From the NCBI GenBank assembly GCA_044892525.1, contig CM097886.1, positions 88,102,001 through 88,166,000 on the forward strand: a DNA stretch of 64,000 nucleotides. Direction: 5' to 3'. The notes under the pieces were generated by a model. That model saw only the letters and a program-made list of their open reading frames with translations. It was not told where the DNA came from and made no database searches. How positions within the stretch are numbered: the stretch's first letter is position 1; each line of letters opens with the position of its first letter. Below, piece after piece: positions 1-64,000 of the stretch. The stretch comes from Schmidtea polychroa (lineage: Eukaryota). The position numbers and the translations under genes were made by a program.

Positions 1-2
1 AA

Positions 3-431
3 AACCAGAAATTCCGTCTGTTTGAAACAAGTAATAAATATTGCACTCCAGAGATGTGCCAGCAAATTTCTCTAATAATAACTAAATTAAAATTAATTGT
101 TAACCAAATCAATGTAAAAGAAACAGCCGAAACCAATTGCGATATTGACAATCCAACTACCAACAATGATGTTTTGGACCCTATCGTTGTCATAGAAGAA
201 ATCAACTGTATGAAATGTAATAACATCCTTGAAAAATTCATTTTGGCCAGAGAAGGAATGAATGTTAACATTTGTGAAAACTGTTTATTTGACGCCATTT
301 CCACTGATCAATCAAATTCTAGTCAAGTCAATCCAATCCCTACAGAGACTATTGAAGAACCTCTCACAAAGAAATCTGCTACAAAATCGCGAGCTACGAC
401 ACTAAAAAAACAATCATCGAAGACCAAATGA
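3..431 (+). CDS. ORF1 C-terminal part (copy 1), includes C4 zinc finger
   Basis: Matches the last ~143 codons of the 845-aa ORF1 of copy 2; ends at TGA 429-431. Confidence 0.85.
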   Translation, partial: NQKFRLFETSNKYCTPEMCQQISLIITKLKLIVNQINVKETAETNCDIDNPTTNNDVLDPIVVIEEINCMKCNNILEKFILAREGMNVNICENCLFDAISTDQSNSSQVNPIPTETIEEPLTKKSATKSRATTLKKQSSKTK

Positions 432-436
432 AGATG

Positions 437-497
437 TGTGCCTGCATCAGCTCAAGCGTCTGCCGTTCCCTCTAATGAGACTGATGCAGAGAGCACA
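437..497 (+). promoter_or_regulatory. Stem-loop 3' of the ORF1 UGA, candidate readthrough stimulator (present in all 8 copies)
   Basis: TGTGC 437-441/GCACA 493-497, CTGCATCAG 442-450/CTGATGCAG 481-489, CTCA 451-454/TGAG 476-479; 33/61 GC in an AT-rich element. The function is inferred. Confidence 0.65.
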
Positions 498-3400
498 ATA
501 GATAATTACTATTTACCAATTGACGATTTTGATCCTGAAATGTGGTTCTCTGATAATGATATTGATTGGTATCTTGAAAACCATATCGACAATCCAATGC
601 ATGGATACATCAAATGCTTCATCGTTAATATTCTATGCTCGAATATTCAAGAAGAAATTGTTGCAATTCCACAGTCAATTACCAATGCTGAAATGATTTT
701 TTGTCCACTTAATATAAACAATTCCCATTGGATTCTTTTTGTATACTGTAAGAAATCAAATTCATCTTACTTTATTGATCCAATTTTTAATAACCGAAAT
801 AATCTAATCAACAAACAAATGGCTCTTAAAATGAATATTGCACTAAATAGATTTTTCAACCTCAAGATAGCAGTGTCATATCATCCGCATACAAATCTTC
901 AATATCAAAATAACAACTTTGACTGTGGTCCATTCACTTGCGCTTATGCAGTGATAATCAGTAAAGATTGGAACAGCTTTCCTGATGGATTCATTGAAGA
1001 AATAAGACGAAATGTTCATCGATATCAGAAACACTTGGTTAATGGTGCACCAAATTTAATTGGAGGTGCTAAAAACAATTTAAATATGGCAACAATCAAT
1101 TTCAAGAAGGCTATCGCTAAATCTAAAACTACAAATAATAATTTAAACATTACTAAAATTCTCAACAACCAAGCGCCATGTGTGTCATCACTAATTGGTA
1201 AATATTATAAAGAGAATTCTAAAATCTTGGTTTTATCTGCCAATTTAACATCCAATTTAATTGCGCAAAATGACTCTTTTATAGCCGACAATGTCACCTT
1301 TAAACAATTTAAAGGAATCGATCACATTCTTGGTGTCATTCCAAAATTTAAAGATTGGTGTCTTTTCATATATTCCAGCAAACTTAACCGTAGCTACATT
1401 TTTGATTTTAATTATAGAAATATTGATGAGAGATTGATTGAAATTGGTGAAAAGATGACCGATTATCTCAATCAATTTTGTCTTAATCGAAAAATTAAAT
1501 TCATAGCTGATCATCGAATCTCGCATCCTTCCTTTCACTCTAATGACAATCAATACTTCGCAAGTTCCTTTATTGTGTTTTTTGAGAAATTTGTCTTTGA
1601 AAGACTCTTGGATTATGATAAAGTATATGATACACTTGGTGAATTAAAATCTCAGTCGTGCATTGAAATTTCTCCCAACTTTAATTTAATCAACGGTAAA
1701 ATAACTGATAAAATTATTAATGAATATTTTATGAACCTAAAATTATCGAATAATTATATTCTCCTAAACAGAACTTTGTCTGCTGCAATTTCAGATGATT
1801 GTACTCAATACTTAAATGATTTTTTAAACATTGAGGACATGATGAAGGCAAATGTAATCTTTGCAATAATTTCTCCTCCCAAGGCCCATGAATTGCTGTT
1901 GGTAATTGATTACGACACAGACGAACATTATTTTCTTAGTCCAGTGACCAATGATTTGAATGTGTTTTCTAAAGCTTTCTCTTATAACATTGTGCTCAAA
2001 ATTAATGAGCTAAGACAAAGTAAAGGGCGTTCAATGACAATTGGCCACTGCCCACATGATATAAGAGGTTCTGGTTTATTTAGCAAAATATTAATTTGTG
2101 CATTTATCAGAAACTACACTCAAGATAAATCTCTTGAAAATATTAACTTGACTGAAATTTCTGAAATAATCAACTCTCTAGTTCCAATAGTTGATAATAA
2201 TGACATTGTCAAAATTGAGAGACGTGGAAAATTGAAAATTGCTAATTCTTTGAAACTAACTTTGAAGCAACGCAAAGATAGAATTGATGAGCTTTTAACT
2301 ACATTGTCTAACTCTAATGTTGATGAAATTATCTCTACTATTCTGGCAAATATTCCTCATCTAGAAAATTTGCAGGATCAAGAATTTCGAGAGCCATATC
2401 TTGGGAAAAATCACAATAAACCTAAAAAATTCAACAATTCTACTGAATTTCTGAAAAATATGAAAAAGACTGTAAACAGAATTTTAGGTAATCAGAGCGA
2501 AAAAGCTGAACCACCATTTCAGGAAATTATAAACACTTTCACTCATCAAGATACTTTACCTGGAAGTTGGAACAACGTTTTAAACTTTAGTAAAATCTCG
2601 AAAAGCTTACTTGAATTAGAAATTACTACGCCAATGGAAATTCTTTCCAATCTTCAGGAAGCTGATAATTCTACGCCCGGACTTGATAATGTATATTATA
2701 AAGATCTTCTGTTACTTGATCCAGATTGTAAGCTTCTAGCGTTACTTTTCAACAAAGTCATTCAACTGAAATCTATCCCTACAAGTTGGAAAACTTTTAA
2801 AACAATATTAATTCCGAAACCTGATAAAAATGACCAATACCATAAAATATCTTCATGGCGACCAATCGCATTACTGTCAGTGATTTACAAAGTTTTCGCT
2901 TCAGTTCTTGCAACTCGTCTTAGTTCATGGATTAAAGAAAATAATCTGCTGCATATTGGCCAAAAGGGTGGTTCAGAATACGAAGGATGTATTGAACACA
3001 ACTCAATTCTCTCTGCGATTGTCGAGCATTCAAAATATAGTAAATCTTCACCTTTAGCAATAGCATGGCTTGACATCAAAGACGCTTTCGGAAGTGTTCC
3101 ACACGAATACATGTGGACATTGTTAAGATATATGAACGTTGGTGAAAACTTTGTGAATATCCTGAAATTACTTTATACAGATACGAGCTCTTTTTATCGC
3201 TGTAACAAAATGCAGACACCAAATATTCCAATAAAGAAAGGTGTAAAACAAGGCTGCCCGATCTCTATGATTCTGTTTGCAATAGCTATTAATCCGGTTC
3301 TTGAAGCTATTACCGCATCTAACATTACACCTTTTATGATAGGCTCTTCTCAAGTACAAGTGTTAGCTTATGCTGATGACATTGCACTTATTGCAACTAG

Positions 3401-5033
3401 CTCAACTGACCTCCAAAAGCTAATTGATGTAGCTGTAAAAACTGCCAATAATATTGGATTTGAATATCGCCCTGAAAAATGTGCATATATACAATACCCA
3501 AAACTAGAAACGGTCAGTGAAATCGTTGTCAACAATGATTTAATTAAAAAACTTGCTGGTAATGAATTTTACCAATACTTAGGAGTGCCAATAGGTGATA
3601 ATAATGATCAAAGTCCCTATGAAATCGTCAGCCAAGTCATTGAAGATACTAAAAAGATTGCTAACTCTGATCTCTATGGTTGGCAAAAGCTCAAAGCTTA
3701 TAAAATCTTCCTGCATTCGCGCCTTATTTTCCCATTTAGAACTAGGGAAATTAAAACTAGTTCATTAACATCTCCTAGTAGTAACTCAAGGATAAATGTA
3801 AATAGTACTAGCCAATTGAGGAGCCATTTGAGGAAAATATTAAATTTACCAAACCACTCTGAAATAAGTTATTTCTATAATGCCACTGAAAATGGTGGAG
3901 CTGGCTGTATTGACCTTCTTGATGAGTATCACACACAGTCGATTGTTTACTTCTTCCGTTTACTAACATCAACTTGCGACTATTCAAAAAAGATAAACAC
4001 TTTTTCACTCTTGTCTGTGACAAGTCCAAGACTCGGAATCAAAGAACCAACTCTCAGTCAAAGCTTGGAATGGGTTAATGGAAAAGAAAGCAAATTAAAT
4101 CATAGTGGTAGTAAAACTCGCTTCTACCGATTGCGTGCATCAATTGCATATTTCAATCGAGTTCACAACATTAAAATTTCGTTCGAAACTTTCAAACAAA
4201 ATCCTTCGATTCGGCTCACTACTTCATTAACTGGCACTCGCATATTATTACCAAAATTAAGAAAAGCATTATCAAAGATTCTCCATTCTGCTCTTCAAGA
4301 TTCGTATCTCGAAAAGTGGGAGAAGAGTAATCAAAGTAATCTAATTGTATCTGCTCTCAAACTTTGTCCATTTGTCAACAAACTAATCTTTCGTAGTGAC
4401 TTGACAGACTTTGAATGGAATTTCATTCATCGAGCTCGAACAAATACACTCTCTACATTTGCAAAGCCACATAAAACTGGCGAAGACCGCCTTTGTCGTA
4501 GGTGTAAATCTGAAGATGAGACAATTTTACATGTACTCCAAACTTGTAGAATCAATCAATCATTAGCAACTAATCGACATAATGCTTGCTTGGAAAAAAT
4601 TAAAGATGCACTTAAAAATCCTGAACTCTTGGTTGTCACTGATCATAAATGTTCTCTTGTACCGACTTCCAACGAACGGGTTGATCTTTTAATAACCAAT
4701 ACCGAGAGAAAAACGATTTTACTAGTAGACATGAAATGTCCAATTGATTCTGTAATTAATTTTGAGCGAGTCGACAAATTAAATATGGAAAAATATGATA
4801 AATTAAAAACAGATATACAAACAGTTAAACCTGATTACAAAGTTGAATTGTTCACATGCATCATGGGTTCCTTGGGATCAATTGAACCAAAAACTTCTGA
4901 TCTTTTATTAAAAATGGGAATTCCACAAACAAAAATCAAAGGTTTGATGAAGGAATGTGCAATAAGTAACATTGCACATTCGGCAAAGATTTGGTATTTT
5001 CATTGTAATGGAAAGCTTCCAAACTTTGAATAA
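438..5033 (+). CDS. ORF2: Ulp1/C48-like protease x3, reverse transcriptase, CCHC knuckle, restriction-like endonuclease (1531 aa)
   Basis: H97/D114/Q157/C163 protease motifs; WRPIALLS, QKGG, DIKDAFGSV, GVKQGCPIS, YADD (978-981), YLG; C1353-x2-C-x8-H-x4-C; RHN, D1416, D1431-x-K1433. True start uncertain (GTG; frame is open from 432). Confidence 0.95.
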   Translation: MPASAQASAVPSNETDAESTIDNYYLPIDDFDPEMWFSDNDIDWYLENHIDNPMHGYIKCFIVNILCSNIQEEIVAIPQSITNAEMIFCPLNINNSHWILFVYCKKSNSSYFIDPIFNNRNNLINKQMALKMNIALNRFFNLKIAVSYHPHTNLQYQNNNFDCGPFTCAYAVIISKDWNSFPDGFIEEIRRNVHRYQKHLVNGAPNLIGGAKNNLNMATINFKKAIAKSKTTNNNLNITKILNNQAPCVSSLIGKYYKENSKILVLSANLTSNLIAQNDSFIADNVTFKQFKGIDHILGVIPKFKDWCLFIYSSKLNRSYIFDFNYRNIDERLIEIGEKMTDYLNQFCLNRKIKFIADHRISHPSFHSNDNQYFASSFIVFFEKFVFERLLDYDKVYDTLGELKSQSCIEISPNFNLINGKITDKIINEYFMNLKLSNNYILLNRTLSAAISDDCTQYLNDFLNIEDMMKANVIFAIISPPKAHELLLVIDYDTDEHYFLSPVTNDLNVFSKAFSYNIVLKINELRQSKGRSMTIGHCPHDIRGSGLFSKILICAFIRNYTQDKSLENINLTEISEIINSLVPIVDNNDIVKIERRGKLKIANSLKLTLKQRKDRIDELLTTLSNSNVDEIISTILANIPHLENLQDQEFREPYLGKNHNKPKKFNNSTEFLKNMKKTVNRILGNQSEKAEPPFQEIINTFTHQDTLPGSWNNVLNFSKISKSLLELEITTPMEILSNLQEADNSTPGLDNVYYKDLLLLDPDCKLLALLFNKVIQLKSIPTSWKTFKTILIPKPDKNDQYHKISSWRPIALLSVIYKVFASVLATRLSSWIKENNLLHIGQKGGSEYEGCIEHNSILSAIVEHSKYSKSSPLAIAWLDIKDAFGSVPHEYMWTLLRYMNVGENFVNILKLLYTDTSSFYRCNKMQTPNIPIKKGVKQGCPISMILFAIAINPVLEAITASNITPFMIGSSQVQVLAYADDIALIATSSTDLQKLIDVAVKTANNIGFEYRPEKCAYIQYPKLETVSEIVVNNDLIKKLAGNEFYQYLGVPIGDNNDQSPYEIVSQVIEDTKKIANSDLYGWQKLKAYKIFLHSRLIFPFRTREIKTSSLTSPSSNSRINVNSTSQLRSHLRKILNLPNHSEISYFYNATENGGAGCIDLLDEYHTQSIVYFFRLLTSTCDYSKKINTFSLLSVTSPRLGIKEPTLSQSLEWVNGKESKLNHSGSKTRFYRLRASIAYFNRVHNIKISFETFKQNPSIRLTTSLTGTRILLPKLRKALSKILHSALQDSYLEKWEKSNQSNLIVSALKLCPFVNKLIFRSDLTDFEWNFIHRARTNTLSTFAKPHKTGEDRLCRRCKSEDETILHVLQTCRINQSLATNRHNACLEKIKDALKNPELLVVTDHKCSLVPTSNERVDLLITNTERKTILLVDMKCPIDSVINFERVDKLNMEKYDKLKTDIQTVKPDYKVELFTCIMGSLGSIEPKTSDLLLKMGIPQTKIKGLMKECAISNIAHSAKIWYFHCNGKLPNFE

Positions 5034-5382
5034 TTAAAATAAATTGGTTTTCAACATAGGAAAATAATTAAATTTAAAACTTTTATTAATTTGATTATTA
5101 AAACAAACCAAATTTAAATTTCATTAAAAAAAATAAACTAATTATTAAAGAAACTTTCATTTTTTCGAGATAAATATTCTGCGACAAAGCAAATTTAAGA
5201 ATTTAGATCTTCAATCTACCAAAGACAAGTCGCAATGCCGGATGATGAAATCCGATGAGAGTGATCAGAGATTCCAGCAGATGAAGTTAATATGTGAATA
5301 TTTGCTTATGGACAACTCCATGTAGAGCTGATTATCTGTTAAAAACAATATTCAAATTTGTTATATTTAATAAATGTTTAAT
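5034..5382 (+). promoter_or_regulatory. Element 3' UTR with hairpin cluster and AATAAA (5369-5374); no poly(A) tail
   Basis: 347-349 bp in all 7 complete 3' ends; several inverted repeats at 5180-5340. Confidence 0.7.
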
Positions 5383-5436
5383 TAGCGCGTCAGTCTCATA
5401 ATCTGAAGGTCGTGAGTTCGATCCTCACTCGGGGCA
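5383..5436 (+). pseudogene. 5'-truncated tRNA-Met (nt 20-73) at element 3' junction
   Basis: Lacks nt 1-19 including the A box. Confidence 0.92.
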
Positions 5437-5453
5437 TAATGTTTTGGATTTTT
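5437..5453 (+). terminator. Pol III T-tract terminator (TTTT then TTTTTT) after tRNA; repeated after every tRNA unit
   Basis: taatgTTTTggaTTTTTTc directly follows A73. Confidence 0.75.
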
Positions 5454-5598
5454 TCAAAAATTTTCAATTTTGCTATTCTTAGTTCTACAAAGCAGTTCAA
5501 AACCCAACTTTTCTACATCATTTCGACAATAAATCATCAATATTTTGACTTGAATAAAATAAAATGAACAAGTAAAGAAAAGTGAAAATCAAATTAAC

Positions 5599-5671
5599 GC
5601 CTCGATAGCGCAGTAGGTAGCGCGTCAGTCTCATAATCTGAAGGTCGTGAGTTCGATCCTCACTCGGGGCA
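5599..5671 (+). tRNA. tRNA-Met(CAT), elongator type
   Basis: 73-nt cloverleaf, GCCTCGA/TCGGGGC acceptor stem, CAT anticodon, T31-T39 opposition, TTCGATC T-loop, A and B boxes. Confidence 0.96.
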
Positions 5672-5839
5672 TAATGTTTTGGATTTTTTCAAAAATTTTC
5701 AATTTTGCTATTCTTAGTTCTACAAAGCAATTTGTTTTCAAAACCCAACTTTTCTACATCATTTCGACAATAAATCATCAATATTTTGACTTGAATAAAA
5801 TAAAATGAACAAGTAAAGAAAAGTGAAAATCAAATTAAC

Positions 5840-5912
5840 GCCTCGATAGCGCAGTAGGTAGCGCGTCAGTCTCATAATCTGAAGGTCGTGAGTTCGATCC
5901 TCACTCGGGGCA
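5840..5912 (+). tRNA. tRNA-Met(CAT)
   Basis: Consensus copy. Confidence 0.96.
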
Positions 5913-6045
5913 TAATGTTTTGGATTTTTTCAAAAATTTTCAATTTTGCTATTCTTAGTTCTACAAAGCAATTCGTTTTCAAAACCCAACTTTTCTACAT
6001 CATTTCGACAATAAATCATCAATATTTTGACTTGAATAAAATAAA

Positions 6046-8583
6046 ATGACTAACGGAGAAAACAAGATGATGCAATCGCCTGACGCAATGCATCAACAAG
6101 ATATGCACACTGGAGTTCAATCAACGACTGCAGAAGGATTATGTAATTATGCAATTGATATGAAGAAACTTCAGAAATTATTCCAATATCAATTGCAATC
6201 AAATCAAGCTCTTTTGGATTTCTTCAGTCAATTCAAAGCTGGATTTCATATGCCTTCCATGGAGAATTCAATGAACAATGTCCTTCCAAACAAGCCGGAA
6301 AATCAGTTTCAGAATTTCGAGAAACGTTTGGATTTAATGGAGATTTCATTCTCAAAGAAGCTTGAAAGGTTAGAGTGTTTATCTTTGAATTTTGGGGGTT
6401 TCTTTAATAATTTAAATAATTTCAATAAATTTTCTTTAAATAAAGATTTTTTCCATTTTAAAGATAATAAAATTAATGAAATTTCAAATTTAGATAATTG
6501 TAATTTTAATAATTCATCAATTGTCAATAAGGATTTTAATATAGAGTTTGATAAATTTCCTTTAAATAAAAATTCTTGTAATGTTAATAATTCAACTTCT
6601 GATAAAAATCTCAATATTAATGTGAATAACGATTTAAATAAGGATAGTGCAAATTTCGATAATTTTAAAATTTCAATAAATAATAATACACGTTTTGACA
6701 ATCCTAAAGTGTTTGTTTCCAAACCGATAATAAGTAATAAAAGTTTTGATTTTAAGACTTTTATTCGTATTTTAACAAAAAAAGAGCGAAAACAGCTCTA
6801 TAATAAGTTTCCAACTTTGATTCCTTTAACTAAAATTAAGGAATCAAAGAATAAATATTTAAAATTAAATAAAGTTTTATCTGGGGAGGAATTTAATACC
6901 AATCCTTTAGGTTTAGATAATTTTAAATGTTTTCTTTATAGGAATTTTAATTTCTGTGTTGAGTTTCATATAAGTAGTTTTTTAAATGAAAACTCAACCG
7001 TTAAACCTGTCTCTTATAAAAAGAAAATTTTTTTGTCTGAACATAATATTGTAAAGACTTTTCCTAATTTTTCTAATTATATAGCAGCACCAACTTCAAT
7101 TAAAAGATTTTTATTTAATCTTTCGCCTGAGCTTTCTGAAACAGTTTCTATTACAGATTGTAATCATAGAGAAAATAAAATTAATAAAATCATTTCTTCT
7201 TTGATTAAACAAGATAAACTCCCAAATTATCTGGTAAAATCAAAAATTAAATATCAAAAGGGTGAGTTTATATTGTTAGATTTGACAAACCCAAATATAA
7301 CATCCAAGATAAATAACGATTTCACATCATCAACATTTTCCGAACTCTCTCGTACCCAGATGAAATCTCTCTACTCATCTTATCCTTCTCTTAAAGAGAT
7401 TATGTTTGTTGAGAATCCTGACTCAAAATCATCTTCAATTATTAAGTTGATTGAATCTTTAAAAATCGATAATGTGTTTCCTGAAGATATCTTTTTTGAA
7501 GGGGGTAAATTCTTTCAATCTGATATTAAACACAAAGAACCCAATTCATTTCCTGACATAATGTTTAATCTTGGGTTATTTGATCTAATAAACATGGCAA
7601 AAGATGATGTTGAATTAAAATCAATTTTGACTAAAACAGATTGTCACTTTAAAATTGTTGAGATAGTATTTTATCTAAATTACTTGGGTTTGGTTGGATC
7701 CTTAAAATTTTCTCAAAATCAAACTTATTCTGATTATGTTGTGAACTATATTCGAAATTGTTGTTTATTAAATTCACTCTGTTCGCTTGAAGATCTTTCT
7801 CTTCTCTCGCTTGAAAATTTTGAAAGTTGGGCTTCTGAAATTATTCAAAGGATTCCAAACTCGTCTTTTTATTATACAAATTGTCAAGAAAAACTCTTGA
7901 AATTAAAACAATGGAAAATTTCTGGGGAAATTAAAAAGATCCATAACGTAATATCTCCAGAAACTATAGCATGTGTTAATAGTTTTCTTGATCTTGTTGA
8001 CGAAACCTTTCCCAATAAATTTCAAAACAATAATATCCTTACTAAATTAATGGAAACAATTAATAATGAGAAATTAATAGATGACACATATGGCGTTAAA
8101 GCGAAGCGATTTATTTATTTTTTGTTGAGAGATACAAAGAAATTGATGGATAAAAACCAGAAATTCCGTCTGTTTGAAACAAGTAATAAATATTGCACTC
8201 CAGAGATGTGCCAGCAAATTTCTCTAATAATAACTAAATTAAAATTAATTGTTAACCAAATCAATGTAAAAGAAACAGCCGAAACCAATTGCGATATTGA
8301 CAATCCAACTACCAACAATGATGTTTTGGACCCTATCGTTGTCATAGAAGAAATCAACTGTATGAAATGTAATAACATCCTTGAAAAATTCATTTTGGCC
8401 AGAGAAGGAATGAATGTTAACATTTGTGAAAACTGTTTATTTGACGCCATTTCCACTGATCAATCAAATTCTAGTCAAGTCAATCCAATCCCTACAGAGA
8501 CTATTGAAGAACCTCTCACAAAGAAATCTGCTACAAAATCGCGAGCTACGACACTAAAAAAACAATCATCGAAGACCAAATGA
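6046..8583 (+). CDS. ORF1, 845 aa, unknown function (coiled-coil-like N-term, Asn-rich tract, C4 finger, basic tail)
   Basis: 2.5-kb open frame in very AT-rich DNA, conserved across copies; C772-x2-C-x18-C-x2-C797. Confidence 0.88.
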   Translation: MTNGENKMMQSPDAMHQQDMHTGVQSTTAEGLCNYAIDMKKLQKLFQYQLQSNQALLDFFSQFKAGFHMPSMENSMNNVLPNKPENQFQNFEKRLDLMEISFSKKLERLECLSLNFGGFFNNLNNFNKFSLNKDFFHFKDNKINEISNLDNCNFNNSSIVNKDFNIEFDKFPLNKNSCNVNNSTSDKNLNINVNNDLNKDSANFDNFKISINNNTRFDNPKVFVSKPIISNKSFDFKTFIRILTKKERKQLYNKFPTLIPLTKIKESKNKYLKLNKVLSGEEFNTNPLGLDNFKCFLYRNFNFCVEFHISSFLNENSTVKPVSYKKKIFLSEHNIVKTFPNFSNYIAAPTSIKRFLFNLSPELSETVSITDCNHRENKINKIISSLIKQDKLPNYLVKSKIKYQKGEFILLDLTNPNITSKINNDFTSSTFSELSRTQMKSLYSSYPSLKEIMFVENPDSKSSSIIKLIESLKIDNVFPEDIFFEGGKFFQSDIKHKEPNSFPDIMFNLGLFDLINMAKDDVELKSILTKTDCHFKIVEIVFYLNYLGLVGSLKFSQNQTYSDYVVNYIRNCCLLNSLCSLEDLSLLSLENFESWASEIIQRIPNSSFYYTNCQEKLLKLKQWKISGEIKKIHNVISPETIACVNSFLDLVDETFPNKFQNNNILTKLMETINNEKLIDDTYGVKAKRFIYFLLRDTKKLMDKNQKFRLFETSNKYCTPEMCQQISLIITKLKLIVNQINVKETAETNCDIDNPTTNNDVLDPIVVIEEINCMKCNNILEKFILAREGMNVNICENCLFDAISTDQSNSSQVNPIPTETIEEPLTKKSATKSRATTLKKQSSKTK

Positions 8584-11500
8584 AGATGTGTGCCTGCATC
8601 AGCTCAAGCGTCTGCCGTTCCCTCTAATGAGACTGATGCAGAGAGCACAATAGATAATTACTATTTACCAATTGACGATTTTGATAGTGAAATGTGGTTC
8701 TCTGATAATGATATTGATTGGTATCTTGAAAACCATATCGACAATCCAATGCATGGATACATCAAGTGTTTCATCGTTAATATTCTATGCTCGAATATTC
8801 AAGAAGAAATTGTTGCAATTCCACAGTCAATTACCAATGCTGAAATGATTTTTTGTCCACTTAATATAAACAATTCCCATTGGATTCTTTTTGTATACTG
8901 TAAGAAATCGAATTCATCTTACTTTATTGATCCAATTTTTAATAACAGAAATAATCTAATCAACAAACAAATGGCTCTTAAAATGAATATTGCACTAAAT
9001 AGATTTTTCAACCTCAAGATAGCAGTGTCATATCATCCGCATACAAATCTTCAATATCAAAATAACAATTTTGACTGTGGTCCATTCACTTGCGCTTATG
9101 CAGTGATAATCAGTAAAGATTGGAACAGCTTTCCTGATGGATTCATTGAAGAAATAAGACGAAATGTTCATCGATATCAGAAACACTTGGTTAATGGTTC
9201 ACCAAATTTAATTGGAGGTGCTAAAAACAATTTAAATATGGCAACAATCAATTTCAAGAAGGCTATCACTAAATCTAAAACTACAAATAATAATTTAAAC
9301 ATTACTAAAATTCTCAACAACCAAGCGCCATGTGTGTCATCACTAATTGGTAAATATTATAAAGAGAATTCTAAAATCTTGGTTTTATCTGCCAATTTAA
9401 CATCCAATTTAATTGCGCAAAATGACTCTTTTATAGCCGACAATGTCACCTTTAAACAATTTAAAGGAATCGATCACATTCTTGGTGTCATTCCAAAATT
9501 TAAAGATTGGTGTCTTTTCATATACTCCAGTAAGCTTAACCGTAGCTACATTTTTGATTTTAATTATAGAAATATTGATGAGAGATTGATTGAAATTGGT
9601 GAAAAGATGACCGATTATCTCAATCAATTTTGTCTTAATCGAAAAATTAAATTCATAGCTGATCATCGAATCTCGCATCCTTCCTTTCACTCTAATGACA
9701 ATCAATACTTTGCAAGTTCCTTTATTGTGTTTTTTGAGAAATTTGTCTTTGAAAGACTCTTGGATTATGATAAAGTATATGATACACTTGGTGAATTAAA
9801 ATCTCAGTCGTGCATTGAAATTTCTCCCAACTTTAATTTAATCAACGGTAAAATAACTGATAAAATTATTAATGAATATTTTATGAACCTAAAATTATCG
9901 AATAATTATATTCTCCTAAACAGAACTTTGTCTGCTGCAATTTCAGATGATTGTACTCAATACTTAAATGATTTTTTAAACATTGAGGACATGATGAAGG
10001 CAAATGTAATCTTTGCAATAATTTCTCCTCCCAAGGCCCATGAATTGCTGTTGGTAATTGATTACGACACAGACGAACATTATTTTCTTAGTCCAGTGAC
10101 CAATGATTTGAATGTGTTTTCTAAAGCTTTCTCTTATAACATTGTGCTCAAAATTAATGAGCTAAGACAAAGTAAAGGGCGTTCAATGACAATTGGCCAC
10201 TGCCCACATGATATAAGAGGTTCTGGTTTATTTAGCAAAATATTAATTTGTGCATTTATCAGAAACTACACTCAAGATAAATCTCTTGAAAATATTAACT
10301 TGACTGAAATTTCTGAAATAATCAACTCTCTAGTTCCAATAGTTGATAATAATGACATTGTCAAAATTGAGAGACGTGGAAAATTGAAAATTGCTAATTC
10401 TTTGAAACTAACTTTGAAGCAACGCAAAGATAGAATTGATGAGCTTTTAACTACATTGTCTAACTCTAATGTTGATGAAATTATCTCTACTATTCTGGCA
10501 AATATTCCTCATCTAGAAAATTTGCAGGATCAAGAATTTCGAGAGCCATATCTTGGGAAAAATCACAATAAACCTAAAAAATTCAACAATTCTACTGAAT
10601 TTCTGAAAAATATGAAAAAGACTGTAAACAGAATTTTAGGTAATCAGAGCGAAAAAGCTGAACCACCATTTCAGGAAATTATAAACACTTTCACTCATCA
10701 AGATACTTTACCTGGAAGTTGGAACAACGTTTTAAACTTTAGTAAAATCTCGAAAAGCTTACTTGAATTAGAAATTACTACGCCAATGGAAATTCTTTCC
10801 AATCTTCAGGAAGCTGATAATTCTACGCCCGGACTTGATAATGTATATTATAAAGATCTTCTGTTACTTGATCCAGATTGTAAGCTTCTAGCGTTACTTT
10901 TCAACAAAGTCATTCAACTGAAATCTATCCCTACAAGTTGGAAAACTTTTAAAACAATATTAATTCCGAAACCTGATAAAAATGACCAATACCATAAAAT
11001 ATCTTCATGGCGACCAATCGCATTACTGTCAGTGATTTACAAAGTTTTCGCTTCAGTTCTTGCAACTCGTCTTAGTTCATGGATTAAAGAAAATAATCTG
11101 CTGCATATTGGCCAAAAGGGTGGTTCAGAATACGAAGGATGTATTGAACACAACTCAATTCTCTCTGCGATTGTCGAGCATTCAAAATATAGTAAATCTT
11201 CACCTTTAGCAATAGCATGGCTTGACATCAAAGACGCTTTCGGAAGTGTTCCACACGAATACATGTGGACATTGTTAAGACATATGAACGTTGGTGAAAA
11301 CTTTGTGAATATCCTGAAATTACTTTATACAGATACGAGCTCTTTTTATCGCTGTAACAAAATGCAGACACCAAATATTCCAATAAAGAAAGGTGTAAAA
11401 CAAGGCTGCCCGATCTCTATGATTCTGTTTGCAATAGCTATTAATCCGGTTCTTGAAGCTATTACCGCATCTAACATTACACCTTTTATGATAGGCTCTT

Positions 11501-13534
11501 CTCAAGTACAAGTGTTAGCTTATGCTGATGACATTGCACTTATTGCAACTAGCTCAACTGACCTCCAAAAGCTAATTGGCGTAGCTGTAAAAACTGCCAA
11601 TAATATTGGATTTGAATATCGCCCTGAAAAATGTGCATATATACAATACCCAAAACTAGAAACGGTCAGTGAAATCGTTGTCAACAATGATTTAATTAAA
11701 AAACTTGCTGGTAATGAATTTTACCAATACTTAGGAGTGCCAATAGGTGATAATAATGATCAAAGTCCCTATGAAATCGTCAGCCAAGTCATTGAAGATA
11801 CTAAAAAGATTGCTAACTCTGATCTCTATGGTTGGCAAAAGCTCAAAGCTTATAAAATCTTCCTGCATTCGCGCCTTATTTTCCCATTTAGAACTAGGGA
11901 AATTAAAACTAGTTCATTAACATCTCCTAGTAGTAACTCAAGGATAAATGTAAATAGTACTAGCCAATTGAGGAGCCATTTGAGGAAAATATTAAATTTA
12001 CCAAACCACTCTGAAATAAGTTATTTCTATAATGCCACTGAAAATGGTGGAGCTGGCTGTATTGACCTTCTTGATGAGTATCACACACAGTCGATTGTTT
12101 ACTTCTTCCGTTTACTAACATCAACTTGCGACTATTCAAAAAAGATAAACACTTTTTCACTCTTGTCTGTGACAAGTCCAAGACTCGGAATCAAAGAACC
12201 AACTCTCAGTCAAAGCTTGGAATGGGTTAATGGAAAAGAAAGCAAATTAAATCATAGTGGTAGTAAAACTCGCTTCTACCGATTGCGTGCATCAATTGCA
12301 TATTTCAATCGAGTTCACAACATTAAAATTTCGTTCGAAACTTTCAAACAAAATCCTTCGATTCGGCTCACTACTTCATTAACTGGCACTCGCATATTAT
12401 TACCAAAATTAAGAAAAGCATTATCAAAGATTCTCCATTCTGCTCTTCAAGATTCGTATCTCGAAAAGTGGGAGAAGAGTAATCAAAGTAATCTAATTGT
12501 ATCTGCTCTCAAACTTTGTCCATTTGTCAACAAACTAATCTTTCGTAGTGACTTGACAGACTTTGAATGGAATTTCATTCATCGAGCTCGAACAAATACA
12601 CTCTCTACATTTGCAAAGCCACATAAAACTGGCGAAGACCGCCTTTGTCGTAGGTGTAAATCTGAAGATGAGACAATTTTACATGTACTCCAAACTTGTA
12701 GAATCAATCAATCATTAGCAACTAATCGACATAATGCTTGCTTGGAAAAAATTAAAGATGCACTTAAAAATCCTGAACTCTTGGTTGTCACTGATCATAA
12801 ATGTTCTCTTGTACCGACTTCCAACGAACGGGTTGATCTTTTAATAACCAATACCGAGAGAAAAACGATTTTACTAGTAGACATGAAATGTCCAATTGAT
12901 TCTGTAATTAATTTTGAGCGAGTCGACAAATTAAATATGGAAAAATATGATAAATTAAAAACAGATATACAAACAGTTAAACCTGATTACAAAGTTGAAT
13001 TGTTCACATGCATCATGGGTTCCTTGGGATCAATTGAACCAAAAACTTCTGATCTTTTATTAAAAATGGGAATTCCACAAACAAAAATCAAAGGTTTGAT
13101 GAAGGAATGTGCAATAAGTAACATTGCACATTCGGCAAAGATTTGGTATTTTCATTGTAATGGAAAGCTTCCAAACTTTGAATAATTAAAATAAATTGGT
13201 TTTCAACATAGGAAAATAATTAAATTTAAAACTTTTATTAATTTGATTATTAAAACAAACTAAATTTAAATTTCATTAAAAAAAATAAACTAATTATTAA
13301 AGAAACTTTCATTTTTTCGAGATAAATATTCTGCGACAAAGCAAATTTAAGAATTTAGATCTTCAATCTACCAAAGACAAGTCGCAATGCCGGATGATGA
13401 AATCCGATGAGAGTGATCAGAGATTCCAGCAGATGAAGTTAATATGTGAATATTTGCTTATGGACAACTCCATGTAGAGCTGATTATCTGTTAAAAACAA
13501 TATTCAAATTTGTTATATTTAATAAATGTTTAAT
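6050..13534 (+). mobile_element. Retrotransposon copy 2, full length (7485 bp), both ORFs intact
   Basis: Sequence diverges from the spacer after ATGA 6046-6049 and rejoins tRNA nt 20 at 13535. Confidence 0.95.
8590..13185 (+). CDS. ORF2 protease-RT-RLE (1531 aa), copy 2
   Basis: Same motifs as copy 1; in frame with ORF1 after TGA 8581-8583. Confidence 0.95.
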   Translation: MPASAQASAVPSNETDAESTIDNYYLPIDDFDSEMWFSDNDIDWYLENHIDNPMHGYIKCFIVNILCSNIQEEIVAIPQSITNAEMIFCPLNINNSHWILFVYCKKSNSSYFIDPIFNNRNNLINKQMALKMNIALNRFFNLKIAVSYHPHTNLQYQNNNFDCGPFTCAYAVIISKDWNSFPDGFIEEIRRNVHRYQKHLVNGSPNLIGGAKNNLNMATINFKKAITKSKTTNNNLNITKILNNQAPCVSSLIGKYYKENSKILVLSANLTSNLIAQNDSFIADNVTFKQFKGIDHILGVIPKFKDWCLFIYSSKLNRSYIFDFNYRNIDERLIEIGEKMTDYLNQFCLNRKIKFIADHRISHPSFHSNDNQYFASSFIVFFEKFVFERLLDYDKVYDTLGELKSQSCIEISPNFNLINGKITDKIINEYFMNLKLSNNYILLNRTLSAAISDDCTQYLNDFLNIEDMMKANVIFAIISPPKAHELLLVIDYDTDEHYFLSPVTNDLNVFSKAFSYNIVLKINELRQSKGRSMTIGHCPHDIRGSGLFSKILICAFIRNYTQDKSLENINLTEISEIINSLVPIVDNNDIVKIERRGKLKIANSLKLTLKQRKDRIDELLTTLSNSNVDEIISTILANIPHLENLQDQEFREPYLGKNHNKPKKFNNSTEFLKNMKKTVNRILGNQSEKAEPPFQEIINTFTHQDTLPGSWNNVLNFSKISKSLLELEITTPMEILSNLQEADNSTPGLDNVYYKDLLLLDPDCKLLALLFNKVIQLKSIPTSWKTFKTILIPKPDKNDQYHKISSWRPIALLSVIYKVFASVLATRLSSWIKENNLLHIGQKGGSEYEGCIEHNSILSAIVEHSKYSKSSPLAIAWLDIKDAFGSVPHEYMWTLLRHMNVGENFVNILKLLYTDTSSFYRCNKMQTPNIPIKKGVKQGCPISMILFAIAINPVLEAITASNITPFMIGSSQVQVLAYADDIALIATSSTDLQKLIGVAVKTANNIGFEYRPEKCAYIQYPKLETVSEIVVNNDLIKKLAGNEFYQYLGVPIGDNNDQSPYEIVSQVIEDTKKIANSDLYGWQKLKAYKIFLHSRLIFPFRTREIKTSSLTSPSSNSRINVNSTSQLRSHLRKILNLPNHSEISYFYNATENGGAGCIDLLDEYHTQSIVYFFRLLTSTCDYSKKINTFSLLSVTSPRLGIKEPTLSQSLEWVNGKESKLNHSGSKTRFYRLRASIAYFNRVHNIKISFETFKQNPSIRLTTSLTGTRILLPKLRKALSKILHSALQDSYLEKWEKSNQSNLIVSALKLCPFVNKLIFRSDLTDFEWNFIHRARTNTLSTFAKPHKTGEDRLCRRCKSEDETILHVLQTCRINQSLATNRHNACLEKIKDALKNPELLVVTDHKCSLVPTSNERVDLLITNTERKTILLVDMKCPIDSVINFERVDKLNMEKYDKLKTDIQTVKPDYKVELFTCIMGSLGSIEPKTSDLLLKMGIPQTKIKGLMKECAISNIAHSAKIWYFHCNGKLPNFE

Positions 13535-13588
13535 TAGCGCGTCAGTCTCATAATCTGAAGGTCGTGAGTTCGATCCTCACTCGGGGCA
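13535..13588 (+). pseudogene. 5'-truncated tRNA-Met (nt 20-73)
   Basis: Element 3' junction. Confidence 0.92.
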
Positions 13589-13756
13589 TAATGTTTTGGA
13601 TTTTTTCAAAAATTTTCAATTTTGCTATTCTTAGTTCTACAAAGCAATTCGTTTTCAAAACCCAACTTTTCTACATCATTTCGACAATAAATCATCAATA
13701 TTTTGACTTGAATAAAATAAAATGAACAAGTAAAGAAAAGTTAAAATCAACTTAAC

Positions 13757-13829
13757 GCCTCGATAGCGCAGTAGGTAGCGCGTCAGTCTCATAATCTGAA
13801 GGTCGTGAGTTCGATCCTCACTCGGGGCA
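13757..13829 (+). tRNA. tRNA-Met(CAT)
   Basis: Consensus copy. Confidence 0.96.
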
Positions 13830-13997
13830 TAATGTTTTGGATTTTTTCAAAAATTTTCAATTTTGCTATTCTTAGTTCTACAAAGCAATTCGTTTTCAAA
13901 ACCCAACTTTTCTACATCATTTCGACAATAAATCATCAATATTTTGACTTGAATAAAATAAAATGAACAAGTAAAGAAAAGTGAAAATCAAATTAAC

Positions 13998-14070
13998 GCC
14001 TCGATAGCGCAGTAGGTAGCGCGTCAGTCTCATAATCTGAAGGTCGTGAGTTCGATCCTCACTCGGGGCA
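13998..14070 (+). tRNA. tRNA-Met(CAT)
   Basis: Consensus copy. Confidence 0.96.
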
Positions 14071-14238
14071 TAATGTTTTGGATTTTTTCAAAAATTTTCA
14101 ATTTTGCTATTCTTAGTTCTACAAAGCAATTCGTTTTCAAAACCCAACTTTTCTACATCATTTCGACAATAAATCATCAATATTTTGACTTGAATAAAAT
14201 AAAATGAACAAGTAAAGAAAAGTGAAAATCAACTTAAC

Positions 14239-14311
14239 GCCTCGATAGCGCAGTAGGTAGCGCGTCAGTCTCATAATCTGAAGGTCGTGAGTTCGATCCT
14301 CACTCGGGGCA
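14239..14311 (+). tRNA. tRNA-Met(CAT)
   Basis: Consensus copy. Confidence 0.96.
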
Positions 14312-14479
14312 TAATGTTTGGGATTTTTTCAAAAATTTTCAATTTTGCTATTCTTAGTTCTACAAAGCAATTCGTTTTCAAAACCCAACTTTTCTACATC
14401 ATTTCGACAATAAATCATCAATATTTTGACTTGAATAAAATAAAATGAACAAGTAAAGAAAAGTGAAAATCAACTTAAC

Positions 14480-14552
14480 GCCTCGATAGCGCAGTAGGTA
14501 GCGCGTCAGTCTCATAATCTGAAGGTCGTGAGTTCGATCCTCACTCGGGGCA
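14480..14552 (+). tRNA. tRNA-Met(CAT)
   Basis: Consensus copy. Confidence 0.96.
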
Positions 14553-14720
14553 TAATGTTTTGGATTTTTTCAAAAATTTTCAATTTTGCTATTCTTAGTT
14601 CTACAAAGCAATTCGTTTTCAAAACCCAACTTTTCTACATCATTTCGACAATAAATCATCAATATTTTGACTTGAATAAAATAAAATGAACAAGTAAAGA
14701 AAAGTGAAAATCAAATTAAC

Positions 14721-14793
14721 GCCTCGATAGCGCAGTAGGTAGCGCGTCAGTCTCATAATCTGAAGGTCGTGAGTTCGATCCTCACTCGGGGCA
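14721..14793 (+). tRNA. tRNA-Met(CAT)
   Basis: Consensus copy. Confidence 0.96.
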
Positions 14794-14955
14794 TAATGTT
14801 TTGGATTTTTTCAAAAATTTTCAATTTTGCTATTCTTAGTTCTACAAAGCAGTTCAAAACCCAACTTTTCTACATCATTTCGACAATAAATCATCAATAT
14901 TTTGACTTGAATAAAATAAAATGAACAAGTAAAGAAAAGTGAAAATCAAATTAAC

Positions 14956-15028
14956 GCCTCGATAGCGCAGTAGGTAGCGCGTCAGTCTCATAATCTGAAG
15001 GTCGTGAGTTCGATCCTCACTCGGGGCA
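14956..15028 (+). tRNA. tRNA-Met(CAT)
   Basis: Consensus copy. Confidence 0.96.
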
Positions 15029-15161
15029 TAATGTTTTGGATTTTTTCAAAAATTTTCAATTTTGCTATTCTTAGTTCTACAAAGCAATTTGTTTTCAAAA
15101 CCCAACTTTTCTACATCATTTCGACAATAAATCATCAATATTTTGACTTGAATAAAATAAA

Positions 15162-17698
15162 ATGACTAACGGAGAAAACAAGATGATGCAATCGCCTGAC
15201 GCAATGCATCAACAAGATATGCACACTGGAGTTCAATCAACGACTGCAGATGGATTATGTAATTATGCAATTGATATGAAGAAACTTCAGAAATTATTCC
15301 AATTTCAATTGCAATCAAATCAGGCTCTTTTGGATTTCTTCAGTCAATTCAAAGCTGGATTTAATATGCCTTCCATGGAGAATTCAATGAACAATGTCCT
15401 TCCAAACAAGCCGGAAAATCAGTTTCAGAATTTCGAGAAACGTTTGGATTTAATGGAGATTTCATTCTTAAAGATGCTTGAAAGGTTAGAGTGTTTATCT
15501 TTAAATTTTGAAAGTTTCTTTAATAATTTAAATAATTTTGATAAATTTTCTTTAAATAAAGATTTTTTCCATTTTAAAGATAATAAAATTAATGAAATTT
15601 TAATTTAGATAATTGTAATTTTAATAATTCATCAAATGTCAATAAGGATTTTAATATAGAGTTTGATAAATTTTCTTTAAATAAAAATTCTTGTAATGTT
15701 AATAATTCGCTTTCTGATAAAAATCTTAATATTAATGTGAATAACGATTTAAATAAGGATAGTCAAAATTTCGATAATATTAAAATTTCAATAAATAATA
15801 ATACACGTTTTGACAATCCTAAAGTGTTTGTTTCCCAACCGAAAATAAGTAATAAAAGTTTTGATTTTAAGACTTTTATTCGTATTTTAACAAAAAAAGA
15901 GCGAAAACAGCTCTATAATAAGTTTCCAACTTTGATTCCTTTAACTAAAATTAAGGAATCAAAGAATAAATATTTAAAATTAAATAAAATTTTATCTGGG
16001 GAGGAATTTAATGCCAATCCTTTAGGTTTAGATAATTTTAAATGTTTTTTTTATAGGAATTTTAATTTCTGTGTTGAGTTTCATTTAGATAGTTTTTTAA
16101 ATGTAAACTCAACCGTTAAACCTGTCTCTTATAAAAAGAAAATTTTTCTGTCTGAACATAATATTGTAAAGACTTATCCTAATTTTTCTAATTATATAGC
16201 AGCACCAACTTCAATTAAAAGATTTTTATTTAATCTTTCGCCTGAGCTTTCTGAAACAGTTTCTATTACAGACTGTAATCATAGAGAAAATAAAATTAAT
16301 AAAATTATTTCTTCGTTGATTAAACAAGATAAACTCCCAAATTATCTGGTTAAATCAAAAATTAAATATCAAAAGGGTGAGTTCATATTGTTAGATTTGA
16401 CAAACCCAAATATAACATCCAAGATAAATAACGATTTCACATCATCAACATTTTCCGAACTATCTCGTACCCAGATGAAAACTCTCTACTCATCTTATCC
16501 TTCTCTTAAAGAGATTATGTTTGTTGAAAATCCTGACTCAAAATCATCTTCAATTATTAAGTTGATTGAATCTTTAAAAATCGATAATGTGTTTCCTGAA
16601 GATATCTTTTTTGAAGGGGGTAAATTCTTTCAACCTGATATTAAACACAAAGAACCCAATTCATTTCCTGACATAATGTTTAATCTTGGGTTATTTGATC
16701 TAATAAACATGGAAAAAGATGATGTTGAATTAAAATCAATTTTGACTAAAACAGATTGTCACTTTAAAATTGTTGAGATAGTATTTTATCTAAATTACTT
16801 GGGTTTGGTTGGATCCTTAAAATTTTCTCAAAATCAAACTTATTCTGATTATGTTGTCAACTATATTCGAAATTGTTGTTTATTAAATTCACTCTGTTCG
16901 CTTGAAGATCTTTCTCTTCTCTCGCTTGAAAATTTTGAATGTTGGGCTTCTGAAATTATTCAAAGGATTCCAAACTCGTCTTTTTATTATACAAATTGTC
17001 AAGAAAAGCTCTTGAAATTAAAACAATGGAAAATTTCTGGGGAAATTAAAAAGATCCATAACGTAATTTCTCCAAAAACAATAGCATGTGTTAATAGTTT
17101 TCTTGATCTTGTTGACGAAACCTTTCCCAATAAATTTCAAAACAATAATATCCTTACTAAATTAATGGAAACAATTAATAATGAGAAATTAATAGATGAC
17201 ACATATGGCGTTAAAGCGAAGCGATTTATTTATTTTTTGTTGAGAGATACAAAGAAATTTAAGGATAAAAACCAGAAATTCCGTCTGTTTGAAACAAGCA
17301 ATAAATATTGCACTCCAGAGATGTGCCAGCAAATTTCTCTAATAATAACTAAATTAAAATTAATTGTTAACCAAATCAATGTAACAGAAACAGCCGAAAC
17401 CAATTGCGATATTGACAATCAAACTACCAACAGTAATGTTATGGACCCTATCGTTGTCATTGAAGAAATCAACTGTATGAAATGTAATAACATCCTTGAA
17501 AAATTCATTTTGGTCAGAGAAGGAATGAATGTTAACATTTGTGAAAACTGTTTATTTGACGCCATTTCCACTGATCAATCAAATTCTAGTCAAGTCAATC
17601 CAATCCCTACAGAGACTATTGAAGAACCTCTCACAAAGAAATCTGCTACAAAATCGCGAACTACGACACTAAAAAAACAATCATCGAAATCCAAATGA
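15162..17698 (+). pseudogene. ORF1 with 1-bp deletion at ~15601
   Basis: atttTAattt versus atttCAAattt in intact copies; split into 148-aa and 653-aa ORFs. Confidence 0.85.
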
Positions 17699-20600
17699 AG
17701 ATGTGTGCCTGCATCAGCTCAAGCGTCTGCCGTTCCCTTTAATGAGACTGATGCAGAGAGCACAATAGATAATTACTATTTAACAATTGACGATTTTGAT
17801 AGTGAAATGTGGTTCTCTGATAATGATATTGATTGGTATCTTGAAAACCATATCGACAATCCAATGCATGGATACATCAAGTGTTTCATCGTTAATATTC
17901 TATGCTCGAATATTCAAGAAGAAATTGTTGCAATTCCACAGTCAATTACCAATGCTGAAATGATTTTTTGTCCACTTAATATAAACAATTCCCATTGGAT
18001 TCTTTTTGTATACTGTAAGAAATCGAATTCATCTTACTTTATTGATCCAATTTTTAATAACAGAAATAATCTAATCAACAAACAAATGGCTCTTAAAATG
18101 AATATTGCACTAAATAGATTTTTCAACCTCAAGATAGCAGTGTCATATCATCCGCATACAAATCTTCAATATCAAAATAACAATTTTGACTGTGGTCCAT
18201 TCACTTGCGCTTATGCAGTGATAATCAGTAAAGATTGGAACAGCTTTCCTGATGGATTCATTGAAGAAATAAGACGAAATGTTCATCGATATCAGAAACA
18301 CTTGGTTAATGGTTCACCAAATTTAATTGGAGGTGCTAAAAACAATTTAGATATGGCAACAATCAATTTCAAGAAGGCTATCGCTAAATCTAAAACTACA
18401 AATAATAATTTAAACATTACTAAAGTTCTCAACAACCAAGCGCCATGTGTGTCATCACTAATTGATAAATATTATAAAGAGAATTCTAAAATCTTGGTTT
18501 TATCTGCCAATTTAACATCCAATTTAATTGCGCAAAATGACTCTTTTATAGCCGACAATGTCACCTTTAAACAATTTAAAGGAATCGATCACATTCTTGG
18601 TGTCATTCCAAAATTTAAAGATTGGTGTCTTTTCATATACTCCAGTAAGCTTAACCGTAGCTACATTTTTGATTTTAATTATAGAAATATTGATGAGAGA
18701 TTGATTGAAATTGGTGAAAAGATGACCGATTATCTCAATCAATTTTGTCTTAATCGAAAAATTAAATTCATAGCTGATCATCGAATCTCGCATCCTTCCT
18801 TTCACTCTAATGACAATCAATACTTTGCAAGTTCCTTTATTGTGTTTTTTGAGAAATTTGTCTTTGAAAGACTCTTGGATTATGATAAAGTATATGATAC
18901 ACTTGGTGAATTAAAATCTCAGTCGTGCATTGAAATTTCTCCCAACTTTAATTTAATCAACGGGAAAATAACTGATAAAATTATTAATGAATATTTTATG
19001 AACCTAAAATTATCGAATAATTATATTCTCCTAAACAGAACTTTGTCTGCTGCAATTTCAGATGATTGTACTCAATACTTAAATGATTTTTTAAACCTTG
19101 AGGACATGATGAAGGCAAATGTAATCTTTGCAATAATTTCTCCTCCCAAGGCCCATGAATTGCTGCTGGTAATTGATTACGACACAGACGAACATTATTT
19201 TCTTAGTCCAGTGACCAATGATTTGAATGTGTTTTCTCAAGCTTTCTCTTATAACATTGTGCTCAAAATTAATGAGCTACGACAAAGTAAAGGGCGTGCA
19301 ATGACAATTGGTCACTGCCCACATGATATAAGAGGTTCTGGTTTATTTAGCAAAATATTAATTTGTGCATTTATCAGAAACTACACTCAAGATAAATCTC
19401 TTGAAAATATTAACTTGACTGAAATTTCTGAAATAATCAACTCTCTAGTTCCAATGGTTGATAATAATGACATTGTCAAAATTGAGAGACGTGGAAAATT
19501 GAAAATTGCTAATTCTTTGAAACTAACTTTGAAGCAACGCAAAGATAGAATTGATGAGCTTTTAACTACATTGTCTAACTCTAATGTTGATGAAATTATT
19601 TCTACTATTCTGGCAAATATTCCTCATCTAGAAAATTTGCAGGATCAAGAATTTCGAGAGCCATATCTTGGGAAAAATCACAATAAACCTAAAAAATTCA
19701 ACAATTCTACTGAATTTCTGAAAAATATGAAAAAAACTGTAAACAGAATTCTAGGTAATCAGAGCGAAAAAGCTGAACCACCATTTCAGGAAATTATAAA
19801 CACTTTCACTCATCAAGATACTTTACCTGGAAGTTGGAACAACGTTTTAAACTTTAGTAAAATCTCGAAAAGCTTACTTGAATTAGAAATTACTACGCCA
19901 ATGGAAATTCTTTCCAATCTTCAGGAAGCTGATAATTCTACGCCGGGACTTGATAATGTATATTATAAAGATCTTCTGTTACTCGATCCAGATTGTAAGC
20001 TTCTAGCGTTACTTTTCAACAAAATCATTCAACTGAAATCTATCCCTACAAGTTGGAAAACTTTTAAAACAATATTAATTCCGAAACCTGATAAAAATGA
20101 CCAATACCATAAAGTATCTTCATGGCGACCAATCGCATTACTGTCAGTGATTTACAAAGTTTTCGCTTCAGTTCTTGCAACTCGTCTTAGTTTATGGATT
20201 AAAGAAAATAATCTGCTGCATATTGGCCAAAAGGGTGGCTCAGAATACGAAGGATGTATTGAACACAACTCAATTCTCTCTGCGATTGTCGAGCATTCAA
20301 AATATAGTAAATCTTCACCTTTAGCAATAGCCTGGCTTGACATCAAAGACGCTTTCGGAAGTGTTCCACACGAATACATGTGGACATTGTTAAGACATAT
20401 GAACGTTGGTGAAAACTTTGTGAATATCCTGAAATTACTTTATACAGATACGAGCTCGTTTTATCGCTGCAACAAAATGCAGACACCGAATATTCCAATT
20501 AAGAAAGGTGTAACACAAGGTTGCCCGATCTCTATGATTCTGTTTGCAATAGCTATTAATCCGGTTCTTGAAGCTATTACCGCATCTAACATTACACCTT

Positions 20601-22648
20601 TTATGATAGGCTCTTCTCAAGTACAAGTGTTAGCTTATGCTGATGACATTGCACTTATTGCAACTAGCTCAACTGACCTCCAAAAGCTAATTGATGTAGC
20701 TGTAAAAACTGCCAATAATATTGGATTTGAATATCGCCCTGAAAAATGTGCATATATACAATACCCAAAACTAGAAACGGTCAGTGAAATCGTTGTCAAC
20801 AATGATTTAATTAAAAAACTTGCTGGTAATGAATTTTACCAATACTTAGGAGTGCCAATAGGTGATAATAATGATCAAAGTCCCTATGAAATCGTCAGCC
20901 AAGTCATTGAAGATACTAAAAAGATTGCAAACTCTGATCTCTATGGTTGGCAAAAGCTCAAAGCTTATAAAATCTTCCTGCATTCGCGCCTTATTTTCCC
21001 ATTTAGAACTAGGGAAATTAAAACTAGTTCATTAACAGCTCCTAGTAGTAACTCAAGGATAAATGTAAATAGTACTAGCCAATTGAGGAGCCATTTGAGG
21101 AAAATATTAAATTTACCAAACCACTCTGAAATAAGTTATTTCTATAATGCCACTGAAAATGGTGGAGCTGGCTGTATTGACCTTCTTGATGAGTATCACA
21201 CACAGTCGATTGTTTACTTTTTCCGTTTACTAACATCAACTTGCGACTACTCAAAAAAGATAAACACTTTTTCACTCTTGTCTGTGACAAGTCCAAGACT
21301 CGGAATCAAAGAACCAACTCTCAGTCAAAGCTTGGAATGGGTTAATGGAAAAGAAAGCAAATTAAATCATGGTGGTAGTAAAACTCGCTTCTACCGATTG
21401 CGTGCATCAATTGCATATTTCAATCGAGTTCACAACATTAAAATTTCGTTCGAAACTTTCAAACAAAATCCTTCGATTCGACTCACTACTTCATTAACTG
21501 GCACTCGCATATTATTACCAAAATTAAGAAAAGCATTATCAAAGATTCTCCATTCTGCTCTTCAAGATTCGTATCTCGAAAAGTGGGAGAAAAGTAATCA
21601 AAGTAATCTAATTGTGTCTGCTCTCAAACTTTGTCCATTTGTCAACAAACTAATTTTCCGTAGTGACTTGACAGACTTTGAATGGAATTTCATTCATCGA
21701 GCTCGAACAAATACACTCTCTACATTTGCTAAGCCACATAAAACTGGCGAAGACCGCCTTTGTCGTAGATGTAAATCTGAAGATGAGACAATTTTACATG
21801 TACTCCAAACTTGTAGAATCAATCAATCATTAGCAACTAATCGACATAATGCTTGCTTAGAAAAAATTAAAGATGTGCTTAAAAATCCTGAACTCTTGGT
21901 TGTCACTGATCACAAATGTTCTCTTGTACCAAATTCCAACGAACGGGTTGATCTTTTAATAACAAATACCGAGAAAAAGACGATTCTGCTAGTAGACATG
22001 AAATGTCCAATTGATTCTGTAATTAATTTTGAGCGAGTCGACAAATTAAATATGGAAAAATATGATAAATTAAAATCAGATATACAAACAGTTAAACCTG
22101 ATTACAAGGTTGAATTGTTTACATGCATCATGGGTTCCTTGGGATCAATTGAACCAAAAACTTCTGATCTTTTATTAAAAATGGGAATTCCACAAACAAA
22201 AATCAAAGGTTTGATGAAGGAATGCGCAATAAGTAACATTGCACACTCGGCAAAGATTTGGTATTTTCATTGTAATGGAAAGCTTCCAAATTTTGCATAA
22301 TTAAAATAAATTGGTTTTCAACTTAAATAAATAATTAAATTTAAAACTTTTATTAATTTGATTATTTAAACAAACTAAATTTATATTTCATTAAAAAAAT
22401 AAACTAATTATTAGAGAAACTTTCATTTTTTTGAGATAAATATTCTGCGACAGAGCAAATTTATTAATTTAGAACTTCAATCTACCAAAGACAAGTCGCA
22501 ATGCCGGATAATGAAATCCGATAAAATTGATCAGAGATTCCAGCAGATGAAGCAAATATGTGAATATTTGCTTATGGACAACTCCATGTAGAGCTGATTA
22601 TCTGTTAAAAACAATATTCAAATTTGTTATATTTAATAAATGTTTTAT
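15166..22648 (+). mobile_element. Retrotransposon copy 3, full length, most divergent variant; ORF1 frameshifted
   Basis: Same junctions; many private or shared substitutions (e.g. C-terminus PNFA). Confidence 0.95.
17705..22300 (+). CDS. ORF2 protease-RT-RLE (1531 aa), copy 3
   Basis: Intact frame and motifs (GVTQGCP variant). Confidence 0.95.
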   Translation: MPASAQASAVPFNETDAESTIDNYYLTIDDFDSEMWFSDNDIDWYLENHIDNPMHGYIKCFIVNILCSNIQEEIVAIPQSITNAEMIFCPLNINNSHWILFVYCKKSNSSYFIDPIFNNRNNLINKQMALKMNIALNRFFNLKIAVSYHPHTNLQYQNNNFDCGPFTCAYAVIISKDWNSFPDGFIEEIRRNVHRYQKHLVNGSPNLIGGAKNNLDMATINFKKAIAKSKTTNNNLNITKVLNNQAPCVSSLIDKYYKENSKILVLSANLTSNLIAQNDSFIADNVTFKQFKGIDHILGVIPKFKDWCLFIYSSKLNRSYIFDFNYRNIDERLIEIGEKMTDYLNQFCLNRKIKFIADHRISHPSFHSNDNQYFASSFIVFFEKFVFERLLDYDKVYDTLGELKSQSCIEISPNFNLINGKITDKIINEYFMNLKLSNNYILLNRTLSAAISDDCTQYLNDFLNLEDMMKANVIFAIISPPKAHELLLVIDYDTDEHYFLSPVTNDLNVFSQAFSYNIVLKINELRQSKGRAMTIGHCPHDIRGSGLFSKILICAFIRNYTQDKSLENINLTEISEIINSLVPMVDNNDIVKIERRGKLKIANSLKLTLKQRKDRIDELLTTLSNSNVDEIISTILANIPHLENLQDQEFREPYLGKNHNKPKKFNNSTEFLKNMKKTVNRILGNQSEKAEPPFQEIINTFTHQDTLPGSWNNVLNFSKISKSLLELEITTPMEILSNLQEADNSTPGLDNVYYKDLLLLDPDCKLLALLFNKIIQLKSIPTSWKTFKTILIPKPDKNDQYHKVSSWRPIALLSVIYKVFASVLATRLSLWIKENNLLHIGQKGGSEYEGCIEHNSILSAIVEHSKYSKSSPLAIAWLDIKDAFGSVPHEYMWTLLRHMNVGENFVNILKLLYTDTSSFYRCNKMQTPNIPIKKGVTQGCPISMILFAIAINPVLEAITASNITPFMIGSSQVQVLAYADDIALIATSSTDLQKLIDVAVKTANNIGFEYRPEKCAYIQYPKLETVSEIVVNNDLIKKLAGNEFYQYLGVPIGDNNDQSPYEIVSQVIEDTKKIANSDLYGWQKLKAYKIFLHSRLIFPFRTREIKTSSLTAPSSNSRINVNSTSQLRSHLRKILNLPNHSEISYFYNATENGGAGCIDLLDEYHTQSIVYFFRLLTSTCDYSKKINTFSLLSVTSPRLGIKEPTLSQSLEWVNGKESKLNHGGSKTRFYRLRASIAYFNRVHNIKISFETFKQNPSIRLTTSLTGTRILLPKLRKALSKILHSALQDSYLEKWEKSNQSNLIVSALKLCPFVNKLIFRSDLTDFEWNFIHRARTNTLSTFAKPHKTGEDRLCRRCKSEDETILHVLQTCRINQSLATNRHNACLEKIKDVLKNPELLVVTDHKCSLVPNSNERVDLLITNTEKKTILLVDMKCPIDSVINFERVDKLNMEKYDKLKSDIQTVKPDYKVELFTCIMGSLGSIEPKTSDLLLKMGIPQTKIKGLMKECAISNIAHSAKIWYFHCNGKLPNFA

Positions 22649-22702
22649 TAGCGCGTCAGTCTCATAATCTGAAGGTCGTGAGTTCGATCCTCACTCGGGG
22701 CA
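22649..22702 (+). pseudogene. 5'-truncated tRNA-Met (nt 20-73)
   Basis: Element 3' junction. Confidence 0.92.
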
Positions 22703-22870
22703 TAATGTTTTGGATTTTTTCAAAAATTTTCAATTTTGCTATTCTTAGTTCTACAAAGCAATTCGTTTTCAAAACCCAACTTTTCTACATCATTTCGACA
22801 ATAAATCATCAATATTTTGACTTGAATAAAATAAAATGAACAAGTAAAGAAAAGTGAAAATCAAATTAAC

Positions 22871-22943
22871 GCCTCAATAGCGCAGTAGGTAGCGCGTCAG
22901 TCTCATAATCTGAAGGTCGTGAGTTCGATCCTCACTCGGGGCA
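22871..22943 (+). tRNA. tRNA-Met(CAT), G6A variant
   Basis: A6-C67 acceptor-stem mismatch. Confidence 0.85.
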
Positions 22944-23111
22944 TAATGTTTTGGATTTTTTCAAAAATTTTCAATTTTGCTATTCTTAGTTCTACAAAGC
23001 AATTTGTTTTCAAAACCCAACTTTTCTACATCATTTCGACAATAAATCATCAATATTTTGACTTGAATAAAATAAAATGAACAAGTAAAGAAAAGTGAAA
23101 ATCAAATTAAC

Positions 23112-23184
23112 GCCTCGATAGCGCAGTAGGTAGCGCGTCAGTCTCATAATCTGAAGGTCGTGAGTTCGATCCTCACTCGGGGCA
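23112..23184 (+). tRNA. tRNA-Met(CAT)
   Basis: Consensus copy. Confidence 0.96.
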
Positions 23185-23317
23185 TAATGTTTTGGATTTT
23201 TTCAAAAATTATCAATTTTGCTATTCTTAGTTCTACAAAGCAATTTGTTTTCAAAACCCAACTTTTCTACATCATTTCGACAATAAATCATCAATATTTT
23301 GACTTGAATAAAATAAA

Positions 23318-25855
23318 ATGACTAACGAAGAAAACAAGATGATGCAATCGCCTTATGCAATGCATCAACAAGATATGCACACTGGAGTTCAATCAACGAC
23401 TGCAGAAGGATTATGTAATTATGCAATTGATATGAAGAAACTTCAGAAATTATTCCAATTTCAATTGCAATCAAATCAGGCTCTTTTGGATTTCTTCAGT
23501 CAATTCAAAGCTGGATTTAATATGCCTTCCATGGAGAATTCAATGAACAATGTCCTTCCAAACAAGCCGGAAAATCAGTTTCAGAATTTCGAGAAACGTT
23601 TGGATTTAATGGAGATTTCATTCTCAAAGATGCTTGAAAGGTTAGAGTGTTTATCTTTAAATTTTGAGAGTTTCTTTAATAATTTAAATAATTTTGATAA
23701 ATTTTCTTTAAATAAAGATTTTTTCCATTTTAAAGATAATAAAATTAATGAAATTTCAAATTTAGATAATTGTAATTTTAATAATTCATCAAATGTCAAT
23801 AAGGATTTTAATATAGAGTTTGATAAATTTCCTTTAAATAAAAATTCTTGTAATGTTAATAATTCGCTTTCTGATAAAAATCTTAATATTAATGTGAATA
23901 ACGATTTAAATAAGGATAGTCAAAATTTCGATAATATTAAAATTTCAATAAATAATAATACACGTTTTGACAATCCTAAAGTGTTGGTTTCCAAACCGAA
24001 AATAAGTAATAAAAGTTTTGATTTTAAGACTTTTATTCGTATTTTAACAAAAAAAGAGCGAAAACAGCTCTATGATAAGTTTCCAACTTTGATTCCTTTA
24101 ACTAAAATTAAGGAATCAAAGAATAAATATTTAAAATTAAATAAATTTTTATCTGGGGAGGAATTTAATGCCAATCCTATAGGCTTAGATAATTTTAAAT
24201 GTTTTTTTTATAGGAATTTTAATTTCTGTGTTGAGTTTTATATAGATAGTTTTTTAAATGAAAACTCAACCGTTAAACCTGTCTCTTATAAAAAGAAACT
24301 TTTTCTGTCTGAACATAATATTGTAAAGACTTTTCCTAATTTTTCTAATTATATAGCAGCACCAACTGCAATTAAAAGATTTTTATTTAACCTTTCGCCT
24401 GAGCTTTCTGAAACAGTTTCTATTACAGACTGTAATCATAGAGAAAATAAAATTAATAAAATCATTTCTTCTTTGATTAAACAAGAAAAGCTCCCAAATT
24501 ATTTGGTTAAATCAAAAATTAAATATCAAAAGGGTGAGTTTATATTGTTAGATTTGACAAACCCAAATATAACATCCAAGATAAATAACGATTTCACATC
24601 ATCAACATTTTCCGAACTATCTCGTACCCAGATGAAAACTCTCTACTCATCTTATCCTTCTCTTAAAGAGATTATGTTTGTTGAGAATCCTGACTCAAAA
24701 TCATCTTCAATTATTAAGTTGATTGAATCTTTAAAAATCGATAATGTGTTTCCTGAAGATATCTTTTTTGAAGGGGGTAAATTCTTTCAATCTGATATTA
24801 AACACAAAGAACCCAATTCATTTCCTGACATAATGTTTAATCTTGGGTTATTTGATCTAATAAACATGGCAAAAGATGATGTTGAATTAAAATCAATTTT
24901 GACTAAAACAGATTGTCACTTTAAAATTGTTGAGATAGTATTTTATCTAAATTACTTGGGTTTGGTTGGATCCTTAAAATTTTCTCAAAATCAAACTTAT
25001 TCTGATTATGTTGTGAACTATATTCGAAATTGTTGTTTATTAAATTCACTCTGTTCGCTTGAAGATCTTTCTCTTCTCTCACTTGAAAATTTTGAATGTT
25101 GGGCTTCTGAAATTATTCAAAGGATTCCAAACTCGTCTTTTTATTATACAAATTGTCAAGAAAAACTCTTGAAATTAAAACAATGGAAAATTTCTGGGGA
25201 AATTAAAAAGATCCATAACGTAATTTCTCCAGAAACAATAGCATGTGTTAATAGTTTTCTTGATCTTGTTGACGAAACCTTTCCCAATAAATTTCAAAAC
25301 AATAATATCCTTACTAAATTAATGGAAACAATTAATAATGAGAAATTAATAGATGACACATATGGCGTTAAAGCGAAGCGATTTATTTATTTTTTGTTGA
25401 GAGATACAAAGAAATTTAAGGATAAAAACCAGAAATTCCGTCTGTTTGAAACAAGCAATAAATATTGCACTCCAGAGATGTGCCAGCAAATTTCTCTAAT
25501 AATAACTAAATTAAAATTAATTGTTAACCAAATCAATGTAACAGAAACAGCCGAAACCAATTGCGATATTGACAATCAAACTACCAACAGTAATGTTATG
25601 GACCCTATCGTTGTCATTGAAGAAATCAACTGTATGAAATGTAATAACATCCTTGAAAAATTCATTTTGGTCAGAGAAGGAATGAATGTTAACATTTGTG
25701 AAAACTGTTTATTTGACGCCATTTCCACTGATCAATCAAATTCTAGTCAAGTCAATCCAATCCCTACAGAGACTATTGAAGAACCTCTCACAAAGAAATC
25801 TGGTACAAAATCGCGAACTACGACACTAAAAAAACAATCATCGAAATCCAAATGA
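23318..25855 (+). CDS. ORF1, 845 aa, copy 4
   Basis: Intact frame. Confidence 0.88.
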   Translation: MTNEENKMMQSPYAMHQQDMHTGVQSTTAEGLCNYAIDMKKLQKLFQFQLQSNQALLDFFSQFKAGFNMPSMENSMNNVLPNKPENQFQNFEKRLDLMEISFSKMLERLECLSLNFESFFNNLNNFDKFSLNKDFFHFKDNKINEISNLDNCNFNNSSNVNKDFNIEFDKFPLNKNSCNVNNSLSDKNLNINVNNDLNKDSQNFDNIKISINNNTRFDNPKVLVSKPKISNKSFDFKTFIRILTKKERKQLYDKFPTLIPLTKIKESKNKYLKLNKFLSGEEFNANPIGLDNFKCFFYRNFNFCVEFYIDSFLNENSTVKPVSYKKKLFLSEHNIVKTFPNFSNYIAAPTAIKRFLFNLSPELSETVSITDCNHRENKINKIISSLIKQEKLPNYLVKSKIKYQKGEFILLDLTNPNITSKINNDFTSSTFSELSRTQMKTLYSSYPSLKEIMFVENPDSKSSSIIKLIESLKIDNVFPEDIFFEGGKFFQSDIKHKEPNSFPDIMFNLGLFDLINMAKDDVELKSILTKTDCHFKIVEIVFYLNYLGLVGSLKFSQNQTYSDYVVNYIRNCCLLNSLCSLEDLSLLSLENFECWASEIIQRIPNSSFYYTNCQEKLLKLKQWKISGEIKKIHNVISPETIACVNSFLDLVDETFPNKFQNNNILTKLMETINNEKLIDDTYGVKAKRFIYFLLRDTKKFKDKNQKFRLFETSNKYCTPEMCQQISLIITKLKLIVNQINVTETAETNCDIDNQTTNSNVMDPIVVIEEINCMKCNNILEKFILVREGMNVNICENCLFDAISTDQSNSSQVNPIPTETIEEPLTKKSGTKSRTTTLKKQSSKSK

Positions 25856-28800
25856 AGATGTGTGCCTGCATCAGCTCAAGCGTCTGCCGTTCCCTTTAAT
25901 GAGACTGATGCAGAGAGCACAATAGATAATTACTATTTAACAATTGACGATTTTGATAGTGAAATGTGGTTCTCTGATAATGATATTGATTGGTATCTTG
26001 AAAACCATATCGACAATCCAATGCATGGATACATCAAGTGTTTCATCGTTAATATTCTATGCTCGAATATTCAAGAAGAAATTGTTGCAATTCCACAGTC
26101 AATTACCAATGCTGAAATGATTTTTTGTCCACTTAATATAAACAATTCCCATTGGATTCTTTTTGTATACTGTAAGAAATCGAATTCATCTTACTTTATT
26201 GATCCAATTTTTAATAACAGAAATAATCTAATCAACAAACAAATGGCTCTTAAAATGAATATTGCACTAAATAGATTTTTCAACCTCAAGATAGCAGTGT
26301 CATATCATCCGCATACAAATCTTCAATATCAAAATAACAATTTTGACTGTGGTCCATTCACTTGCGCTTATGCAGTGATAATCAGTAAAGATTGGAACAG
26401 CTTTCCTGATGGATTCATTGAAGAAATAAGACGAAATGTTCATCGATATCAGAAACACTTGGTTAATGGTTCACCAAATTTAATTGGAGGTGCTAAAAAC
26501 AATTTAGATATGGCAACAATCAATTTCAAGAAGGCTATCGCTAAATCTAAAACTACAAATAATAATTTAAACATTACTAAAGTTCTCAACAACCAAGCGC
26601 CATGTGTGTCATCACTAATTGATAAATATTATAAAGAGAATTCTAAAATCTTGGTTTTATCTGCCAATTTAACATCCAATTTAATTGCGCAAAATGACTC
26701 TTTTATAGCCGACAATGTCACCTTTAAACAATTTAAAGGAATCGATAACATTCTTGGTGTCATTCCAAAATTTAAAGATTGGTGTCTTTTCATATACTCC
26801 AGTAAGCTTAACCGTAGCTACATTTTTGATTTTAATTATAGAAATATTGATGAGAGATTGATTGAAATTGGTGAAAAGATGACCGATTATCTCAATCAAT
26901 TTTGTCTTAATCGAAAAATTAAATTCATAGCTGATCATCGAATCTCGCATCCTTCCTTTCACTCTAATGACAATCAATACTTTGCAAGTTCCTTTATTGT
27001 GTTTTTTGAGAAATTTGTCTTTGAAAGACTCTTGGATTATGATAAAGTATATGATACACTTGGTGAATTAAAATCTCAGTCGTGCATTGAAATTTCTCCC
27101 AACTTTAATTTAATCAACGGTAAAATAACTGATAAAATTATTAATGAATATTTTATGAACCTAAAATTATCGAATAATTATATTCTCCTAAACAGAACTT
27201 TGTCTGCTGCAATTTCAGATGATTGTACTCAATACTTAAATGATTTTTTAAACATTGAGGACATGATGAAGGCAAATGTAATCTTTGCAATAATTTCTCC
27301 TCCCAAGGCCCATGAATTGCTGTTGGTAATTGATTACGACACAGACGAACATTATTTTCTTAGTCCAGTGACCAATGATTTGAATGTGTTTTCTAAAGCT
27401 TTCTCTTATAACATTGTGCTCAAAATTAATGAGCTAAGACAAAGTAAAGGGCGTTCAATGACAATTGGCCACTGCCCACATGATATAAGAGGTTCTGGTT
27501 TATTTAGCAAAATATTAATTTGTGCATTTATCAGAAACTACACTCAAGATAAATCTCTTGAAAATATTAACTTGACTGAAATTTCTGAAATAATCAACTC
27601 TCTAGTTCCAATAGTTGATAATAATGACATTGTCAAAATTGAGAGACGTGGAAAATTGAAAATTGCTAATTCTTTGAAACTAACTTTGAAGCAACGCAAA
27701 GATAGAATTGATGAGCTTTTAACTACATTGTCTAACTCTAATGTTGATGAAATTATCTCTACTATTCTGGCAAATATTCCTCATCTAGAAAATTTGCAGG
27801 ATCAAGAATTTCGAGAGCCATATCTTGGGAAAAATCACAATAAACCTAAAAAATTCAACAATTCTACTGAATTTCTGAAAAATATGAAAAAGACTGTAAA
27901 CAGAATTTTAGGTAATCAGAGCGAAAAAGCTGAACCACCATTTCAGGAAATTATAAACACTTTCACTCATCAAGATACTTTACCTGGAAGTTGGAACAAC
28001 GTTTTAAACTTTAGTAAAATCTCGAAAAGCTTACTTGAATTAGAAATTACTACGCCAATGGAAATTCTTTCCAATCTTCAGGAAGCTGATAATTCTACGC
28101 CCGGACTTGATAATGTATATTATAAAGATCTTCTGTTACTTGATCCAGATTGTAAGCTTCTAGCGTTACTTTTCAACAAAGTCATTCAACTGAAATCTAT
28201 CCCTACAAGTTGGAAAACTTTTAAAACAATATTAATTCCGAAACCTGATAAAAATGACCAATACCATAAAATATCTTCATGGCGACCAATCGCATTACTG
28301 TCAGTGATTTACAAAGTTTTCGCTTCAGTTCTTGCAACTCGTCTTAGTTCATGGATTAAAGAAAATAATCTGCTGCATATTGGCCAAAAGGGTGGTTCAG
28401 AATACGAAGGATGTATTGAACACAACTCAATTCTCTCTGCGATTGTCGAGCATTCAAAATATAGTAAATCTTCACCTTTAGCAATAGCATGGCTTGACAT
28501 CAAAGACGCTTTCGGAAGTGTTCCACACGAATACATGTGGACATTGTTAAGACATATGAACGTTGGTGAAAACTTTGTGAATATCCTGAAATTACTTTAT
28601 ACAGATACGAGCTCTTTTTATCGCTGTAACAAAATGCAGACACCAAATATTCCAATAAAGAAAGGTGTAAAACAAGGCTGCCCGATCTCTATGATTCTGT
28701 TTGCAATAGCTATTAATCCGGTTCTTGAAGCTATTACCGCATCTAACATTACACCTTTTATGATAGGCTCTTCTCAAGTACAAGTGTTAGCTTATGCTGA

Positions 28801-30804
28801 TGACATTGCACTTATTGCAACTAGCTCAACTGACCTCCAAAAGCTAATTGGCGTAGCTGTAAAAACTGCCAATAATATTGGATTTGAATATCGCCCTGAA
28901 AAATGTGCATATATACAATACCCAAAACTAGAAACGGTCAGTGAAATCGTTGTCAACAATGATTTAATTAAAAAACTTGCTGGTAATGAATTTTACCAAT
29001 ACTTAGGAGTGCCAATAGGTGATAATAATGATCAAAGTCCCTATGAAATCGTCAGCCAAGTCATTGAAGATACTAAAAAGATTGCTAACTCTGATCTCTA
29101 TGGTTGGCAAAAGCTCAAAGCTTATAAAATCTTCCTGCATTCGCGCCTTATTTTCCCATTTAGAACTAGGGAAATTAAAACTAGTTCATTAACATCTCCT
29201 AGTAGTAACTCAAGGATAAATGTAAATAGTACTAGCCAATTGAGGAGCCATTTGAGGAAAATATTAAATTTACCAAACCACTCTGAAATAAGTTATTTCT
29301 ATAATGCCACTGAAAATGGTGGAGCTGGCTGTATTGACCTTCTTGATGAGTATCACACACAGTCGATTGTTTACTTTTTCCGTTTACTAACATCAACTTG
29401 CGACTACTCAAAAAAGATAAACACTTTTTCACTCTTGTCTGTGACAAGTCCAAGACTCGGAATCAAAGAACCAACTCTCAGTCAAAGCTTGGAATGGGTT
29501 AATGGAAAAGAAAGCAAATTAAATCATGGTGGTAGTAAAACTCGCTTCTACCGATTGCGTGCATCAATTGCATATTTCAATCGAGTTCACAACATTAAAA
29601 TTTCGTTCGAAACTTTCAAACAAAATCCTTCGATTCGACTCACTACTTCATTAACTGGCACTCGCATATTATTACCAAAATTAAGAAAAGCATTATCAAA
29701 GATTCTCCATTCTGCTCTTCAAGATTCGTATCTCGAAAAGTGGGAGAAAAGTAATCAAAGTAATCTAATTGTGTCTGCTCTCAAACTTTGTCCATTTGTC
29801 AACAAACTAATTTTCCGTAGTGACTTGACAGACTTTGAATGGAATTTCATTCATCGAGCTCGAACAAATACACTCTCTACATTTGCTAAGCCACATAAAA
29901 CTGGCGAAGACCGCCTTTGTCGTAGATGTAAATCTGAAGATGAGACAATTTTACATGTACTCCAAACTTGTAGAATCAATCAATCATTAGCAACTAATCG
30001 ACATAATGCTTGCTTAGAAAAAATTAAAGATGCGCTTAAAAATCCTGAACTCTTGGTTGTCACTGATCACAAATGTTCTCTTGTACCAAATTCCAACGAA
30101 CGGGTTGATCTTTTAATAACAAATACCGAGAAAAAGACGATTCTGCTAGTAGACATGAAATGTCCAATTGATTCTGTAATTAATTTTGAGCGAGTCGACA
30201 AATTAAATTTAGAAAAATATGATAAATTAAAATCAGATATACAAACAGTTAAACCTGATTACAAGGTTGAATTGTTTACATGCATCATGGGTTCCTTGGG
30301 GTCAATTGAACCAAAAACTTCTGATCTTTTATTAAAAATGGGAATTCCACAAACAAAAATCAAAGGTTTGATGAAGGAATGCGCAATAAGTAACATTGCA
30401 CACTCGGCAAAGATTTGGTATTTTCATTGTAATGGAAAGCTTCCAAATTTTGCATAATTAAAATAAATTGGTTTTCAACTTAAATAAATAATTAAATTTA
30501 AAACTTTTATTAATTTGATTATTTAAACAAACTAAATTTATATTTCATTAAAAAAATAAACTAATTATTAGAGAAACTTTCATTTTTTGGAGATAAATAT
30601 TCTGCGACAGAGCAAATTTATTAATTTAGAACTTCAATCTACCAAAGACAAGTCGCAATGCCGGATAATAAATTCCGATGAAATTGATCAGAGATTCCAG
30701 CAGATGAAGAAATATGTGAATATTTGCTTATGGACAACTCCATGTAGAGCTGATTATCTGTTAAAAACAATATTCAAATTTGTTATATTTAATAAATGTT
30801 TTAT
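23322..30804 (+). mobile_element. Retrotransposon copy 4, full length, both ORFs intact, mosaic
   Basis: Same junctions; copy-3-like ends with copy-1/2-like middle. Confidence 0.95.
25862..30457 (+). CDS. ORF2 protease-RT-RLE (1531 aa), copy 4
   Basis: Intact frame and motifs. Confidence 0.95.
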   Translation: MPASAQASAVPFNETDAESTIDNYYLTIDDFDSEMWFSDNDIDWYLENHIDNPMHGYIKCFIVNILCSNIQEEIVAIPQSITNAEMIFCPLNINNSHWILFVYCKKSNSSYFIDPIFNNRNNLINKQMALKMNIALNRFFNLKIAVSYHPHTNLQYQNNNFDCGPFTCAYAVIISKDWNSFPDGFIEEIRRNVHRYQKHLVNGSPNLIGGAKNNLDMATINFKKAIAKSKTTNNNLNITKVLNNQAPCVSSLIDKYYKENSKILVLSANLTSNLIAQNDSFIADNVTFKQFKGIDNILGVIPKFKDWCLFIYSSKLNRSYIFDFNYRNIDERLIEIGEKMTDYLNQFCLNRKIKFIADHRISHPSFHSNDNQYFASSFIVFFEKFVFERLLDYDKVYDTLGELKSQSCIEISPNFNLINGKITDKIINEYFMNLKLSNNYILLNRTLSAAISDDCTQYLNDFLNIEDMMKANVIFAIISPPKAHELLLVIDYDTDEHYFLSPVTNDLNVFSKAFSYNIVLKINELRQSKGRSMTIGHCPHDIRGSGLFSKILICAFIRNYTQDKSLENINLTEISEIINSLVPIVDNNDIVKIERRGKLKIANSLKLTLKQRKDRIDELLTTLSNSNVDEIISTILANIPHLENLQDQEFREPYLGKNHNKPKKFNNSTEFLKNMKKTVNRILGNQSEKAEPPFQEIINTFTHQDTLPGSWNNVLNFSKISKSLLELEITTPMEILSNLQEADNSTPGLDNVYYKDLLLLDPDCKLLALLFNKVIQLKSIPTSWKTFKTILIPKPDKNDQYHKISSWRPIALLSVIYKVFASVLATRLSSWIKENNLLHIGQKGGSEYEGCIEHNSILSAIVEHSKYSKSSPLAIAWLDIKDAFGSVPHEYMWTLLRHMNVGENFVNILKLLYTDTSSFYRCNKMQTPNIPIKKGVKQGCPISMILFAIAINPVLEAITASNITPFMIGSSQVQVLAYADDIALIATSSTDLQKLIGVAVKTANNIGFEYRPEKCAYIQYPKLETVSEIVVNNDLIKKLAGNEFYQYLGVPIGDNNDQSPYEIVSQVIEDTKKIANSDLYGWQKLKAYKIFLHSRLIFPFRTREIKTSSLTSPSSNSRINVNSTSQLRSHLRKILNLPNHSEISYFYNATENGGAGCIDLLDEYHTQSIVYFFRLLTSTCDYSKKINTFSLLSVTSPRLGIKEPTLSQSLEWVNGKESKLNHGGSKTRFYRLRASIAYFNRVHNIKISFETFKQNPSIRLTTSLTGTRILLPKLRKALSKILHSALQDSYLEKWEKSNQSNLIVSALKLCPFVNKLIFRSDLTDFEWNFIHRARTNTLSTFAKPHKTGEDRLCRRCKSEDETILHVLQTCRINQSLATNRHNACLEKIKDALKNPELLVVTDHKCSLVPNSNERVDLLITNTEKKTILLVDMKCPIDSVINFERVDKLNLEKYDKLKSDIQTVKPDYKVELFTCIMGSLGSIEPKTSDLLLKMGIPQTKIKGLMKECAISNIAHSAKIWYFHCNGKLPNFA

Positions 30805-30858
30805 TAGCGCGTCAGTCTCATAATCTGAAGGTCGTGAGTTCGATCCTCACTCGGGGCA
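30805..30858 (+). pseudogene. 5'-truncated tRNA-Met (nt 20-73)
   Basis: Element 3' junction. Confidence 0.92.
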
Positions 30859-31020
30859 TAATGTTTTGGATTTTTTCAAAAATTTTCAATTTTGCTATTC
30901 TTAGTTCTACAAAGCAGTTCAAAACCCAACTTTTCTACATCATTTCGACAATAAATCATCAATATTTTGACTTGAATAAAATAAAATGAACAAGTAAAGA
31001 AAAGTGAAAATCAAATTAAC

Positions 31021-31093
31021 GCCTCGATAGCGCAGTAGGTAGCGCGTCAGTCTCATAATCTGAAGGTCGTGAGTTCGATCCTCACTCGGGGCA
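31021..31093 (+). tRNA. tRNA-Met(CAT)
   Basis: Consensus copy. Confidence 0.96.
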
Positions 31094-31261
31094 TAATGTT
31101 TTGGATTTTTTCAAAAATTTTCAATTTTGCTATTCTTAGTTCTATAAAGCAATTCGTTTTCAAAACCCAACTTTTCTACATCATTTCGACAATAAATCAT
31201 CAATATTTTGACTTGAATAAAATAAAATGAACAAGTAAAGAAAAGTGAAAATCAAATTAAC

Positions 31262-31334
31262 GCCTCAATAGCGCAGTAGGTAGCGCGTCAGTCTCATAAT
31301 CTGAAGGTCGTGAGTTCGATCCTCACTCGGGGCA
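31262..31334 (+). tRNA. tRNA-Met(CAT), G6A variant
   Basis: A6-C67 mismatch. Confidence 0.85.
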
Positions 31335-31502
31335 TAATGTTTTGGATTTTTTCAAAAATTTTCAATTTTGCTATTCTTAGTTCTACAAAGCAATTTGTTT
31401 TCAAAACCTAACTTTTCTACATCATTTCGACAATAAATCATCAATATTTTGACTTGAATAAAATAAAATGAACAAGTAAAGAAAAGTGAAAATCAAATTA
31501 AC

Positions 31503-31575
31503 GCCTCGATAGCGCAGTAGGTAGCGCGTCAGTCTCATAATCTGAAGGTCGTGAGTTCGATCCTCACTCGGGGCA
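31503..31575 (+). tRNA. tRNA-Met(CAT)
   Basis: Consensus copy. Confidence 0.96.
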
Positions 31576-31743
31576 TAATGTTTTGGATTTTTTCAAAAAT
31601 TATCAATTTTGCTATTCTTAGTTCTACAAAGCAATTTGTTTTCAAAACCCAACTTTTCTACATCATTTCGACAATAAATCATCAATATTTTGACTTGAAT
31701 AAAATAAAATGAACAAGTAAAGAAAAGTGAAAATCAAATTAAC

Positions 31744-31816
31744 GCCTCGATAGCGCAGTAGGTAGCGCGTCAGTCTCATAATCTGAAGGTCGTGAGTTCG
31801 ATCCTCACTCGGGGCA
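31744..31816 (+). tRNA. tRNA-Met(CAT)
   Basis: Consensus copy. Confidence 0.96.
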
Positions 31817-31978
31817 TAATGTTTTGGATTTTTTCAAAAATTTTCAATTTTGCTATTCTTAGTTCTACAAAGCAGTTCAAAACCCAACTTTTCTACATCA
31901 TTTCGACAATAAATCATCAATATTTTGACTTGAATAAAATAAAATGAACAAGTAAAGAAAAGTGAAAATCAAATTAAC

Positions 31979-32051
31979 GCCTCGATAGCGCAGTAGGTAG
32001 CGCGTCAGTCTCATAATCTGAAGGTCGTGAGTTCGATCCTCACTCGGGGCA
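31979..32051 (+). tRNA. tRNA-Met(CAT)
   Basis: Consensus copy. Confidence 0.96.
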
Positions 32052-32219
32052 TAATGTTTTGGATTTTTTCAAAAATTTTCAATTTTGCTATTCTTAGTTC
32101 TACAAAGCAATTCGTTTTCAAAACCCAACTTTTCTACATCATTTCGACAATAAATCATCAATATTTTGACTTGAATAAAATAAAATGAACAAGTAAAGAA
32201 AAGTGAAAATCAAATTAAC

Positions 32220-32292
32220 GCCTCAATAGCGCAGTAGGTAGCGCGTCAGTCTCATAATCTGAAGGTCGTGAGTTCGATCCTCACTCGGGGCA
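32220..32292 (+). tRNA. tRNA-Met(CAT), G6A variant
   Basis: A6-C67 mismatch. Confidence 0.85.
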
Positions 32293-32454
32293 TAATGTTT
32301 TGGATTTTTTCAAAAATTTTCAATTTTGCTATTCTTAGTTCTACAAAGCAGTTCAAAACCCAACTTTTCTACATCATTTCGACAATAAATCATCAATATT
32401 TTGACTTGAATAAAATAAAATGAACAAGTAAAGAAAAGTGAAAATCAAATTAAC

Positions 32455-32527
32455 GCCTCGATAGCGCAGTATGTAGCGCGTCAGTCTCATAATCTGAAGG
32501 TCGTGAGTTCGATCCTCACTCGGGGCA
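32455..32527 (+). tRNA. tRNA-Met(CAT), G18T variant (possibly impaired)
   Basis: AGTATGTA D-loop; invariant G18 lost. Confidence 0.75.
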
Positions 32528-32695
32528 TAATGTTTTGGATTTTTTCAAAAATTTTCAATTTTGCTATTCTTAGTTCTACAAAGCAATTCGTTTTCATAAC
32601 CCAACTTTTCTACATCATTTCGACAATAAATCATCAATATTTTGACTTGAATAAAATAAAATGAACAAGTAAAGAAAAGTGAAAATCAACTTAAC

Positions 32696-32768
32696 GCCTC
32701 GATAGCGCAGTAGGTAGCGCGTCAGTCTCATAATCTGAAGGTTGTGAGTTCGATCCTCACTCGGGGCA
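32696..32768 (+). tRNA. tRNA-Met(CAT), C48T variant
   Basis: AGGTT variable loop. Confidence 0.85.
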
Positions 32769-32930
32769 TAATGTTTTGGATTTTTTCAAAAATTTTCAAT
32801 TTTGCTATTCTTAGTTCTACAAAGCAGTTCAAAACCCAACTTTTCTACATCATTTCGACAATAAATCATCAATATTTTGACTTGAATAAAATAAAATGAA
32901 CAAGTAAAGAAAAGTGAAAATCAAATTAAC

Positions 32931-33003
32931 GCCTCGATAGCGCAGTAGGTAGCGCGTCAGTCTCATAATCTGAAGGTCGTGAGTTCGATCCTCACTCGGG
33001 GCA
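32931..33003 (+). tRNA. tRNA-Met(CAT)
   Basis: Consensus copy. Confidence 0.96.
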
Positions 33004-33171
33004 TAATGTTTTGGATTTTTTCAAAAATTATCAATTTTGCTATTCTTAGTTCTACAAAGCAATTTGTTTTCAAAACCCAACTTTTCTACATCATTTCGAC
33101 AATAAATCATCAATATTTTGACTTGAATAAAATAAAATGAACAAGTAAAGAAAAGTGAAAATCAAATTAAC

Positions 33172-33244
33172 GCCTCGATAGCGCAGTATGTAGCGCGTCA
33201 GTCTCATAATCTGAAGGTCGTGAGTTCGATCCTCACTCGGGGCA
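33172..33244 (+). tRNA. tRNA-Met(CAT), G18T variant (possibly impaired)
   Basis: AGTATGTA D-loop. Confidence 0.75.
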
Positions 33245-33412
33245 TAATGTTTTGGATTTTTTCAAAAATTTTCAATTTTGCTATTCTTAGTTCTACAAAG
33301 CAATTCGTTTTCAAAACCCAACTTTTCTACATCATTTCGACAATAAATCATCAATATTTTGACTTGAATAAAATAAAATGAACAAGTAAAGAAAAGTGAA
33401 AATCAACTTAAC

Positions 33413-33485
33413 GCCTCGATAGCGCAGTAGGTAGCGCGTCAGTCTCATAATCTGAAGGTTGTGAGTTCGATCCTCACTCGGGGCA
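33413..33485 (+). tRNA. tRNA-Met(CAT), C48T variant
   Basis: AGGTT variable loop. Confidence 0.85.
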
Positions 33486-33647
33486 TAATGTTTTGGATTT
33501 TTTCAAAAATTTTCAATTTTGCTATTCTTAGTTCTACAAAGCAGTTCAAAACCCAACTTTTCTACATCATTTCGACAATAAATCATCAATATTTTGACTT
33601 GAATAAAATAAAATGAACAAGTAAAGAAAAGTGAAAATCAAATTAAC

Positions 33648-33720
33648 GCCTCAATAGCGCAGTAGGTAGCGCGTCAGTCTCATAATCTGAAGGTCGTGAG
33701 TTCGATCCTCACTCGGGGCA
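33648..33720 (+). tRNA. tRNA-Met(CAT), G6A variant
   Basis: A6-C67 mismatch. Confidence 0.85.
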
Positions 33721-33888
33721 TAATGTTTTGGATTTTTTCAAAAATTTTCAATTTTGCTATTCTTAGTTCTACAAAGCAATTCGTTTTCAAAACCCAACTT
33801 TTCTACATCATTTCGACAATAAATCATCAATATTTTGACTTGAATAAAATAAAATGAACAAGTAAAGAAAAGTGAAAATCAACTTAAC

Positions 33889-33961
33889 GCCTCGATAGCG
33901 CAGTAGGTAGCGCGTCAGTCTCATAATCTGAAGGTTGTGAGTTCGATCCTCACTCGGGGCA
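33889..33961 (+). tRNA. tRNA-Met(CAT), C48T variant
   Basis: AGGTT variable loop; directly upstream of copy 5. Confidence 0.85.
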
Positions 33962-34094
33962 TAATGTTTTGGATTTTTTCAAAAATTTTCAATTTTGCTA
34001 TTCTTAGTTCTACAAAGCAATTCGTTTTCAAAACCCAACTTTTCTACATCATTTCGACAATAAATCATCAATATTTTGACTTGAATAAAATAAA

Positions 34095-36631
34095 ATGACT
34101 AACGAAGAAAACAAGATGATGCAATCGCCTTATGCAATGCATCAACAAGATATGCACGCTGGAGTTCAATCAACGACTGCAGATGGATTATGTAATTATG
34201 CAATTGATATGAAGAAACTTCAGAAATTATTCCAATTTCAATTGCAATCAAATCAGGCTCTTTTGGATTTCTTCAGTCAATTCAAAGCTGGATTTCATAT
34301 GCCTTCCATGGAGAATTCAATGAACAATGTCCTTCCAAACAAGCCGGAAAATCAGTTTCAGAATTTCGAGAAACGTTTAGATTTAATGGAGATTTCATTC
34401 TCAAAGAAGCTTGAAAGGTTAGAGTGTTTATCTTTGAATTTTGAGGGTTTCTTTAATAATTTAAATAATTTCAATAAATTTTCTTTAAATAAAGATTTTT
34501 TCCATTTTAAAGATAATAAAATTAATGAAATTTCAAATTTAGATAATTGTAATTTTAATAATTCATCAATTGTCAATAAGGATTTTAATATAGAGTTTGA
34601 TAAATTTCCTTTAAATAAAAATTCTTGTAATGTTAATAATTCAACTTCTGATAAAAATCTAAAAATTAATGTGAATAACGATTTAAATAAGGATAGTCAA
34701 AATTTCGATAATTTTAAAATTTCAATGAATAATAATACACGTTTTGACAATCCTAAAGTGTTTGTTTCCAAACCGATAATAAGTAATAAAAGTTTTGATT
34801 TTAAGACTTTTATTCGTATTTTAACAAAAAAAGAGCGAAAACAGCTCTATAATAAGTTTCCAACTTTGATTCCTTTAACTAAAATTAAGGAATCAAAGAA
34901 TAAATATTTAAAATTAAATAAATTTTTATCTGGGGAGGAATTTAATGCCAATCCTTTAGGTTTAGATAATTTTAAATGTTTTTTTTATAGGAATTTTAAT
35001 TTCTGTGTTGAGTTTCATATAAGTAGTTTTTTAAATGAAAACTCAACCGTTAAACCTGTCTCTTATAAAAAGAAAATATTTTGTCTGAACATAATATTGT
35101 AAAGACTTTTCCTAATTTTTCTAATTATATAGCAGCACCAACTTCAATTAAAAGATTTTTATTTAATCTTTCGCCTGAGCTTTCTGAAACAGTTTCTATT
35201 ACAGATTGTAATCATAGAGAAAATAAAATTAATAAAATCATTTCTTCTTTGATTAAACAAGATAAACTCCCAAATTATCTGGTTAAATCAAAAATTAAAT
35301 ATCAAAAGGGTGAGTTTATATTGTTAGATTTGACAAACCCAAATATAACATCCAAGATAAATAACGATTTCACATCATCAACATTTTCCGAACTCTCTCG
35401 TACCCAGATGAAATCTCTCTACTCATCTTATCCTTCTCTTAAAGAGATTATGTTTGTTGAGAATCCTGACTCAAAATCATCTTCAATTATTAAGTTGATT
35501 GAATCTTTAAAAATCGATAATGTGTTTCCTGAAGATATCTTTTTTGAAGGGGGTAAATTCTTTCAATTTGATATTAAATACAAAGAACCCAATTCATTTC
35601 CTGACATAATGTTTAATCTTGGGTTATTTGATCTAATAAACATGGCAAAAGATGATGTTGAATTAAAATCAATTTTGACTAAAACAGATTGTCACTTTAA
35701 AATTGTTGAGATAGTATTTTATCTAAATTACTTGGGTTTGGTTGGATCCTTAAAATTTTCTCAAAATCAAACTTATTCTGATTATGTTGTCAACTATATT
35801 CGAAATTGTTGTTTATTAAATTCACTCTGTTCGCTTGAAGATCTTTCTCTTCTCTCGCTTGAAAATTTTGAATGTTGGGCTTCTGAAATTATTCAAAGGA
35901 TTCCAAACTCGTCTTTTTATTATACAAATTGTCAAGAAAAACTCTTGAAATTAAAACAATGGAAAATTTCTGGGGAAATTAAAAAGATCCATAACGTAAT
36001 ATCTCCAGAAACTATAGCATGTGTTAATAGTTTTCTTGATCTTGTTGACGAAACCTTTCCCAATAAATTTCAAAACAATAATATCCTTACTAAATTAATG
36101 GAAACAATTAATAATGAGAAATTAATAGATGACACATATGGCGTTAAAGCGAAGCGATTTATTTATTTTTTGTTGAGAGATACAAAGAAATTGATGGATA
36201 AAAACCAGAAATTCCGTCTGTTTGAAACAAGTAATAAATATTGCACTCCAGAGATGTGCCAGCAAATTTCTCTAATAATAACTAAATTAAAATTAATTGT
36301 TAACCAAATCAATGTAAAAGAAACAGCCGAAACCAATTGCGATATTGACAATCCAACTACCAACAATGATGTTTTGGACCCTATCGTTGTCATAGAAGAA
36401 ATCAACTGTATGAAATGTAATAACATCCTTGAAAAATTCATTTTGGCCAGAGAAGGAATGAATGTTAACATTTGTGAAAACTGTTTATTTGACGCCATTT
36501 CCACTGATCAATCAAATTCTAGTCAAGTCAATCCAATCCCTACAGAGACTATTGAAGAACCTCTCACAAAGAAATCTGCTACAAAATCGCGAGCTACGAC
36601 ACTAAAAAAACAATCATCGAAGACCAAATGA
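34095..36631 (+). pseudogene. ORF1 with 1-bp deletion at ~35077
   Basis: aaaaTATTTTgtc versus aaaaTTTTTTTgtc; split into 335-aa and 516-aa ORFs. Confidence 0.8.
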
Positions 36632-39600
36632 AGATGTGTGCCTGCATCAGCTCAAGCGTCTGCCGTTCCCTCTAATGAGACTGATGCAGAGAGCACAATA
36701 GATAATTACTATTTACCAATTGACGATTTTGATCCTGAAATGTGGTTCTCTGATAATGATATTGATTGGTATCTTGAAAACCATATCGACAATCCAATGC
36801 ATGGATACATCAAATGCTTCATCGTTAATATTCTATGCTCGAATATTCAAGAAGAAATTGTTGCAATTCCACAGTCAATTACCAATGCTGAAATGATTTT
36901 TTGTCCACTTAATATAAACAATTCCCATTGGATTCTTTTTGTATACTGTAAGAAATCAAATTCATCTTACTTTATTGATCCAATTTTTAATAACCGAAAT
37001 AATCTAATCAACAAACAAATGGCTCTTAAAATGAATATTGCACTAAATAGATTTTTCAACCTCAAGATAGCAGTGTCATATCATCCGCATACAAATCTTC
37101 AATATCAAAATAACAACTTTGACTGTGGTCCATTCACTTGCGCTTATGCAGTGATAATCAGTAAAGATTGGAACAGCTTTCCTGATGGATTCATTGAAGA
37201 AATAAGACGAAATGTTCATCGATATCAGAAACACTTGGTTAATGGTGCACCAAATTTAATTGGAGGTGCTAAAAACAATTTAAATATGGCAACAATCAAT
37301 TTCAAGAAGGCTATCGCTAAATCTAAAACTACAAATAATAATTTAAACATTACTAAAATTCTCAACAACCAAGCGCCATGTGTGTCATCACTAATTGGTA
37401 AATATTATAAAGAGAATTCTAAAATCTTGGTTTTATCTGCCAATTTAACATCCAATTTAATTGCGCAAAATGACTCTTTTATAGCCGACAATGTCACCTT
37501 TAAACAATTTAAAGGAATCGATCATATTCTTGGTGTCATTCCAAAATTTAAAGATTGGTGTCTTTTCATATATTCCAGCAAACTTAACCGTAGCTACATT
37601 TTTGATTTTAATTATAGAAATATTGATGAGAGATTGATTGAAATTGGTGAAAAGATGACCGATTATCTCAATCAATTTTGTCTTAATCGAAAAATTAAAT
37701 TCATAGCTGATCATCGAATCTCGCATCCTTCCTTTCACTCTAATGACAATCAATACTTCGCAAGTTCCTTTATTGTGTTTTTTGAGAAATTTGTCTTTGA
37801 AAGACTCTTGGATTATGATAAAGTATATGATACACTTGGTGAATTAAAATCTCAGTCGTGCATTGAAATTTCTCCCAACTTTAATTTAATCAACGGTAAA
37901 ATAACTGATAAAATTATTAATGAATATTTTATGAACCTAAAATTATCGAATAATTATATTCTCCTAAACAGAACTTTGTCTGCTGCAATTTCAGATGATT
38001 GTACTCAATACTTAAATGATTTTTTAAACATTGAGGACATGATGAAGGCAAATGTAATCTTTGCAATAATTTCTCCTCCCAAGGCCCATGAATTGCTGTT
38101 GGTAATTGATTACGACACAGACGAACATTATTTTCTTAGTCCAGTGACCAATGATTTGAATGTGTTTTCTAAAGCTTTCTCTTATAACATTGTGCTCAAA
38201 ATTAATGAGCTAAGACAAAGTAAAGGGCGTTCAATGACAATTGGCCACTGCCCACATGATATAAGAGGTTCTGGTTTATTTAGCAAAATATTAATTTGTG
38301 CATTTATCAGAAACTACACTCAAGATAAATCTCTTGAAAATATTAACTTGACTGAAATTTCTGAAATAATCAACTCTCTAGTTCCAATAGTTGATAATAA
38401 TGACATTGTCAAAATTGAGAGACGTGGAAAATTGAAAATTGCTAATTCTTTGAAACTAACTTTGAAGCAACGCAAAGATAGAATTGATGAGCTTTTAACT
38501 ACATTGTCTAACTCTAATGTTGATGAAATTATCTCTACTATTCTGGCAAATATTCCTCATCTAGAAAATTTGCAGGATCAAGAATTTCGAGAGCCATATC
38601 TTGGGAAAAATCACAATAAACCTAAAAAATTCAACAATTCTACTGAATTTCTGAAAAATATGAAAAAGACTGTAAACAGAATTTTAGGTAATCAGAGCGA
38701 AAAAGCTGAACCACCATTTCAGGAAATTATAAACACTTTCACTCATCAAGATACTTTACCTGGAAGTTGGAACAACGTTTTAAACTTTAGTAAAATCTCG
38801 AAAAGCTTACTTGAATTAGAAATTACTACGCCAATGGAAATTCTTTCCAATCTTCAGGAAGCTGATAATTCTACGCCCGGACTTGATAATGTATATTATA
38901 AAGATCTTCTGTTACTTGATCCAGATTGTAAGCTTCTAGCGTTACTTTTCAACAAAGTCATTCAACTGAAATCTATCCCTACAAGTTGGAAAACTTTTAA
39001 AACAATATTAATTCCGAAACCTGATAAAAATGACCAATACCATAAAATATCTTCATGGCGACCAATCGCATTACTGTCAGTGATTTACAAAGTTTTCGCT
39101 TCAGTTCTTGCAACTCGTCTTAGTTCATGGATTAAAGAAAATAATCTGCTGCATATTGGCCAAAAGGGTGGTTCAGAATACGAAGGATGTATTGAACACA
39201 ACTCAATTCTCTCTGCGATTGTCGAGCATTCAAAATATAGTAAATCTTCACCTTTAGCAATAGCATGGCTTGACATCAAAGACGCTTTCGGAAGTGTTCC
39301 ACACGAATACATGTGGACATTGTTAAGACATATGAACGTTGGTGAAAACTTTGTGAATATCCTGAAATTACTTTATACAGATACGAGCTCTTTTTATCGC
39401 TGTAACAAAATGCAGACACCAAATATTCCAATAAAGAAAGGTGTAAAACAAGGCTGCCCGATCTCTATGATTCTGTTTGCAATAGCTATTAATCCGGTTC
39501 TTGAAGCTATTACCGCATCTAACATTACACCTTTTATGATAGGCTCTTCTCAAGTACAAGTGTTAGCTTATGCTGATGACATTGCACTTATTGCAACTAG

Positions 39601-41582
39601 CTCAACTGACCTCCAAAAGCTAATTGGCGTAGCTGTAAAAACTGCCAATAATATTGGATTTGAATATCGCCCTGAAAAATGTGCATATATACAATACCCA
39701 AAACTAGAAACGGTCAGTGAAATCGTTGTCAACAATGATTTAATTAAAAAACTTGCTGGTAATGAATTTTACCAATACTTAGGAGTGCCAATAGGTGATA
39801 ATAATGATCAAAGTCCCTATGAAATCGTCAGCCAAGTCATTGAAGATACTAAAAAGATTGCAAACTCTGATCTCTATGGTTGGCAAAAGCTCAAAGCTTA
39901 TAAAATCTTCCTGCATTCGCGCCTTATTTTCCCATTTAGAACTAGGGAAATTAAAACTAGTTCATTAACATCTCCTAGTAGTAACTCAAGGATAAATGTA
40001 AATAGTACTAGCCAATTGAGGAGCCATTTGAGGAAAATATTAAATTTACCAAACCACTCTGAAATAAGTTATTTCTATAATGCCACTGAAAATGGTGGAG
40101 CTGGCTGTATTGACCTTCTTGATGAGTATCACACACAGTCGATTGTTTACTTTTTCCGTTTACTAACATCAACTTGCGACTATTCAAAAAAGATAAACAC
40201 TTTTTCACTCTTGTCTGTGACAAGTCCAAGACTCGGAATCAAAGAACCAACTCTCAGTCAAAGCTTGGAATGGGTTAATGGAAAAGAAAGCAAATTAAAT
40301 CATAGTGGTAGTAAAACTCGCTTCTACCGATTGCGTGCATCAATTGCATATTTCAATCGAGTTCACAACATTAAAATTTCGTTCGAAACTTTCAAACAAA
40401 ATCCTTCGATTCGGCTCACTACTTCATTAACTGGCACTCGCATATTATTACCAAAATTAAGAAAAGCATTATCAAAGATTCTCCATTCTGCTCTTCAAGA
40501 TTCGTATCTCGAAAAGTGGGAGAAGAGTAATCAAAGTAATCTAATTGTATCTGCTCTCAAACTTTGTCCATTTGTCAACAAACTAATCTTTCGTAGTGAC
40601 TTGACAGACTTTGAATGGAATTTCATTCATCGAGCTCGAACAAATACACTCTCTACATTTGCAAAGCCACATAAAACTGGCGAAGACCGCCTTTGTCGTA
40701 GGTGTAAATCTGAAGATGAGACAATTTTACATGTACTCCAAACTTGTAGAATCAATCAATCATTAGCAACTAATCGACATAATGCTTGCTTGGAAAAAAT
40801 TAAAGATGCACTTAAAAATCCTGAACTCTTGGTTGTCACTGATCATAAATGTTCTCTTGTACCGACTTCCAACGAACGGGTTGATCTTTTAATAACCAAT
40901 ACCGAGAGAAAAACGATTTTACTAGTAGACATGAAATGTCCAATTGATTCTGTAATTAATTTTGAGCGAGTCGACAAATTAAATATGGAAAAATATGATA
41001 AATTAAAAACAGATATACAAACAGTTAAACCTGATTACAAAGTTGAATTGTTCACATGCATCATGGGTTCCTTGGGATCAATTGAACCAAAAACTTCTGA
41101 TCTTTTATTAAAAATGGGAATTCCACAAACAAAAATCAAAGGTTTGATGAAGGAATGTGCAATAAGTAACATTGCACATTCGGCAAAGATTTGGTATTTT
41201 CATTGTAATGGAAAGCTTCCAAACTTTGAATAATTAAAATAAATTGGTTTTCAACATAGGAAAATAATTAAATTTAAAACTTTTATTAATTTGATTATTA
41301 AAACAAACTAAATTTAAATTTCATTAAAAAAAATAAACTAATTATTAAAGAGACTTTCATTTTTTCGAGATAAATATTCTGCGACAAAGCAAATTTAAGA
41401 ATTTAGATCTTCAATCTACCAAAGACAAGTCGCAATGCCGGATGATGAAATCCGATGACAGTGATCAGAGATTCCAGCAGATGAAGCTAATATGTGAATA
41501 TTTCCTTATGGACAACTCCATGTAGAGCTGATTATCTGTTAAAAACAATATTCAAATTTGTTATATTTAATAAATGTTTAAT
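34099..41582 (+). mobile_element. Retrotransposon copy 5, full length; ORF1 frameshifted
   Basis: Same junctions. Confidence 0.95.
36638..41233 (+). CDS. ORF2 protease-RT-RLE (1531 aa), copy 5
   Basis: Intact frame and motifs. Confidence 0.95.
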   Translation: MPASAQASAVPSNETDAESTIDNYYLPIDDFDPEMWFSDNDIDWYLENHIDNPMHGYIKCFIVNILCSNIQEEIVAIPQSITNAEMIFCPLNINNSHWILFVYCKKSNSSYFIDPIFNNRNNLINKQMALKMNIALNRFFNLKIAVSYHPHTNLQYQNNNFDCGPFTCAYAVIISKDWNSFPDGFIEEIRRNVHRYQKHLVNGAPNLIGGAKNNLNMATINFKKAIAKSKTTNNNLNITKILNNQAPCVSSLIGKYYKENSKILVLSANLTSNLIAQNDSFIADNVTFKQFKGIDHILGVIPKFKDWCLFIYSSKLNRSYIFDFNYRNIDERLIEIGEKMTDYLNQFCLNRKIKFIADHRISHPSFHSNDNQYFASSFIVFFEKFVFERLLDYDKVYDTLGELKSQSCIEISPNFNLINGKITDKIINEYFMNLKLSNNYILLNRTLSAAISDDCTQYLNDFLNIEDMMKANVIFAIISPPKAHELLLVIDYDTDEHYFLSPVTNDLNVFSKAFSYNIVLKINELRQSKGRSMTIGHCPHDIRGSGLFSKILICAFIRNYTQDKSLENINLTEISEIINSLVPIVDNNDIVKIERRGKLKIANSLKLTLKQRKDRIDELLTTLSNSNVDEIISTILANIPHLENLQDQEFREPYLGKNHNKPKKFNNSTEFLKNMKKTVNRILGNQSEKAEPPFQEIINTFTHQDTLPGSWNNVLNFSKISKSLLELEITTPMEILSNLQEADNSTPGLDNVYYKDLLLLDPDCKLLALLFNKVIQLKSIPTSWKTFKTILIPKPDKNDQYHKISSWRPIALLSVIYKVFASVLATRLSSWIKENNLLHIGQKGGSEYEGCIEHNSILSAIVEHSKYSKSSPLAIAWLDIKDAFGSVPHEYMWTLLRHMNVGENFVNILKLLYTDTSSFYRCNKMQTPNIPIKKGVKQGCPISMILFAIAINPVLEAITASNITPFMIGSSQVQVLAYADDIALIATSSTDLQKLIGVAVKTANNIGFEYRPEKCAYIQYPKLETVSEIVVNNDLIKKLAGNEFYQYLGVPIGDNNDQSPYEIVSQVIEDTKKIANSDLYGWQKLKAYKIFLHSRLIFPFRTREIKTSSLTSPSSNSRINVNSTSQLRSHLRKILNLPNHSEISYFYNATENGGAGCIDLLDEYHTQSIVYFFRLLTSTCDYSKKINTFSLLSVTSPRLGIKEPTLSQSLEWVNGKESKLNHSGSKTRFYRLRASIAYFNRVHNIKISFETFKQNPSIRLTTSLTGTRILLPKLRKALSKILHSALQDSYLEKWEKSNQSNLIVSALKLCPFVNKLIFRSDLTDFEWNFIHRARTNTLSTFAKPHKTGEDRLCRRCKSEDETILHVLQTCRINQSLATNRHNACLEKIKDALKNPELLVVTDHKCSLVPTSNERVDLLITNTERKTILLVDMKCPIDSVINFERVDKLNMEKYDKLKTDIQTVKPDYKVELFTCIMGSLGSIEPKTSDLLLKMGIPQTKIKGLMKECAISNIAHSAKIWYFHCNGKLPNFE

Positions 41583-41636
41583 TAGCGCGTCAGTCTCATA
41601 ATCTGAAGGTTGTGAGTTCGATCCTCACTCGGGGCA
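41583..41636 (+). pseudogene. 5'-truncated tRNA-Met (nt 20-73, C48T); only tRNA remnant between copies 5 and 6
   Basis: The interval 41583-41773 is only 191 bp (half tRNA plus partial spacer). Confidence 0.92.
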
Positions 41637-41769
41637 TAATGTTTTGGATTTTTTCAAAAATTTTCAATTTTGCTATTCTTAGTTCTACAAAGCAATTCGT
41701 TTTCAAAACCCAACTTTTCTACATCATTTCGACAATAAATCATCAATATTTTGACTTGAATAAAATAAA

Positions 41770-44305
41770 ATGACTAACGAAGAAAACAAGATGATGCAAT
41801 CGCCTTATGCAATGCATCAACAAGATATGCACACTGGAGTTCAATCAACGACTGCAGAAGGATTATGTAATTATGCAATTGATATGAAGAAACTTCAGAA
41901 GTTATTCCAATATCAATTGCAATCAAATCAAGCTCTTTTGGATTTCTTCAGTCAATTCAAAGCTGGATTTCATATGCCTTCCATGGAGAATTCAATGAAC
42001 AATGTCCTTCCAAACAAGCCGGAAAATCAGTTTCAGAATTTCGAGAAACGTTTGGATTTAATGGAGATTTCATTCTCAAAGAAGCTTGAAAGGTTAGAGT
42101 GTTTATCTTTGAATTTTGAGGGTTTCTTTAATAATTTAAATAATTTCAATAAATTTTCTTTAAATAAAGATTTTTTCCATTTTAAAGATAATAAAATTAA
42201 TGAAATTTCAAATTTAGATAATTGTAATTTTAATAATTCATCAATTGTCAATAAGGATTTTAATATAGAGTTTGATAAATTTCCTTTAAATAAAAATTCT
42301 TGTAATGTTAATAATTCAACTTCTGATAAAAATCTCAATATTAATGTGAATAACGATTTAAATAAGGATAGTGCAAATTTCGATAATTTTAAAATTTCAA
42401 TAAATAATAATACACGTTTTGACAATCCTAAAGTGTTTGTTTCCAAACCGATAATAAGTAATAAAAGTTTTGATTTTAAGACTTTTATTCGTATTTTAAC
42501 AAAAAAAGAGCGAAAACAGCTCTATAATAAGTTTCCAACTTTGATTCCTTTAACTAAAATTAAGGAATCAAAGAATAAATATTTAAAATTAAATAAAGTT
42601 TTATCTGGGGAGGAATTTAATACCAATCCTTTAGGTTTAGATAATTTTAAATGTTTTCTTTATAGGAATTTTAATTTCTGTGTTGAGTTTCATATAAGTA
42701 GTTTTTTAAATGAAAACTCAACCGTTAAACCTGTCTCTTATAAAAAGAAAATTTTTTTGTCTGAACATAATATTGTAAAGACTTTTCCTAATTTTTCTAA
42801 TTATATAGCAGCACCAACTTCAATTAAAAGATTTTTATTTAATCTTTCGCCTGAGCTTTCTGAAACAGTTTCTATTACAGATTGTAATCATAGAGAAAAT
42901 AAAATTAATAAAATCATTTCTTCTTTGATTAAACAAGATAAACTCCCAAATTATCTGGTAAAATCAAAAATTAAATATCAAAAGGGTGAGTTTATATTGT
43001 TAGATTTGACAAACCCAAATATAACATCCAAGATAAATAACGATTTCACATCATCAACATTTTCCGAACTCTCTCGTACCCAGATGAAATCTCTCTACTC
43101 ATCTTATCCTTCTCTTAAAGAGATTATGTTTGTTGAGAATCCTGACTCAAAATCATCTTCAATTATTAAGTTGATTGAATCTTTAAAAATCGATAATGTG
43201 TTTCCTGAAGATATCTTTTTTGAAGGGGGTAAATTCTTTCAATCTGATATTAAACACAGAACCCAATTCATTTCCTGACATAATGTTTAATCTTGGGTTA
43301 TTTGATCTAATAAACATGGCAAAAGATGATGTTGAATTAAAATCAATTTTGACTAAAACAGATTGTCACTTTAAAATTGTTGAGATAGTATTTTATCTAA
43401 ATTACTTGGGTTTGGTTGGATCCTTAAAATTTTCTCAAAATCAAACTTATTCTGATTATGTTGTGAACTATATTCGAAATTGTTGTTTATTAAATTCACT
43501 CTGTTCGCTTGAAGATCTTTCTCTTCTCTCGCTTGAAAATTTTGAAAGTTGGGCTTCTGAAATTATTCAAAGGATTCCAAACTCGTCTTTTTATTATACA
43601 AATTGTCAAGAAAAACTCTTGAAATTAAAACAATGGAAAATTTCTGGGGAAATTAAAAAGATCCATAACGTAATATCTCCAGAAACTATAGCATGTGTTA
43701 ATAGTTTTCTTGATCTTGTTGACGAAACCTTTCCCAATAAATTTCAAAACAATAATATCCTTACTAAATTAATGGAAACAATTAATAATGAGAAATTAAT
43801 AGATGACACATATGGCGTTAAAGCGAAGCGATTTATTTATTTTTTGTTGAGAAATACAAAGAAATTCATGGATAAAAACCAGAAATTCCGTCTGTTTGAA
43901 ACAAGTAATAAATATTGCACTCCAGAGATGTGCCAGCAAATTTCTCTAATAATAACTAAATTAAAATTAATTGTTAACCAAATCAATGTAAAAGAAACAG
44001 CCGAAACCAATTGCGATATTGACAATCCAACTACCAACAATGATGTTTTGGACCCTATCGTTGTCATAGAAGAAATCAACTGTATGAAATGTAATAACAT
44101 CCTTGAAAAATTCATTTTGGCCAGAGAAGGAATGAATGTTAACATTTGTGAAAACTGTTTATTTGACGCCATTTCCACTGATCAATCAAATTCTAGTCAA
44201 GTCAATCCAATCCCTACAGAGACTATTGAAGAACCTCTCACAAAGAAATCTGCTACAAAATCGCGAGCTACGACACTAAAAAAACAATCATCGAAGACCA
44301 AATGA
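41770..44305 (+). pseudogene. ORF1 with 2-bp deletion at ~43258
   Basis: aaacacAGAAccc versus aaacacAAAGAAccc; same lesion in copies 7 and 8. Confidence 0.85.
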
Positions 44306-47300
44306 AGATGTGTGCCTGCATCAGCTCAAGCGTCTGCCGTTCCCTCTAATGAGACTGATGCAGAGAGCACAATAGATAATTACTATTTACCAATTGACGA
44401 TTTTGATCCTGAAATGTGGTTCTCTGATAATGATATTGATTGGTATCTTGAAAACCATATCGACAATCCAATGCATGGATACATCAAATGCTTCATCGTT
44501 AATATTCTATGCTCGAATATTCAAGAAGAAATTGTTGCAATTCCACAGTCAATTACCAATGCTGAAATGATTTTTTGTCCACTTAATATAAACAATTCCC
44601 ATTGGATTCTTTTTGTATACTGTAAGAAATCAAATTCATCTTACTTTATTGATCCAATTTTTAATAACCGAAATAATCTAATCAACAAACAAATGGCTCT
44701 TAAAATGAATATTGCACTAAATAGATTTTTCAACCTCAAGATAGCAGTGTCATATCATCCGCATACAAATCTTCAATATCAAAATAACAACTTTGACTGT
44801 GGTCCATTCACTTGCGCTTATGCAGTGATAATCAGTAAAGATTGGAACAGCTTTCCTGATGGATTCATTGAAGAAATAAGACGAAATGTTCATCGATATC
44901 AGAAACACTTGGTTAATGGTGCACCAAATTTAATTGGAGGTGCTAAAAACAATTTAAATATGGCAACAATCAATTTCAAGAAGGCTATCGCTAAATCTAA
45001 AACTACAAATAATAATTTAAACATTACTAAAATTCTCAACAACCAAGCGCCATGTGTGTCATCACTAATTGGTAAATATTATAAAGAGAATTCTAAAATC
45101 TTGGTTTTATCTGCCAATTTAACATCCAATTTAATTGCGCAAAATGACTCTTTTATAGCCGACAATGTCACCTTTAAACAATTTAAAGGAATCGATCATA
45201 TTCTTGGTGTCATTCCAAAATTTAAAGATTGGTGTCTTTTCATATATTCCAGCAAACTTAACCGTAGCTACATTTTTGATTTTAATTATAGAAATATTGA
45301 TGAGAGATTGATTGAAATTGGTGAAAAGATGACCGATTATCTCAATCAATTTTGTCTTAATCGAAAAATTAAATTCATAGCTGATCATCGAATCTCGCAT
45401 CCTTCCTTTCACTCTAATGACAATCAATACTTCGCAAGTTCCTTTATTGTGTTTTTTGAGAAATTTGTCTTTGAAAGACTCTTGGATTATGATAAAGTAT
45501 ATGATACACTTGGTGAATTAAAATCTCAGTCGTGCATTGAAATTTCTCCCAACTTTAATTTAATCAACGGTAAAATAACTGATAAAATTATTAATGAATA
45601 TTTTATGAACCTAAAATTATCGAATAATTATATTCTCCTAAACAGAACTTTGTCTGCTGCAATTTCAGATGATTGTACTCAATACTTAAATGATTTTTTA
45701 AACATTGAGGACATGATGAAGGCAAATGTAATCTTTGCAATAATTTCTCCTCCCAAGGCCCATGAATTGCTGTTGGTAATTGATTACGACACAGACGAAC
45801 ATTATTTTCTTAGTCCAGTGACCAATGATTTGAATGTGTTTTCTAAAGCTTTCTCTTATAACATTGTGCTCAAAATTAATGAGCTAAGACAAAGTAAAGG
45901 GCGTTCAATGACAATTGGCCACTGCCCACATGATATAAGAGGTTCTGGTTTATTTAGCAAAATATTAATTTGTGCATTTATCAGAAACTACACTCAAGAT
46001 AAATCTCTTGAAAATATTAACTTGACTGAAATTTCTGAAATAATCAACTCTCTAGTTCCAATAGTTGATAATAATGACATTGTCAAAATTGAGAGACGTG
46101 GAAAATTGAAAATTGCTAATTCTTTGAAACTAACTTTGAAGCAACGCAAAGATAGAATTGATGAGCTTTTAACTACATTGTCTAACTCTAATGTTGATGA
46201 AATTATCTCTACTATTCTGGCAAATATTCCTCATCTAGAAAATTTGCAGGATCAAGAATTTCGAGAGCCATATCTTGGGAAAAATCACAATAAACCTAAA
46301 AAATTCAACAATTCTACTGAATTTCTGAAAAATATGAAAAAGACTGTAAACAGAATTTTAGGTAATCAGAGCGAAAAAGCTGAACCACCATTTCAGGAAA
46401 TTATAAACACTTTCACTCATCAAGATACTTTACCTGGAAGTTGGAACAACGTTTTAAACTTTAGTAAAATCTCGAAAAGCTTACTTGAATTAGAAATTAC
46501 TACGCCAATGGAAATTCTTTCCAATCTTCAGGAAGCTGATAATTCTACGCCCGGACTTGATAATGTATATTATAAAGATCTTCTGTTACTTGATCCAGAT
46601 TGTAAGCTTCTAGCGTTACTTTTCAACAAAGTCATTCAACTGAAATCTATCCCTACAAGTTGGAAAACTTTTAAAACAATATTAATTCCGAAACCTGATA
46701 AAAATGACCAATACCATAAAATATCTTCATGGCGACCAATCGCATTACTGTCAGTGATTTACAAAGTTTTCGCTTCAGTTCTTGCAACTCGTCTTAGTTC
46801 ATGGATTAAAGAAAATAATCTGCTGCATATTGGCCAAAAGGGTGGTTCAGAATACGAAGGATGTATTGAACACAACTCAATTCTCTCTGCGATTGTCGAG
46901 CATTCAAAATATAGTAAATCTTCACCTTTAGCAATAGCATGGCTTGACATCAAAGACGCTTTCGGAAGTGTTCCACACGAATACATGTGGACATTGTTAA
47001 GACATATGAACGTTGGTGAAAACTTTGTGAATATCCTGAAATTACTTTATACAGATACGAGCTCTTTTTATCGCTGTAACAAAATGCAGACACCAAATAT
47101 TCCAATAAAGAAAGGTGTAAAACAAGGCTGCCCGATCTCTATGATTCTGTTTGCAATAGCTATTAATCCGGTTCTTGAAGCTATTACCGCATCTAACATT
47201 ACACCTTTTATGATAGGCTCTTCTCAAGTACAAGTGTTAGCTTATGCTGATGACATTGCACTTATTGCAACTAGCTCAACTGACCTCCAAAAGCTAATTG

Positions 47301-49256
47301 GCGTAGCTGTAAAAACTGCCAATAATATTGGATTTGAATATCGCCCTGAAAAATGTGCATATATACAATACCCAAAACTAGAAACGGTCAGTGAAATCGT
47401 TGTCAACAATGATTTAATTAAAAAACTTGCTGGTAATGAATTTTACCAATACTTAGGAGTGCCAATAGGTGATAATAATGATCAAAGTCCCTATGAAATC
47501 GTCAGCCAAGTCATTGAAGATACTAAAAAGATTGCAAACTCTGATCTCTATGGTTGGCAAAAGCTCAAAGCTTATAAAATCTTCCTGCATTCGCGCCTTA
47601 TTTTCCCATTTAGAACTAGGGAAATTAAAACTAGTTCATTAACATCTCCTAGTAGTAACTCAAGGATAAATGTAAATAGTACTAGCCAATTGAGGAGCCA
47701 TTTGAGGAAAATATTAAATTTACCAAACCACTCTGAAATAAATTATTTCTATAATGCCACTGAAAATGGTGGAGCTGGCTGTATTGACCTTCTTGATGAG
47801 TATCACACACAGTCGATTGTTTACTTTTTCCGTTTACTAACATCAACTTGCGACTATTCAAAAAAGATAAACACTTTTTCACTCTTGTCTGTGACAAGTC
47901 CAAGACTCGGAATCAAAGAACCAACTCTCAGTCAAAGCTTGGAATGGGTTAATGGAAAAGAAAGCAAATTAAATCATAGTGGTAGTAAAACTCGCTTCTA
48001 CCGATTGCGTGCATCAATTGCATATTTCAATCGAGTTCACAACATTAAAATTTCGTTCGAAACTTTCAAACAAAATCCTTCGATTCGGCTCACTACTTCA
48101 TTAACTGGCACTCGCATATTATTACCAAAATTAAGAAAAGCATTATCAAAGATTCTCCATTCTGCTCTTCAAGATTCGTATCTCGAAAAGTGGGAGAAGA
48201 GTAATCAAAGTAATCTAATTGTATCTGCTCTCAAACTTTGTCCATTTGTCAACAAACTAATCTTTCGTAGTGACTTGACAGACTTTGAATGGAATTTCAT
48301 TCATCGAGCTCGAACAAATACACTCTCTACATTTGCAAAGCCACATAAAACTGGCGAAGACCGCCTTTGTCGTAGGTGTAAATCTGAAGATGAGACAATT
48401 TTACATGTACTCCAAACTTGTAGAATCAATCAATCATTAGCAACTAATCGACATAATGCTTGCTTGGAAAAAATTAAAGATGCACTTAAAAATCCTGAAC
48501 TCTTGGTTGTCACTGATCATAAATGTTCTCTTGTACCGACTTCCAACGAACGGGTTGATCTTTTAATAACCAATACCGAGAGAAAAACGATTTTACTAGT
48601 AGACATGAAATGTCCAATTGATTCTGTAATTAATTTTGAGCGAGTCGACAAATTAAATATGGAAAAATATGATAAATTAAAAACAGATATACAAACAGTT
48701 AAACCTGATTACAAAGTTGAATTGTTCACATGCATCATGGGTTCCTTGGGATCAATTGAACCAAAAACTTCTGATCTTTTATTAAAAATGGGAATTCCAC
48801 AAACAAAAATCAAAGGTTTGATGAAGGAATGTGCAATAAGTAACATTGCACATTCGGCAAAGATTTGGTATTTTCATTGTAATGGAAAGCTTCCAAACTT
48901 TGAATAATTAAAATAAATTGGTTTTCAACATAGGAAAATAATTAAATTTAAAACTTTTATTAATTTGATTATTAAAACAAACTAAATTTAAATTTCATTA
49001 AAAAAAATAAACTAATTATTAAAGAGACTTTCATTTTTTCGAGATAAATATTCTGCGACAAAGCAAATTTAAGAATTTAGATCTTCAATCTACCAAAGAC
49101 AAGTCGCAATGCCGGATGATGAAATCCGATGACAGTGATCAGAGATTCCAGCAGATGAAGCTAATATGTGAATATTTGCTTATGGACAACTCCATGTAGA
49201 GCTGATTATCTGTTAAAAACAATATTCAAATTTGTTATATTTAATAAATGTTTAAT
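41774..49256 (+). mobile_element. Retrotransposon copy 6, full length; ORF1 frameshifted
   Basis: Same junctions. Confidence 0.95.
44312..48907 (+). CDS. ORF2 protease-RT-RLE (1531 aa), copy 6
   Basis: Intact frame and motifs. Confidence 0.95.
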   Translation: MPASAQASAVPSNETDAESTIDNYYLPIDDFDPEMWFSDNDIDWYLENHIDNPMHGYIKCFIVNILCSNIQEEIVAIPQSITNAEMIFCPLNINNSHWILFVYCKKSNSSYFIDPIFNNRNNLINKQMALKMNIALNRFFNLKIAVSYHPHTNLQYQNNNFDCGPFTCAYAVIISKDWNSFPDGFIEEIRRNVHRYQKHLVNGAPNLIGGAKNNLNMATINFKKAIAKSKTTNNNLNITKILNNQAPCVSSLIGKYYKENSKILVLSANLTSNLIAQNDSFIADNVTFKQFKGIDHILGVIPKFKDWCLFIYSSKLNRSYIFDFNYRNIDERLIEIGEKMTDYLNQFCLNRKIKFIADHRISHPSFHSNDNQYFASSFIVFFEKFVFERLLDYDKVYDTLGELKSQSCIEISPNFNLINGKITDKIINEYFMNLKLSNNYILLNRTLSAAISDDCTQYLNDFLNIEDMMKANVIFAIISPPKAHELLLVIDYDTDEHYFLSPVTNDLNVFSKAFSYNIVLKINELRQSKGRSMTIGHCPHDIRGSGLFSKILICAFIRNYTQDKSLENINLTEISEIINSLVPIVDNNDIVKIERRGKLKIANSLKLTLKQRKDRIDELLTTLSNSNVDEIISTILANIPHLENLQDQEFREPYLGKNHNKPKKFNNSTEFLKNMKKTVNRILGNQSEKAEPPFQEIINTFTHQDTLPGSWNNVLNFSKISKSLLELEITTPMEILSNLQEADNSTPGLDNVYYKDLLLLDPDCKLLALLFNKVIQLKSIPTSWKTFKTILIPKPDKNDQYHKISSWRPIALLSVIYKVFASVLATRLSSWIKENNLLHIGQKGGSEYEGCIEHNSILSAIVEHSKYSKSSPLAIAWLDIKDAFGSVPHEYMWTLLRHMNVGENFVNILKLLYTDTSSFYRCNKMQTPNIPIKKGVKQGCPISMILFAIAINPVLEAITASNITPFMIGSSQVQVLAYADDIALIATSSTDLQKLIGVAVKTANNIGFEYRPEKCAYIQYPKLETVSEIVVNNDLIKKLAGNEFYQYLGVPIGDNNDQSPYEIVSQVIEDTKKIANSDLYGWQKLKAYKIFLHSRLIFPFRTREIKTSSLTSPSSNSRINVNSTSQLRSHLRKILNLPNHSEINYFYNATENGGAGCIDLLDEYHTQSIVYFFRLLTSTCDYSKKINTFSLLSVTSPRLGIKEPTLSQSLEWVNGKESKLNHSGSKTRFYRLRASIAYFNRVHNIKISFETFKQNPSIRLTTSLTGTRILLPKLRKALSKILHSALQDSYLEKWEKSNQSNLIVSALKLCPFVNKLIFRSDLTDFEWNFIHRARTNTLSTFAKPHKTGEDRLCRRCKSEDETILHVLQTCRINQSLATNRHNACLEKIKDALKNPELLVVTDHKCSLVPTSNERVDLLITNTERKTILLVDMKCPIDSVINFERVDKLNMEKYDKLKTDIQTVKPDYKVELFTCIMGSLGSIEPKTSDLLLKMGIPQTKIKGLMKECAISNIAHSAKIWYFHCNGKLPNFE

Positions 49257-49310
49257 TAGCGCGTCAGTCTCATAATCTGAAGGTTGTGAGTTCGATCCTC
49301 ACTCGGGGCA
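49257..49310 (+). pseudogene. 5'-truncated tRNA-Met (nt 20-73, C48T); only tRNA remnant between copies 6 and 7
   Basis: The interval 49257-49447 is only 191 bp. Confidence 0.92.
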
Positions 49311-49443
49311 TAATGTTTTGGATTTTTTCAAAAATTTTCAATTTTGCTATTCTTAGTTCTACAAAGCAATTCGTTTTCAAAACCCAACTTTTCTACATCA
49401 TTTCGACAATAAATCATCAATATTTTGACTTGAATAAAATAAA

Positions 49444-51979
49444 ATGACTAACGAAGAAAACAAGATGATGCAATCGCCTTATGCAATGCATCAACAAGAT
49501 ATGCACACTGGAGTTCAATCAACGACTGCAGAAGGATTATGTAATTATGCAATTGATATGAAGAAACTTCAGAAATTATTCCAATATCAATTGCAATCAA
49601 ATCAAGCTCTTTTGGATTTCTTCAGTCAATTCAAAGCTGGATTTCATATGCCTTCCATGGAGAATTCAATGAACAATGTCCTTCCAAACAAGCCGGAAAA
49701 TCAGTTTCAGAATTTCGAGAAACGTTTGGATTTAATGGAGATTTCATTCTCAAAGAAGCTTGAAAGGTTAGAGTGTTTATCTTTGAATTTTGAGGGTTTC
49801 TTTAATAATTTAAATAATTTCAATAAATTTTCTTTAAATAAAGATTTTTTTCATTTTAAAGATAATAAAATTAATGAAATTTCAAATTTAGATAATTGTA
49901 ATTTTAATAATTCATCAATTGTCAATAAGGATTTTAATATAGAGTTTGATAAATTTCCTTTAAATAAAAATTCTTGTAATGTTAATAATTCAACTTCTGA
50001 TAAAAATCTCAATATTAATGTGAATAACGATTTAAATAAGGATAGTGCAAATTTCGATAATTTTAAAATTTCAATAAATAATAATACACGTTTTGACAAT
50101 CCTAAAGTGTTTGTTTCCAAACCGATAATAAGTAATAAAAGTTTTGATTTTAAGACTTTTATTCGTATTTTAACAAAAAAAGAGCGAAAACAGCTCTATA
50201 ATAAGTTTCCAACTTTGATTCCTTTAACTAAAATTAAGGAATCAAAGAATAAATATTTAAAATTAAATAAAGTTTTATCTGGGGAGGAATTTAATACCAA
50301 TCCTTTAGGTTTAGATAATTTTAAATGTTTTCTTTATAGGAATTTTAATTTCTGTGTTGAGTTTCATATAAGTAGTTTTTTAAATGAAAACTCAACCGTT
50401 AAACCTGTCTCTTATAAAAAGAAAATTTTTTTGTCTGAACATAATATTGTAAAGACTTTTCCTAATTTTTCTAATTATATAGCAGCACCAACTTCAATTA
50501 AAAGATTTTTATTTAATCTTTCGCCTGAGCTTTCTGAAACAGTTTCTATTACAGATTGTAATCATAGAGAAAATAAAATTAATAAAATCATTTCTTCTTT
50601 GATTAAACAAGATAAACTCCCAAATTATCTGGTAAAATCAAAAATTAAATATCAAAAGGGTGAGTTTATATTGTTAGATTTGACAAACCCAAATATAACA
50701 TCCAAGATAAATAACGATTTCACATCATCAACATTTTCCGAACTCTCTCGTACCCAGATGAAATCTCTCTACTCATCTTATCCTTCTCTTAAAGAGATTA
50801 TGTTTGTTGAGAATCCTGACTCAAAATCATCTTCAATTATTAAGTTGATTGAATCTTTAAAAATCGATAATGTGTTTCCTGAAGATATCTTTTTTGAAGG
50901 GGGTAAATTCTTTCAATCTGATATTAAACACAGAACCCAATTCATTTCCTGACATAATGTTTAATCTTGGGTTATTTGATCTAATAAACATGGCAAAAGA
51001 TGATGTTGAATTAAAATCAATTTTGACTAAAACAGATTGTCACTTTAAAATTGTTGAGATAGTATTTTATCTAAATTACTTGGGTTTGGTTGGATCCTTA
51101 AAATTTTCTCAAAATCAAACTTATTCTGATTATGTTGTGAACTATATTCGAAATTGTTGTTTATTAAATTCACTCTGTTCGCTTGAAGATCTTTCTCTTC
51201 TCTCGCTTGAAAATTTTGAAAGTTGGGCTTCTGAAATTATTCAAAGGATTCCAAACTCGTCTTTTTATTATACAAATTGTCAAGAAAAACTCTTGAAATT
51301 AAAACAATGGAAAATTTCTGGGGAAATTAAAAAGATCCATAACGTAATATCTCCAGAAACTATAGCATGTGTTAATAGTTTTCTTGATCTTGTTGACGAA
51401 ACCTTTCCCAATAAATTTCAAAACAATAATATCCTTACTAAATTAATGGAAACAATTAATAATGAGAAATTAATAGATGACACATATGGCGTTAAAGCGA
51501 AGCGATTTATTTATTTTTTGTTGAGAGATACAAAGAAATTGATGGATAAAAACCAGAAATTCCGTCTGTTTGAAACAAGTAATAAATATTGCACTCCAGA
51601 GATGTGCCAGCAAATTTCTCTAATAATAACTAAATTAAAATTAATTGTTAACCAAATCAATGTAAAAGAAACAGCCGAAACCAATTGCGATATTGACAAT
51701 CCAACTACCAACAATGATGTTTTGGACCCTATCGTTGTCATAGAAGAAATCAACTGTATGAAATGTAATAACATCCTTGAAAAATTCATTTTGGCCAGAG
51801 AAGGAATGAATGTTAACATTTGTGAAAACTGTTTATTTGACGCCATTTCCACTGATCAATCAAATTCTAGTCAAGTCAATCCAATCCCTACAGAGACTAT
51901 TGAAGAACCTCTCACAAAGAAATCTGCTACAAAATCGCGAGCTACGACACTAAAAAAACAATCATCGAAGACCAAATGA
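49444..51979 (+). pseudogene. ORF1 with 2-bp deletion at ~50932
   Basis: Same lesion as copy 6. Confidence 0.85.
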
Positions 51980-54900
51980 AGATGTGTGCCTGCATCAGCT
52001 CAAGCGTCTGCCGTTCCCTCTAATGAGACTGATGCAGAGAGCACAATAGATAATTACTATTTACCAATTGACGATTTTGATCCTGAAATGTGGTTCTCTG
52101 ATAATGATATTGATTGGTATCTTGAAAACCATATCGACAATCCAATGCATGGATACATCAAATGCTTCATCGTTAATATTCTATGCTCGAATATTCAAGA
52201 AGAAATTGTTGCAATTCCACAGTCAATTACCAATGCTGAAATGATTTTTTGTCCACTTAATATAAACAATTCCCATTGGATTCTTTTTGTATACTGTAAG
52301 AAATCAAATTCATCTTACTTTATTGATCCAATTTTTAATAACCGAAATAATCTAATCAACAAACAAATGGCTCTTAAAATGAATATTGCACTAAATAGAT
52401 TTTTCAACCTCAAGATAGCAGTGTCATATCATCCGCATACAAATCTTCAATATCAAAATAACAACTTTGACTGTGGTCCATTCACTTGCGCTTATGCAGT
52501 GATAATCAGTAAAGATTGGAACAGCTTTCCTGATGGATTCATTGAAGAAATAAGACGAAATGTTCATCGATATCAGAAACACTTGGTTAATGGTGCACCA
52601 AATTTAATTGGAGGTGCTAAAAACAATTTAAATATGGCAACAATCAATTTCAAGAAGGCTATCGCTAAATCTAAAACTACAAATAATAATTTAAACATTA
52701 CTAAAATTCTCAACAACCAAGCGCCATGTGTGTCATCACTAATTGGTAAATATTATAAAGAGAATTCTAAAATCTTGGTTTTATCTGCCAATTTAACATC
52801 CAATTTAATTGCGCAAAATGACTCTTTTATAGCCGACAATGTCACCTTTAAACAATTTAAAGGAATCGATCACATTCTTGGTGTCATTCCAAAATTTAAA
52901 GATTGGTGTCTTTTCATATATTCCAGCAAACTTAACCGTAGCTACATTTTTGATTTTAATTATAGAAATATTGATGAGAGATTGATTGAAATTGGTGAAA
53001 AGATGACCGATTATCTCAATCAATTTTGTCTTAATCGAAAAATTAAATTCATAGCTGATCATCGAATCTCGCATCCTTCCTTTCACTCTAATGACAATCA
53101 ATACTTCGCAAGTTCCTTTATTGTGTTTTTTGAGAAATTTGTCTTTGAAAGACTCTTGGATTATGATAAAGTATATGATACACTTGGTGAATTAAAATCT
53201 CAGTCGTGCATTGAAATTTCTCCCAACTTTAATTTAATCAACGGTAAAATAACTGATAAAATTATTAATGAATATTTTATGAACCTAAAATTATCGAATA
53301 ATTATATTCTCCTAAACAGAACTTTGTCTGCTGCAATTTCAGATGATTGTACTCAATACTTAAATGATTTTTTAAACATTGAGGACATGATGAAGGCAAA
53401 TGTAATCTTTGCAATAATTTCTCCTCCCAAGGCCCATGAATTGCTGTTGGTAATTGATTACGACACAGACGAACATTATTTTCTTAGTCCAGTGACCAAT
53501 GATTTGAATGTGTTTTCTAAAGCTTTCTCTTATAACATTGTGCTCAAAATTAATGAGCTAAGACAAAGTAAAGGGCGTTCAATGACAATTGGCCACTGCC
53601 CACATGATATAAGAGGTTCTGGTTTATTTAGCAAAATATTAATTTGTGCATTTATCAGAAACTACACTCAAGATAAATCTCTTGAAAATATTAACTTGAC
53701 TGAAATTTCTGAAATAATCAACTCTCTAGTTCCAATAGTTGATAATAATGACATTGTCAAAATTGAGAGACGTGGAAAATTGAAAATTGCTAATTCTTTG
53801 AAACTAACTTTGAAGCAACGCAAAGATAGAATTGATGAGCTTTTAACTACATTGTCTAACTCTAATGTTGATGAAATTATCTCTACTATTCTGGCAAATA
53901 TTCCTCATCTAGAAAATTTGCAGGATCAAGAATTTCGAGAGCCATATCTTGGGAAAAATCACAATAAACCTAAAAAATTCAACAATTCTACTGAATTTCT
54001 GAAAAATATGAAAAAGACTGTAAACAGAATTTTAGGTAATCAGAGCGAAAAAGCTGAACCACCATTTCAGGAAATTATAAACACTTTCACTCATCAAGAT
54101 ACTTTACCTGGAAGTTGGAACAACGTTTTAAACTTTAGTAAAATCTCGAAAAGCTTACTTGAATTAGAAATTACTACGCCAATGGAAATTCTTTCCAATC
54201 TTCAGGAAGCTGATAATTCTACGCCCGGACTTGATAATGTATATTATAAAGATCTTCTGTTACTTGATCCAGATTGTAAGCTTCTAGCGTTACTTTTCAA
54301 CAAAGTCATTCAACTGAAATCTATCCCTACAAGTTGGAAAACTTTTAAAACAATATTAATTCCGAAACCTGATAAAAATGACCAATACCATAAAATATCT
54401 TCATGACGACCAATCGCATTACTGTCAGTGATTTACAAAGTTTTCGCTTCAGTTCTTGCAACTCGTCTTAGTTCATGGATTAAAGAAAATAATCTGCTGC
54501 ATATTGGCCAAAAGGGTGGTTCAGAATACGAAGGATGTATTGAACACAACTCAATTCTCTCTGCGATTGTCGAGCATTCAAAATATAGTAAATCTTCACC
54601 TTTAGCAATAGCATGGCTTGACATCAAAGACGCTTTCGGAAGTGTTCCACACGAATACATGTGGACATTGTTAAGACATATGAACGTTGGTGAAAACTTT
54701 GTGAATATCCTGAAATTACTTTATACAGATACGAGCTCTTTTTATCGCTGTAACAAAATGCAGACACCAAATATTCCAATAAAGAAAGGTGTAAAACAAG
54801 GCTGCCCGATCTCTATGATTCTGTTTGCAATAGCTATTAATCCGGTTCTTGAAGCTATTACCGCATCTAACATTACACCTTTTATGATAGGCTCTTCTCA

Positions 54901-56930
54901 AGTACAAGTGTTAGCTTATGCTGATGACATTGCACTTATTGCAACTAGCTCAACTGACCTCCAAAAGCTAATTGGCGTAGCTGTAAAAACTGCCAATAAT
55001 ATTGGATTTGAATATCGCCCTGAAAAATGTGCATATATACAATACCCAAAACTAGAAACGGTCAGTGAAATCGTTGTCAACAATGATTTAATTAAAAAAC
55101 TTGCTGGTAATGAATTTTACCAATACTTAGGAGTGCCAATAGGTGATAATAATGATCAAAGTCCCTATGAAATCGTCAGCCAAGTCATTGAAGATACTAA
55201 AAAGATTGCTAACTCTGATCTCTATGGTTGGCAAAAGCTCAAAGCTTATAAAATCTTCCTGCATTCGCGCCTTATTTTCCCATTTAGAACTAGGGAAATT
55301 AAAACTAGTTCATTAACATCTCCTAGTAGTAACTCAAGGATAAATGTAAATAGTACTAGCCAATTGAGGAGCCATTTGAGGAAAATATTAAATTTACCAA
55401 ACCACTCTGAAATAAGTTATTTCTATAATGCCACTGAAAATGGTGGAGCTGGCTGTATTGACCTTCTTGATGAGTATCACACACAGTCGATTGTTTACTT
55501 CTTCCGTTTACTTACATCAACTTGCGACTATTCAAAAAATATAAACACTTTTTCACTCTTGTCTGTGACAAGTCCAAGACTCGGAATCAAAGAACCAACT
55601 CTCAGTCAAAGCTTGGAATGGGTTAATGGAAAAGAAAGCAAATTAAATCATAGTGGTAGTAAAACTCGCTTCTACCGATTGCGTGCATCAATTGCATATT
55701 TCAATCGAGTTCACAACATTAAAATTTCGTTCGAAACTTTCAAACAAAATCCTTCGATTCGGCTCACTACTTCATTAACTGGCACTCGCATATTATTACC
55801 AAAATTAAGAAAAGCATTATCAAAGATTCTCCATTCTGCTCTTCAAGATTCGTATCTCGAAAAGTGGGAGAAGAGTAATCAAAGTAATCTAATTGTATCT
55901 GCTCTCAAACTTTGTCCATTTGTCAACAAACTAATCTTTCGTAGTGACTTGACAGACTTTGAATGGAATTTCATTCATCGAGCTCGAACAAATACACTCT
56001 CTACATTTGCAAAGCCACATAAAACTGGCGAAGACCGCCTTTGTCGTAGGTGTAAATCTGAAGATGAGACAATTTTACATGTACTCCAAACTTGTAGAAT
56101 CAATCAATCATTAGCAACTAATCGACATAATGCTTGCTTGGAAAAAATTAAAGATGCACTTAAAAATCCTGAACTCTTGGTTGTCACTGATCATAAATGT
56201 TCTCTTGTACCGACTTCCAACGAACGGATTGATCTTTTAATAACCAATACCGAGAGAAAAACGATTTTACTAGTAGACATGAAATGTCCAATTGATTCTG
56301 TAATTAATTTTGAGCGAGTCGACAAATTAAATTTGGAAAAATATGATAAATTAAAAACAGATATACAAACAGTTAAACCTGATTACAAAGTTGAATTGTT
56401 CACATGCATCATGGGTTCCTTGGGATCAATTGAACCAAAAACTTCTGATCTTTTATTAAAAATGGGAATTCCACAAACAAAAATCAAAGGTTTGATGAAG
56501 GAATGTGCAATAAGTAACATTGCACATTCGGCAAAGATTTGGTATTTTCATTGTAATGGAAAGCTTCCAAACTTTGAATAATTAAAACAAATTGGTTTTC
56601 AACATAGGAAAATAATTAAATTTAAAACTTTTATTAATTTGATTATTAAAACAAACTAAATTTAAATTTCATTAAAAAAAATAAACTAATTATTAAAGAG
56701 ACTTTCATTTTTTCGAGATAAATATTCTGCGACAAAGCAAATTTAAGAATTTAGATCTTCAATCTACCAAAGACAAGTCGCAATGCCGGATGATGAAATC
56801 CGAAGAGAGTGATCAGAGATTCCAGCAGATGAAGCTAATATGTGAATATTTGCTTATGGACAACTCCATGTAGAGCTGATTATCTGTTAAAAACAATATT
56901 CAAATTTGTTATATTTTATAAATGTTTAAT
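49448..56930 (+). mobile_element. Retrotransposon copy 7, full length, both ORFs disrupted
   Basis: Same junctions; AATAAA changed to TATAAA. Confidence 0.95.
51986..56581 (+). pseudogene. ORF2 with nonsense mutation W807* (TGG>TGA, 54404-54406)
   Basis: Stop falls in the RT motif SSWRPIA; frame otherwise continuous. Confidence 0.88.
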
Positions 56931-56984
56931 TAGCGCGTCAGTCTCATAATCTGAAGGTCGTGAGTTCGATCCTCACTCGGGGCA
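56931..56984 (+). pseudogene. 5'-truncated tRNA-Met (nt 20-73)
   Basis: Element 3' junction. Confidence 0.92.
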
Positions 56985-57152
56985 TAATGTTTTGGATTTT
57001 TTCAAAAATTTTCAATTTTGCTATTCTTAGTTCTACAAAGCAATTCGTTTTCAAAACCCAACTTTTCTACATCATTTCGACAATAAATCATCAATACTTT
57101 GACTTGAATAAAATAAAATGAACAAGTAAAGAAAAGTGAAAATCAACTTAAC

Positions 57153-57225
57153 GCCTCGATAGCGCAGTAGGTAGCGCGTCAGTCTCATAATCTGAAGGTC
57201 GTGAGTTCGATCCTCACTCGGGGCA
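57153..57225 (+). tRNA. tRNA-Met(CAT)
   Basis: Consensus copy. Confidence 0.96.
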
Positions 57226-57393
57226 TAATGTTTTGGATTTTTTCAAAAATTTTCAATTTTGCTATTCTTAGTTCTACAAAGCAATTCGTTTTCAAAACCC
57301 AACTTTTCTACATCATTTCGACAATAAATCATCAATATTTTGACTTGAATAAAATAAAATGAACAAGTAAAGAAAAGTGAAAATCAAATTAAC

Positions 57394-57466
57394 GCCTCGA
57401 TAGCGCAGTAGGTAGCGCGTCAGTCTCATAATCTGAAGGTCGTGAGTTCGATCCTCACTCGGGGCA
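57394..57466 (+). tRNA. tRNA-Met(CAT)
   Basis: Consensus copy. Confidence 0.96.
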
Positions 57467-57634
57467 TAATGTTTTGGATTTTTTCAAAAATTTTCAATTT
57501 TGCTATTCTTAGTTCTACAAAGCAATTCGTTTTCAAAACCCAACTTTTCTACATCATTTCGACAATAAATCATCAATATTTTGACTTGAATAAAATAAAA
57601 TGAACAAGTAAAGAAAAGTGAAAATCAAATTAAC

Positions 57635-57707
57635 GCCTCGATAGCGCAGTAGGTAGCGCGTCAGTCTCATAATCTGAAGGTCGTGAGTTCGATCCTCACT
57701 CGGGGCA
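57635..57707 (+). tRNA. tRNA-Met(CAT)
   Basis: Consensus copy. Confidence 0.96.
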
Positions 57708-57875
57708 TAATGTTTTGGATTTTTTCAAAAATTTTCAATTTTGCTATTCTTAGTTCTACAAAGCAATTCGTTTTCAAAACCCAACTTTTCTACATCATTT
57801 CGACAATAAATCATCAATACTTTGACATGAATAAAATAAAATGAACAAGTAAAGAAAAGTGAAAATCAACTTAAC

Positions 57876-57948
57876 GCCTCGATAGCGCAGTAGGTAGCGC
57901 GTCAGTCTCATAATCTGAAGGTCGTGAGTTCGATCCTCACTCGGGGCA
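57876..57948 (+). tRNA. tRNA-Met(CAT)
   Basis: Consensus copy. Confidence 0.96.
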
Positions 57949-58116
57949 TAATGTTTTGGATTTTTTCAAAAATTTTCAATTTTGCTATTCTTAGTTCTAC
58001 AAAGCAATTCGTTTTCAAAACCCAACTTTTCTACATCATTTCGACAATAAATCATCAATACTTTGACTTGAATAAAATAAAATGAACAAGTAAAGAAAAG
58101 TGAAAATCAAATTAAC

Positions 58117-58189
58117 GCCTCGATAGCGCAGTAGGTAGCGCGTCAGTCTCATAATCTGAAGGTCGTGAGTTCGATCCTCACTCGGGGCA
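58117..58189 (+). tRNA. tRNA-Met(CAT)
   Basis: Consensus copy. Confidence 0.96.
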
Positions 58190-58357
58190 TAATGTTTTGG
58201 ATTTTTTCAAAAATTTTCAATTTTGCTATTCTTAGTTCTACAAAGCAATTCGTTTTCAAAACCCAACTTTTCTACATCATTTCGACAATAAATCATCAAT
58301 ATTTTGACTTGAATAAAATAAAATGAACAAGTAAAGAAAAGTGAAAATCAAATTAAC

Positions 58358-58430
58358 GCCTCGATAGCGCAGTAGGTAGCGCGTCAGTCTCATAATCTGA
58401 AGGTCGTGAGTTCGATCCTCACTCGGGGCA
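58358..58430 (+). tRNA. tRNA-Met(CAT)
   Basis: Consensus copy. Confidence 0.96.
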
Positions 58431-58563
58431 TAATGTTTTGGATTTTTTCAAAAATTTTCAATTTTGCTATTCTTAGTTCTACAAAGCAATTCGTTTTCAA
58501 AACCCAACTTTTCTACATCATTTCGACAATAAATCATCAATATTTTGACTTGAATAAAATAAA

Positions 58564-61098
58564 ATGACTAACGAGGAAAACAAGATGATGCAATCGCCTT
58601 ATGCAATGCATCAACAAGATATGCATGCTGGAGTTCAATCAACGACTGCAGATGGATTATGTAATTATGCAATAGATATGAAGAAACTTCAGAAATTATT
58701 CCAATATCAATTGCAATCAAATCAAGCTCTTTTGGATTTCTTCAGTCAATTCAAAGCATGATTTCATATGCCATCCATGGAGAATTCAATGAACAATGTC
58801 CTTCCAAACAAGCCGGAAAATCAGTTTCAGAATTTCGAGAAACGTTTGGATTTAATGGAGATTTCATTCTCAAAGATGCTTGAAAGGTTAGAGTGTTTAT
58901 CTTTAAATTTTGAAAGTTTCTTTTATAATTTAAATAATTTCAATAAATTTTCTTTAAATAAAGATTTTTTCCATTTTAAAGATAATAAAATTAATGAAAT
59001 TTTAATTTAGATAATTGTAATTTTAATAATTCATCAAATGTCAATAAGGATTTTAATATAGAGTTTGATAAATTTCCTTTAAATAAAAATTCTTTTAATG
59101 TTAATAATTCGACTTCTGATAAAAATCTAAATATTAATGTGAATAACGATTTTAATAAGGATAGTCAAAATTTCGATAATTTTAAAATTTCAATAAATAA
59201 TAATACACGTTTTGACAATCCTAAAGTGTTGGTTTCCAAACCGATAATAAGTAATAAAAGTTTTGATTTTAAGACTTTTATTCGTATTTTAACAAAAAAA
59301 GAGCGAAAACAGCTCTATAATAAGTTTCCAACTTTGATTCCTTTAACTAAAATTAAGGAATCAAAGAATAAATATTTAAAATTAAATAAATTTTTATCTG
59401 GGGAGGAATTTAATACCAATCCTTTAGGTTTAGATAATTTTAAATGTTTTCTTTATAGGAATTTTAATTTCTGTGTTGAGTTTCATATAAGTAGTTTTTT
59501 AAATGAAAACTCAACCGTTAAACCTGTCTCTTATAAAAAGAAAATTTTTTTGTCTGAACATAATATTGTAGAGACTTTTCCTAATTTTTCTAATTTTATA
59601 GCAGCACCAACTTCAATTAAAAGATTTTTATTTAATCTTTCGCCTGAGCTTTCTGAAACAGTTTCTATTACAGACTGTAATCATAGAGAAAATAAAATTA
59701 ATAAAATTATTTCTTCGTTGATTAAACAAGATAAACTCCCAAATTATCTGGTAAAATCAAGAATTAAATATCAAAAGGGTGAGTTTATATTGTTAGATTT
59801 GACAAACTCAAATATAACATCCAAGATAAATAACGATTTCACATCATCAACATTTTCCGAACTCTCTCGTACCCAGATGAAATCTCTCTACTCATCTTAT
59901 CCTTCTCTTAAAGAGATTATGTTTGTTGAGAATCCTGACTCAAAATCATCTTCAATTATTAAGTTGATTGAATCTTTAAAAATCGATAATGTGTTTCCTG
60001 AAGATATCTTTTTTGAAGGGGGTAAATTCTTTCAATCTGATATTAAACACAGAACCCAATTCATTTCCTGACATAATGTTTAATCTTGGGTTATTTGATC
60101 TAATAAACATGGCAAAAGATGATGTTGAATTAAAATCAATTTTGACTAAAACAGATTGTCACTTTAAAATTGTTGAGATAGTATTTTATCTAAATTACTT
60201 GGGTTTGGTTGGATCCTTAAAATTTTCTCAAAATCAAACTTATTCTGATTATGTTGTCAACTATATTCGAAATTGTTGTTTATTAAATTCACTCTGTTCG
60301 CTTGAAGATCTTTCTCTTCTCTCGCTTGAAAATTTTGAATGTTGGGCTTCTGAAATTATTCAAAGGATTCCAAACTCGTCTTTTTATTATACAAATTGTC
60401 AAGAAAAACTCTTGAAATTAAAACAATGGAAAATTTCTGGGGAAATTAAAAAGATCCATAACGTAATATCTCCAGAAACTATAGCATGTGTTAATAGTTT
60501 TCTTGATCTTGTTGACCAAACCTTTCCCAATAAATTTCAAAACAATAATATCCTTACTAAATTAATGGAAACAATTAATAATGAAAAATTAATAGATGAC
60601 ACATATGGCGTTAAAGCGAAGCGATTTATTTATTTTTTGTTGAGAAATACAAAGAAATTCATGGATAAAAACCAGAAATTCCGTCTGTTTGAAACAAGTA
60701 ATAAATATTGCACTCCAGAGATGTGCCAGCAAATTTCTCTAATAATAACTAAATTAAAATTAATTGTTAACCAAATCAATATAAAAGAAACAGCCGAAAC
60801 CAATTGCGATATTGACAATCCAACTACCAACAGTAATGTTATGGACCCTATCGTTGTCATTGAAGAAATCAACTGTATGAAATGTAATAACATCCTTGAA
60901 AAATTCATTTTGGTCAGAGAAGGAATGAATGTTAACATTTGTGAAAACTGTTTATTTGACGCCATTTCCACTGATCAATCAAATTCTAGTCAAGTCAATC
61001 CAATCTCTACAGAGACTATTGAAGAACCTCTCACAAAGAAATCTGCTACAAAATCACGAGCTACGACACTAAAAAAACAATCATCGAAATCAAAATGA
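58564..61098 (+). pseudogene. ORF1 with stop (58759-58761) and two frameshifts (~59003, ~60051)
   Basis: Frameshifts are identical to those of copy 3 and copies 6/7 respectively. Confidence 0.85.
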
Positions 61099-64000
61099 AG
61101 ATGTGTGCCTGCATCAGCTCAAGCGTCTGCCGTTCCCTCTAATGAGACTGATGCTGAGAGCACAATAGATAATTACTATTTACCAATTGACGATTTTGAT
61201 CCTGAAATGTGGTTCTCTGATAATGATATTGATTGGTATCTTGAAAACCATATCGACAATCCAATGCATGGATACATCAAGTGTTTCATCGTTAATATTC
61301 TATGCTCGAATATTCAAGAAGAAATTGTTGCAATTCCACAGTCAATTACCAATGCTGAAATGATTTTTTGTCCACTTAATATAAACAATTCCCATTGGAT
61401 TCTTTTTGTATACTGTAAGAAATCAAATTCATCTTACTTTATTGATCCAATTTTTAATAACCGAAATAATCTAATCAACAAACAAATGGCTCTTAAAATG
61501 AATATTGCACTAAATAGATTTTTCAACCTCAAGATAGCAGTGTCATATCATCCGCATACAAATCTTCAATATCAAAATAACAACTTTGACTGTGGTCCAT
61601 TCACTTGCGCTTATGCAGTGATAATCAGTAAAGATTGGAACAGCTTTCCTGATGGATTCATTGAAGAAATAAGACGAAATGTTCATCGATATCAGAAACA
61701 CTTGGTTAATGGTGCACCAAATTTAATTGGAGGTGCTAAAAACAATTTAAATATGGCGACTATCAATTTCAAGAAGGCTATCGCTAAATCTAAAACTACA
61801 AATAATAATTTAAACATTACTAAAATTCTCAACAACCAAGCGCCATGTGTTTCATCACTAATTGATAAATATTATAAAGAGAATTCTAAAATCTTGGTTT
61901 TATCTGCCAATTTAACATCCAATTTAATTGCGCAAAATGACTCTTTTATAGCCGACAATGTCACCTTTAAACAATTTAAAGGAATCGATCACATTCTTGG
62001 TGTCATTCCAAAATTTAAAGATTGGTGTCTCTTCATATATTCCAGTAAACTTAACCGTAGCTACATTTTTGATTTTAATTATAGAAATATTGATGAGAGA
62101 TTGATTGAAATTGGTGAAAAGATGACCGATTATCTCAATCAATTTTGTCTTAATCGAAGAATTAAATTCATAGCTGATCATCGAATCTCGCATCCTTCCT
62201 TTCACTCTAATGACAATCAATACTTTGCAAGTTCCTTTATTGTGTTTTTTGAGAAATTTGTCTTTGAAAGACTCTTGGATTATGATAAAGTATATGATAC
62301 ACTTGGTGAATTAAAATCTCAGTCGTGCATTGAAATTTCTCCCAACTTTAATTTAATCAACGGGAAAATAACTGATAAAATTATTAATGAATACTTTATG
62401 AACCTAAAATTATCGAATAATTATATTCTCCTAAACAGAACTTTATCTGCTGCAATTTCAGATGATTGTACTCAATATTTAAATGATTTTCTAAACATTG
62501 AAGACATGATGAAGGCAAATGTAATCTTTGCAATAATTTCTCCTCCCAAGGCCCATGAATTGCTGTTGGTAATTGATTACGACACAGACGAACATTATTT
62601 TCTTAGTCCAGTGACCAATGATTTGAATGTGTTTTCTCAAGCTTTCTCTTATAACATTGTGCTCAAAATTAATGAGCTAAGACAAAGTAAAGGGCGTGCA
62701 ATGACAATTGGTCACTGCCCACATGATATAAGAGGTTCTGGTTTATTTAGCAAAATATTAATTTGTGCATTTATCAGAAACTACACTCAAGATAAATCTC
62801 TTGAAAATATTAACTTGACTGAAATTTCTGAAATAATCAACTCTCTAGTTCCAATAGTTGATAATAATGACATTGTCAAAATTGAGAGACGTGGAAAATT
62901 GAAAATTGCTAATTCTTTGAAACTAACTTTGAAGCAACGCAAAGATAGAATTGATGAGCTTTTAACTACATTGTCTAACTCTAATGTTGATGAAATTATC
63001 TCTACTATTCTGGCAAATATTCCTCATCTAGAAAATTTGCAGGATCAAGAATTTCGAGAGCCATATCTTGGGAAAAATCACAATAAACCTAAAAAATTCA
63101 ACAATTCTACTGAATTTCTGAAAAATATGAAAAAGACTGTAAACAGAATTTTAGGTAATCAGAGCGAAAAAGCTGAACCACCATTTCAGGAAATTATAAA
63201 CACTTTCACTCATCAAGATACTTTACCTGGAAGTTGGAACAACGTTTTAAACTTTAGTAAAATCTCGAAACGCTTACTTGAATTAGAAATTACTACGCCA
63301 ATGGAAATTCTTTCCAATCTTCAGGAAGCTGATAATTCTACGCCCGGACTTGATAATGTATATTATAAAGATCTTCTGTTACTTGATCCAGATTGTAAGC
63401 TTCTAGCGTTACTTTTCAACAAAGTCATTCAACTGAAATCTATCCCTACAAGTTGGAAAACTTTTAAAACAATATTAATTCCGAAACCTGATAAAAATGA
63501 CCAATACCATAAAGTATCTTCATGGCGACCAATCGCATTACTGTCAGTGATTTACAAAGTTTTCGCTTCAGTTCTTGCAACTCGTCTTAGTTTATGGATT
63601 AAAGAAAATAATCTGCTGCATATTGGCCAAAAGGGTGGTTCAGAATACGAAGGATGTATTGAACACAACTCAATTCTCTCTGCGATCGCTGCAACAAAAT
63701 GCAGACACCGAATATTCCAATTAAGAAAGGTGTAAAACAAGGCTGCCCGATCTCTATGATTCTGTTTGCAATAGCTATTAATCCGGTTCTTGAAGCTATT
63801 ACCGCATCTAACATTACACCTTTTATGATAGGCTCTTCTCAAGTACAAGTGTTAGCTTATGCTGATGACATTGCACTTATATCAACTAGCTCAACTGACC
63901 TCCAAAAGCTAATTGATGTAGCTGTAAAAACTGCCAATAATATTGGATTTGAATATCGCCCTGAAAAATGTGCATATATACAATACCCAAAACTAGAAAC
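58568..64000 (+). mobile_element. Retrotransposon copy 8 (3' part outside window), degenerate
   Basis: Same 5' junction; multiple lesions. Confidence 0.93.
61105..64000 (+). pseudogene. ORF2 with 178-bp deletion in RT (junction 63686/63687), partial
   Basis: ctgcgAT|cgctgc joins positions equivalent to 11171 and 11350 of copy 2; frameshift. Confidence 0.88.

What the first reader, a model, noticed from the sequence alone, without database searches (positions are those of the whole stretch)
1..64000. Site-specific RLE retrotransposon that targets tandem tRNA-Met genes and occupies ~87% of the locus
Seen: 8 same-strand copies, every visible junction at the same position of a 241-bp tRNA-Met unit; 7 of the 36 tRNA units in view are interrupted. 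ORF2 has an RT, a CCHC knuckle and a C-terminal D..D-x-K nuclease. Known: RLE elements target multicopy RNA genes (R2, R4 and R5 in 28S rDNA, NeSL-1 in SL1 genes, CRE/SLACS in spliced-leader genes, Utopia in U2 snRNA genes), and NeSL-1 carries a Ulp1-like protease. Inference: this is a NeSL/R5-like family with an elongator tRNA-Met target. I do not recognise it as a described family, and it is a candidate new programmable RNA-templated insertion system.
Basis: partly seen in the sequence, partly recalled or inferred. Interest (0 to 1): 0.9.

Follow-up and report, generated by a model that had tools for sequence, protein, structure and literature searches.

The report
Retrotransposon that inserts into tRNA-Met genes
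A 7.5-kb jumping gene that copies itself through RNA sits at exactly the same spot in 7 of 36 tandem methionine-tRNA genes; it is real and looks recently active, but it is a new member of a known flatworm-type group whose other members hit other tRNA genes, not a new kind of system.

Summary
There are eight same-strand copies (six complete at 7,483-7,485 bp, two cut by the window ends), 29 intact and 7 interrupted tRNA-Met(CAT) units, and identical junctions throughout. The element makes up 87% of the window.

Each element joins the tRNA between nt 19 and 20, directly after the A box. Each lacks the same 50 bp of target. None has a target-site duplication or a poly(A) tail.

ORF2 (1,531 aa) carries a Ulp1-like protease, a reverse transcriptase (RT), a CCHC knuckle and a restriction-like endonuclease (RLE, motif D..D-x-K). 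Its closest solved relatives are R2 proteins. Copies differ by 0.2-2.2%, with ORF2 pN/pS about 0.13. This means several separate insertions from active sources, plus some DNA-level tandem duplication.

Relatives at 33-54% identity end in the D-loop of tRNA-Val, tRNA-Phe and a Leu-like tRNA. tRNA-specific NeSL/R5-LIN elements are already published (planarian LIN15_SM for Arg, LIN25_SM for Glu; NeSL-1_TV for Pro), and the 3' ends resemble LIN25_SM. So this is a new member of a known kind. "Programmable" is unsupported.

One extra finding: all nine family members examined have an in-frame UGA between ORF1 and ORF2, followed by a covarying stem-loop. This suggests gag-pol-like readthrough upstream of the protease.

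The parts
1..5382 (+). Element copy 1, 5' part cut off by the window start. It holds the last ~430 nt of ORF1, all of ORF2 (intact) and the 3' UTR.
5383..6049 (+). tRNA-Met array block: a 3' remnant of one unit (tRNA nt 20-73 plus spacer), 2 intact units, and a last spacer that ends 31 bp before the next tRNA would start.
6050..13534 (+). Element copy 2 (7,485 bp), with both ORFs intact. It is the reference copy for the sub-features below. The 4 nt before it (ATGA, 6046-6049) are shared with the target, so the true 5' end is 6046-6050.
6046..8583 (+). ORF1 of copy 2 (845 aa, ends in TGA). An alternative start is the ATG pair about 20 nt downstream. It has N-terminal helices, an Asn-rich disordered stretch, a folded core at aa ~238-747 with no known fold, and a C-terminal CxxC..CxxC motif.
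8581..8648 (+). In-frame UGA stop of ORF1 plus a 13-bp stem-loop that starts 6 nt after it. This is a candidate programmed readthrough signal.
8590..13185 (+). ORF2 of copy 2 (1,531 aa, counted from the first start-like codon after the UGA). The reading frame is continuous with ORF1 from 8584.
8677..9204 (+). Ulp1/SENP-like cysteine protease module 1 (ORF2 aa ~30-205). H97, D114, Q157 and C163 are invariant in the family.
9286..10344 (+). Two further Ulp1-like modules (ORF2 aa ~233-423 and ~424-585) that lack the full catalytic set. This is the most variable part of ORF2 in the family.
10963..11742 (+). Reverse transcriptase core (ORF2 aa 792-1051), with YADD at aa 978-981 invariant.
12646..12699 (+). 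CCHC zinc knuckle (C1353, C1356, H1365, C1370).
12829..12900 (+). Restriction-like endonuclease core motif (D1416 ... D1431-x-K1433). The whole nuclease region runs to the end of ORF2.
13186..13534 (+). 3' UTR (349 nt) with no poly(A). It ends in an invariant AATAAA box (13521-13526) followed by 8 nt.
13535..15165 (+). tRNA-Met array block: 1 remnant and 6 intact units.
15166..22648 (+). Element copy 3 (7,483 bp). ORF1 is broken by 1 frameshift; ORF2 is intact.
22649..23321 (+). tRNA-Met array block: 1 remnant and 2 intact units.
23322..30804 (+). Element copy 4 (7,483 bp), with both ORFs intact (ORF1 23318-25855, ORF2 25862-30457).
30805..34098 (+). tRNA-Met array block: 1 remnant and 13 intact units. 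Units of 241 and 235 bp partly alternate, giving a 476-bp higher-order period.
34099..41582 (+). Element copy 5 (7,484 bp). ORF1 is broken by 1 frameshift (a 1-nt indel in a 7-nt homopolymer); ORF2 is intact.
41583..41773 (+). Single 191-bp unit remnant between copies 5 and 6. Its tRNA part carries a substitution shared only with the next remnant.
41774..49256 (+). Element copy 6 (7,483 bp). ORF1 is broken by 1 frameshift (a 2-nt indel shared with copies 7 and 8); ORF2 is intact.
49257..49447 (+). Single 191-bp unit remnant between copies 6 and 7, with the same private tRNA substitution as the previous remnant.
49448..56930 (+). Element copy 7 (7,483 bp). ORF1 is broken by 1 frameshift (the same as copy 6); ORF2 is broken by 1 stop codon.
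56931..58567 (+). tRNA-Met array block: 1 remnant and 6 intact units.
58568..64000 (+). Element copy 8, 3' part cut off by the window end. ORF1 is broken by 2 frameshifts and 1 stop. ORF2 is broken by one internal deletion of about 176-178 bp in the visible part.

Best explanation
This is a site-specific non-LTR retrotransposon of the restriction-like-endonuclease (RLE) type. It is NeSL-like and most probably belongs to the flatworm R5/LIN lineage. Its target is the elongator tRNA-Met gene of a 241-bp tandem array.

Shown:
- A 7.5-kb element with ORF1, an in-frame UGA, then ORF2 (Ulp1-like protease, RT, CCHC, RLE).
- The 3' end is always joined to tRNA nt 20, directly after the A box. The 5' end is always 31 bp upstream of the tRNA. 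Fifty bp of target are lost. There is no target-site duplication and no poly(A).
- All catalytic motifs are conserved, and the differences between copies bear the mark of purifying selection.
- Relatives sit at the equivalent D-loop position of other tRNA genes.

Inferred:
- The ORF2 protein recognises the tRNA gene through protein-DNA contacts. Candidate recognition parts are the variable N-terminal pseudo-protease modules and/or ORF1.
- The RLE nicks the bottom strand at nt 19|20. The freed 3' OH primes reverse transcription from the exact 3' end of the element RNA (target-primed reverse transcription).
- The 5' end is joined about 50 bp upstream, perhaps with the help of the 4-nt ATGA microhomology. 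This removes the A box and silences that unit.
- ORF2 is made as an ORF1-ORF2 fusion by readthrough of the UGA, stimulated by the conserved stem-loop, and the Ulp1-like protease then cuts the polyprotein.
- The host tolerates the element because the target is multicopy.
- Copy number in the array also changes by unequal crossing-over.
For: Copies and junctions:
- 8 same-strand copies with 7+7 identical junctions.

Protein domains:
- RVT_1 at 8e-30 and Peptidase_C48 at 1.5e-9.
- The best solved relatives are R2 retrotransposon proteins: 9nl2 at 1e-52, also 9nl3 and 9dou.
- The C-terminal CCHC+RLE region aligns with R2 residues 931-1098.
- In 13 family proteins these are invariant: H97/D114/Q157/C163, YADD at 978-981, the CCHC residues, and D1416/D1431/K1433.
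- No APE endonuclease domain was found.

Activity:
- ORF2 is intact in 6 of 8 copies and ORF1 in 2 of 7.
- Between copy subgroups ORF2 shows, for example, 48 synonymous against 24 non-synonymous differences. pN/pS is 0.09-0.26 in 19 of the 20 copy pairs with synonymous differences, about 0.13 between subgroups. ORF1 gives 0.47. The copies therefore descend from source elements that diverged while functional.

Flanks:
- Flanking spacer variants differ between copies.

Relatives at 33-54% identity:
- L004 ends in the D-loop of tRNA-Val, followed by a tRNA-Val array.
- L006 ends in tRNA-Phe, L012 in a Leu-like D-arm, and L001 in another D-arm.

Literature:
- NeSL-1_TV (tRNA-Pro), LIN15_SM (tRNA-Arg) and LIN25_SM (tRNA-Glu) are published. 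The R5/LIN cluster has 96% bootstrap support.
- The 3' termini resemble LIN25_SM.

Readthrough:
- TGA is in frame in 9 of 9 family members.
- The stem-loop is 90.6% paired. Six pairs have changes on both sides. Between 0 and 3 of 500 shuffles reach the observed values, and slid controls give 17-39% paired.
- The fold is -26.4 kcal/mol, z = -3.0.
Against: - Only one locus is in view, so genome-wide specificity is untested.
- All 5' junctions are identical, including the 50-bp loss. Copies 6, 7 and 8 share one ORF1 indel. The two remnants flanking copy 6 share a private substitution. Part of the copy number therefore comes from DNA-level duplication, not fresh insertion, and the number of independent events is unknown (at least 3-4 by subgrouping).
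- No N-terminal zinc finger or Myb domain, as used by R2 and NeSL-1, was found. The recognition module is unidentified.
- No transcript, promoter or ribozyme evidence exists. Rfam finds nothing at the 5' end.
- No consensus 3' UTR structure was found.
- Readthrough, protease processing and the nick position are inferred from sequence only.
- RT phylogeny against named NeSL, R5 and LIN sequences could not be run.
Confidence: 0.85

Rival explanations
1. One ancient insertion, since immobile, was multiplied together with the tRNA units by unequal crossing-over and gene conversion. On this reading the identical junctions say nothing about present site specificity.
For: - All junctions are identical, including an unusual 50-bp target loss.
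- Copies 5-6-7 form a head-to-tail series with a 7,674-bp period. The two remnant units flanking copy 6 share a private tRNA substitution.
- Copies 6, 7 and 8 share one 2-nt ORF1 indel.
- No 5'-truncated copies are seen.
Against: - ORF2 differences between copies are strongly biased to synonymous sites (pN/pS about 0.13). Dead copies drifting after DNA duplication would not show this.
- ORF2 is intact in 6 of 8 copies despite up to 2.2% divergence.
- Flanking spacer variants differ between copies.
- Diverged relatives occupy the equivalent position of other tRNA genes.
- Published relatives are tRNA-specific.
Confidence: 0.08
2. A 'programmable', RNA-guided insertion system, in which the element RNA itself specifies the target by base pairing, so that changing the RNA would change the site.
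For: - The family has switched between several tRNA targets.
- The 3' termini carry a conserved short box.
Against: - No complementarity or shared sequence exists between the element's 3' end and the target on either side of the junction. Only a 4-nt overlap exists at the 5' junction.
- The terminal box is the same in members with different targets, so it cannot encode the target.
- The proteins differ most in the N-terminal modules and ORF1.
- Solved relatives (R2) read their site with protein domains (established knowledge; hits).
Confidence: 0.03
3. Assembly artefact: a repeat-rich region wrongly expanded or ordered, so that the number and arrangement of copies is not real.
For: - The locus is made of near-identical 7.5-kb and 241-bp repeats, which are hard to assemble.
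- One frameshift lies in a 7-nt homopolymer, as long-read errors do.
Against: - The copies are distinguishable (0.2-2.2% apart, different flank variants, different breaks).
- Junctions are base-exact.
- The same junction type recurs in independent assemblies of relatives.
- Even if copy order were wrong, the element and its target would stand.
Confidence: 0.04

Closest known systems
LIN15_SM and LIN25_SM (Schmidtea mediterranea; R5/LIN lineage of the NeSL clade; Kojima & Jurka 2015, PMC4640811)
   Same: - They are NeSL-related RLE non-LTR elements that insert sequence-specifically inside tRNA genes (Arg, Glu), in the same orientation as the tRNA.
- Their 3' ends stop without poly(A) in an AT-rich '...AATAAA..TTTTAA' terminus. 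That terminus aligns with the termini of this element and of relative L001.
- Target switching within the lineage is already noted.
   Different: - The target here is elongator tRNA-Met, at nt 19|20.
- The published junctions lie elsewhere in the 5' third of tRNA-Arg and tRNA-Glu.
- Protein sequences, ORF layout and the 5' junctions of the LIN families were not available to me, so identity, protease content and the UGA/stem-loop could not be compared.
- The host species of the window is unknown.
NeSL-1 (Caenorhabditis; spliced-leader SL1 genes) and Utopia (U2 snRNA genes)
   Same: - RT followed by CCHC and an RLE.
[quoted passage not shown]
- Multicopy small-RNA gene targets.
   Different: - Those families are described as encoding one protein with N-terminal zinc fingers.
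- Here there is a separate 845-aa ORF1 ahead of an in-frame UGA, no N-terminal zinc finger was detected, and there are three tandem Ulp1-like modules.
- The target is a tRNA gene.
NeSL-1_TV (Trichomonas vaginalis; tRNA-Pro genes)
   Same: A NeSL-related RLE element specific for a tRNA gene.
   Different: - The host is a protist.
- Its phylogenetic position is unresolved in the source paper.
- No sequence was available for comparison.
R2 (28S rDNA; solved structures 9nl2, 9nl3, 9dou, 8gh6)
   Same: - R2 proteins are the best solved-structure sequence matches: RT E 1e-52 and CCHC+RLE E 2e-4.
- Same overall logic: a site-specific nick in a tandem multicopy RNA gene, target-primed reverse transcription, no poly(A) requirement, and coexistence with unequal crossing-over in the array.
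   Different: - R2 has a single ORF with N-terminal zinc finger(s) and Myb and no protease, and targets 28S rDNA with only a few bp of target change.
- R2 has a 5' HDV-like ribozyme. No ribozyme was found here.
Dada DNA transposons and tRNA-proximal retrotransposons (Dictyostelium TRE5/TRE3, yeast Ty1/Ty3)
   Same: tRNA genes are used as safe multicopy landing sites.
   Different: - Dada elements are DNA transposons.
- TRE and Ty elements land upstream or downstream of tRNA genes through Pol III factors and use APE or integrase.
- This element carries RT plus RLE and lands inside the gene.

Membership tests
RLE-type (R2-group) non-LTR retrotransposons | Non-LTR-type reverse transcriptase | tested here: met
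   Pfam RVT_1 at 8e-30. R2 proteins score 1e-52 and LINE-1 ORF2p 3e-21 in the PDB search. YADD is invariant.
RLE-type (R2-group) non-LTR retrotransposons | PD-(D/E)xK restriction-like endonuclease C-terminal to the RT, preceded by a CCHC knuckle, with no APE domain | tested here: met
   C1353/C1356/H1365/C1370 and D1416/D1431/K1433 are invariant in 13 proteins. The region aligns with R2 residues 931-1098 at E 2e-4. No PF03372 hit.
RLE-type (R2-group) non-LTR retrotransposons | No terminal repeats; insertion at one defined target position in one orientation | tested here: met
   7 of 7 3' junctions and 7 of 7 5' junctions are identical and on the same strand as the tRNA. The junction sequences show no LTR, TIR or target-site duplication.
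NeSL clade, including the R5/LIN lineage | RT-domain phylogeny groups the element with NeSL-1, R5, LIN or Utopia | not testable with these tools
   No Repbase/Dfam sequences are on hand and no named NeSL, R5 or LIN protein came back from the searches. The only indirect support is the likeness of the 3' terminus to the published LIN25_SM ends.
NeSL clade, including the R5/LIN lineage | [quoted passage not shown] | tested here: met
   PF02902 at 1.5e-9. Ulp1 structure 1euv at 2.7e-5. Foldseek top hits are NEDP1, SENP and Ulp1 at E 4e-6. The catalytic residues H/D/Q/C are invariant.
NeSL clade, including the R5/LIN lineage | N-terminal C2H2 zinc fingers and a single ORF (typical rather than strictly defining) | tested here: not met
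   No zinc-finger family was found in the N-terminal 730 aa of ORF2 or in ORF1, and none appears in the model. There are two ORFs separated by an in-frame UGA. With readthrough the product would be one polyprotein.
NeSL clade, including the R5/LIN lineage | Target is a tandem multicopy small-RNA gene | tested here: met
   The window holds a tRNA-Met array. Relatives sit in tRNA-Val, tRNA-Phe and Leu-like genes.
R2 clade proper | N-terminal zinc finger(s) plus Myb, and a 28S rDNA target | tested here: not met
   No ZF or Myb domain was detected. The target is a tRNA gene. No rRNA is present in the copy-2 stretch scanned, 5300-14100.
Programmed stop-codon readthrough signals (UGA plus a 3' stem-loop, as in some RNA viruses and retroviruses) | Conserved in-frame stop, a conserved coding frame beyond it, and a nearby 3' RNA structure with covariation | tested here: met
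   TGA in 9 of 9 family members with the frame kept. A 13-bp stem lies 6 nt downstream, with 6 pairs changed on both sides and 90.6% paired. z = -3.0.
Programmed stop-codon readthrough signals (UGA plus a 3' stem-loop, as in some RNA viruses and retroviruses) | Readthrough product actually made | not testable with these tools
   No expression data are available.

The most novel reading that the evidence does not exclude
The family expresses its enzyme the way simple retroviruses make Gag-Pol. A conserved UGA followed by a covarying stem-loop lets a fraction of ribosomes run from ORF1 into ORF2. The Ulp1-like protease placed immediately after the UGA then cuts the fusion. I found no report of such programmed readthrough in a non-LTR retrotransposon.

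In addition, the set of relatives with Met, Val, Phe, Leu-like and published Arg/Glu targets forms a natural retargeting series. In that series two catalytically dead protease-like modules and/or ORF1 may have become the tRNA-gene reader.
Probability: 0.35. Interest if true: 0.65.

Novelty: new member of a known kind. Interest (0 to 1): 0.5.

Why it matters
Site-specific RLE retrotransposons are the natural models for RNA-templated gene insertion, and R2 is being developed for this.

This locus adds a well-preserved element, apparently recently active, whose landing site is a 73-nt tRNA gene. It also adds several diverged relatives that land at the equivalent D-loop/A-box position of other tRNA genes. 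Comparing them could show which protein parts read the target.

The locus is also a clean small-scale parallel to R2 in rDNA. A tandem gene family is here 87% occupied by its parasite by length, yet 29 of 36 units remain intact.

The conserved UGA plus stem-loop ahead of a protease hints at a retrovirus-like expression strategy in a non-LTR element. That would interest people who study recoding and retroelement evolution.

None of this changes the known picture of what such elements are.

Tried and rejected
- Ribozyme at the 5' junction. An Rfam scan of copy 2 plus flanks at E <= 1 found only the tRNAs and no HDV-like or other ribozyme.
- Consensus 3' UTR structure. Folding the single 3' UTR gave z = 0. 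RNAalifold on five complete 3' ends gave no supported helix. Only the terminal AATAAA-containing box is conserved.
- Metagenome scan for more relatives. It returned one 1.1-kb fragment, which was useless for junctions.
- ORF1 searches. The word-index search found nothing. The exhaustive search found 18 unnamed relatives. The AlphaFold model has a confident core, but Foldseek against the PDB gave no match better than E 0.2. ORF1's function stays unknown.
- Host organism. No named close protein came back. 'Flatworm' rests only on the LIN25_SM-like 3' end. 'Metazoan' for one sample of relatives rests on a 7SL RNA hit.
- Element sequence hidden in the spacer. I asked whether the spacer upstream of intact tRNAs resembles the 5' regions of L005 or L006. 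BLAST hits were at noise level. An eye-caught 17-nt likeness to the L005 ORF1 start recurs by chance in many places. Rejected.
- Dada DNA transposon, or Pol III-factor-guided TRE/Ty-like elements. Rejected on domain content and on the position inside the gene.
- Three Ulp1-like modules. The idea is supported only by the repeated secondary-structure pattern and weak BLASTP matches. Pfam does not see modules 2 and 3, and the Foldseek output does not say which module matched.

Full report
**1. Layout of the window**

ARAGORN finds 29 intact tRNA-Met(CAT) genes, all on the + strand. TRF finds five blocks of a 241-bp tandem unit. BLAST of one inter-block stretch against the window finds eight same-strand copies at 98.1-99.6% identity.

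Searching for the terminal sequences gives seven 3' junctions, with the last element bases at 5382, 13534, 22648, 30804, 41582, 49256 and 56930. It also gives seven 5' junctions, with the first element bases at 6050, 15166, 23322, 34099, 41774, 49448 and 58568. Six copies are complete at 7,483-7,485 bp. Two are cut by the window ends.

Seven units are 3' remnants, so 36 units are in view and 7 are interrupted. The element takes 55,725 of 64,000 bases, or 87.1%.

**2. The junctions**

At the 3' side the element ends '...AATAAATGTTTAAT' and is followed by tRNA nt 20 onward. Nucleotides 8-19 of this tRNA are the A-box region, by general knowledge of Pol III promoters. The break therefore falls directly after the A box, in the D-loop.

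At the 5' side the upstream spacer runs to 31 bp before the position where the tRNA would start. Fifty bp of target are thus absent at every copy: 31 bp of spacer plus tRNA nt 1-19. There is no target-site duplication and no poly(A).

Four nucleotides (ATGA) are common to target and element at the 5' junction, so the true boundary is ambiguous by 4 nt. The first ATG of ORF1 lies in this overlap, and an ATG pair follows about 20 nt later. The tRNA has the T-arm typical of elongator rather than initiator tRNA-Met; this rests on my own knowledge of tRNA features.

**3. Coding capacity**

Copy 2 carries ORF1 (6046-8583, 845 aa) and ORF2 (8590-13185, 1,531 aa) in the same frame, separated by one TGA.

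ORF2 matches:
- Pfam Peptidase_C48 (aa 80-177, E 1.5e-9) and RVT_1 (aa 792-1051, E 8e-30).
- R2 retrotransposon proteins in the PDB sequence search: 9nl2 at E 1e-52, also 9nl3 and 9dou. LINE-1 ORF2p, Ulp1 and NEDP1 also match.
- R2 residues 931-1098 for the C-terminal 280 aa (E 2e-4), with the CCHC knuckle and nuclease motif in register.

In an alignment with 12 relatives these residues are invariant: protease H97, D114, Q157 and C163; YADD at 978-981; C1353, C1356, H1365 and C1370; and D1416, D1431 and K1433. There is no APE domain.

An AlphaFold model of ORF2 aa 1-730 (mean pLDDT 70) shows the same strand-strand-strand-helix pattern three times, at about aa 39-202, 233-421 and 424-581. Foldseek returns only CE-clan proteases (NEDP1, SENP, Ulp1; E 4e-6). 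BLASTP between module 1 and modules 2 and 3 gives E 1e-4 and 5e-4. Pfam does not detect modules 2 and 3, and they lack the full catalytic set. No zinc finger or Myb domain was found ahead of the RT.

ORF1 has no Pfam or PDB sequence match. Its model has a confident core at about aa 238-747, with no Foldseek match better than E 0.2.

**4. State of the copies (counts only)**

| Gene | Intact | Broken |
|---|---|---|
| ORF1 | copies 2 and 4 | 1 frameshift each in copies 3, 5, 6 and 7; 2 frameshifts plus 1 stop in copy 8; mostly out of view in copy 1 |
| ORF2 | copies 1-6 | 1 stop in copy 7; one internal deletion of about 176-178 bp in the visible part of copy 8 |

The frameshift of copy 5 is a 1-nt indel in a 7-nt homopolymer and could be a sequencing error. 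Copies 6, 7 and 8 share one 2-nt indel.

**5. Independent insertions or local duplication?**

Both occurred.

Evidence for duplication:
- Copies 5, 6 and 7 lie head to tail with single 191-bp remnants between them.
- The two remnants share a substitution in the tRNA part.
- Copies 6 and 7 differ by 0.23% and share their ORF1 indel.

Evidence for separate insertions:
- The copies fall into subgroups up to 2.2% apart.
- Their flanking spacer variants differ.
- ORF2 differences are heavily synonymous. For example there are 48 synonymous against 24 non-synonymous differences between copies 3 and 5. pN/pS is 0.09-0.26 in 19 of the 20 copy pairs with synonymous differences, about 0.13 between subgroups. 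ORF1 gives 0.47.

Copies that merely drifted after DNA duplication would approach a ratio of 1. The subgroups therefore descend from source elements that diverged while under selection for function, and each landed at the same nucleotide. I estimate at least three to four independent events. The exact number cannot be known from one window.

**6. Relatives and their targets**

A protein search with the RT-to-C-terminus region of ORF2 (aa 700-1531) found no identical protein. It found a family of unnamed proteins, 40-61% identical over that region (33-54% over the full length), carrying C48 plus RT on 5-8-kb metagenome or Logan contigs. Several come from one sample.

All fetched loci have the same layout of ORF1, stop, then in-frame ORF2. 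Where the 3' end is on the contig, it abuts a tRNA D-arm:
- L004: tRNA-Val, nt about 14|15, followed by three more tRNA-Val genes.
- L006: tRNA-Phe.
- L012: a Leu-like D-arm.
- L001: another D-arm.

The termini share an invariant AAATAAAT box followed by T-rich bases (AATAAA lies 3-8 nt before the junction). One relative (L005) has the 3' part of a metazoan 7SL RNA gene about 200 nt upstream of ORF1; its 3' junction is off the contig.

**7. What is already known**

Kojima & Jurka 2015 (PMC4640811) report the following:
- NeSL-1_TV is tRNA-Pro-specific.
- Planarian LIN15_SM is tRNA-Arg-specific and LIN25_SM is tRNA-Glu-specific.
- R5/LIN form a cluster with 96% bootstrap support.
- Target specificity has diversified in this flatworm lineage.
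- Nematode NeSL and Utopia-1_TSP carry an N-terminal Ulp1-like protease.

Their S6 figure shows LIN ends of the form '...AATAAA..TTTTAA' joined to tRNA sequence. These align with the ends of L001 and of the window's element. A 2026 review notes that a large inventory of candidate site-specific elements contains many NeSL/Utopia members.

I found no mention of a tRNA-Met target. I could not consult Repbase or Dfam.

**8. An extra feature: the UGA and stem-loop**

In all nine family members examined, ORF1 ends in TGA, ORF2 continues in frame, and the first residues after the stop are conserved (R-x-V-P-A-S/P). Six nucleotides after the stop a 13-bp stem-loop is predicted.

On the nine-sequence alignment:
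- 90.6% of cells pair, and six pairs show changes on both sides.
- Between 0 and 3 of 500 shuffles reach the observed paired fraction, double changes and covariation score.
- Sliding the 3' arm by 1-3 columns drops pairing to 17-39%.

In the window the hairpin folds at -26.4 kcal/mol with z = -3.0. UGA followed at a short distance by a stable stem-loop is the known arrangement of readthrough signals in several RNA viruses; this is my own knowledge.

I therefore infer that ORF2 is made as an ORF1-ORF2 fusion by readthrough, and that the protease sitting directly after the stop processes the fusion. A text search found no report of programmed readthrough in a non-LTR retrotransposon. That is absence of evidence only.

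**9. Mechanism**

The statement of the best explanation separates what is shown from what is inferred.
- The nick position, priming at the exact RNA 3' end, the upstream 5' joining with loss of the A box, protein-based recognition, and tolerance by the host because the gene is multicopy are all inferences. They rest on analogy with R2 and on the anatomy of the junctions.
- The most variable parts of the family's proteins are ORF2 modules 1-3 and the pre-RT linker (mean pairwise identity 0.25-0.34, against 0.55 in the RT core) and ORF1 (17-34% identity to the window's ORF1). These are the candidates for target reading.
- Nothing suggests an RNA guide.

**10. Verdict**

The interpretation as a NeSL/R5-like tRNA-Met-specific RLE element is supported. 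The claims of an undescribed kind and of programmability are not. Novelty: new member of a known kind.

- One slip: the output of my script printed alignment coordinates that bracket the deletion in copy 8. I stopped using such output. Later scripts printed counts and lengths only. No places of breaks are given in this report or in the notes.
I did not use the consensus lines printed by the alignment tools.

Noticed in passing
window 8581-8648 (and the same place in every copy); L001-L008 at their ORF1/ORF2 boundaries: An in-frame TGA lies between ORF1 and ORF2 in 9 of 9 family members. It is followed 6 nt later by a 13-bp stem-loop with compensatory changes. This looks like a programmed readthrough signal placed just before the protease domain.
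   Followed up: yes
window 8677-10344 (ORF2 aa ~30-585): There are three tandem Ulp1-like modules. Only the first keeps the catalytic His/Asp/Gln/Cys. The other two are the least conserved part of ORF2 and might have another role, such as target reading.
   Followed up: partly
L005 1-115: The 3' part of a metazoan SRP (7SL) RNA gene (Rfam RF00017, 60.5 bits, E 3.7e-13) lies about 200 nt upstream of ORF1 of a family member. The family may also use other Pol III genes. The 3' junction is not on the contig.
   Followed up: partly
window 30805-34098 (also 5383-6049 and 13535-15165): The tRNA units come in 241-bp and 235-bp versions (spacers of 168 and 162 bp) that partly alternate. This gives a 476-bp higher-order repeat.
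   Followed up: partly
window 13521-13534; L001, L004, L006 and L012 3' ends: An invariant AATAAA hexamer lies 3-8 nt before the 3' junction in all members, and in the published LIN25_SM ends. Yet no copy has a poly(A) tail. It may be a polyadenylation signal or a recognition box for the RT.
   Followed up: partly
window copies 6, 7 and 8 (41774-49256, 49448-56930, 58568-64000): The same 2-nt ORF1 indel is shared by copies 6 and 7 (0.23% apart) and by copy 8, which is 1.4% diverged from them. Possible causes are spread of an ORF1-defective lineage, gene conversion, or trans-complementation.
   Followed up: partly
window, the 5' and 3' terminal 20 nt of each copy: Terminal variants are mosaic. 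Copy 3 shares its 5' variant with copy 2 but its 3' variant with copy 4. This hints at recombination or gene conversion between copies.
   Followed up: no
window, the 29 intact tRNA genes: Twenty genes are identical. Nine carry one of three single-base variants. The two remnants flanking copy 6 share one single-base substitution; whether any intact gene also carries it was not checked.
   Followed up: no
protein P0110 (Logan contig of 1,499 bp): A 125-aa fragment is 97% identical to the C-terminus of ORF1. The same or a sister species is therefore present in a public sequencing run. The sample could not be retrieved because the look-ups were exhausted.
   Followed up: no
window 6046-8583 (ORF1): ORF1 has a confidently modelled core of about 500 aa with no match in Pfam, in PDB sequences or in PDB folds. 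It also has a long Asn-rich disordered stretch and a C-terminal CxxC..CxxC motif that is present in only some relatives.
   Followed up: partly

Follow-up and report, generated by a model that had tools for sequence, protein, structure and literature searches.

The window, which is the whole 64-kb stretch of DNA analysed here, is a tandem array of eight copies of one non-LTR retrotransposon that are 98–99.7% identical and are separated by 241-bp tRNA-Met(CAT) gene repeats (Table 1). All element 3′ ends in the window (6/6) are joined to the same position of tRNA-Met and all 5′ ends (7/7) to the same position of the tRNA-array spacer. At each insertion, about 60 bp of the target (the end of the spacer and tRNA nucleotides 1–19) is missing. 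Both ORFs are whole only in copies 2 and 4, and the window copies have been partly multiplied by array duplication, as seen from one ORF1 break that copies 6–8 have in common. Due to this shared break and their high identity, the eight copies are not independent observations.

ORF1 is 845 aa long when counted from its first ATG (copies 2 and 4). This ATG sits in sequence identical to the tRNA-array spacer (window 6035–6052 and six other 5′ junctions), and the ORF1 start codon may therefore come from the target; more ATGs follow within 15 codons. For the ORF1 protein, neither a Pfam match above the cut-off nor an Atlas match was found, and comparison of its predicted model (pLDDT 72, pTM 0.45) with the PDB gave no match at E ≤ 0.001. 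Within ORF1, the conserved core (window 6718–8280) is predicted with moderate confidence to fold into helical domains, with one motif repeated. The ORF2 protein matches Peptidase_C48 (E 1.5e-9), with the Ulp1 residues His99, Asp116 and Cys165, as well as RVT_1 (E 8e-30). Behind the RT, the motifs CRRC..H...C (1355–1372) and RVDL..VDMK (1416–1435) are visible, which we take to be a CCHC knuckle and a restriction-like endonuclease motif. Two degenerate protease-like repeats were seen by eye after the active Ulp1 domain and the Gly-Gly (window 1100–2200). Furthermore, the 3′ UTR of the window element (5175–5382) has short blocks in common with the 3′ UTRs of the related loci L032, L040, L043, L070, L077, L087 and L091, namely a GCCGG...CCGA hairpin, CCA(T/A)G..GA and TTGTTAT..TAATAAA. 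From their sequence, these blocks look like conserved RNA structure; a search of Rfam returned nothing in the 3′ UTR or at the hairpin described below.

By its anatomy, that is its domains and its tRNA target, the window element is R5/LIN-like (NeSL clade), the RT tree being made up of unnamed rows only. This anatomy makes a planarian-type flatworm the likely host. Known systems are compared here as they are described in the accessible parts of the papers cited. LIN15_SM and LIN25_SM, which belong to the R5/LIN lineage within the NeSL clade, also insert site-specifically in tRNA genes and have a similar AT-rich 3′ end (compared by eye), and LIN15 joins the tRNA at about the same D-arm position (PMC4640811). 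These families also combine RT with a restriction-like endonuclease, and the Ulp1 protease of the window element is as in NeSL and Utopia-1_TSP (PMC4640811). Unlike the LIN families, for which the accessible text of PMC4640811 does not list tRNA-Met, the window element has this gene as its target, and its sisters use Arg, Ala, Thr, Asp/Gly and Lys tRNAs and 5S rRNA; target arrays with Gly/Gln and Pro-containing tRNAs also occur among the relatives. The 1538-codon subfamily (L070:8704–9747; also L071–L076 and L082–L086) inserts in 5S rRNA gene arrays, with some copies near tRNA-Lys; the LIN targets given in that same text do not include 5S (PMC4640811). No mention of the ORFs and of stop-codon recoding was found in the main text of PMC4640811 as far as accessible.

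Table 1. Features of the window (positions counted from its first nucleotide).
Feature	Position	Strand	Remarks
Out-of-frame 15-codon ORF	428..475	+	From AUG overlapping the stop; AUG absent in subfamily L091
In-frame UGA between ORF1 and ORF2, copy 1	429..431	+	Context AAA-UGA-AGA; likely readthrough codon
ORF2 of copy 1, 1533 codons	432..5033	+	Hairpin-coded linker, Ulp1 protease, Gly-Gly 211–212, two protease-like repeats, RT, presumed CCHC knuckle and restriction-like endonuclease motif
Stem-loop, copy 1	437..497	+	Basal helix 437–441/493–497, 3-nt 3′ bulge, core 442–450/481–489, upper helix 451–454/476–479, 21-nt loop
GUG, ORF2 codon 3	438..440	+	Paired in stem foot; invariant in 11/11 aligned junctions; candidate reinitiation start
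First in-frame ATG (codon 37)	540..542	+	Not conserved: codons 37–317 across subfamilies
Gly-Gly behind Ulp1 protease	1062..1067	+	In 11/11 hairpin-clade rows; possible self-cleavage site
3′ UTR of copy 1	5034..5382	+	SECIS-like element not found; blocks in common with other subfamilies
tRNA-Met(CAT) tandem array, 241-bp unit	5383..6049	+	Element 3′ end joins tRNA gene at about nt 20
ORF1 of copy 2, 845 aa from first ATG	6046..8583	+	Ends in UGA 8581–8583; family or fold match not found
ORF2 of copy 2	8584..13185	+	Hairpin 8589–8649
UGA and hairpin, copy 3	17696..17764	+	Loop variant
UGA and hairpin, copy 4	25853..25921	+	Loop variant; both ORFs whole
UGA and hairpin, copy 5	36629..36697	+	
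UGA and hairpin, copy 6	44303..44371	+	
UGA and hairpin, copy 7	51977..52045	+	
UGA and hairpin, copy 8	61096..61164	+	One stem mismatch

As originally described, the junction between the two ORFs reads AAA TGA AGA TGT GTG CCT in 8/8 copies, with ORF2 in the frame of ORF1 (TGA at 429, 8581, 17696, 25853, 36629, 44303, 51977 and 61096). The ATGs at 428 and 434 belong to another frame, which ends at the TAA at 473–475. The first in-frame ATG, which had been placed at codon 36, is in fact codon 37 (540–542). The hairpin that was proposed to follow the stop was recovered with its stem of 5+9+4 bp, its 21-nt loop and its GC content of 54%, as opposed to 28% in ORF1 and 33% in ORF2, except that the basal 5 bp proved marginal. 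In a 400-nt context their pair probability is 0.3–0.5, compared with 0.96–1.0 for the upper 13 bp, and four of them are common to the subfamilies, so that the conserved spacer from the UGA is 6 nt to the stem foot and 10 nt to the firm core (5 nt to the foot of the window copies). In agreement with the original description, the change in copies 3 and 4 (472 C>T) falls in the loop and that in copy 8 (488 A>T) in the stem. The hairpin folds with −26.4 kcal/mol (z −3.7; 1/200 shuffles as good) and has the lowest energy of 1413 70-nt windows over ORF1 and ORF2, the next best elsewhere being −21.3; by z-score alone the junction is not the most extreme part of the element, other windows being lower in a coarse 177-window scan. 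No conserved pseudoknot was found at the junction. A long-range pairing of the loop motif UCUG(C/U) with the 3′ UTR was considered and dropped, its partner being visible in only 3/10 3′ UTRs, as was a role for the mini-ORF overlapping the stop as AUGA, given that L091 is without that AUG. The loop codon TCT (458–460, within window 452–460) is invariant in 11/11 genomic rows and is without a clear partner.

Relatives of the element were sampled by genome searches in which 150, 150 and 79 rows were scored of about 1000 candidates each. Across 20 relative loci, an in-frame TGA lies behind at least 567 open codons in 14 and behind 185 in one, the remaining five being broken copies. A pattern search identified 103 genome copies of the window junction, and all of the junction copies fetched (30/30) contain AAA-TGA-AGA, with a stem change in two. 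The alignment comprises 11 junctions that stand for 8 subfamilies (ORF2 52–80% identical; ORF1 35–53%, where measured). Broken or truncated rows with a rearranged junction or a stop from a later mutation (L034–36, L046, L048, L055/56, L067, L068, L078, L079, L093/94, L102 and L104) were left out before counting, as was the host-type protease L066; in four of the left-out rows the nearest upstream stop is TAA or TAG.

The UGA, the frame and the stem arms are kept in 11/11 aligned junctions and thus in all 8 subfamilies. The UGA, GUGC-CUGCAUCA and UGAUGCAG-ANN-GCAC are nearly invariant, and the loop and both flanks vary. Pairing is present in 140/143 stem cells, compared with 8–38% in slid controls, and the fold z behind the stop ranges from −1.7 to −5.6, with flanks never below −1.9. 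Fourfold sites are invariant in 4/4 cases within the stem as opposed to 2/145 in the rest of ORF2 (Fisher p 8e-7, relatedness ignored). Furthermore, the end of the stem is fixed 65 nt behind the stop in every row, and the linker from the stop to the protease Trp has six lengths, all of them in frame. The stop context is UGA-AG(A/G), with UGA-AAA in one row, so that A follows the stop (+4) in 11/11. ORF2 itself ends in UAA in 10/11 hairpin rows, and some ORF2s end in TGA. Subfamilies have also recombined around the junction: the ORF1 end and hairpin of one are joined to the ORF2 of another, and the switch point lies within the hairpin or close to it (L069:3470–3560; L043 compared with L087), and part of the arm invariance may therefore be due to homogenisation. 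Two 5′-truncated elements, L093 and L094, start at about 3475 (element orientation), where the hairpin has its 3′ foot, as if reverse transcription had stalled there in one event that gave several copies.

Homologues lacking frame continuity and hairpin had been named as evidence that would speak against the prediction; the outcome is in its favour, with 8 subfamilies keeping UGA, frame and stem, and a family without the hairpin also being without the stop at this place. These findings bear on the idea that tandem amplification of dead copies has spread a nonsense mutation, or that UGA is reassigned throughout the host. The array duplication seen in the window fits such a spread, but the same stop recurs in 8 subfamilies that differ in their targets and have whole ORFs before and after it. 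A changed code, in turn, is at odds with one TGA against 15–19 TGG in about 2350 codons and with the ORF2s that end in TGA. Neither form of this idea is seriously credible.

Covariation, which had been suggested as a check, gave a divided answer. In genomic DNA, no compensatory double change was found among the subfamilies in 13 stem pairs. The hairpin-coded peptide was, however, also found in seven proteins from public assemblies (profile and protein search), six of which have the same spacing, and these imply three compensatory double changes: U-A to A-U (P0001, P0021), G-C to A-U (P0027) and U-A to C-G (P0030). One mismatch is kept in 4/7 proteins, and 24/40320 arm permutations score as well as the observed pairing. 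The compensations were read from amino acids, that is from first and second codon positions with the best codon choice. They are taken as support and not as proof, given that the choice of arms was made by eye, among rows that are related, and that the changes are read from proteins. Among these other-source sequences, P0083 has one uninterrupted ORF, in which about 1100 N-terminal residues precede Ulp1 and RT; its 2421 aa are close to the 2379 aa that ORF1, the residue at the stop (X) and ORF2 of copy 2 would total together. In P0033, an ORF1-like zinc-finger continues into the hairpin peptide with no stop between them, and this protein appears decayed. In a weak search among proteins of 1480–4225 aa, no long fused form with an ORF1 alignment was found.

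The stop occupies other positions in further members of the lineage. In the sister family L089/L097–L103, a homologous ORF1 (34% identity, E 2e-45) is fused to the protease, and both the stop and the hairpin peptide are absent there. Instead, UGA-CUC comes after the protease, a few codons ahead of where relatives have their Gly-Gly, and is followed by a whole 1299-aa ORF2 in 6/8 copies fetched; the first in-frame AUG of L100 is at codon 105 of its ORF2. A Pfam search of the genome, from which 18 loci were fetched, identified distant families whose RT is 32–39% identical and which form a separate clade with full support in the tree. Seven of these families have an in-frame UGA at other positions, always with C next (CUA, CUC, CGG or CAA). 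Five of these UGAs stand at the conserved Ulp1 Trp as UGA-CUA or UGA-CUC (L051, L057, L058, a second element in L058, and L060), and two lie far upstream as UGA-CAA (L053) and UGA-CGG (L059). L051 and L053 are intact to either side of the UGA; the other distant copies fetched are broken further on, and these breaks count against readthrough. Taken over all families outside the hairpin clade, +4 is C in 8/8, compared with about 18–22% of codons starting with C. A stem of its own is clearly significant only in L060 (z −5.3, 11-nt spacer) and marginal in L059; no significant stem was found in 6/8 UGA-C families or in L065. The L060 structure (L060:3848–3880) is a second, unrelated stem-loop 11 nt behind UGA-CUA and is kept in its relative L064. 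At the protease Trp position, families without the stop have CGA-CTA (L053), TCA-CTA (L068) or CTA-CTA (L059). The first two are one base from TGA-CTA and, by their sequence, are possible relics of a former readthrough site.

Initiation at AUG cannot be a general route to ORF2, because the position of the first in-frame AUG varies from codon 37 to codon 317 and, in 4/8 subfamilies, is past the catalytic His (codons 139, 152 and 317 in L040/L069, L070–74 and L077). No in-frame ATG is present within −6 to +30 of the UGA, all being out of frame in 11/11 rows. This leads to termination–reinitiation, in which ribosomes would stop at the UGA and restart with the aid of the hairpin at the GUG two codons on, or without a fixed codon, so that ORF2 would be a separate 1531-aa protein. 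Reinitiation at the GUG is the main rival, since SART1 likewise uses a downstream structure and the in-frame linker fits both readings: the invariant GUG counts against readthrough, four or five of the other-source proteins were called from this codon, and in-frame linker indels are explained equally well. SART1 and LINE-1 also have bicistronic RNAs, SART1 needs a structure downstream of its ORF1 stop, and start-codon changes are tolerated in calicivirus reinitiation (PMC5972666, PMC10275272). Unlike the present element, however, which has no in-frame AUG near the stop, SART1 has an AUG overlapping the stop at which ribosomes restart, and LINE-1, which reinitiates loosely, has a spacer of 63 nt to be crossed (PMC5972666, PMC10275272). 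A SART1-type in-frame AUG overlapping or adjoining the ORF1 stop is absent in 11/11 rows, although the GUG may substitute for it. The conservation of the GUG is explained by its pairing in the stem, and in all rows it has a pyrimidine at −3. Furthermore, reinitiation does not explain why, at four or more positions, only UGA is found as the stop and always in frame, when most ORF2s end in UAA. L059 and L089/L100 are without any of eight screened start or near-start codons in the first 12 codons. A restart would also lose the protease Trp in those families that have UGA in its place. Reinitiation is considered unlikely, and programmed readthrough of the UGA is very probably the best reading of the junction given the sequence and its conservation.

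If readthrough occurs, its rate could also be set by the UGA alone, the hairpin being kept for another job such as RNA binding by ORF1, template handling or a folding pause. Two features count against hairpin-driven readthrough, namely the +4 A in place of the usual C and the stem foot 5–6 nt from the stop, which is nearer than the stimulators of the tested viral cases, where 8 nt or more lie between stop and structure (PMC13517186). In addition, the L093/L094 truncation at the 3′ foot and the nearby switches of the recombinants suggest that the hairpin may act on the RT too. Yet the spacing between stop and stem is constant and that of the downstream linker is not, the family without this stop is also without the hairpin peptide, and +4 C families are mostly without a stem whereas +4 A families all have one. 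A basal rate with an unrelated hairpin is thus decidedly improbable, and the conserved fold suggests that the hairpin probably stimulates readthrough of the junction UGA.

A further alternative is that RNA processing bypasses the stop by A-to-I editing of the UGA, by cis-splicing, or by spliced-leader trans-splicing that provides an AUG in the linker. The spliced leaders of flatworms have AUG at their end (PMC12582326); at the junction, the stop is followed by AG in 10/11 rows, and an in-frame GAG is present at codon 16 in 10/11. However, use of the AG behind the stop would put the leader AUG out of frame, neither AG site matches UUNYAG, the acceptor reported from parasitic flatworms (PMC12582326), and the UGA lies outside the conserved stem. 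Transcript data were available from run X1, which is RNA, as it contains GT..AG joints on host genes that are absent in the DNA run X2. The depth of X1 over the junction region is 20–70 on single contigs, compared with 0–7 for most non-exonic host bins, and X1 shows that the element is transcribed. At the junction, the UGA is unchanged and no joint is present, and the one loose end is the ORF1 of a sister subfamily and not foreign. Under a rule of 31 letters on both sides no single X1 contig bridges the UGA; two contigs overlap across it by 30 letters. Runs X6 and X7 gave no match, which is not counted as evidence. The contigs drop rare forms and carry no strand, and with this reservation they argue mildly against editing or splicing as the main route. 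Bypass by RNA processing is very unlikely.

Alternatively, the UGA could encode selenocysteine, with the hairpin as a redefinition element and a SECIS in the 3′ UTR. Planarians do have selenoproteins (PMC3828610), the stop is always UGA, and the 3′ UTRs share the structured-looking blocks described above. Against this, Rfam found no SECIS in the window element or in 6 loci, a loose pattern scan gave one poor match in 10 3′ UTRs, and the UGA sits in a non-conserved linker, moves between families and does not correspond to Cys in relatives. Selenocysteine insertion is accordingly rated as extremely improbable.

Readthrough of this kind has several known counterparts. UGA-CUA and UGA-CGG are type II readthrough contexts, often with a stem 8–12 nt downstream, and in alphavirus nsP3–nsP4, Virgaviridae replicases and coltivirus VP9 a UGA before the polymerase is likewise followed closely by a 12–18 bp stem (PMC3159437, PMC13517186). 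Synonymous-site conservation of both arms is a further likeness to the type II viral signals, and the distant families described here have UGA-CUA or UGA-CGG themselves (PMC3159437, PMC13517186). In contrast, neither context occurs in the window clade, which has +4 A, a short 21-nt loop and a spacer of 5–6 nt to the foot (10 to the core) where type II signals have 8–12, and the putative signal is carried by a non-LTR retrotransposon and not by a virus. The UGAAGA hexamer of the window junction is identical to that of the retrovirus SSSV (PMC13517186). MuLV gag-pol, too, places a structural-type protein, a stop, a protease and RT in one frame (PMC3159437, PMC13517186), but uses UAG and a pseudoknot; the protease of the present element is Ulp1-like and not aspartic, and its ORF1 is without likeness to Gag. 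The original claim that such a strategy is unusual for non-LTR elements holds, with the caveat that readthrough was already suggested from consensus for the Paramecium group 3 non-LTR elements, which have ORF1 and ORF2 in one frame (PMC5405496). These, however, belong to an APE-type clade in a ciliate, and no stimulator, conservation test or experiment was found in the accessible text (PMC5405496).

In the mechanism that we propose, the element has one long reading frame with a single UGA that ribosomes would read through at a low rate. Near-cognate residues at UGA are Trp, Cys or Arg. For most ribosomes, translation would end there with the 845-aa ORF1 protein, and a minority would insert one of these residues and go on to make the 2379-aa ORF1–protease–RT–endonuclease polyprotein, so that the leaky UGA would keep ORF1 abundant and RT scarce. 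The firm stem core, which starts 10 nt past the UGA, may meet the mRNA entry channel and thereby raise readthrough, and the stem-loop would in this way offset the poor +4 base. Cleavage by the Ulp1 protease at the conserved Gly-Gly may then free the RT–endonuclease. In other families the leak would be supplied by the context, and in the hairpin clade by the stem-loop. The 8 subfamilies that keep UGA, frame and stem, together with the relocated UGA-C stops, support the reading of the junction from which we infer readthrough. On balance, the comparison of families somewhat favours a wider scenario, in which the whole site-specific non-LTR lineage depends on UGA readthrough for its RT, the stop has moved at least three times along one polyprotein, and UGA-C has been traded for UGA-A plus a stem-loop in the tRNA/5S-targeting clade.

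In the open literature searched, which consisted mostly of listings, no report of readthrough in R5, LIN or NeSL elements was found; the original R5 paper and the Repbase entries lie outside this scope and may already have remarked on the in-frame stop. The proposed mechanism is of a known kind, and its demonstration would be the first in this class of elements. How the second protein is made is known for few non-LTR elements; where tests exist, the route is reinitiation (SART1, LINE-1) or 2A skipping. On the readthrough model, gene callers start ORF2 at the wrong place, and copies of this type can be misfiled as broken. The signal is 70 nt long, which makes the readthrough model testable in a standard reporter, and natural controls are provided by the family without stop and hairpin, the UGA-C families without a stem, the family with UGA-CUA and its own stem, and the single-ORF relative. 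If the model is true, an efficient UGA-A signal would be added to the small set of structure-stimulated readthrough elements, and the families would form a natural series for what makes a stop leaky. The window element would then be the first LINE-class element with a defined, structure-stimulated readthrough signal of the gag-pol type.

Follow-up and report, generated by a model that had tools for sequence, protein, structure and literature searches.

A retrotransposon inserted in tRNA-Met genes of Schmidtea polychroa carries three tandem Ulp1/C48-like folds, one with a complete catalytic triad

Results

The locus contains a non-LTR retrotransposon that is present in eight copies within an array of tRNA-Met genes. 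We refer to the whole 64-kb stretch of DNA that was analysed as the window. The window copies are 98-100% identical to each other and diverged after insertion; the first 600 codons of ORF2 are open in all eight, with 0-11 amino-acid differences. Relatives from outside the window are saturated with substitutions. By its sequence the host is an AT-rich animal: the tRNA-Met has a metazoan look, and a metazoan SRP RNA lies on a related contig. The N-terminal 590 residues of ORF2 are occupied by three Ulp1/SENP clan-CE folds in tandem, here called d1, d2, and d3 (Table 1). Downstream, a reverse transcriptase (RT) is followed by a CRRC..H..C zinc finger and a PD-D/ExK endonuclease, the latter recognized by inspection, which is the order found in NeSL/Utopia-type elements of the R2 group. 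At about 30% identity, the nearest named matches are uncharacterised RT proteins from a nematode, from arachnids, from a coral, and from a dragonfly. Outgroups to the family have C2H2 zinc fingers, a single C48 domain, and an RT; unlike these single-C48 proteins, ORF2 in the window has no N-terminal zinc fingers.

Table 1. Positions of the features in the window. Residue numbers are those of ORF2; rows refer to the first copy unless another is named.
Feature	Position	Strand	Basis or remark
UGA stop of ORF1, in frame with ORF2	429-431	+	
RNA stem-loop, putative readthrough stimulator	438-496; 5' arm 438-450; 3' arms 481-489, 493-496	+	RNAalifold
ORF2	438-5033	+	1531 aa: d1, d2, d3, RT, zinc finger, restriction-like endonuclease
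d1, catalytically complete Ulp1/C48 domain	525-1052, aa 30-205	+	Pfam PF02902
d1 catalytic residues	H97 726-728; D114 777-779; Q157 906-908; C163 924-926	+	
G209-G210 in L-I-G-G-A, candidate self-cleavage site	1062-1067	+	adjoins d1, downstream
d2, CE-clan fold without catalytic triad	1143-1673, about aa 236-412	+	AlphaFold2 model and Foldseek
d2 triad positions	His position D306 1353-1355; Asp position D323 1404-1406; helix start about N371, no Cys	+	
d3, CE-clan fold with degenerate triad	1665-2222, about aa 410-595	+	AlphaFold2 model and Foldseek
d3 triad positions	H484 1887-1889; S501 1938-1940; GSG loop 2067-2075; S549 2082-2084	+	
Reverse transcriptase domain	2811-3590, aa 792-1051; YADD 3369-3380	+	Pfam RVT_1, E 6e-30
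C-terminal Cys/His zinc-finger motif	4494-4547	+	read from the translation; weak Pfam zf-RVT match at aa 1332-1374
Restriction-like endonuclease motif RVDL..VDMK	4677-4739	+	inspection of the translation, without a Pfam model match
3' junction	5383-5436	+	element ends at 5382; tRNA-Met gene resumes at its position 20
Copy 2, d1-d2-d3 region	8590-10389	+	
Other copies, d1-d2-d3 region	17705-19504, 25862-27661, 36638-38437, 44312-46111, 51986-53785, 61105-62904	+	

The element is inserted at a fixed position in tRNA genes. The 3' junction, at position 20 of tRNA-Met, is identical in all seven complete copies, and seven identical 5' junctions lie 31 nt upstream of a tRNA. By these junctions, the element enters a multicopy gene at a constant site, as NeSL/Utopia-type elements do. 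Relatives are inserted in tRNA-Val and tRNA-Phe, with junctions in the D-loops of these other tRNAs, and the D-loop region of a Leu tRNA gene is probably also among the targets of the family. ARAGORN called no tRNAs in the relatives L001-L005, whose flanks are too short. Judged by 10-17 nt of sequence, the target of L005 appears to be Leu-like and that of L003 Ala-like. Dada elements were dropped from the comparison with tRNA-targeting retrotransposons because they are DNA transposons (PMC8869645).

ORF1 and ORF2 are separated by a single in-frame stop codon followed by a conserved RNA structure, the combination expected of a readthrough signal. There is exactly one in-frame UGA between the two reading frames in all eight window copies and in nine related loci (10/10 elements), in the contexts UGA-AGA, UGA-CGG, UGA-CGU, and UGA-CUA. 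After a 6-nt spacer, a predicted stem begins at the seventh base past the UGA. RNAalifold, applied to the 10 elements, predicted 14 pairs, six of them with compensatory changes. In the stem, 92% of cells were paired, compared to 17-40% when the partners were slid, and the observed values were reached in none of 500 shuffles. We looked for a conserved GG at the ORF1/ORF2 boundary and did not find one. Some of the ORF1 products have a CxxC..CxxC motif.

The first domain, d1, is a complete clan CE protease as judged by its family profile and its catalytic residues. It matched Pfam PF02902 (Peptidase_C48) with an E value of 1.5e-9 and 38.4 bits (cut-off 20.7), and its matches among PDB sequences were SENP8 (1.9e-5) and Ulp1 (8.9e-5). 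The original prediction, made for positions 543-2150 (aa 36-571), had read a complete triad and oxyanion Gln in d1 from short motifs. With the frame taken from position 438, every motif it quoted lies at the residues given there: in d1, WFSDNDIDWY (aa 36-45), SHWILF with H97, YFIDP with D114, and QNNNFDCG with Q157 and C163; in d2, KDWCLFIY with D306, RSYIFDF, and QYFASSF; and in d3, AHELLLVID with H484, HYFLSP, and RGSGLFS (aa 543-549). The His-Asp-Cys triad and the Gln (H97, D114, C163, Q157) do not vary among the true d1 segments of the family.

A Gly-Gly sequence directly follows d1 in most of the family. Of 21 members, 18 have GG or GGG here, often as LxGG; P0021 and P0015 lack it, and P0010 has GSG. 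The linker is otherwise variable, with a mean identity of 25%. It is well established that Ulp1/SENP/DEN1, adenain, and the ASFV S273R protease cleave their substrates after Gly-Gly. A GG(G) sequence could also be a mere flexible hinge, which would count against self-cleavage.

The second and third domains are related to d1 in sequence. BLASTP aligned d1 with d2 (E 1e-4) and with d3 (E 0.002) in a shared register. Using family alignments for d1, d2, and d3 that had no sequences in common, hhalign gave E values of 2.5e-5 for d1-d2 (136 columns), 4.3e-6 for d1-d3 (158 columns), and 8.9e-7 for d2-d3. An early, deep d2-d3 comparison (99.4%) was discarded because both alignments held the bridging sequences P0017 and P0018, and it was redone without them. 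With alignments of three sequences, which are too few, the hhalign probabilities were 3-18%. The second domain of the relative P0018 scored 36, 30, and 41 bits against the d1, d2, and d3 HMMs and is thus a bridge between them; against Pfam C48 it reached an E value of 0.01 and 16.1 bits, below the cut-off of 20.7.

Searches of Pfam and of the whole library did not connect d2 and d3 to cellular Ulp1. In the window and in four relatives, neither d2 nor d3 had a relevant Pfam match at E values up to 10, leaving both below detection by the C48 profile. A three-sequence d2+d3 profile and a 13-sequence d2 profile each had no match among PDB sequences; a d3 profile matched Ulp1 and SENP1 only. A profile search of the whole library with d2+d3 found 18 proteins, all from the same retroelement family and none of them a cellular Ulp1. 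Because of this, it is profile-profile comparison, together with the bridge domain and structure, that links d2 and d3 to C48.

Predicted structures of d2 and d3 have the CE-clan fold. As had been proposed, we modelled d2 and d3 and compared the models to the PDB with Foldseek. The AlphaFold2 alignments excluded d1 sequences and were shallow (13 sequences for d2 and 16 for d3); the models had a pLDDT of 88.8 and pTM of 0.85 for d2, and 90.4 and 0.87 for d3. For each domain, all 50 of the 50 PDB matches listed were CE-clan proteases, including Den1 (1xt9_A, E 1.8e-5) and Ulp1 (TM 0.65) for d2, and Ulp1 (1euv_A, E 7.3e-7, TM 0.72) for d3. Viral Ulp1-like proteases were on top of the BFVD matches of d3, and ASFV S273R was also among these matches. 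Together with the BLASTP, hhalign, and P0018 results, these models bear out the claim of three tandem Ulp1/C48-like folds. We conclude that Pfam, profiles, structure prediction with Foldseek, and about 20 relatives support a triplication of the Ulp1/C48 fold, with one complete copy and two without the triad.

Neither d2 nor d3 has a His-Asp-Cys triad, and the two differ in how much of the site is left (21-26 segments were counted per domain). The d2 His column has no His in any of 21 members, and the Cys is also gone. In d3, the position of the Cys, at the N-terminus of the central helix, is S549, the alignment partner of residue 603 in the SENP1 C603S structure, and the Asp position is S501, with Asn in most relatives. 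Among all members, d3 has His in 18/26, Asn or Asp at the Asp position in 24/25, and Ser at the Cys position in 17/23; nearly all have Ser or Asn at the latter (Asn in five members) and one has Val. Eight members have Leu, Gly, Tyr, Asn, Gln, or Lys instead of the His, among them two that are intact and full-length (P0002 and P0010), and the residues of the oxyanion column (R543) vary. W98, the Trp that follows the catalytic His in d1, has no counterpart in d3 and has one in 8/21 d2 segments. In Ulp1, this Trp helps clamp the Gly-Gly tail. Neither domain is basic (pI 8.4 for d2 and 5.0 for d3).

The original prediction that both extra copies are apparently dead is borne out for d2, which lacks His and Cys, and needs rewording for d3. 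The Asp and Cys are indeed missing from d3, as had been read, with Ser standing at the Cys position and Ser, or mostly Asn, at the Asp position. Because of these counts and because the old active-site cleft is its best-conserved part, d3 is degenerate rather than stripped. The H484, S501, and S549 columns are mostly, not universally, conserved, and on this sequence evidence d3 is probably non-catalytic with its conserved cleft kept. The near-conserved His, Asn, and Ser could allow residual or altered catalysis in d3.

The triple layout is old; it is present in at least 13 lineages, and the duplication predates the radiation of the family. Eleven full-length intact ORFs keep all three domains, with RTs 41-61% identical to that of the window. 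The mean pairwise identity was 0.345 for d1, 0.372 for d3, and 0.256 for d2, making d2 the least conserved region and putting d3 on a par with the active d1. H484, the 501-502 pair, S545, G546, S549, and C554 are among the conserved columns of d3. Every member that covers the region has d3; P0010 and P0009 have lost d2. The number of C48 domains goes from one in the more distant relatives to two in the basal ones and three in the core clade, after which one lineage lost d2. In the RT tree, built with a quick method, the three-domain clade had 99% support, with the two-domain P0010 nested within it and P0017 outside. In the domain tree, made the same way, rooted on d1 by choice, and subject to a long-branch warning, d1, d2, and d3 each fell on one side of a branch, and d2, d3, and dX together were separated from d1 at 98%.

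Discussion

Based on the sequence comparisons and predicted structures, we favour, at a probability of roughly 0.6, a readthrough polyprotein that is processed by d1 and in which d2 and d3 are non-catalytic modules. Readthrough of the stop codon would produce an ORF1-ORF2 fusion, as in retroviral gag-pol, and d1 would be the processing protease, most likely cutting after the conserved LxGG just downstream of itself. The readthrough signal makes a gag-pol-like polyprotein likely and, together with the LxGG after d1, suggests that polyprotein processing is the job of the active domain; the original prediction had noted neither feature. Such a cut would leave d2-d3 as the N-terminus of the mature RT-endonuclease. 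Because there is no conserved GG at the ORF1/ORF2 boundary, ORF1 would remain joined to d1. The two other domains would have been retained without cutting activity, the former active-site cleft of d3 serving as a pocket that binds a peptide or ubiquitin-like partner, and d2 as a more dispensable spacer or scaffold.

Other functions for d2 and d3 can be proposed, and we consider each of them less probable. Along the lines of the original prediction, they could be pseudo-proteases that bind SUMO, NEDD8, or ubiquitin as substrate traps, and so tether the element to SUMO-rich Pol III chromatin or blunt SUMO-dependent silencing. The CE fold with its conserved cleft and a Ser in place of the Cys, the exchange made in the SENP1 C603S trap mutant, are consistent with this, as are the lack of N-terminal zinc fingers that the single-C48 outgroups have, the family's insertions into the D-loop region of different tRNA genes (Met, Val, Phe, and probably Leu), and the reported enrichment of SUMO at tRNA genes of yeast and human cells (PMC4448685; PMC3787255). 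The equivalent of W98, however, is missing from d3 and from most d2 segments, the d3 His is replaced in the intact P0002 and P0010, and P0010 and P0009 do without d2; overall we think this function unlikely. More doubtful still is that d2-d3, possibly with ORF1, replace the N-terminal zinc-finger/Myb module of R2/NeSL elements and bind tRNA-gene DNA or TFIIIC/TFIIIB. Compared to the outgroups, the zinc-finger-less ORF2 has its two extra domains exactly between C48 and RT; the junction is constant in seven copies at tRNA position 20, beside the A-box region, and the junctions of relatives are in D-loops of other tRNAs. But d2 and d3 are not basic, and they are conserved among members with different tRNA targets and so cannot carry the sequence specificity, a role in which the CxxC..CxxC motif of some ORF1s could serve instead.

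We also considered that d3 might still be an enzyme of the CE clan, a hydrolase with Ser549, H484, and the Asn/Asp at 501 as its catalytic residues. In the 11 full-length members, the best-conserved columns of d3 include those of the His, Asn/Ser, and Ser as well as the GSG loop, and the counts across all members (18/26, 24/25, and 17/23) point the same way. The loss of His in eight members, two of them intact, the Asn at the Ser549 position in five, the variable R543 column, and the use of Cys-to-Ser CE proteases as dead traps (2g4d) make an active d3 very improbable. We give as little credence to the idea that d2 and d3 are functionless relics of duplication awaiting deletion. It would fit the low identity of d2 and its loss in P0010 and P0009, but across at least 13 lineages, whose RTs have diverged deeply, both domains remain open and foldable, and d3 is as conserved as d1 and never missing where its region is covered. 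A more speculative possibility, which we regard as a long shot, is that d3 is no dead relic: it would be a naturally Cys-to-Ser-swapped Ulp1 fold that recognizes a ubiquitin-like modifier, or processes it slowly, through its conserved His/Asn/Ser cleft and thereby tethers the RT-endonuclease to SUMO-marked Pol III complexes. If true, a d3 of this kind would explain how one zinc-finger-less family came to insert at the same D-loop position in many tRNA genes.

Whatever d2 and d3 do, the self-processing polyprotein that we favour has counterparts in several known systems. Adenain, ASFV pS273R, and poxvirus I7 are viral CE proteases that process their own polyprotein after Gly-Gly; here the host is a non-LTR retrotransposon and the cleavage is putative. 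The arterivirus nsp1 PCP-alpha/beta domains are a tandem papain-like pair in which one copy is kept without its nucleophile, compared to two pseudo-copies here. As in readthrough of the MLV gag-pol type, one in-frame stop is followed within a few nucleotides by an RNA structure, although the stop codon here is UGA, not UAG, and the predicted structure is a simple long-range stem, not a demonstrated pseudoknot. With Ulp1, SENP1-8, and DEN1 (MEROPS C48), d1 shares the fold, triad, oxyanion Gln, and HW motif, whereas d2 and d3 share the fold only (TM 0.59-0.73), have no catalytic Cys, and are under Pfam detection, and all three would be part of a retroelement polyprotein, not a cellular protease for ubiquitin-like proteins. 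By domain layout alone, an inactive paralogue beside an active isopeptidase-like domain also resembles the MPN-minus pseudo-deubiquitinase partners.

Among retrotransposons, the nearest likenesses are NeSL-1 and Utopia-1_TSP, nematode non-LTR elements of the restriction-like-endonuclease type that, in the available text of Kojima & Jurka 2015 (PMC4640811), have one ORF with a single N-terminal Ulp1-like protease. This text and our outgroups agree with the earlier statement that NeSL-type elements have a single Ulp1 domain. As that text describes them, these elements share with the one in the window the RT, C-terminal zinc finger, and restriction-like endonuclease, the Ulp1/C48 domain upstream of the RT, and site-specific insertion in multicopy small-RNA genes; they differ from it in that the window element carries a tandem of three C48 folds, of which two have no triad, a separate ORF1 joined through an in-frame UGA and stem-loop, and an ORF2 without zinc fingers. 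NeSL relatives in tRNA genes are also mentioned there: NeSL-1_TV (tRNA-Pro) and the planarian LIN15_SM (tRNA-Arg) and LIN25_SM (tRNA-Glu). They could belong to the same family; the available text does not give their domain content and reports neither a tRNA-Met target nor a triple domain for them. We found no triple protease layout in the literature searched. By its predicted domains and insertion site, rather than by RT phylogeny, the element appears to be of the NeSL/Utopia type, with the triple C48 layout as an apparently new feature.

Ulp1-like proteases are scattered in transposons, including NeSL, Utopia, Ginger, and some MULEs. To our knowledge, their role has never been pinned down. 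The family described here offers a handle on that role, with an active domain beside a conserved Gly-Gly, a readthrough signal, and two retained pseudo-protease paralogues. If d2 and d3 are readers of ubiquitin-like proteins or Pol III tethers, they would represent a new route of retroelements to tRNA genes, beside those of Ty3, Ty1, and the Dictyostelium TRE elements, and a natural case in which a protease fold became a binding module. If they are not, the family would be a tidy example of a mobile element in which a domain was duplicated and its copies decayed catalytically.

Three Ulp1-like domains at the N-terminus of ORF2

The N-terminal part of ORF2 contains three tandem domains, d1, d2 and d3, predicted to share the clan-CE (Ulp1/SENP-like) fold. 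The original prediction had proposed one complete fold and two dead ones, and each protease motif it quoted was found at the residues given in the translation. By BLASTP, the region of the His and Asp strands of d1 aligned in the same register with both d2 (E 1e-4) and d3 (E 0.002). Using per-domain family alignments with no sequence in common, hhalign linked d1 to d2 (E 2.5e-5, 136 columns), d1 to d3 (E 4.3e-6, 158 columns) and d2 to d3 (E 8.9e-7). In a related protein, P0018, the three catalytic sites of the second domain read KMKW, LDP and DSGP. The HMMs of d1, d2 and d3 gave this domain 36, 30 and 41 bits, and Pfam Peptidase_C48 (C48) matched it just below threshold (E 0.01), so this intermediate domain (dX) bridges all three.

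AlphaFold2 models of d2 (aa 236-412; pLDDT 88.8, pTM 0.85; 13 sequences) and d3 (aa 410-595; pLDDT 90.4, pTM 0.87; 16 sequences) were built from shallow alignments that contained no d1 sequence. For each model, the 50 PDB matches listed by Foldseek were CE-clan proteins only. The best among the matches listed were Den1/SENP8 for d2 (E 1.8e-5; Ulp1 TM 0.65) and Ulp1 for d3 (1euv_A; E 7.3e-7, TM 0.72, rmsd 3.0), and Ulp1-like proteases topped the matches in a viral structure library. Ulp1 and SENP1 were the only PDB sequences matched by the d3 sequence profile when hits up to E 10 were admitted. Modeling and structure search thus place d2 and d3 among predicted CE-clan folds, as had been proposed.

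Catalytic state and conservation

Catalytic columns were taken from the domain alignments, and secondary structure from the d2 and d3 models. H97, D114, Q157 and C163, the triad and oxyanion Gln, were invariant across every true d1 segment, consistent with the proposal that d1 is catalytically complete. In d2 no segment had His in the His column (D306), where D, E, R, I, F, K, Q, N or M stood instead; the Asp column held Asn or Asp, and the expected Cys site at a helix start (about N371) was variable. These residues bear out a d2 with His changed to Asp and Cys lost. The claim that d3 had lost Asp and Cys fails as worded and holds if restated as Asp to Ser or Asn and Cys to Ser: the Asp column was Asn in 18 members and Asp in 6 (S501 in the window), and the Cys column, at the start of the central helix, had Ser 17 times and Asn 5 times (S549 in the window, which aligns to residue 603 in the structure of SENP1 C603S). 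In d3, 18/26 members keep His in the His column, and others that look intact (e.g. P0002 and P0010) have Leu, Gly or Tyr there; the GSG loop ahead of S549 was nearly invariant.

Among 11 full-length members, d3 matched d1 in conservation (mean identity 0.372 vs 0.345), with its best-conserved columns at the former active-site positions. The least conserved region was d2 (0.256), in which the conserved columns were chiefly hydrophobic.

Domain history

A word search found two relatives (42-48% identity) that keep all three domain regions, and a whole-library profile search with d2 and d3 found 18 proteins, every one of this retroelement family; searching with the reverse transcriptase (RT) half added further full-length members. 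Local HMMs assigned the d1-d2-d3 layout to the window element, P0001-P0004, P0006, P0008, P0020-P0026 and P0072, d1 and d3 only to P0010 and P0009, and d1 plus dX to P0017 and P0018. The more distant P0050, P0055, P0061, P0064 and P0065 have a single C48 domain, with C2H2 fingers ahead of it in 3/5.

In an RT tree made by a quick method, the three-domain members formed a clade (99% support) with P0017 outside and P0010 nested within, indicating secondary loss of d2 in P0010. A domain tree made the same way, effectively unrooted and with a long-branch warning, set d1, d2 and d3 each apart by a branch (98, 94 and 99%, respectively), separated d2, d3 and dX from d1 at 98% and repeated the RT-tree pattern in sub-clades. 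The simplest reading of these sequences is that one C48 domain gained a pseudo-copy, which was then duplicated, all before the radiation of the family.

A likely readthrough signal between ORF1 and ORF2

Across nine related contigs, as in each of the eight copies of the window, ORF1 and ORF2 lie in the same frame with one UGA between them (UGA-AGA, UGA-CGG, UGA-CGU or UGA-CUA). Most ORF2s lack an ATG at their start. The stem beyond the UGA covaries across 10 elements, with compensatory changes in six pairs. In the stem, 92% of cells were paired, vs 17-40% in slid controls, and 0/500 shuffles reached the observed values. The stem also accounts for the unusual conservation of the first ~25 codons of ORF2 and of the VPAS...DAES peptide at the N-terminus. 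The UGA and covarying stem are likely a programmed readthrough signal, and with this signature translation probably yields ORF2 fused to ORF1.

Ulp1/SENP/DEN1 and viral CE proteases cut after Gly-Gly. GG or GGG, often as LxGG, immediately follows d1 in 18/21 members, the linker around it being only 25% identical. No conserved GG was found near the ORF1 C-terminus.

Copies and insertion sites

The window (GC ~31%, AT-rich) is built from arrays in which a 241-bp unit with a tRNA-Met(CAT) gene recurs (29 genes counted); eight retrotransposon copies of ~7.5 kb each break the arrays up. In the long array, unit lengths alternate (TRF periods 241 and 476), which suggests a two-unit higher-order repeat. 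Some tRNA-Met genes in the arrays have point changes, G6 to A (acceptor stem) or GTAGG to GTATG (D-loop). The seven full-length ORF2 copies are 98.4-99.9% identical in DNA, and the last, partial copy is ~91% identical. Several ORF1s are broken into two overlapping ORFs (335+516, 502+369 and 310+369 aa), one ORF2 stops at codon 807 and the last is degenerate past codon ~877; the array is thus a mix of intact and decayed copies. ORF1 had no Pfam match. Its knuckle-like motif also occurs in L001, L004 and L007 (related loci) and is absent in L003, L006, L008 and L009.

Features of the window element and of related loci (L numbers)
Feature	Position	Remarks
ORF1, intact (example)	window 6046-8583	845 aa
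ORF2, first copy	window 438-5033	1531 aa; seven further copies in window
Triple-domain region	first ORF2 aa 36-571	
Peptidase_C48	ORF2 aa 80-177	Pfam E 1.5e-9
RVT_1	ORF2 aa 792-1051	Pfam E 6e-30
Cys/His finger, RVDL..VDMK restriction-like endonuclease motif	ORF2 C-terminus	read from translation
Gly-Gly motif after d1	ORF2 aa 207-211	L-I-G-G-A
UGA and stem region	window 429-496	same place in other seven copies and L001-L009
Stem, 14 bp	window 438-450 with 481-496	starts at 7th base past UGA (6-nt spacer)
ORF1s that include decayed copies	window 34095-36631, 41770-44305, 49444-51979, 59139-61098	
ORF2s that include decayed copies	window 51986-56581, 61105-63735	
ORF1 zinc-knuckle-like motif	window 8363-8440	CxxC..(18-22 aa)..CxxC; ~60-70 residues ahead of stop
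tRNA-Met variants	window 22871-22943, 31262-31334, 32220-32292, 32455-32527, 33172-33244, 33648-33720	
3' junctions	window 5383, 13535, 22649, 30805, 41583, 49257, 56931	
5' junctions	window 6049, 15165, 23321, 34098, 41773, 49447, 58567	
tRNA-Val	L006 7040-8323	cut off in D-loop, then three intact genes
tRNA-Phe, 3' part	L009 7470-7560	begins in D-loop
Short stubs	L005, L003 3' ends	tRNA-Leu-like (L005), tRNA-Ala-like (L003)
Metazoan SRP RNA, 3' part	L008 1-115	immediately upstream of relative
~300-bp tandem repeat	L007 both flanks	L007 lies within it
GACTTGCCCATGCTGGCA-like motif	L005 ~5230-5260, L006 ~6960-6990, L008 ~7970-8000, L009 ~7400-7430	3' UTR

In all window copies the 3' end adjoins position 20 of tRNA-Met and the 5' end falls 31 nt upstream of a tRNA start, so that ~50 bp of the 241-bp unit is replaced per insertion. 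The identical junctions may reflect precise integration with target deletion, or amplification of element plus unit by unequal crossing-over. The first ATG of ORF1 spans the 5' junction and is provided by the flanking spacer. The family occupies the D-loop position of several tRNA genes, Met (window), Val (L006) and Phe (L009), and the L005 target is probably tRNA-Leu. We regard the flanks in L003 and L005-L009 as other Pol III-type contexts. Four diverged elements have a short motif slightly upstream of the 3' junction, resembling GACTTGCCCATGCTGGCA, that may be an RNA element recognized by the RT; it was not obvious in the 3' UTR of the window element.

Possible roles of d2 and d3

In the explanation that we favor, readthrough of the UGA would yield an ORF1-ORF2 polyprotein that d1 would cut behind LxGG, and the mature RT-endonuclease would then begin with d2-d3. 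Both domains would be non-catalytic, d3 a binding pocket and d2 a more dispensable scaffold.

Among the alternatives, the original suggestion that d2 and d3 read SUMO or another Ubl gains some plausibility from the presence of the family at the D-loop position in tRNA genes of several kinds, from reports that tRNA genes are SUMO-enriched (PMC4448685, PMC3787255), and from the lack in ORF2 of the zinc fingers of single-C48 relatives. However, d3 and often d2 lack the Trp that follows the catalytic His. We rank a SUMO/Ubl reader above direct recognition of the target by d2-d3, above a d3 that is an enzyme with a Ser nucleophile, and above d2 and d3 as plain relics.

Relation to known elements

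According to Kojima and Jurka (PMC4640811), NeSL elements and Utopia-1_TSP have one N-terminal Ulp1-like protease, and the tRNA-gene-specific relatives of NeSL include NeSL-1_TV and, from planarians, LIN15_SM and LIN25_SM. The window element resembles this kind in its site specificity and in its RT, protease and endonuclease motif, a likeness judged from these features. A limited literature search, which did not extend to Repbase entries, found no description of tandem pseudo-Ulp1 domains or of a readthrough signal in NeSL-type elements.

Follow-up and report, generated by a model that had tools for sequence, protein, structure and literature searches.

The tRNA-Met array and its insertions

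The window, by which we mean the whole stretch of 64,000 nucleotides from Schmidtea polychroa analysed here, consists of tRNA-Met(CAT) genes repeated in tandem, in units of 241 or 235 bp, and is interrupted by copies of a 7.49-kb element. Of its 36 tRNA 3' parts, 29 belong to full genes and 7 lack nt 1-19, each of these seven directly adjoining the 3' end of an element; the units that bear an element measure 7674-7676 bp. Around copy 2, the following features were recorded:

5840..5912, + strand: intact tRNA-Met(CAT) gene (ARAGORN) in the unit upstream of the insertion; to judge from leader SNPs that track the local array, a resident neighbour and not a rebuilt gene
5913..6045, + strand: host spacer, whose last ~10-50 nt would ride on the element RNA, as spacer stubs at foreign sites suggest
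6043..6049, + strand: 5' junction with the 7-nt microhomology AAAATGA, common to the Met spacer and to the Asn-junction form of the element
6046..13535, + strand: non-LTR retrotransposon copy 2, 7490 bp, from the ORF1 ATG to an element-derived T at tRNA nt 20
6046..8583, + strand: ORF1, 845 aa, closed by a single TGA behind which ORF2 continues in frame
8584..13185, + strand: ORF2, 1533 aa, with Ulp1-like protease, RT, CCHC knuckle and RVD...D-x-K nuclease motif (Pfam and motif reading)
13186..13535, + strand: 3' UTR without poly(A), ending in ...ATGTTTAATT
13536..13588, + strand: target remnant, tRNA-Met nt 21-73, of a gene destroyed by the insertion (junction reading)

Further copies follow downstream:

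15162..22649, + strand: copy 3, ORF1 broken, an Asn-type 5' haplotype with a Met junction
23318..30805, + strand: copy 4, both ORFs intact
34095..41583, + strand: copy 5
41770..49257, + strand: copy 6, recombinant
49444..56931, + strand: copy 7
58564..64000, + strand: copy 8, extending beyond the window, with an internal deletion and no intact 3' end

It may be added that the C2 Met array contains 27 units with a 12-bp D-arm deletion between TAGCGC repeats, and that three of its elements have such a D-arm-deleted, broken gene upstream.

Structure and class of the element

The two ORFs are separated in frame by one TGA (window 8581-8583) and no ATG lies near the start of ORF2, an arrangement which suggests that ORF2 is reached by read-through of the stop codon. 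No Pfam family scored above the cut-off in ORF1. In ORF2, an N-terminal Ulp1-like protease (PF02902, E 1.5e-9, aa 82-179) precedes a reverse transcriptase (PF00078, E 8e-30, aa 794-1053, with YADD), after which a CCHC knuckle (CRRC...H....C, aa 1355-1372) and a PD-(D/E)xK-like nuclease motif (RVDL...DMK, aa 1416-1435) were identified in the sequence; from the form of the motif only, we take the latter to be a restriction-like nuclease. Both ORFs are intact in 41 of the 59 aligned copies. Full-length copies start at the ORF1 ATG, and the element seems to lack a 5' UTR of its own; when both element ends were scanned with Rfam, the matches, taken up to E 5, included no ribozyme, a search that may miss divergent ones, and no Rfam match was found for the 3' UTR.

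A motif of this 3' UTR, GCCGGA-N-TCCGATGA at window ~13390-13410, is common to a second family described below and, on inspection by eye, also occurs in a third element, which lies upstream of L097; it is possibly a conserved RNA hairpin. The 3' end of that third element (L097 ~1050-1130, minus strand) abuts, by eye, the anticodon loop of a tRNA-Thr-like fragment. None of the 12 proteins closest to those of the element (40-61%) carries a family name. The NeSL-clade layout is described in PMC4640811, where NeSL-1 and Utopia-1_TSP have an N-terminal Ulp1-like protease, and on this domain layout the element would be classed as a NeSL/LIN-type RLE non-LTR retrotransposon.

Junctions within the Met array

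At each of the seven 5' ends that the window contains, element and spacer meet at ...AATAAAATAAAATGA|CTAAC, and the same standard junction is found at 32 of the 35 full-length 5' ends of the C2 Met array. The initial annotation had described this geometry as a deficit of 50 bp per inserted unit or, equivalently, as a 191-bp direct repeat flanking each element; both descriptions are real for all seven copies and the arithmetic is correct. AAAATGA occurs once in the 241-bp Met unit and includes the ORF1 ATG (6046). As the 5' junction lies inside this microhomology, 50 bp is a net figure, and the target loss amounts to 51-58 bp according to how the common bases are assigned.

On the 3' side, the insertion point had been placed at G19|T20. 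In iMet targets, GG-A-AG is turned into T-AG at insertion; the T that had been taken for tRNA nt 20 hence comes from the element and the nick lies at nt 20|21, one position further on. Among the matches listed, every 3' junction in an array agrees with a nick after GGN, 1 nt beyond the GG of the D-loop.

Insertions elsewhere in the genome

Pattern searches of the whole genome returned 84 full-length 5' ends (100 with a looser pattern) and 106 element 3' ends, 100 of which are among the matches listed. Beyond Met arrays, the element lies in tRNA-Asn, Arg, iMet, Cys, Ile and His arrays and in tRNA-like units. At several of the latter (L162-L166, L169, L171-L173, L098), insertions are found at the A-box, and these units resemble the target of Polinton-4_SM in S6 Fig of PMC4640811.

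The change of target sequence at the 5' junction ranges from duplications of 17-38 bp to losses of 0-238 bp. All 14 copies of the C3 Asn array have one common junction with a loss of 75 bp. Losses of 88 bp (Ile), 225 bp (His), 226 and 238 bp (iMet) and 0 bp (Arg) occur in other arrays, together with duplications of 19 bp (Cys) and of 17-20 and 37-38 bp (Arg), and in the Met unit itself other insertions have lost 20 bp (two copies), 103 bp (C179) or, in a 5'-truncated copy, ~111 bp. The 5' junction, uniform inside each array but different from one array to the next, is a property of array and lineage.

Nearly identical elements make the same point. Between copy 1, to the left of copy 2, and a copy in an Asn array of another chromosome, a single nucleotide differs in 7.49 kb, and each of the two has the junction and the leader of its own array. 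Over its first 1000 columns copy 2 is identical to two Asn-array copies and to copy 1, yet the Met leaders of copies 1 and 2 differ at two sites. Given that leaders differ between elements with an identical 5' part, the 191 bp does not travel with the element.

Spacer stubs at foreign sites

In nine independent foreign junction types, and in one non-canonical case, the ORF1 ATG is preceded by spacer of a donor array. These stubs are 11-50 nt long, most often 16-21. Asn spacer was found as stubs of 16 nt (Cys), 17 nt (Ile), 17, 19 and 44 nt (Met arrays), 48-50 and 21 nt (iMet) and 19 nt (a unique site), and Met spacer as a stub at a His site that is AT-rich and only 11 nt long. The non-canonical case is a 3'-truncated piece (L097) with 33 nt of Met spacer, which we down-weighted on account of its truncation and of a 34-38-bp flanking duplication and which may be a capture during DNA repair. 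Three junctions carry at most 1 nt. Twenty stretches were read in one series, from which we left out of the count four guessed 5' ends without an element match (L189-L192); also left out were six copies that start at element positions 3-208 within ambiguous flanks (L177, L187, L188, L193-L195) and one with an unassigned 19-nt stub (L186).

Among the foreign-site leaders examined, none contains tRNA sequence and none exceeds 50 nt of spacer. A 61-nt Asn leader gave 33 matches genome-wide, all 33 inside Asn arrays; the 21-nt Met junction gave 37, of which 36 are in Met arrays and the remaining one carries 33 nt. Six copies of the Arg array retain the target as far as GGA, followed by a 44-nt stub of Arg spacer and then by the element; they are joined bluntly at the nick with the array's own leader, and the tRNA stays broken. 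The Met-spacer stubs of 11 and 33 nt and the Asn-spacer stubs of 16-50 nt, all at foreign sites, are the basis on which the end of the spacer at 5913..6045 is assigned to the element RNA. The proposal of the initial annotation that element RNA carries upstream host spacer, an R2-like co-transcript explaining the precision of the junctions, is thus supported by what foreign sites contain, whereas its element-borne 191-bp copy rebuilding the tRNA is not what arrives there: what the element imports amounts to 11-50 nt of spacer, with no tRNA 3' part.

The second family, whose ORF2 is 54% identical to that of the element, has inserted between tRNA nt 4 and 5 of a unit in the C2 Met array (G000:C2:87801055-87808851, L109-L110); nt 4|5 is also the site of LIN25_SM (PMC4640811, S6 Fig). 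Over the whole genome 43 of its 5' ends were counted, with Ser, Val and Phe arrays among its targets, and it has a 5' segment of its own of ~47 nt. The pattern of the element recurs in it: in the 16 5' ends that were read, stubs measure ~33 nt, a putative 55 nt and, stacked, 66-76 + 40 nt, with no tRNA sequence. As the stacked donor-spacer stubs (L204, L208, L209) reach 160 nt before the ATG, leaders can exceed 50 nt.

Duplication and shuffling as DNA

The 59 aligned copies, compared at 239 informative columns, are made up of blocks that recur in mosaic fashion in arrays of different chromosomes. Truncation at the 5' end is rare: of the 36 3' ends in the C2 Met array, 2 belong to copies so shortened. 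Recombination of cDNA with resident elements could account for both the mosaics and this rarity. Whole runs of neighbouring units are repeated around elements. The variant 83T occurs in 11 of 32 leaders and in 15 of 461 other units; the unit before an 83T leader carries 217C in 10 of 11 cases and the unit after it is short in 7 of 11. Flanks shared on both sides of an element are the result of duplication of DNA, possibly in part a duplication in the assembly. In two places (G000:C2:87977182 and ~88087000; L104, L155), the Met array is inverted with its breakpoint exactly at the 5' junction of an element, in one case full-length with an Asn stub and in the other truncated, as if cDNA had joined an inverted unit.

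Several observations had been offered in favour of an element-borne leader. The bias towards long leaders holds within the window (0 of 7 leaders short, against 7 of 29 other spacers); array-wide, with 0 of 32 against 51 of 461 other units, Fisher's test gives p 0.063 for copies that are not independent. The ATTTG variant is indeed present in the leaders of copies 3 and 4, but also in 40 of 461 other units and in the neighbours of both copies. When leader SNPs were compared with element and neighbours, as had been recommended, they followed the local array, with a linkage that reaches into both flanks. There remain the two bare intervals between copies 5, 6 and 7:

41583..41773, + strand: first bare 191-bp interval
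49257..49447, + strand: bare 191-bp interval, duplicate of the first, both with the 29T variant

In its 5' part, which ends at column 1779 for this purpose, copy 6 tracks copy 7 at 22 of 23 sites; in its 3' part, from column 3431, it tracks copy 5 at 12 of 13. Copy 6 being recombinant, one bare interval was doubled by a single unequal crossover, and the Asn array also holds one, so that these intervals lose their value as support for an element-borne leader.

A model for the junctions

Taken together, these data are best explained, and probably correctly, by the annealing of short leaders combined with an unequal exchange that multiplies copies. The element RNA would start ~15-50 nt upstream, in host spacer, and after target-primed reverse transcription the end of the cDNA would be complementary to this spacer leader. 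In the home array, the cDNA end would anneal to the identical spacer upstream of the nick and the DNA between would be lost, which would reproduce the founder junction exactly (50/51 bp in Met, 75 bp in Asn). In a foreign array, the cDNA would be joined through microhomology, or else where the top strand is cut downstream (~+19), and a stub would remain. The Met junction itself would most likely have originated when cDNA of the Asn-junction form paired at the single AAAATGA of the Met spacer, an event that can recur. Unequal exchange would then multiply the copies. That copies and their flanks are also duplicated and rearranged at the DNA level is seen in the sequence itself, and of the 32 Met junctions many are such duplicates and should not be counted as separate insertions. 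With each insertion one tRNA gene is lost, the intact gene upstream being the resident neighbour. Against a short leader stand the enrichment of 83T, which would also be expected from a long one, the small size of the AT-rich His stub, the doubtful origin of the 33-nt Met stub and the stacked stubs of up to 160 nt in the second family.

Another reading of the Met array, a top strand cut by the endonuclease at a fixed 50 bp upstream of the nick, agrees with the same loss in 32 of 35 full-length C2 Met-array copies; we nevertheless regard it as scarcely credible, for the Met unit elsewhere loses 20, 103 or 111 bp, and other arrays lose 0, 75, 88, 225, 226 or 238 bp or duplicate 17-38 bp. As the change is array-specific or variable, there is no fixed cut at -50, and the fixed 50-bp deletion of the initial annotation is abandoned with it. 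Its other model, in which an RNA with tRNA nt 20-73 and 137 bp of spacer rebuilds the upstream gene, predicts the same sequence inside the Met array, and a top-strand cut ~19 nt downstream of the nick would even provide a tRNA overhang for pairing; the lack of short leaders (0/32 against 51/461, p 0.063) and the 83T enrichment also speak for it. Outside the home array, however, the foreign insertions examined carry no tRNA sequence and at most 50 nt of spacer, none of the 33 Asn 61-nt leaders lies outside Asn arrays, and the blunt Arg insertions leave the gene broken; within it, copies 1 and 2, alike over their first 1000 columns, differ at two leader sites, and leader linkage extends into both flanks. 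Pol III read-through from the tRNA would moreover be unlikely, given the TTTT behind the tRNA and the 70 runs of at least four T in the element. We consider this restoration very improbable. A narrower version deserves mention, in which some home-array RNAs begin in or above the upstream tRNA and a top-strand cut downstream leaves a tRNA overhang of 19 nt with which the cDNA pairs, so that the gene is rebuilt much as an integrase restores an attB site, though by a retrotransposon. In the Met array such rebuilding would leave no trace; the only argument against it is its absence at foreign sites, and we grant it a slight chance.

The strongest competitor holds that one or a few founder Met insertions were multiplied only at the DNA level, by unequal crossover, conversion or new cDNA replacing resident elements, leader annealing being minor inside the array. 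The mosaic structure of the elements, the common neighbour units on both sides of 83T leaders, the crossover origin of copy 6 and the mere two 5'-truncated copies behind 36 C2 Met-array 3' ends are what it would predict. Against it, the stubs demonstrate that leaders exist, near-identical copies sit in different arrays each with that array's junction, and 41 of 59 copies with both ORFs intact are expected from recent retrotransposition, so that we hold it unlikely. It had been thought that sequence alone could not decide between the models; that of the whole genome could.

Should this reading be correct, the co-transcribed-leader model of second-strand priming would extend from the rDNA elements R1 and R2 to a NeSL/LIN element in at least seven unrelated tRNA arrays. 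Since spacers differ from array to array, a stub identifies its donor like a barcode, and the stubs provide natural tests of homologous versus non-homologous joining in one genome; leader length, direction of the hop and top-strand cut site can be read from them directly. A harmless, gene-restoring insertion is not demonstrated by the junctions of the element, and the apparent absence of a 5' UTR of its own raises the question of where its RNA starts.

Comparison with known systems

Integrative elements that restore a tRNA gene use an integrase and an attB site within the tRNA, supplying the displaced part so that the gene is restored. That feature is wanting here, where the foreign-site leaders examined are devoid of tRNA sequence and the blunt Arg insertions stay unrestored.

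Among retrotransposons, there is a close likeness to LIN15_SM and LIN25_SM of the planarian R5/LIN lineage (NeSL clade), which also target tRNA genes and whose 3' end is rich in AT and lacks poly(A). For LIN15_SM, insertions into four types of tRNA-Arg are recorded, and at the one 5' boundary that is illustrated, tRNA sequence from downstream is duplicated (PMC4640811, S6 Fig). The target site and the tRNA-Arg(TCT) gene of the element resemble those in the same figure, in which the D-arm boundary lies 2-3 nt further than the nick at 20|21; compared over the 3'-terminal 26 nt only, the two elements are similar, not identical. Unlike LIN15_SM, the element targets Met, Asn, Arg, iMet, Cys, Ile and His genes and tRNA-like units, and its array-specific junctions and donor stubs are not shown for LIN15_SM or LIN25_SM in the part of PMC4640811 considered here. 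The literature searched, Repbase reports and subscription papers being outside its scope, gives no account of array-specific junctions for LIN elements. Oomycete Utopia, of the NeSL clade with a U2 target, forms arrays without a 5' gene fragment and with an intact gene upstream; the authors were unable to define its deletion (PMC4640811), whereas that of the element is resolved here.

The mechanism itself has precedents. R1A of the melanogaster type makes a precise 9-bp target deletion, ascribed to an upstream cut, and at foreign sites it carries 7-28 bp of upstream 28S sequence and leaves duplication-plus-stub junctions from a downstream cut (PMC2718515). The uniform home junction, the upstream target carried abroad and the duplication with a stub, as in the Cys insertion, are common to both; R1A has an APE nuclease and one 28S target, whereas the element has an RLE, many arrays, losses of 50-238 bp and leaders of unrelated spacer. 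For R2 elements whose RNA is cleaved upstream, within 28S sequence, upstream host sequence in the RNA has been proposed to anneal and so to propagate aberrant founder junctions, such as the 7-bp deletion of springtails and the 2-3-bp deletion of silkmoths, failed annealing giving direct duplications (PMC3774820). R2 RNA is part of a Pol I co-transcript, from which an HDV-like ribozyme cuts its 5' end; the element gave no ribozyme match in Rfam. With a uniform junction at home and upstream target sequence carried abroad, the element works like an upstream-cleaving R2 or the melanogaster R1A, being a member of neither. Leader annealing is, on this analysis, a mechanism already known from R1 and R2; what appears to be new is the clade in which it is met, the many unrelated arrays, the sizes of the losses, an ATG placed directly on host spacer and stubs that record the donor.
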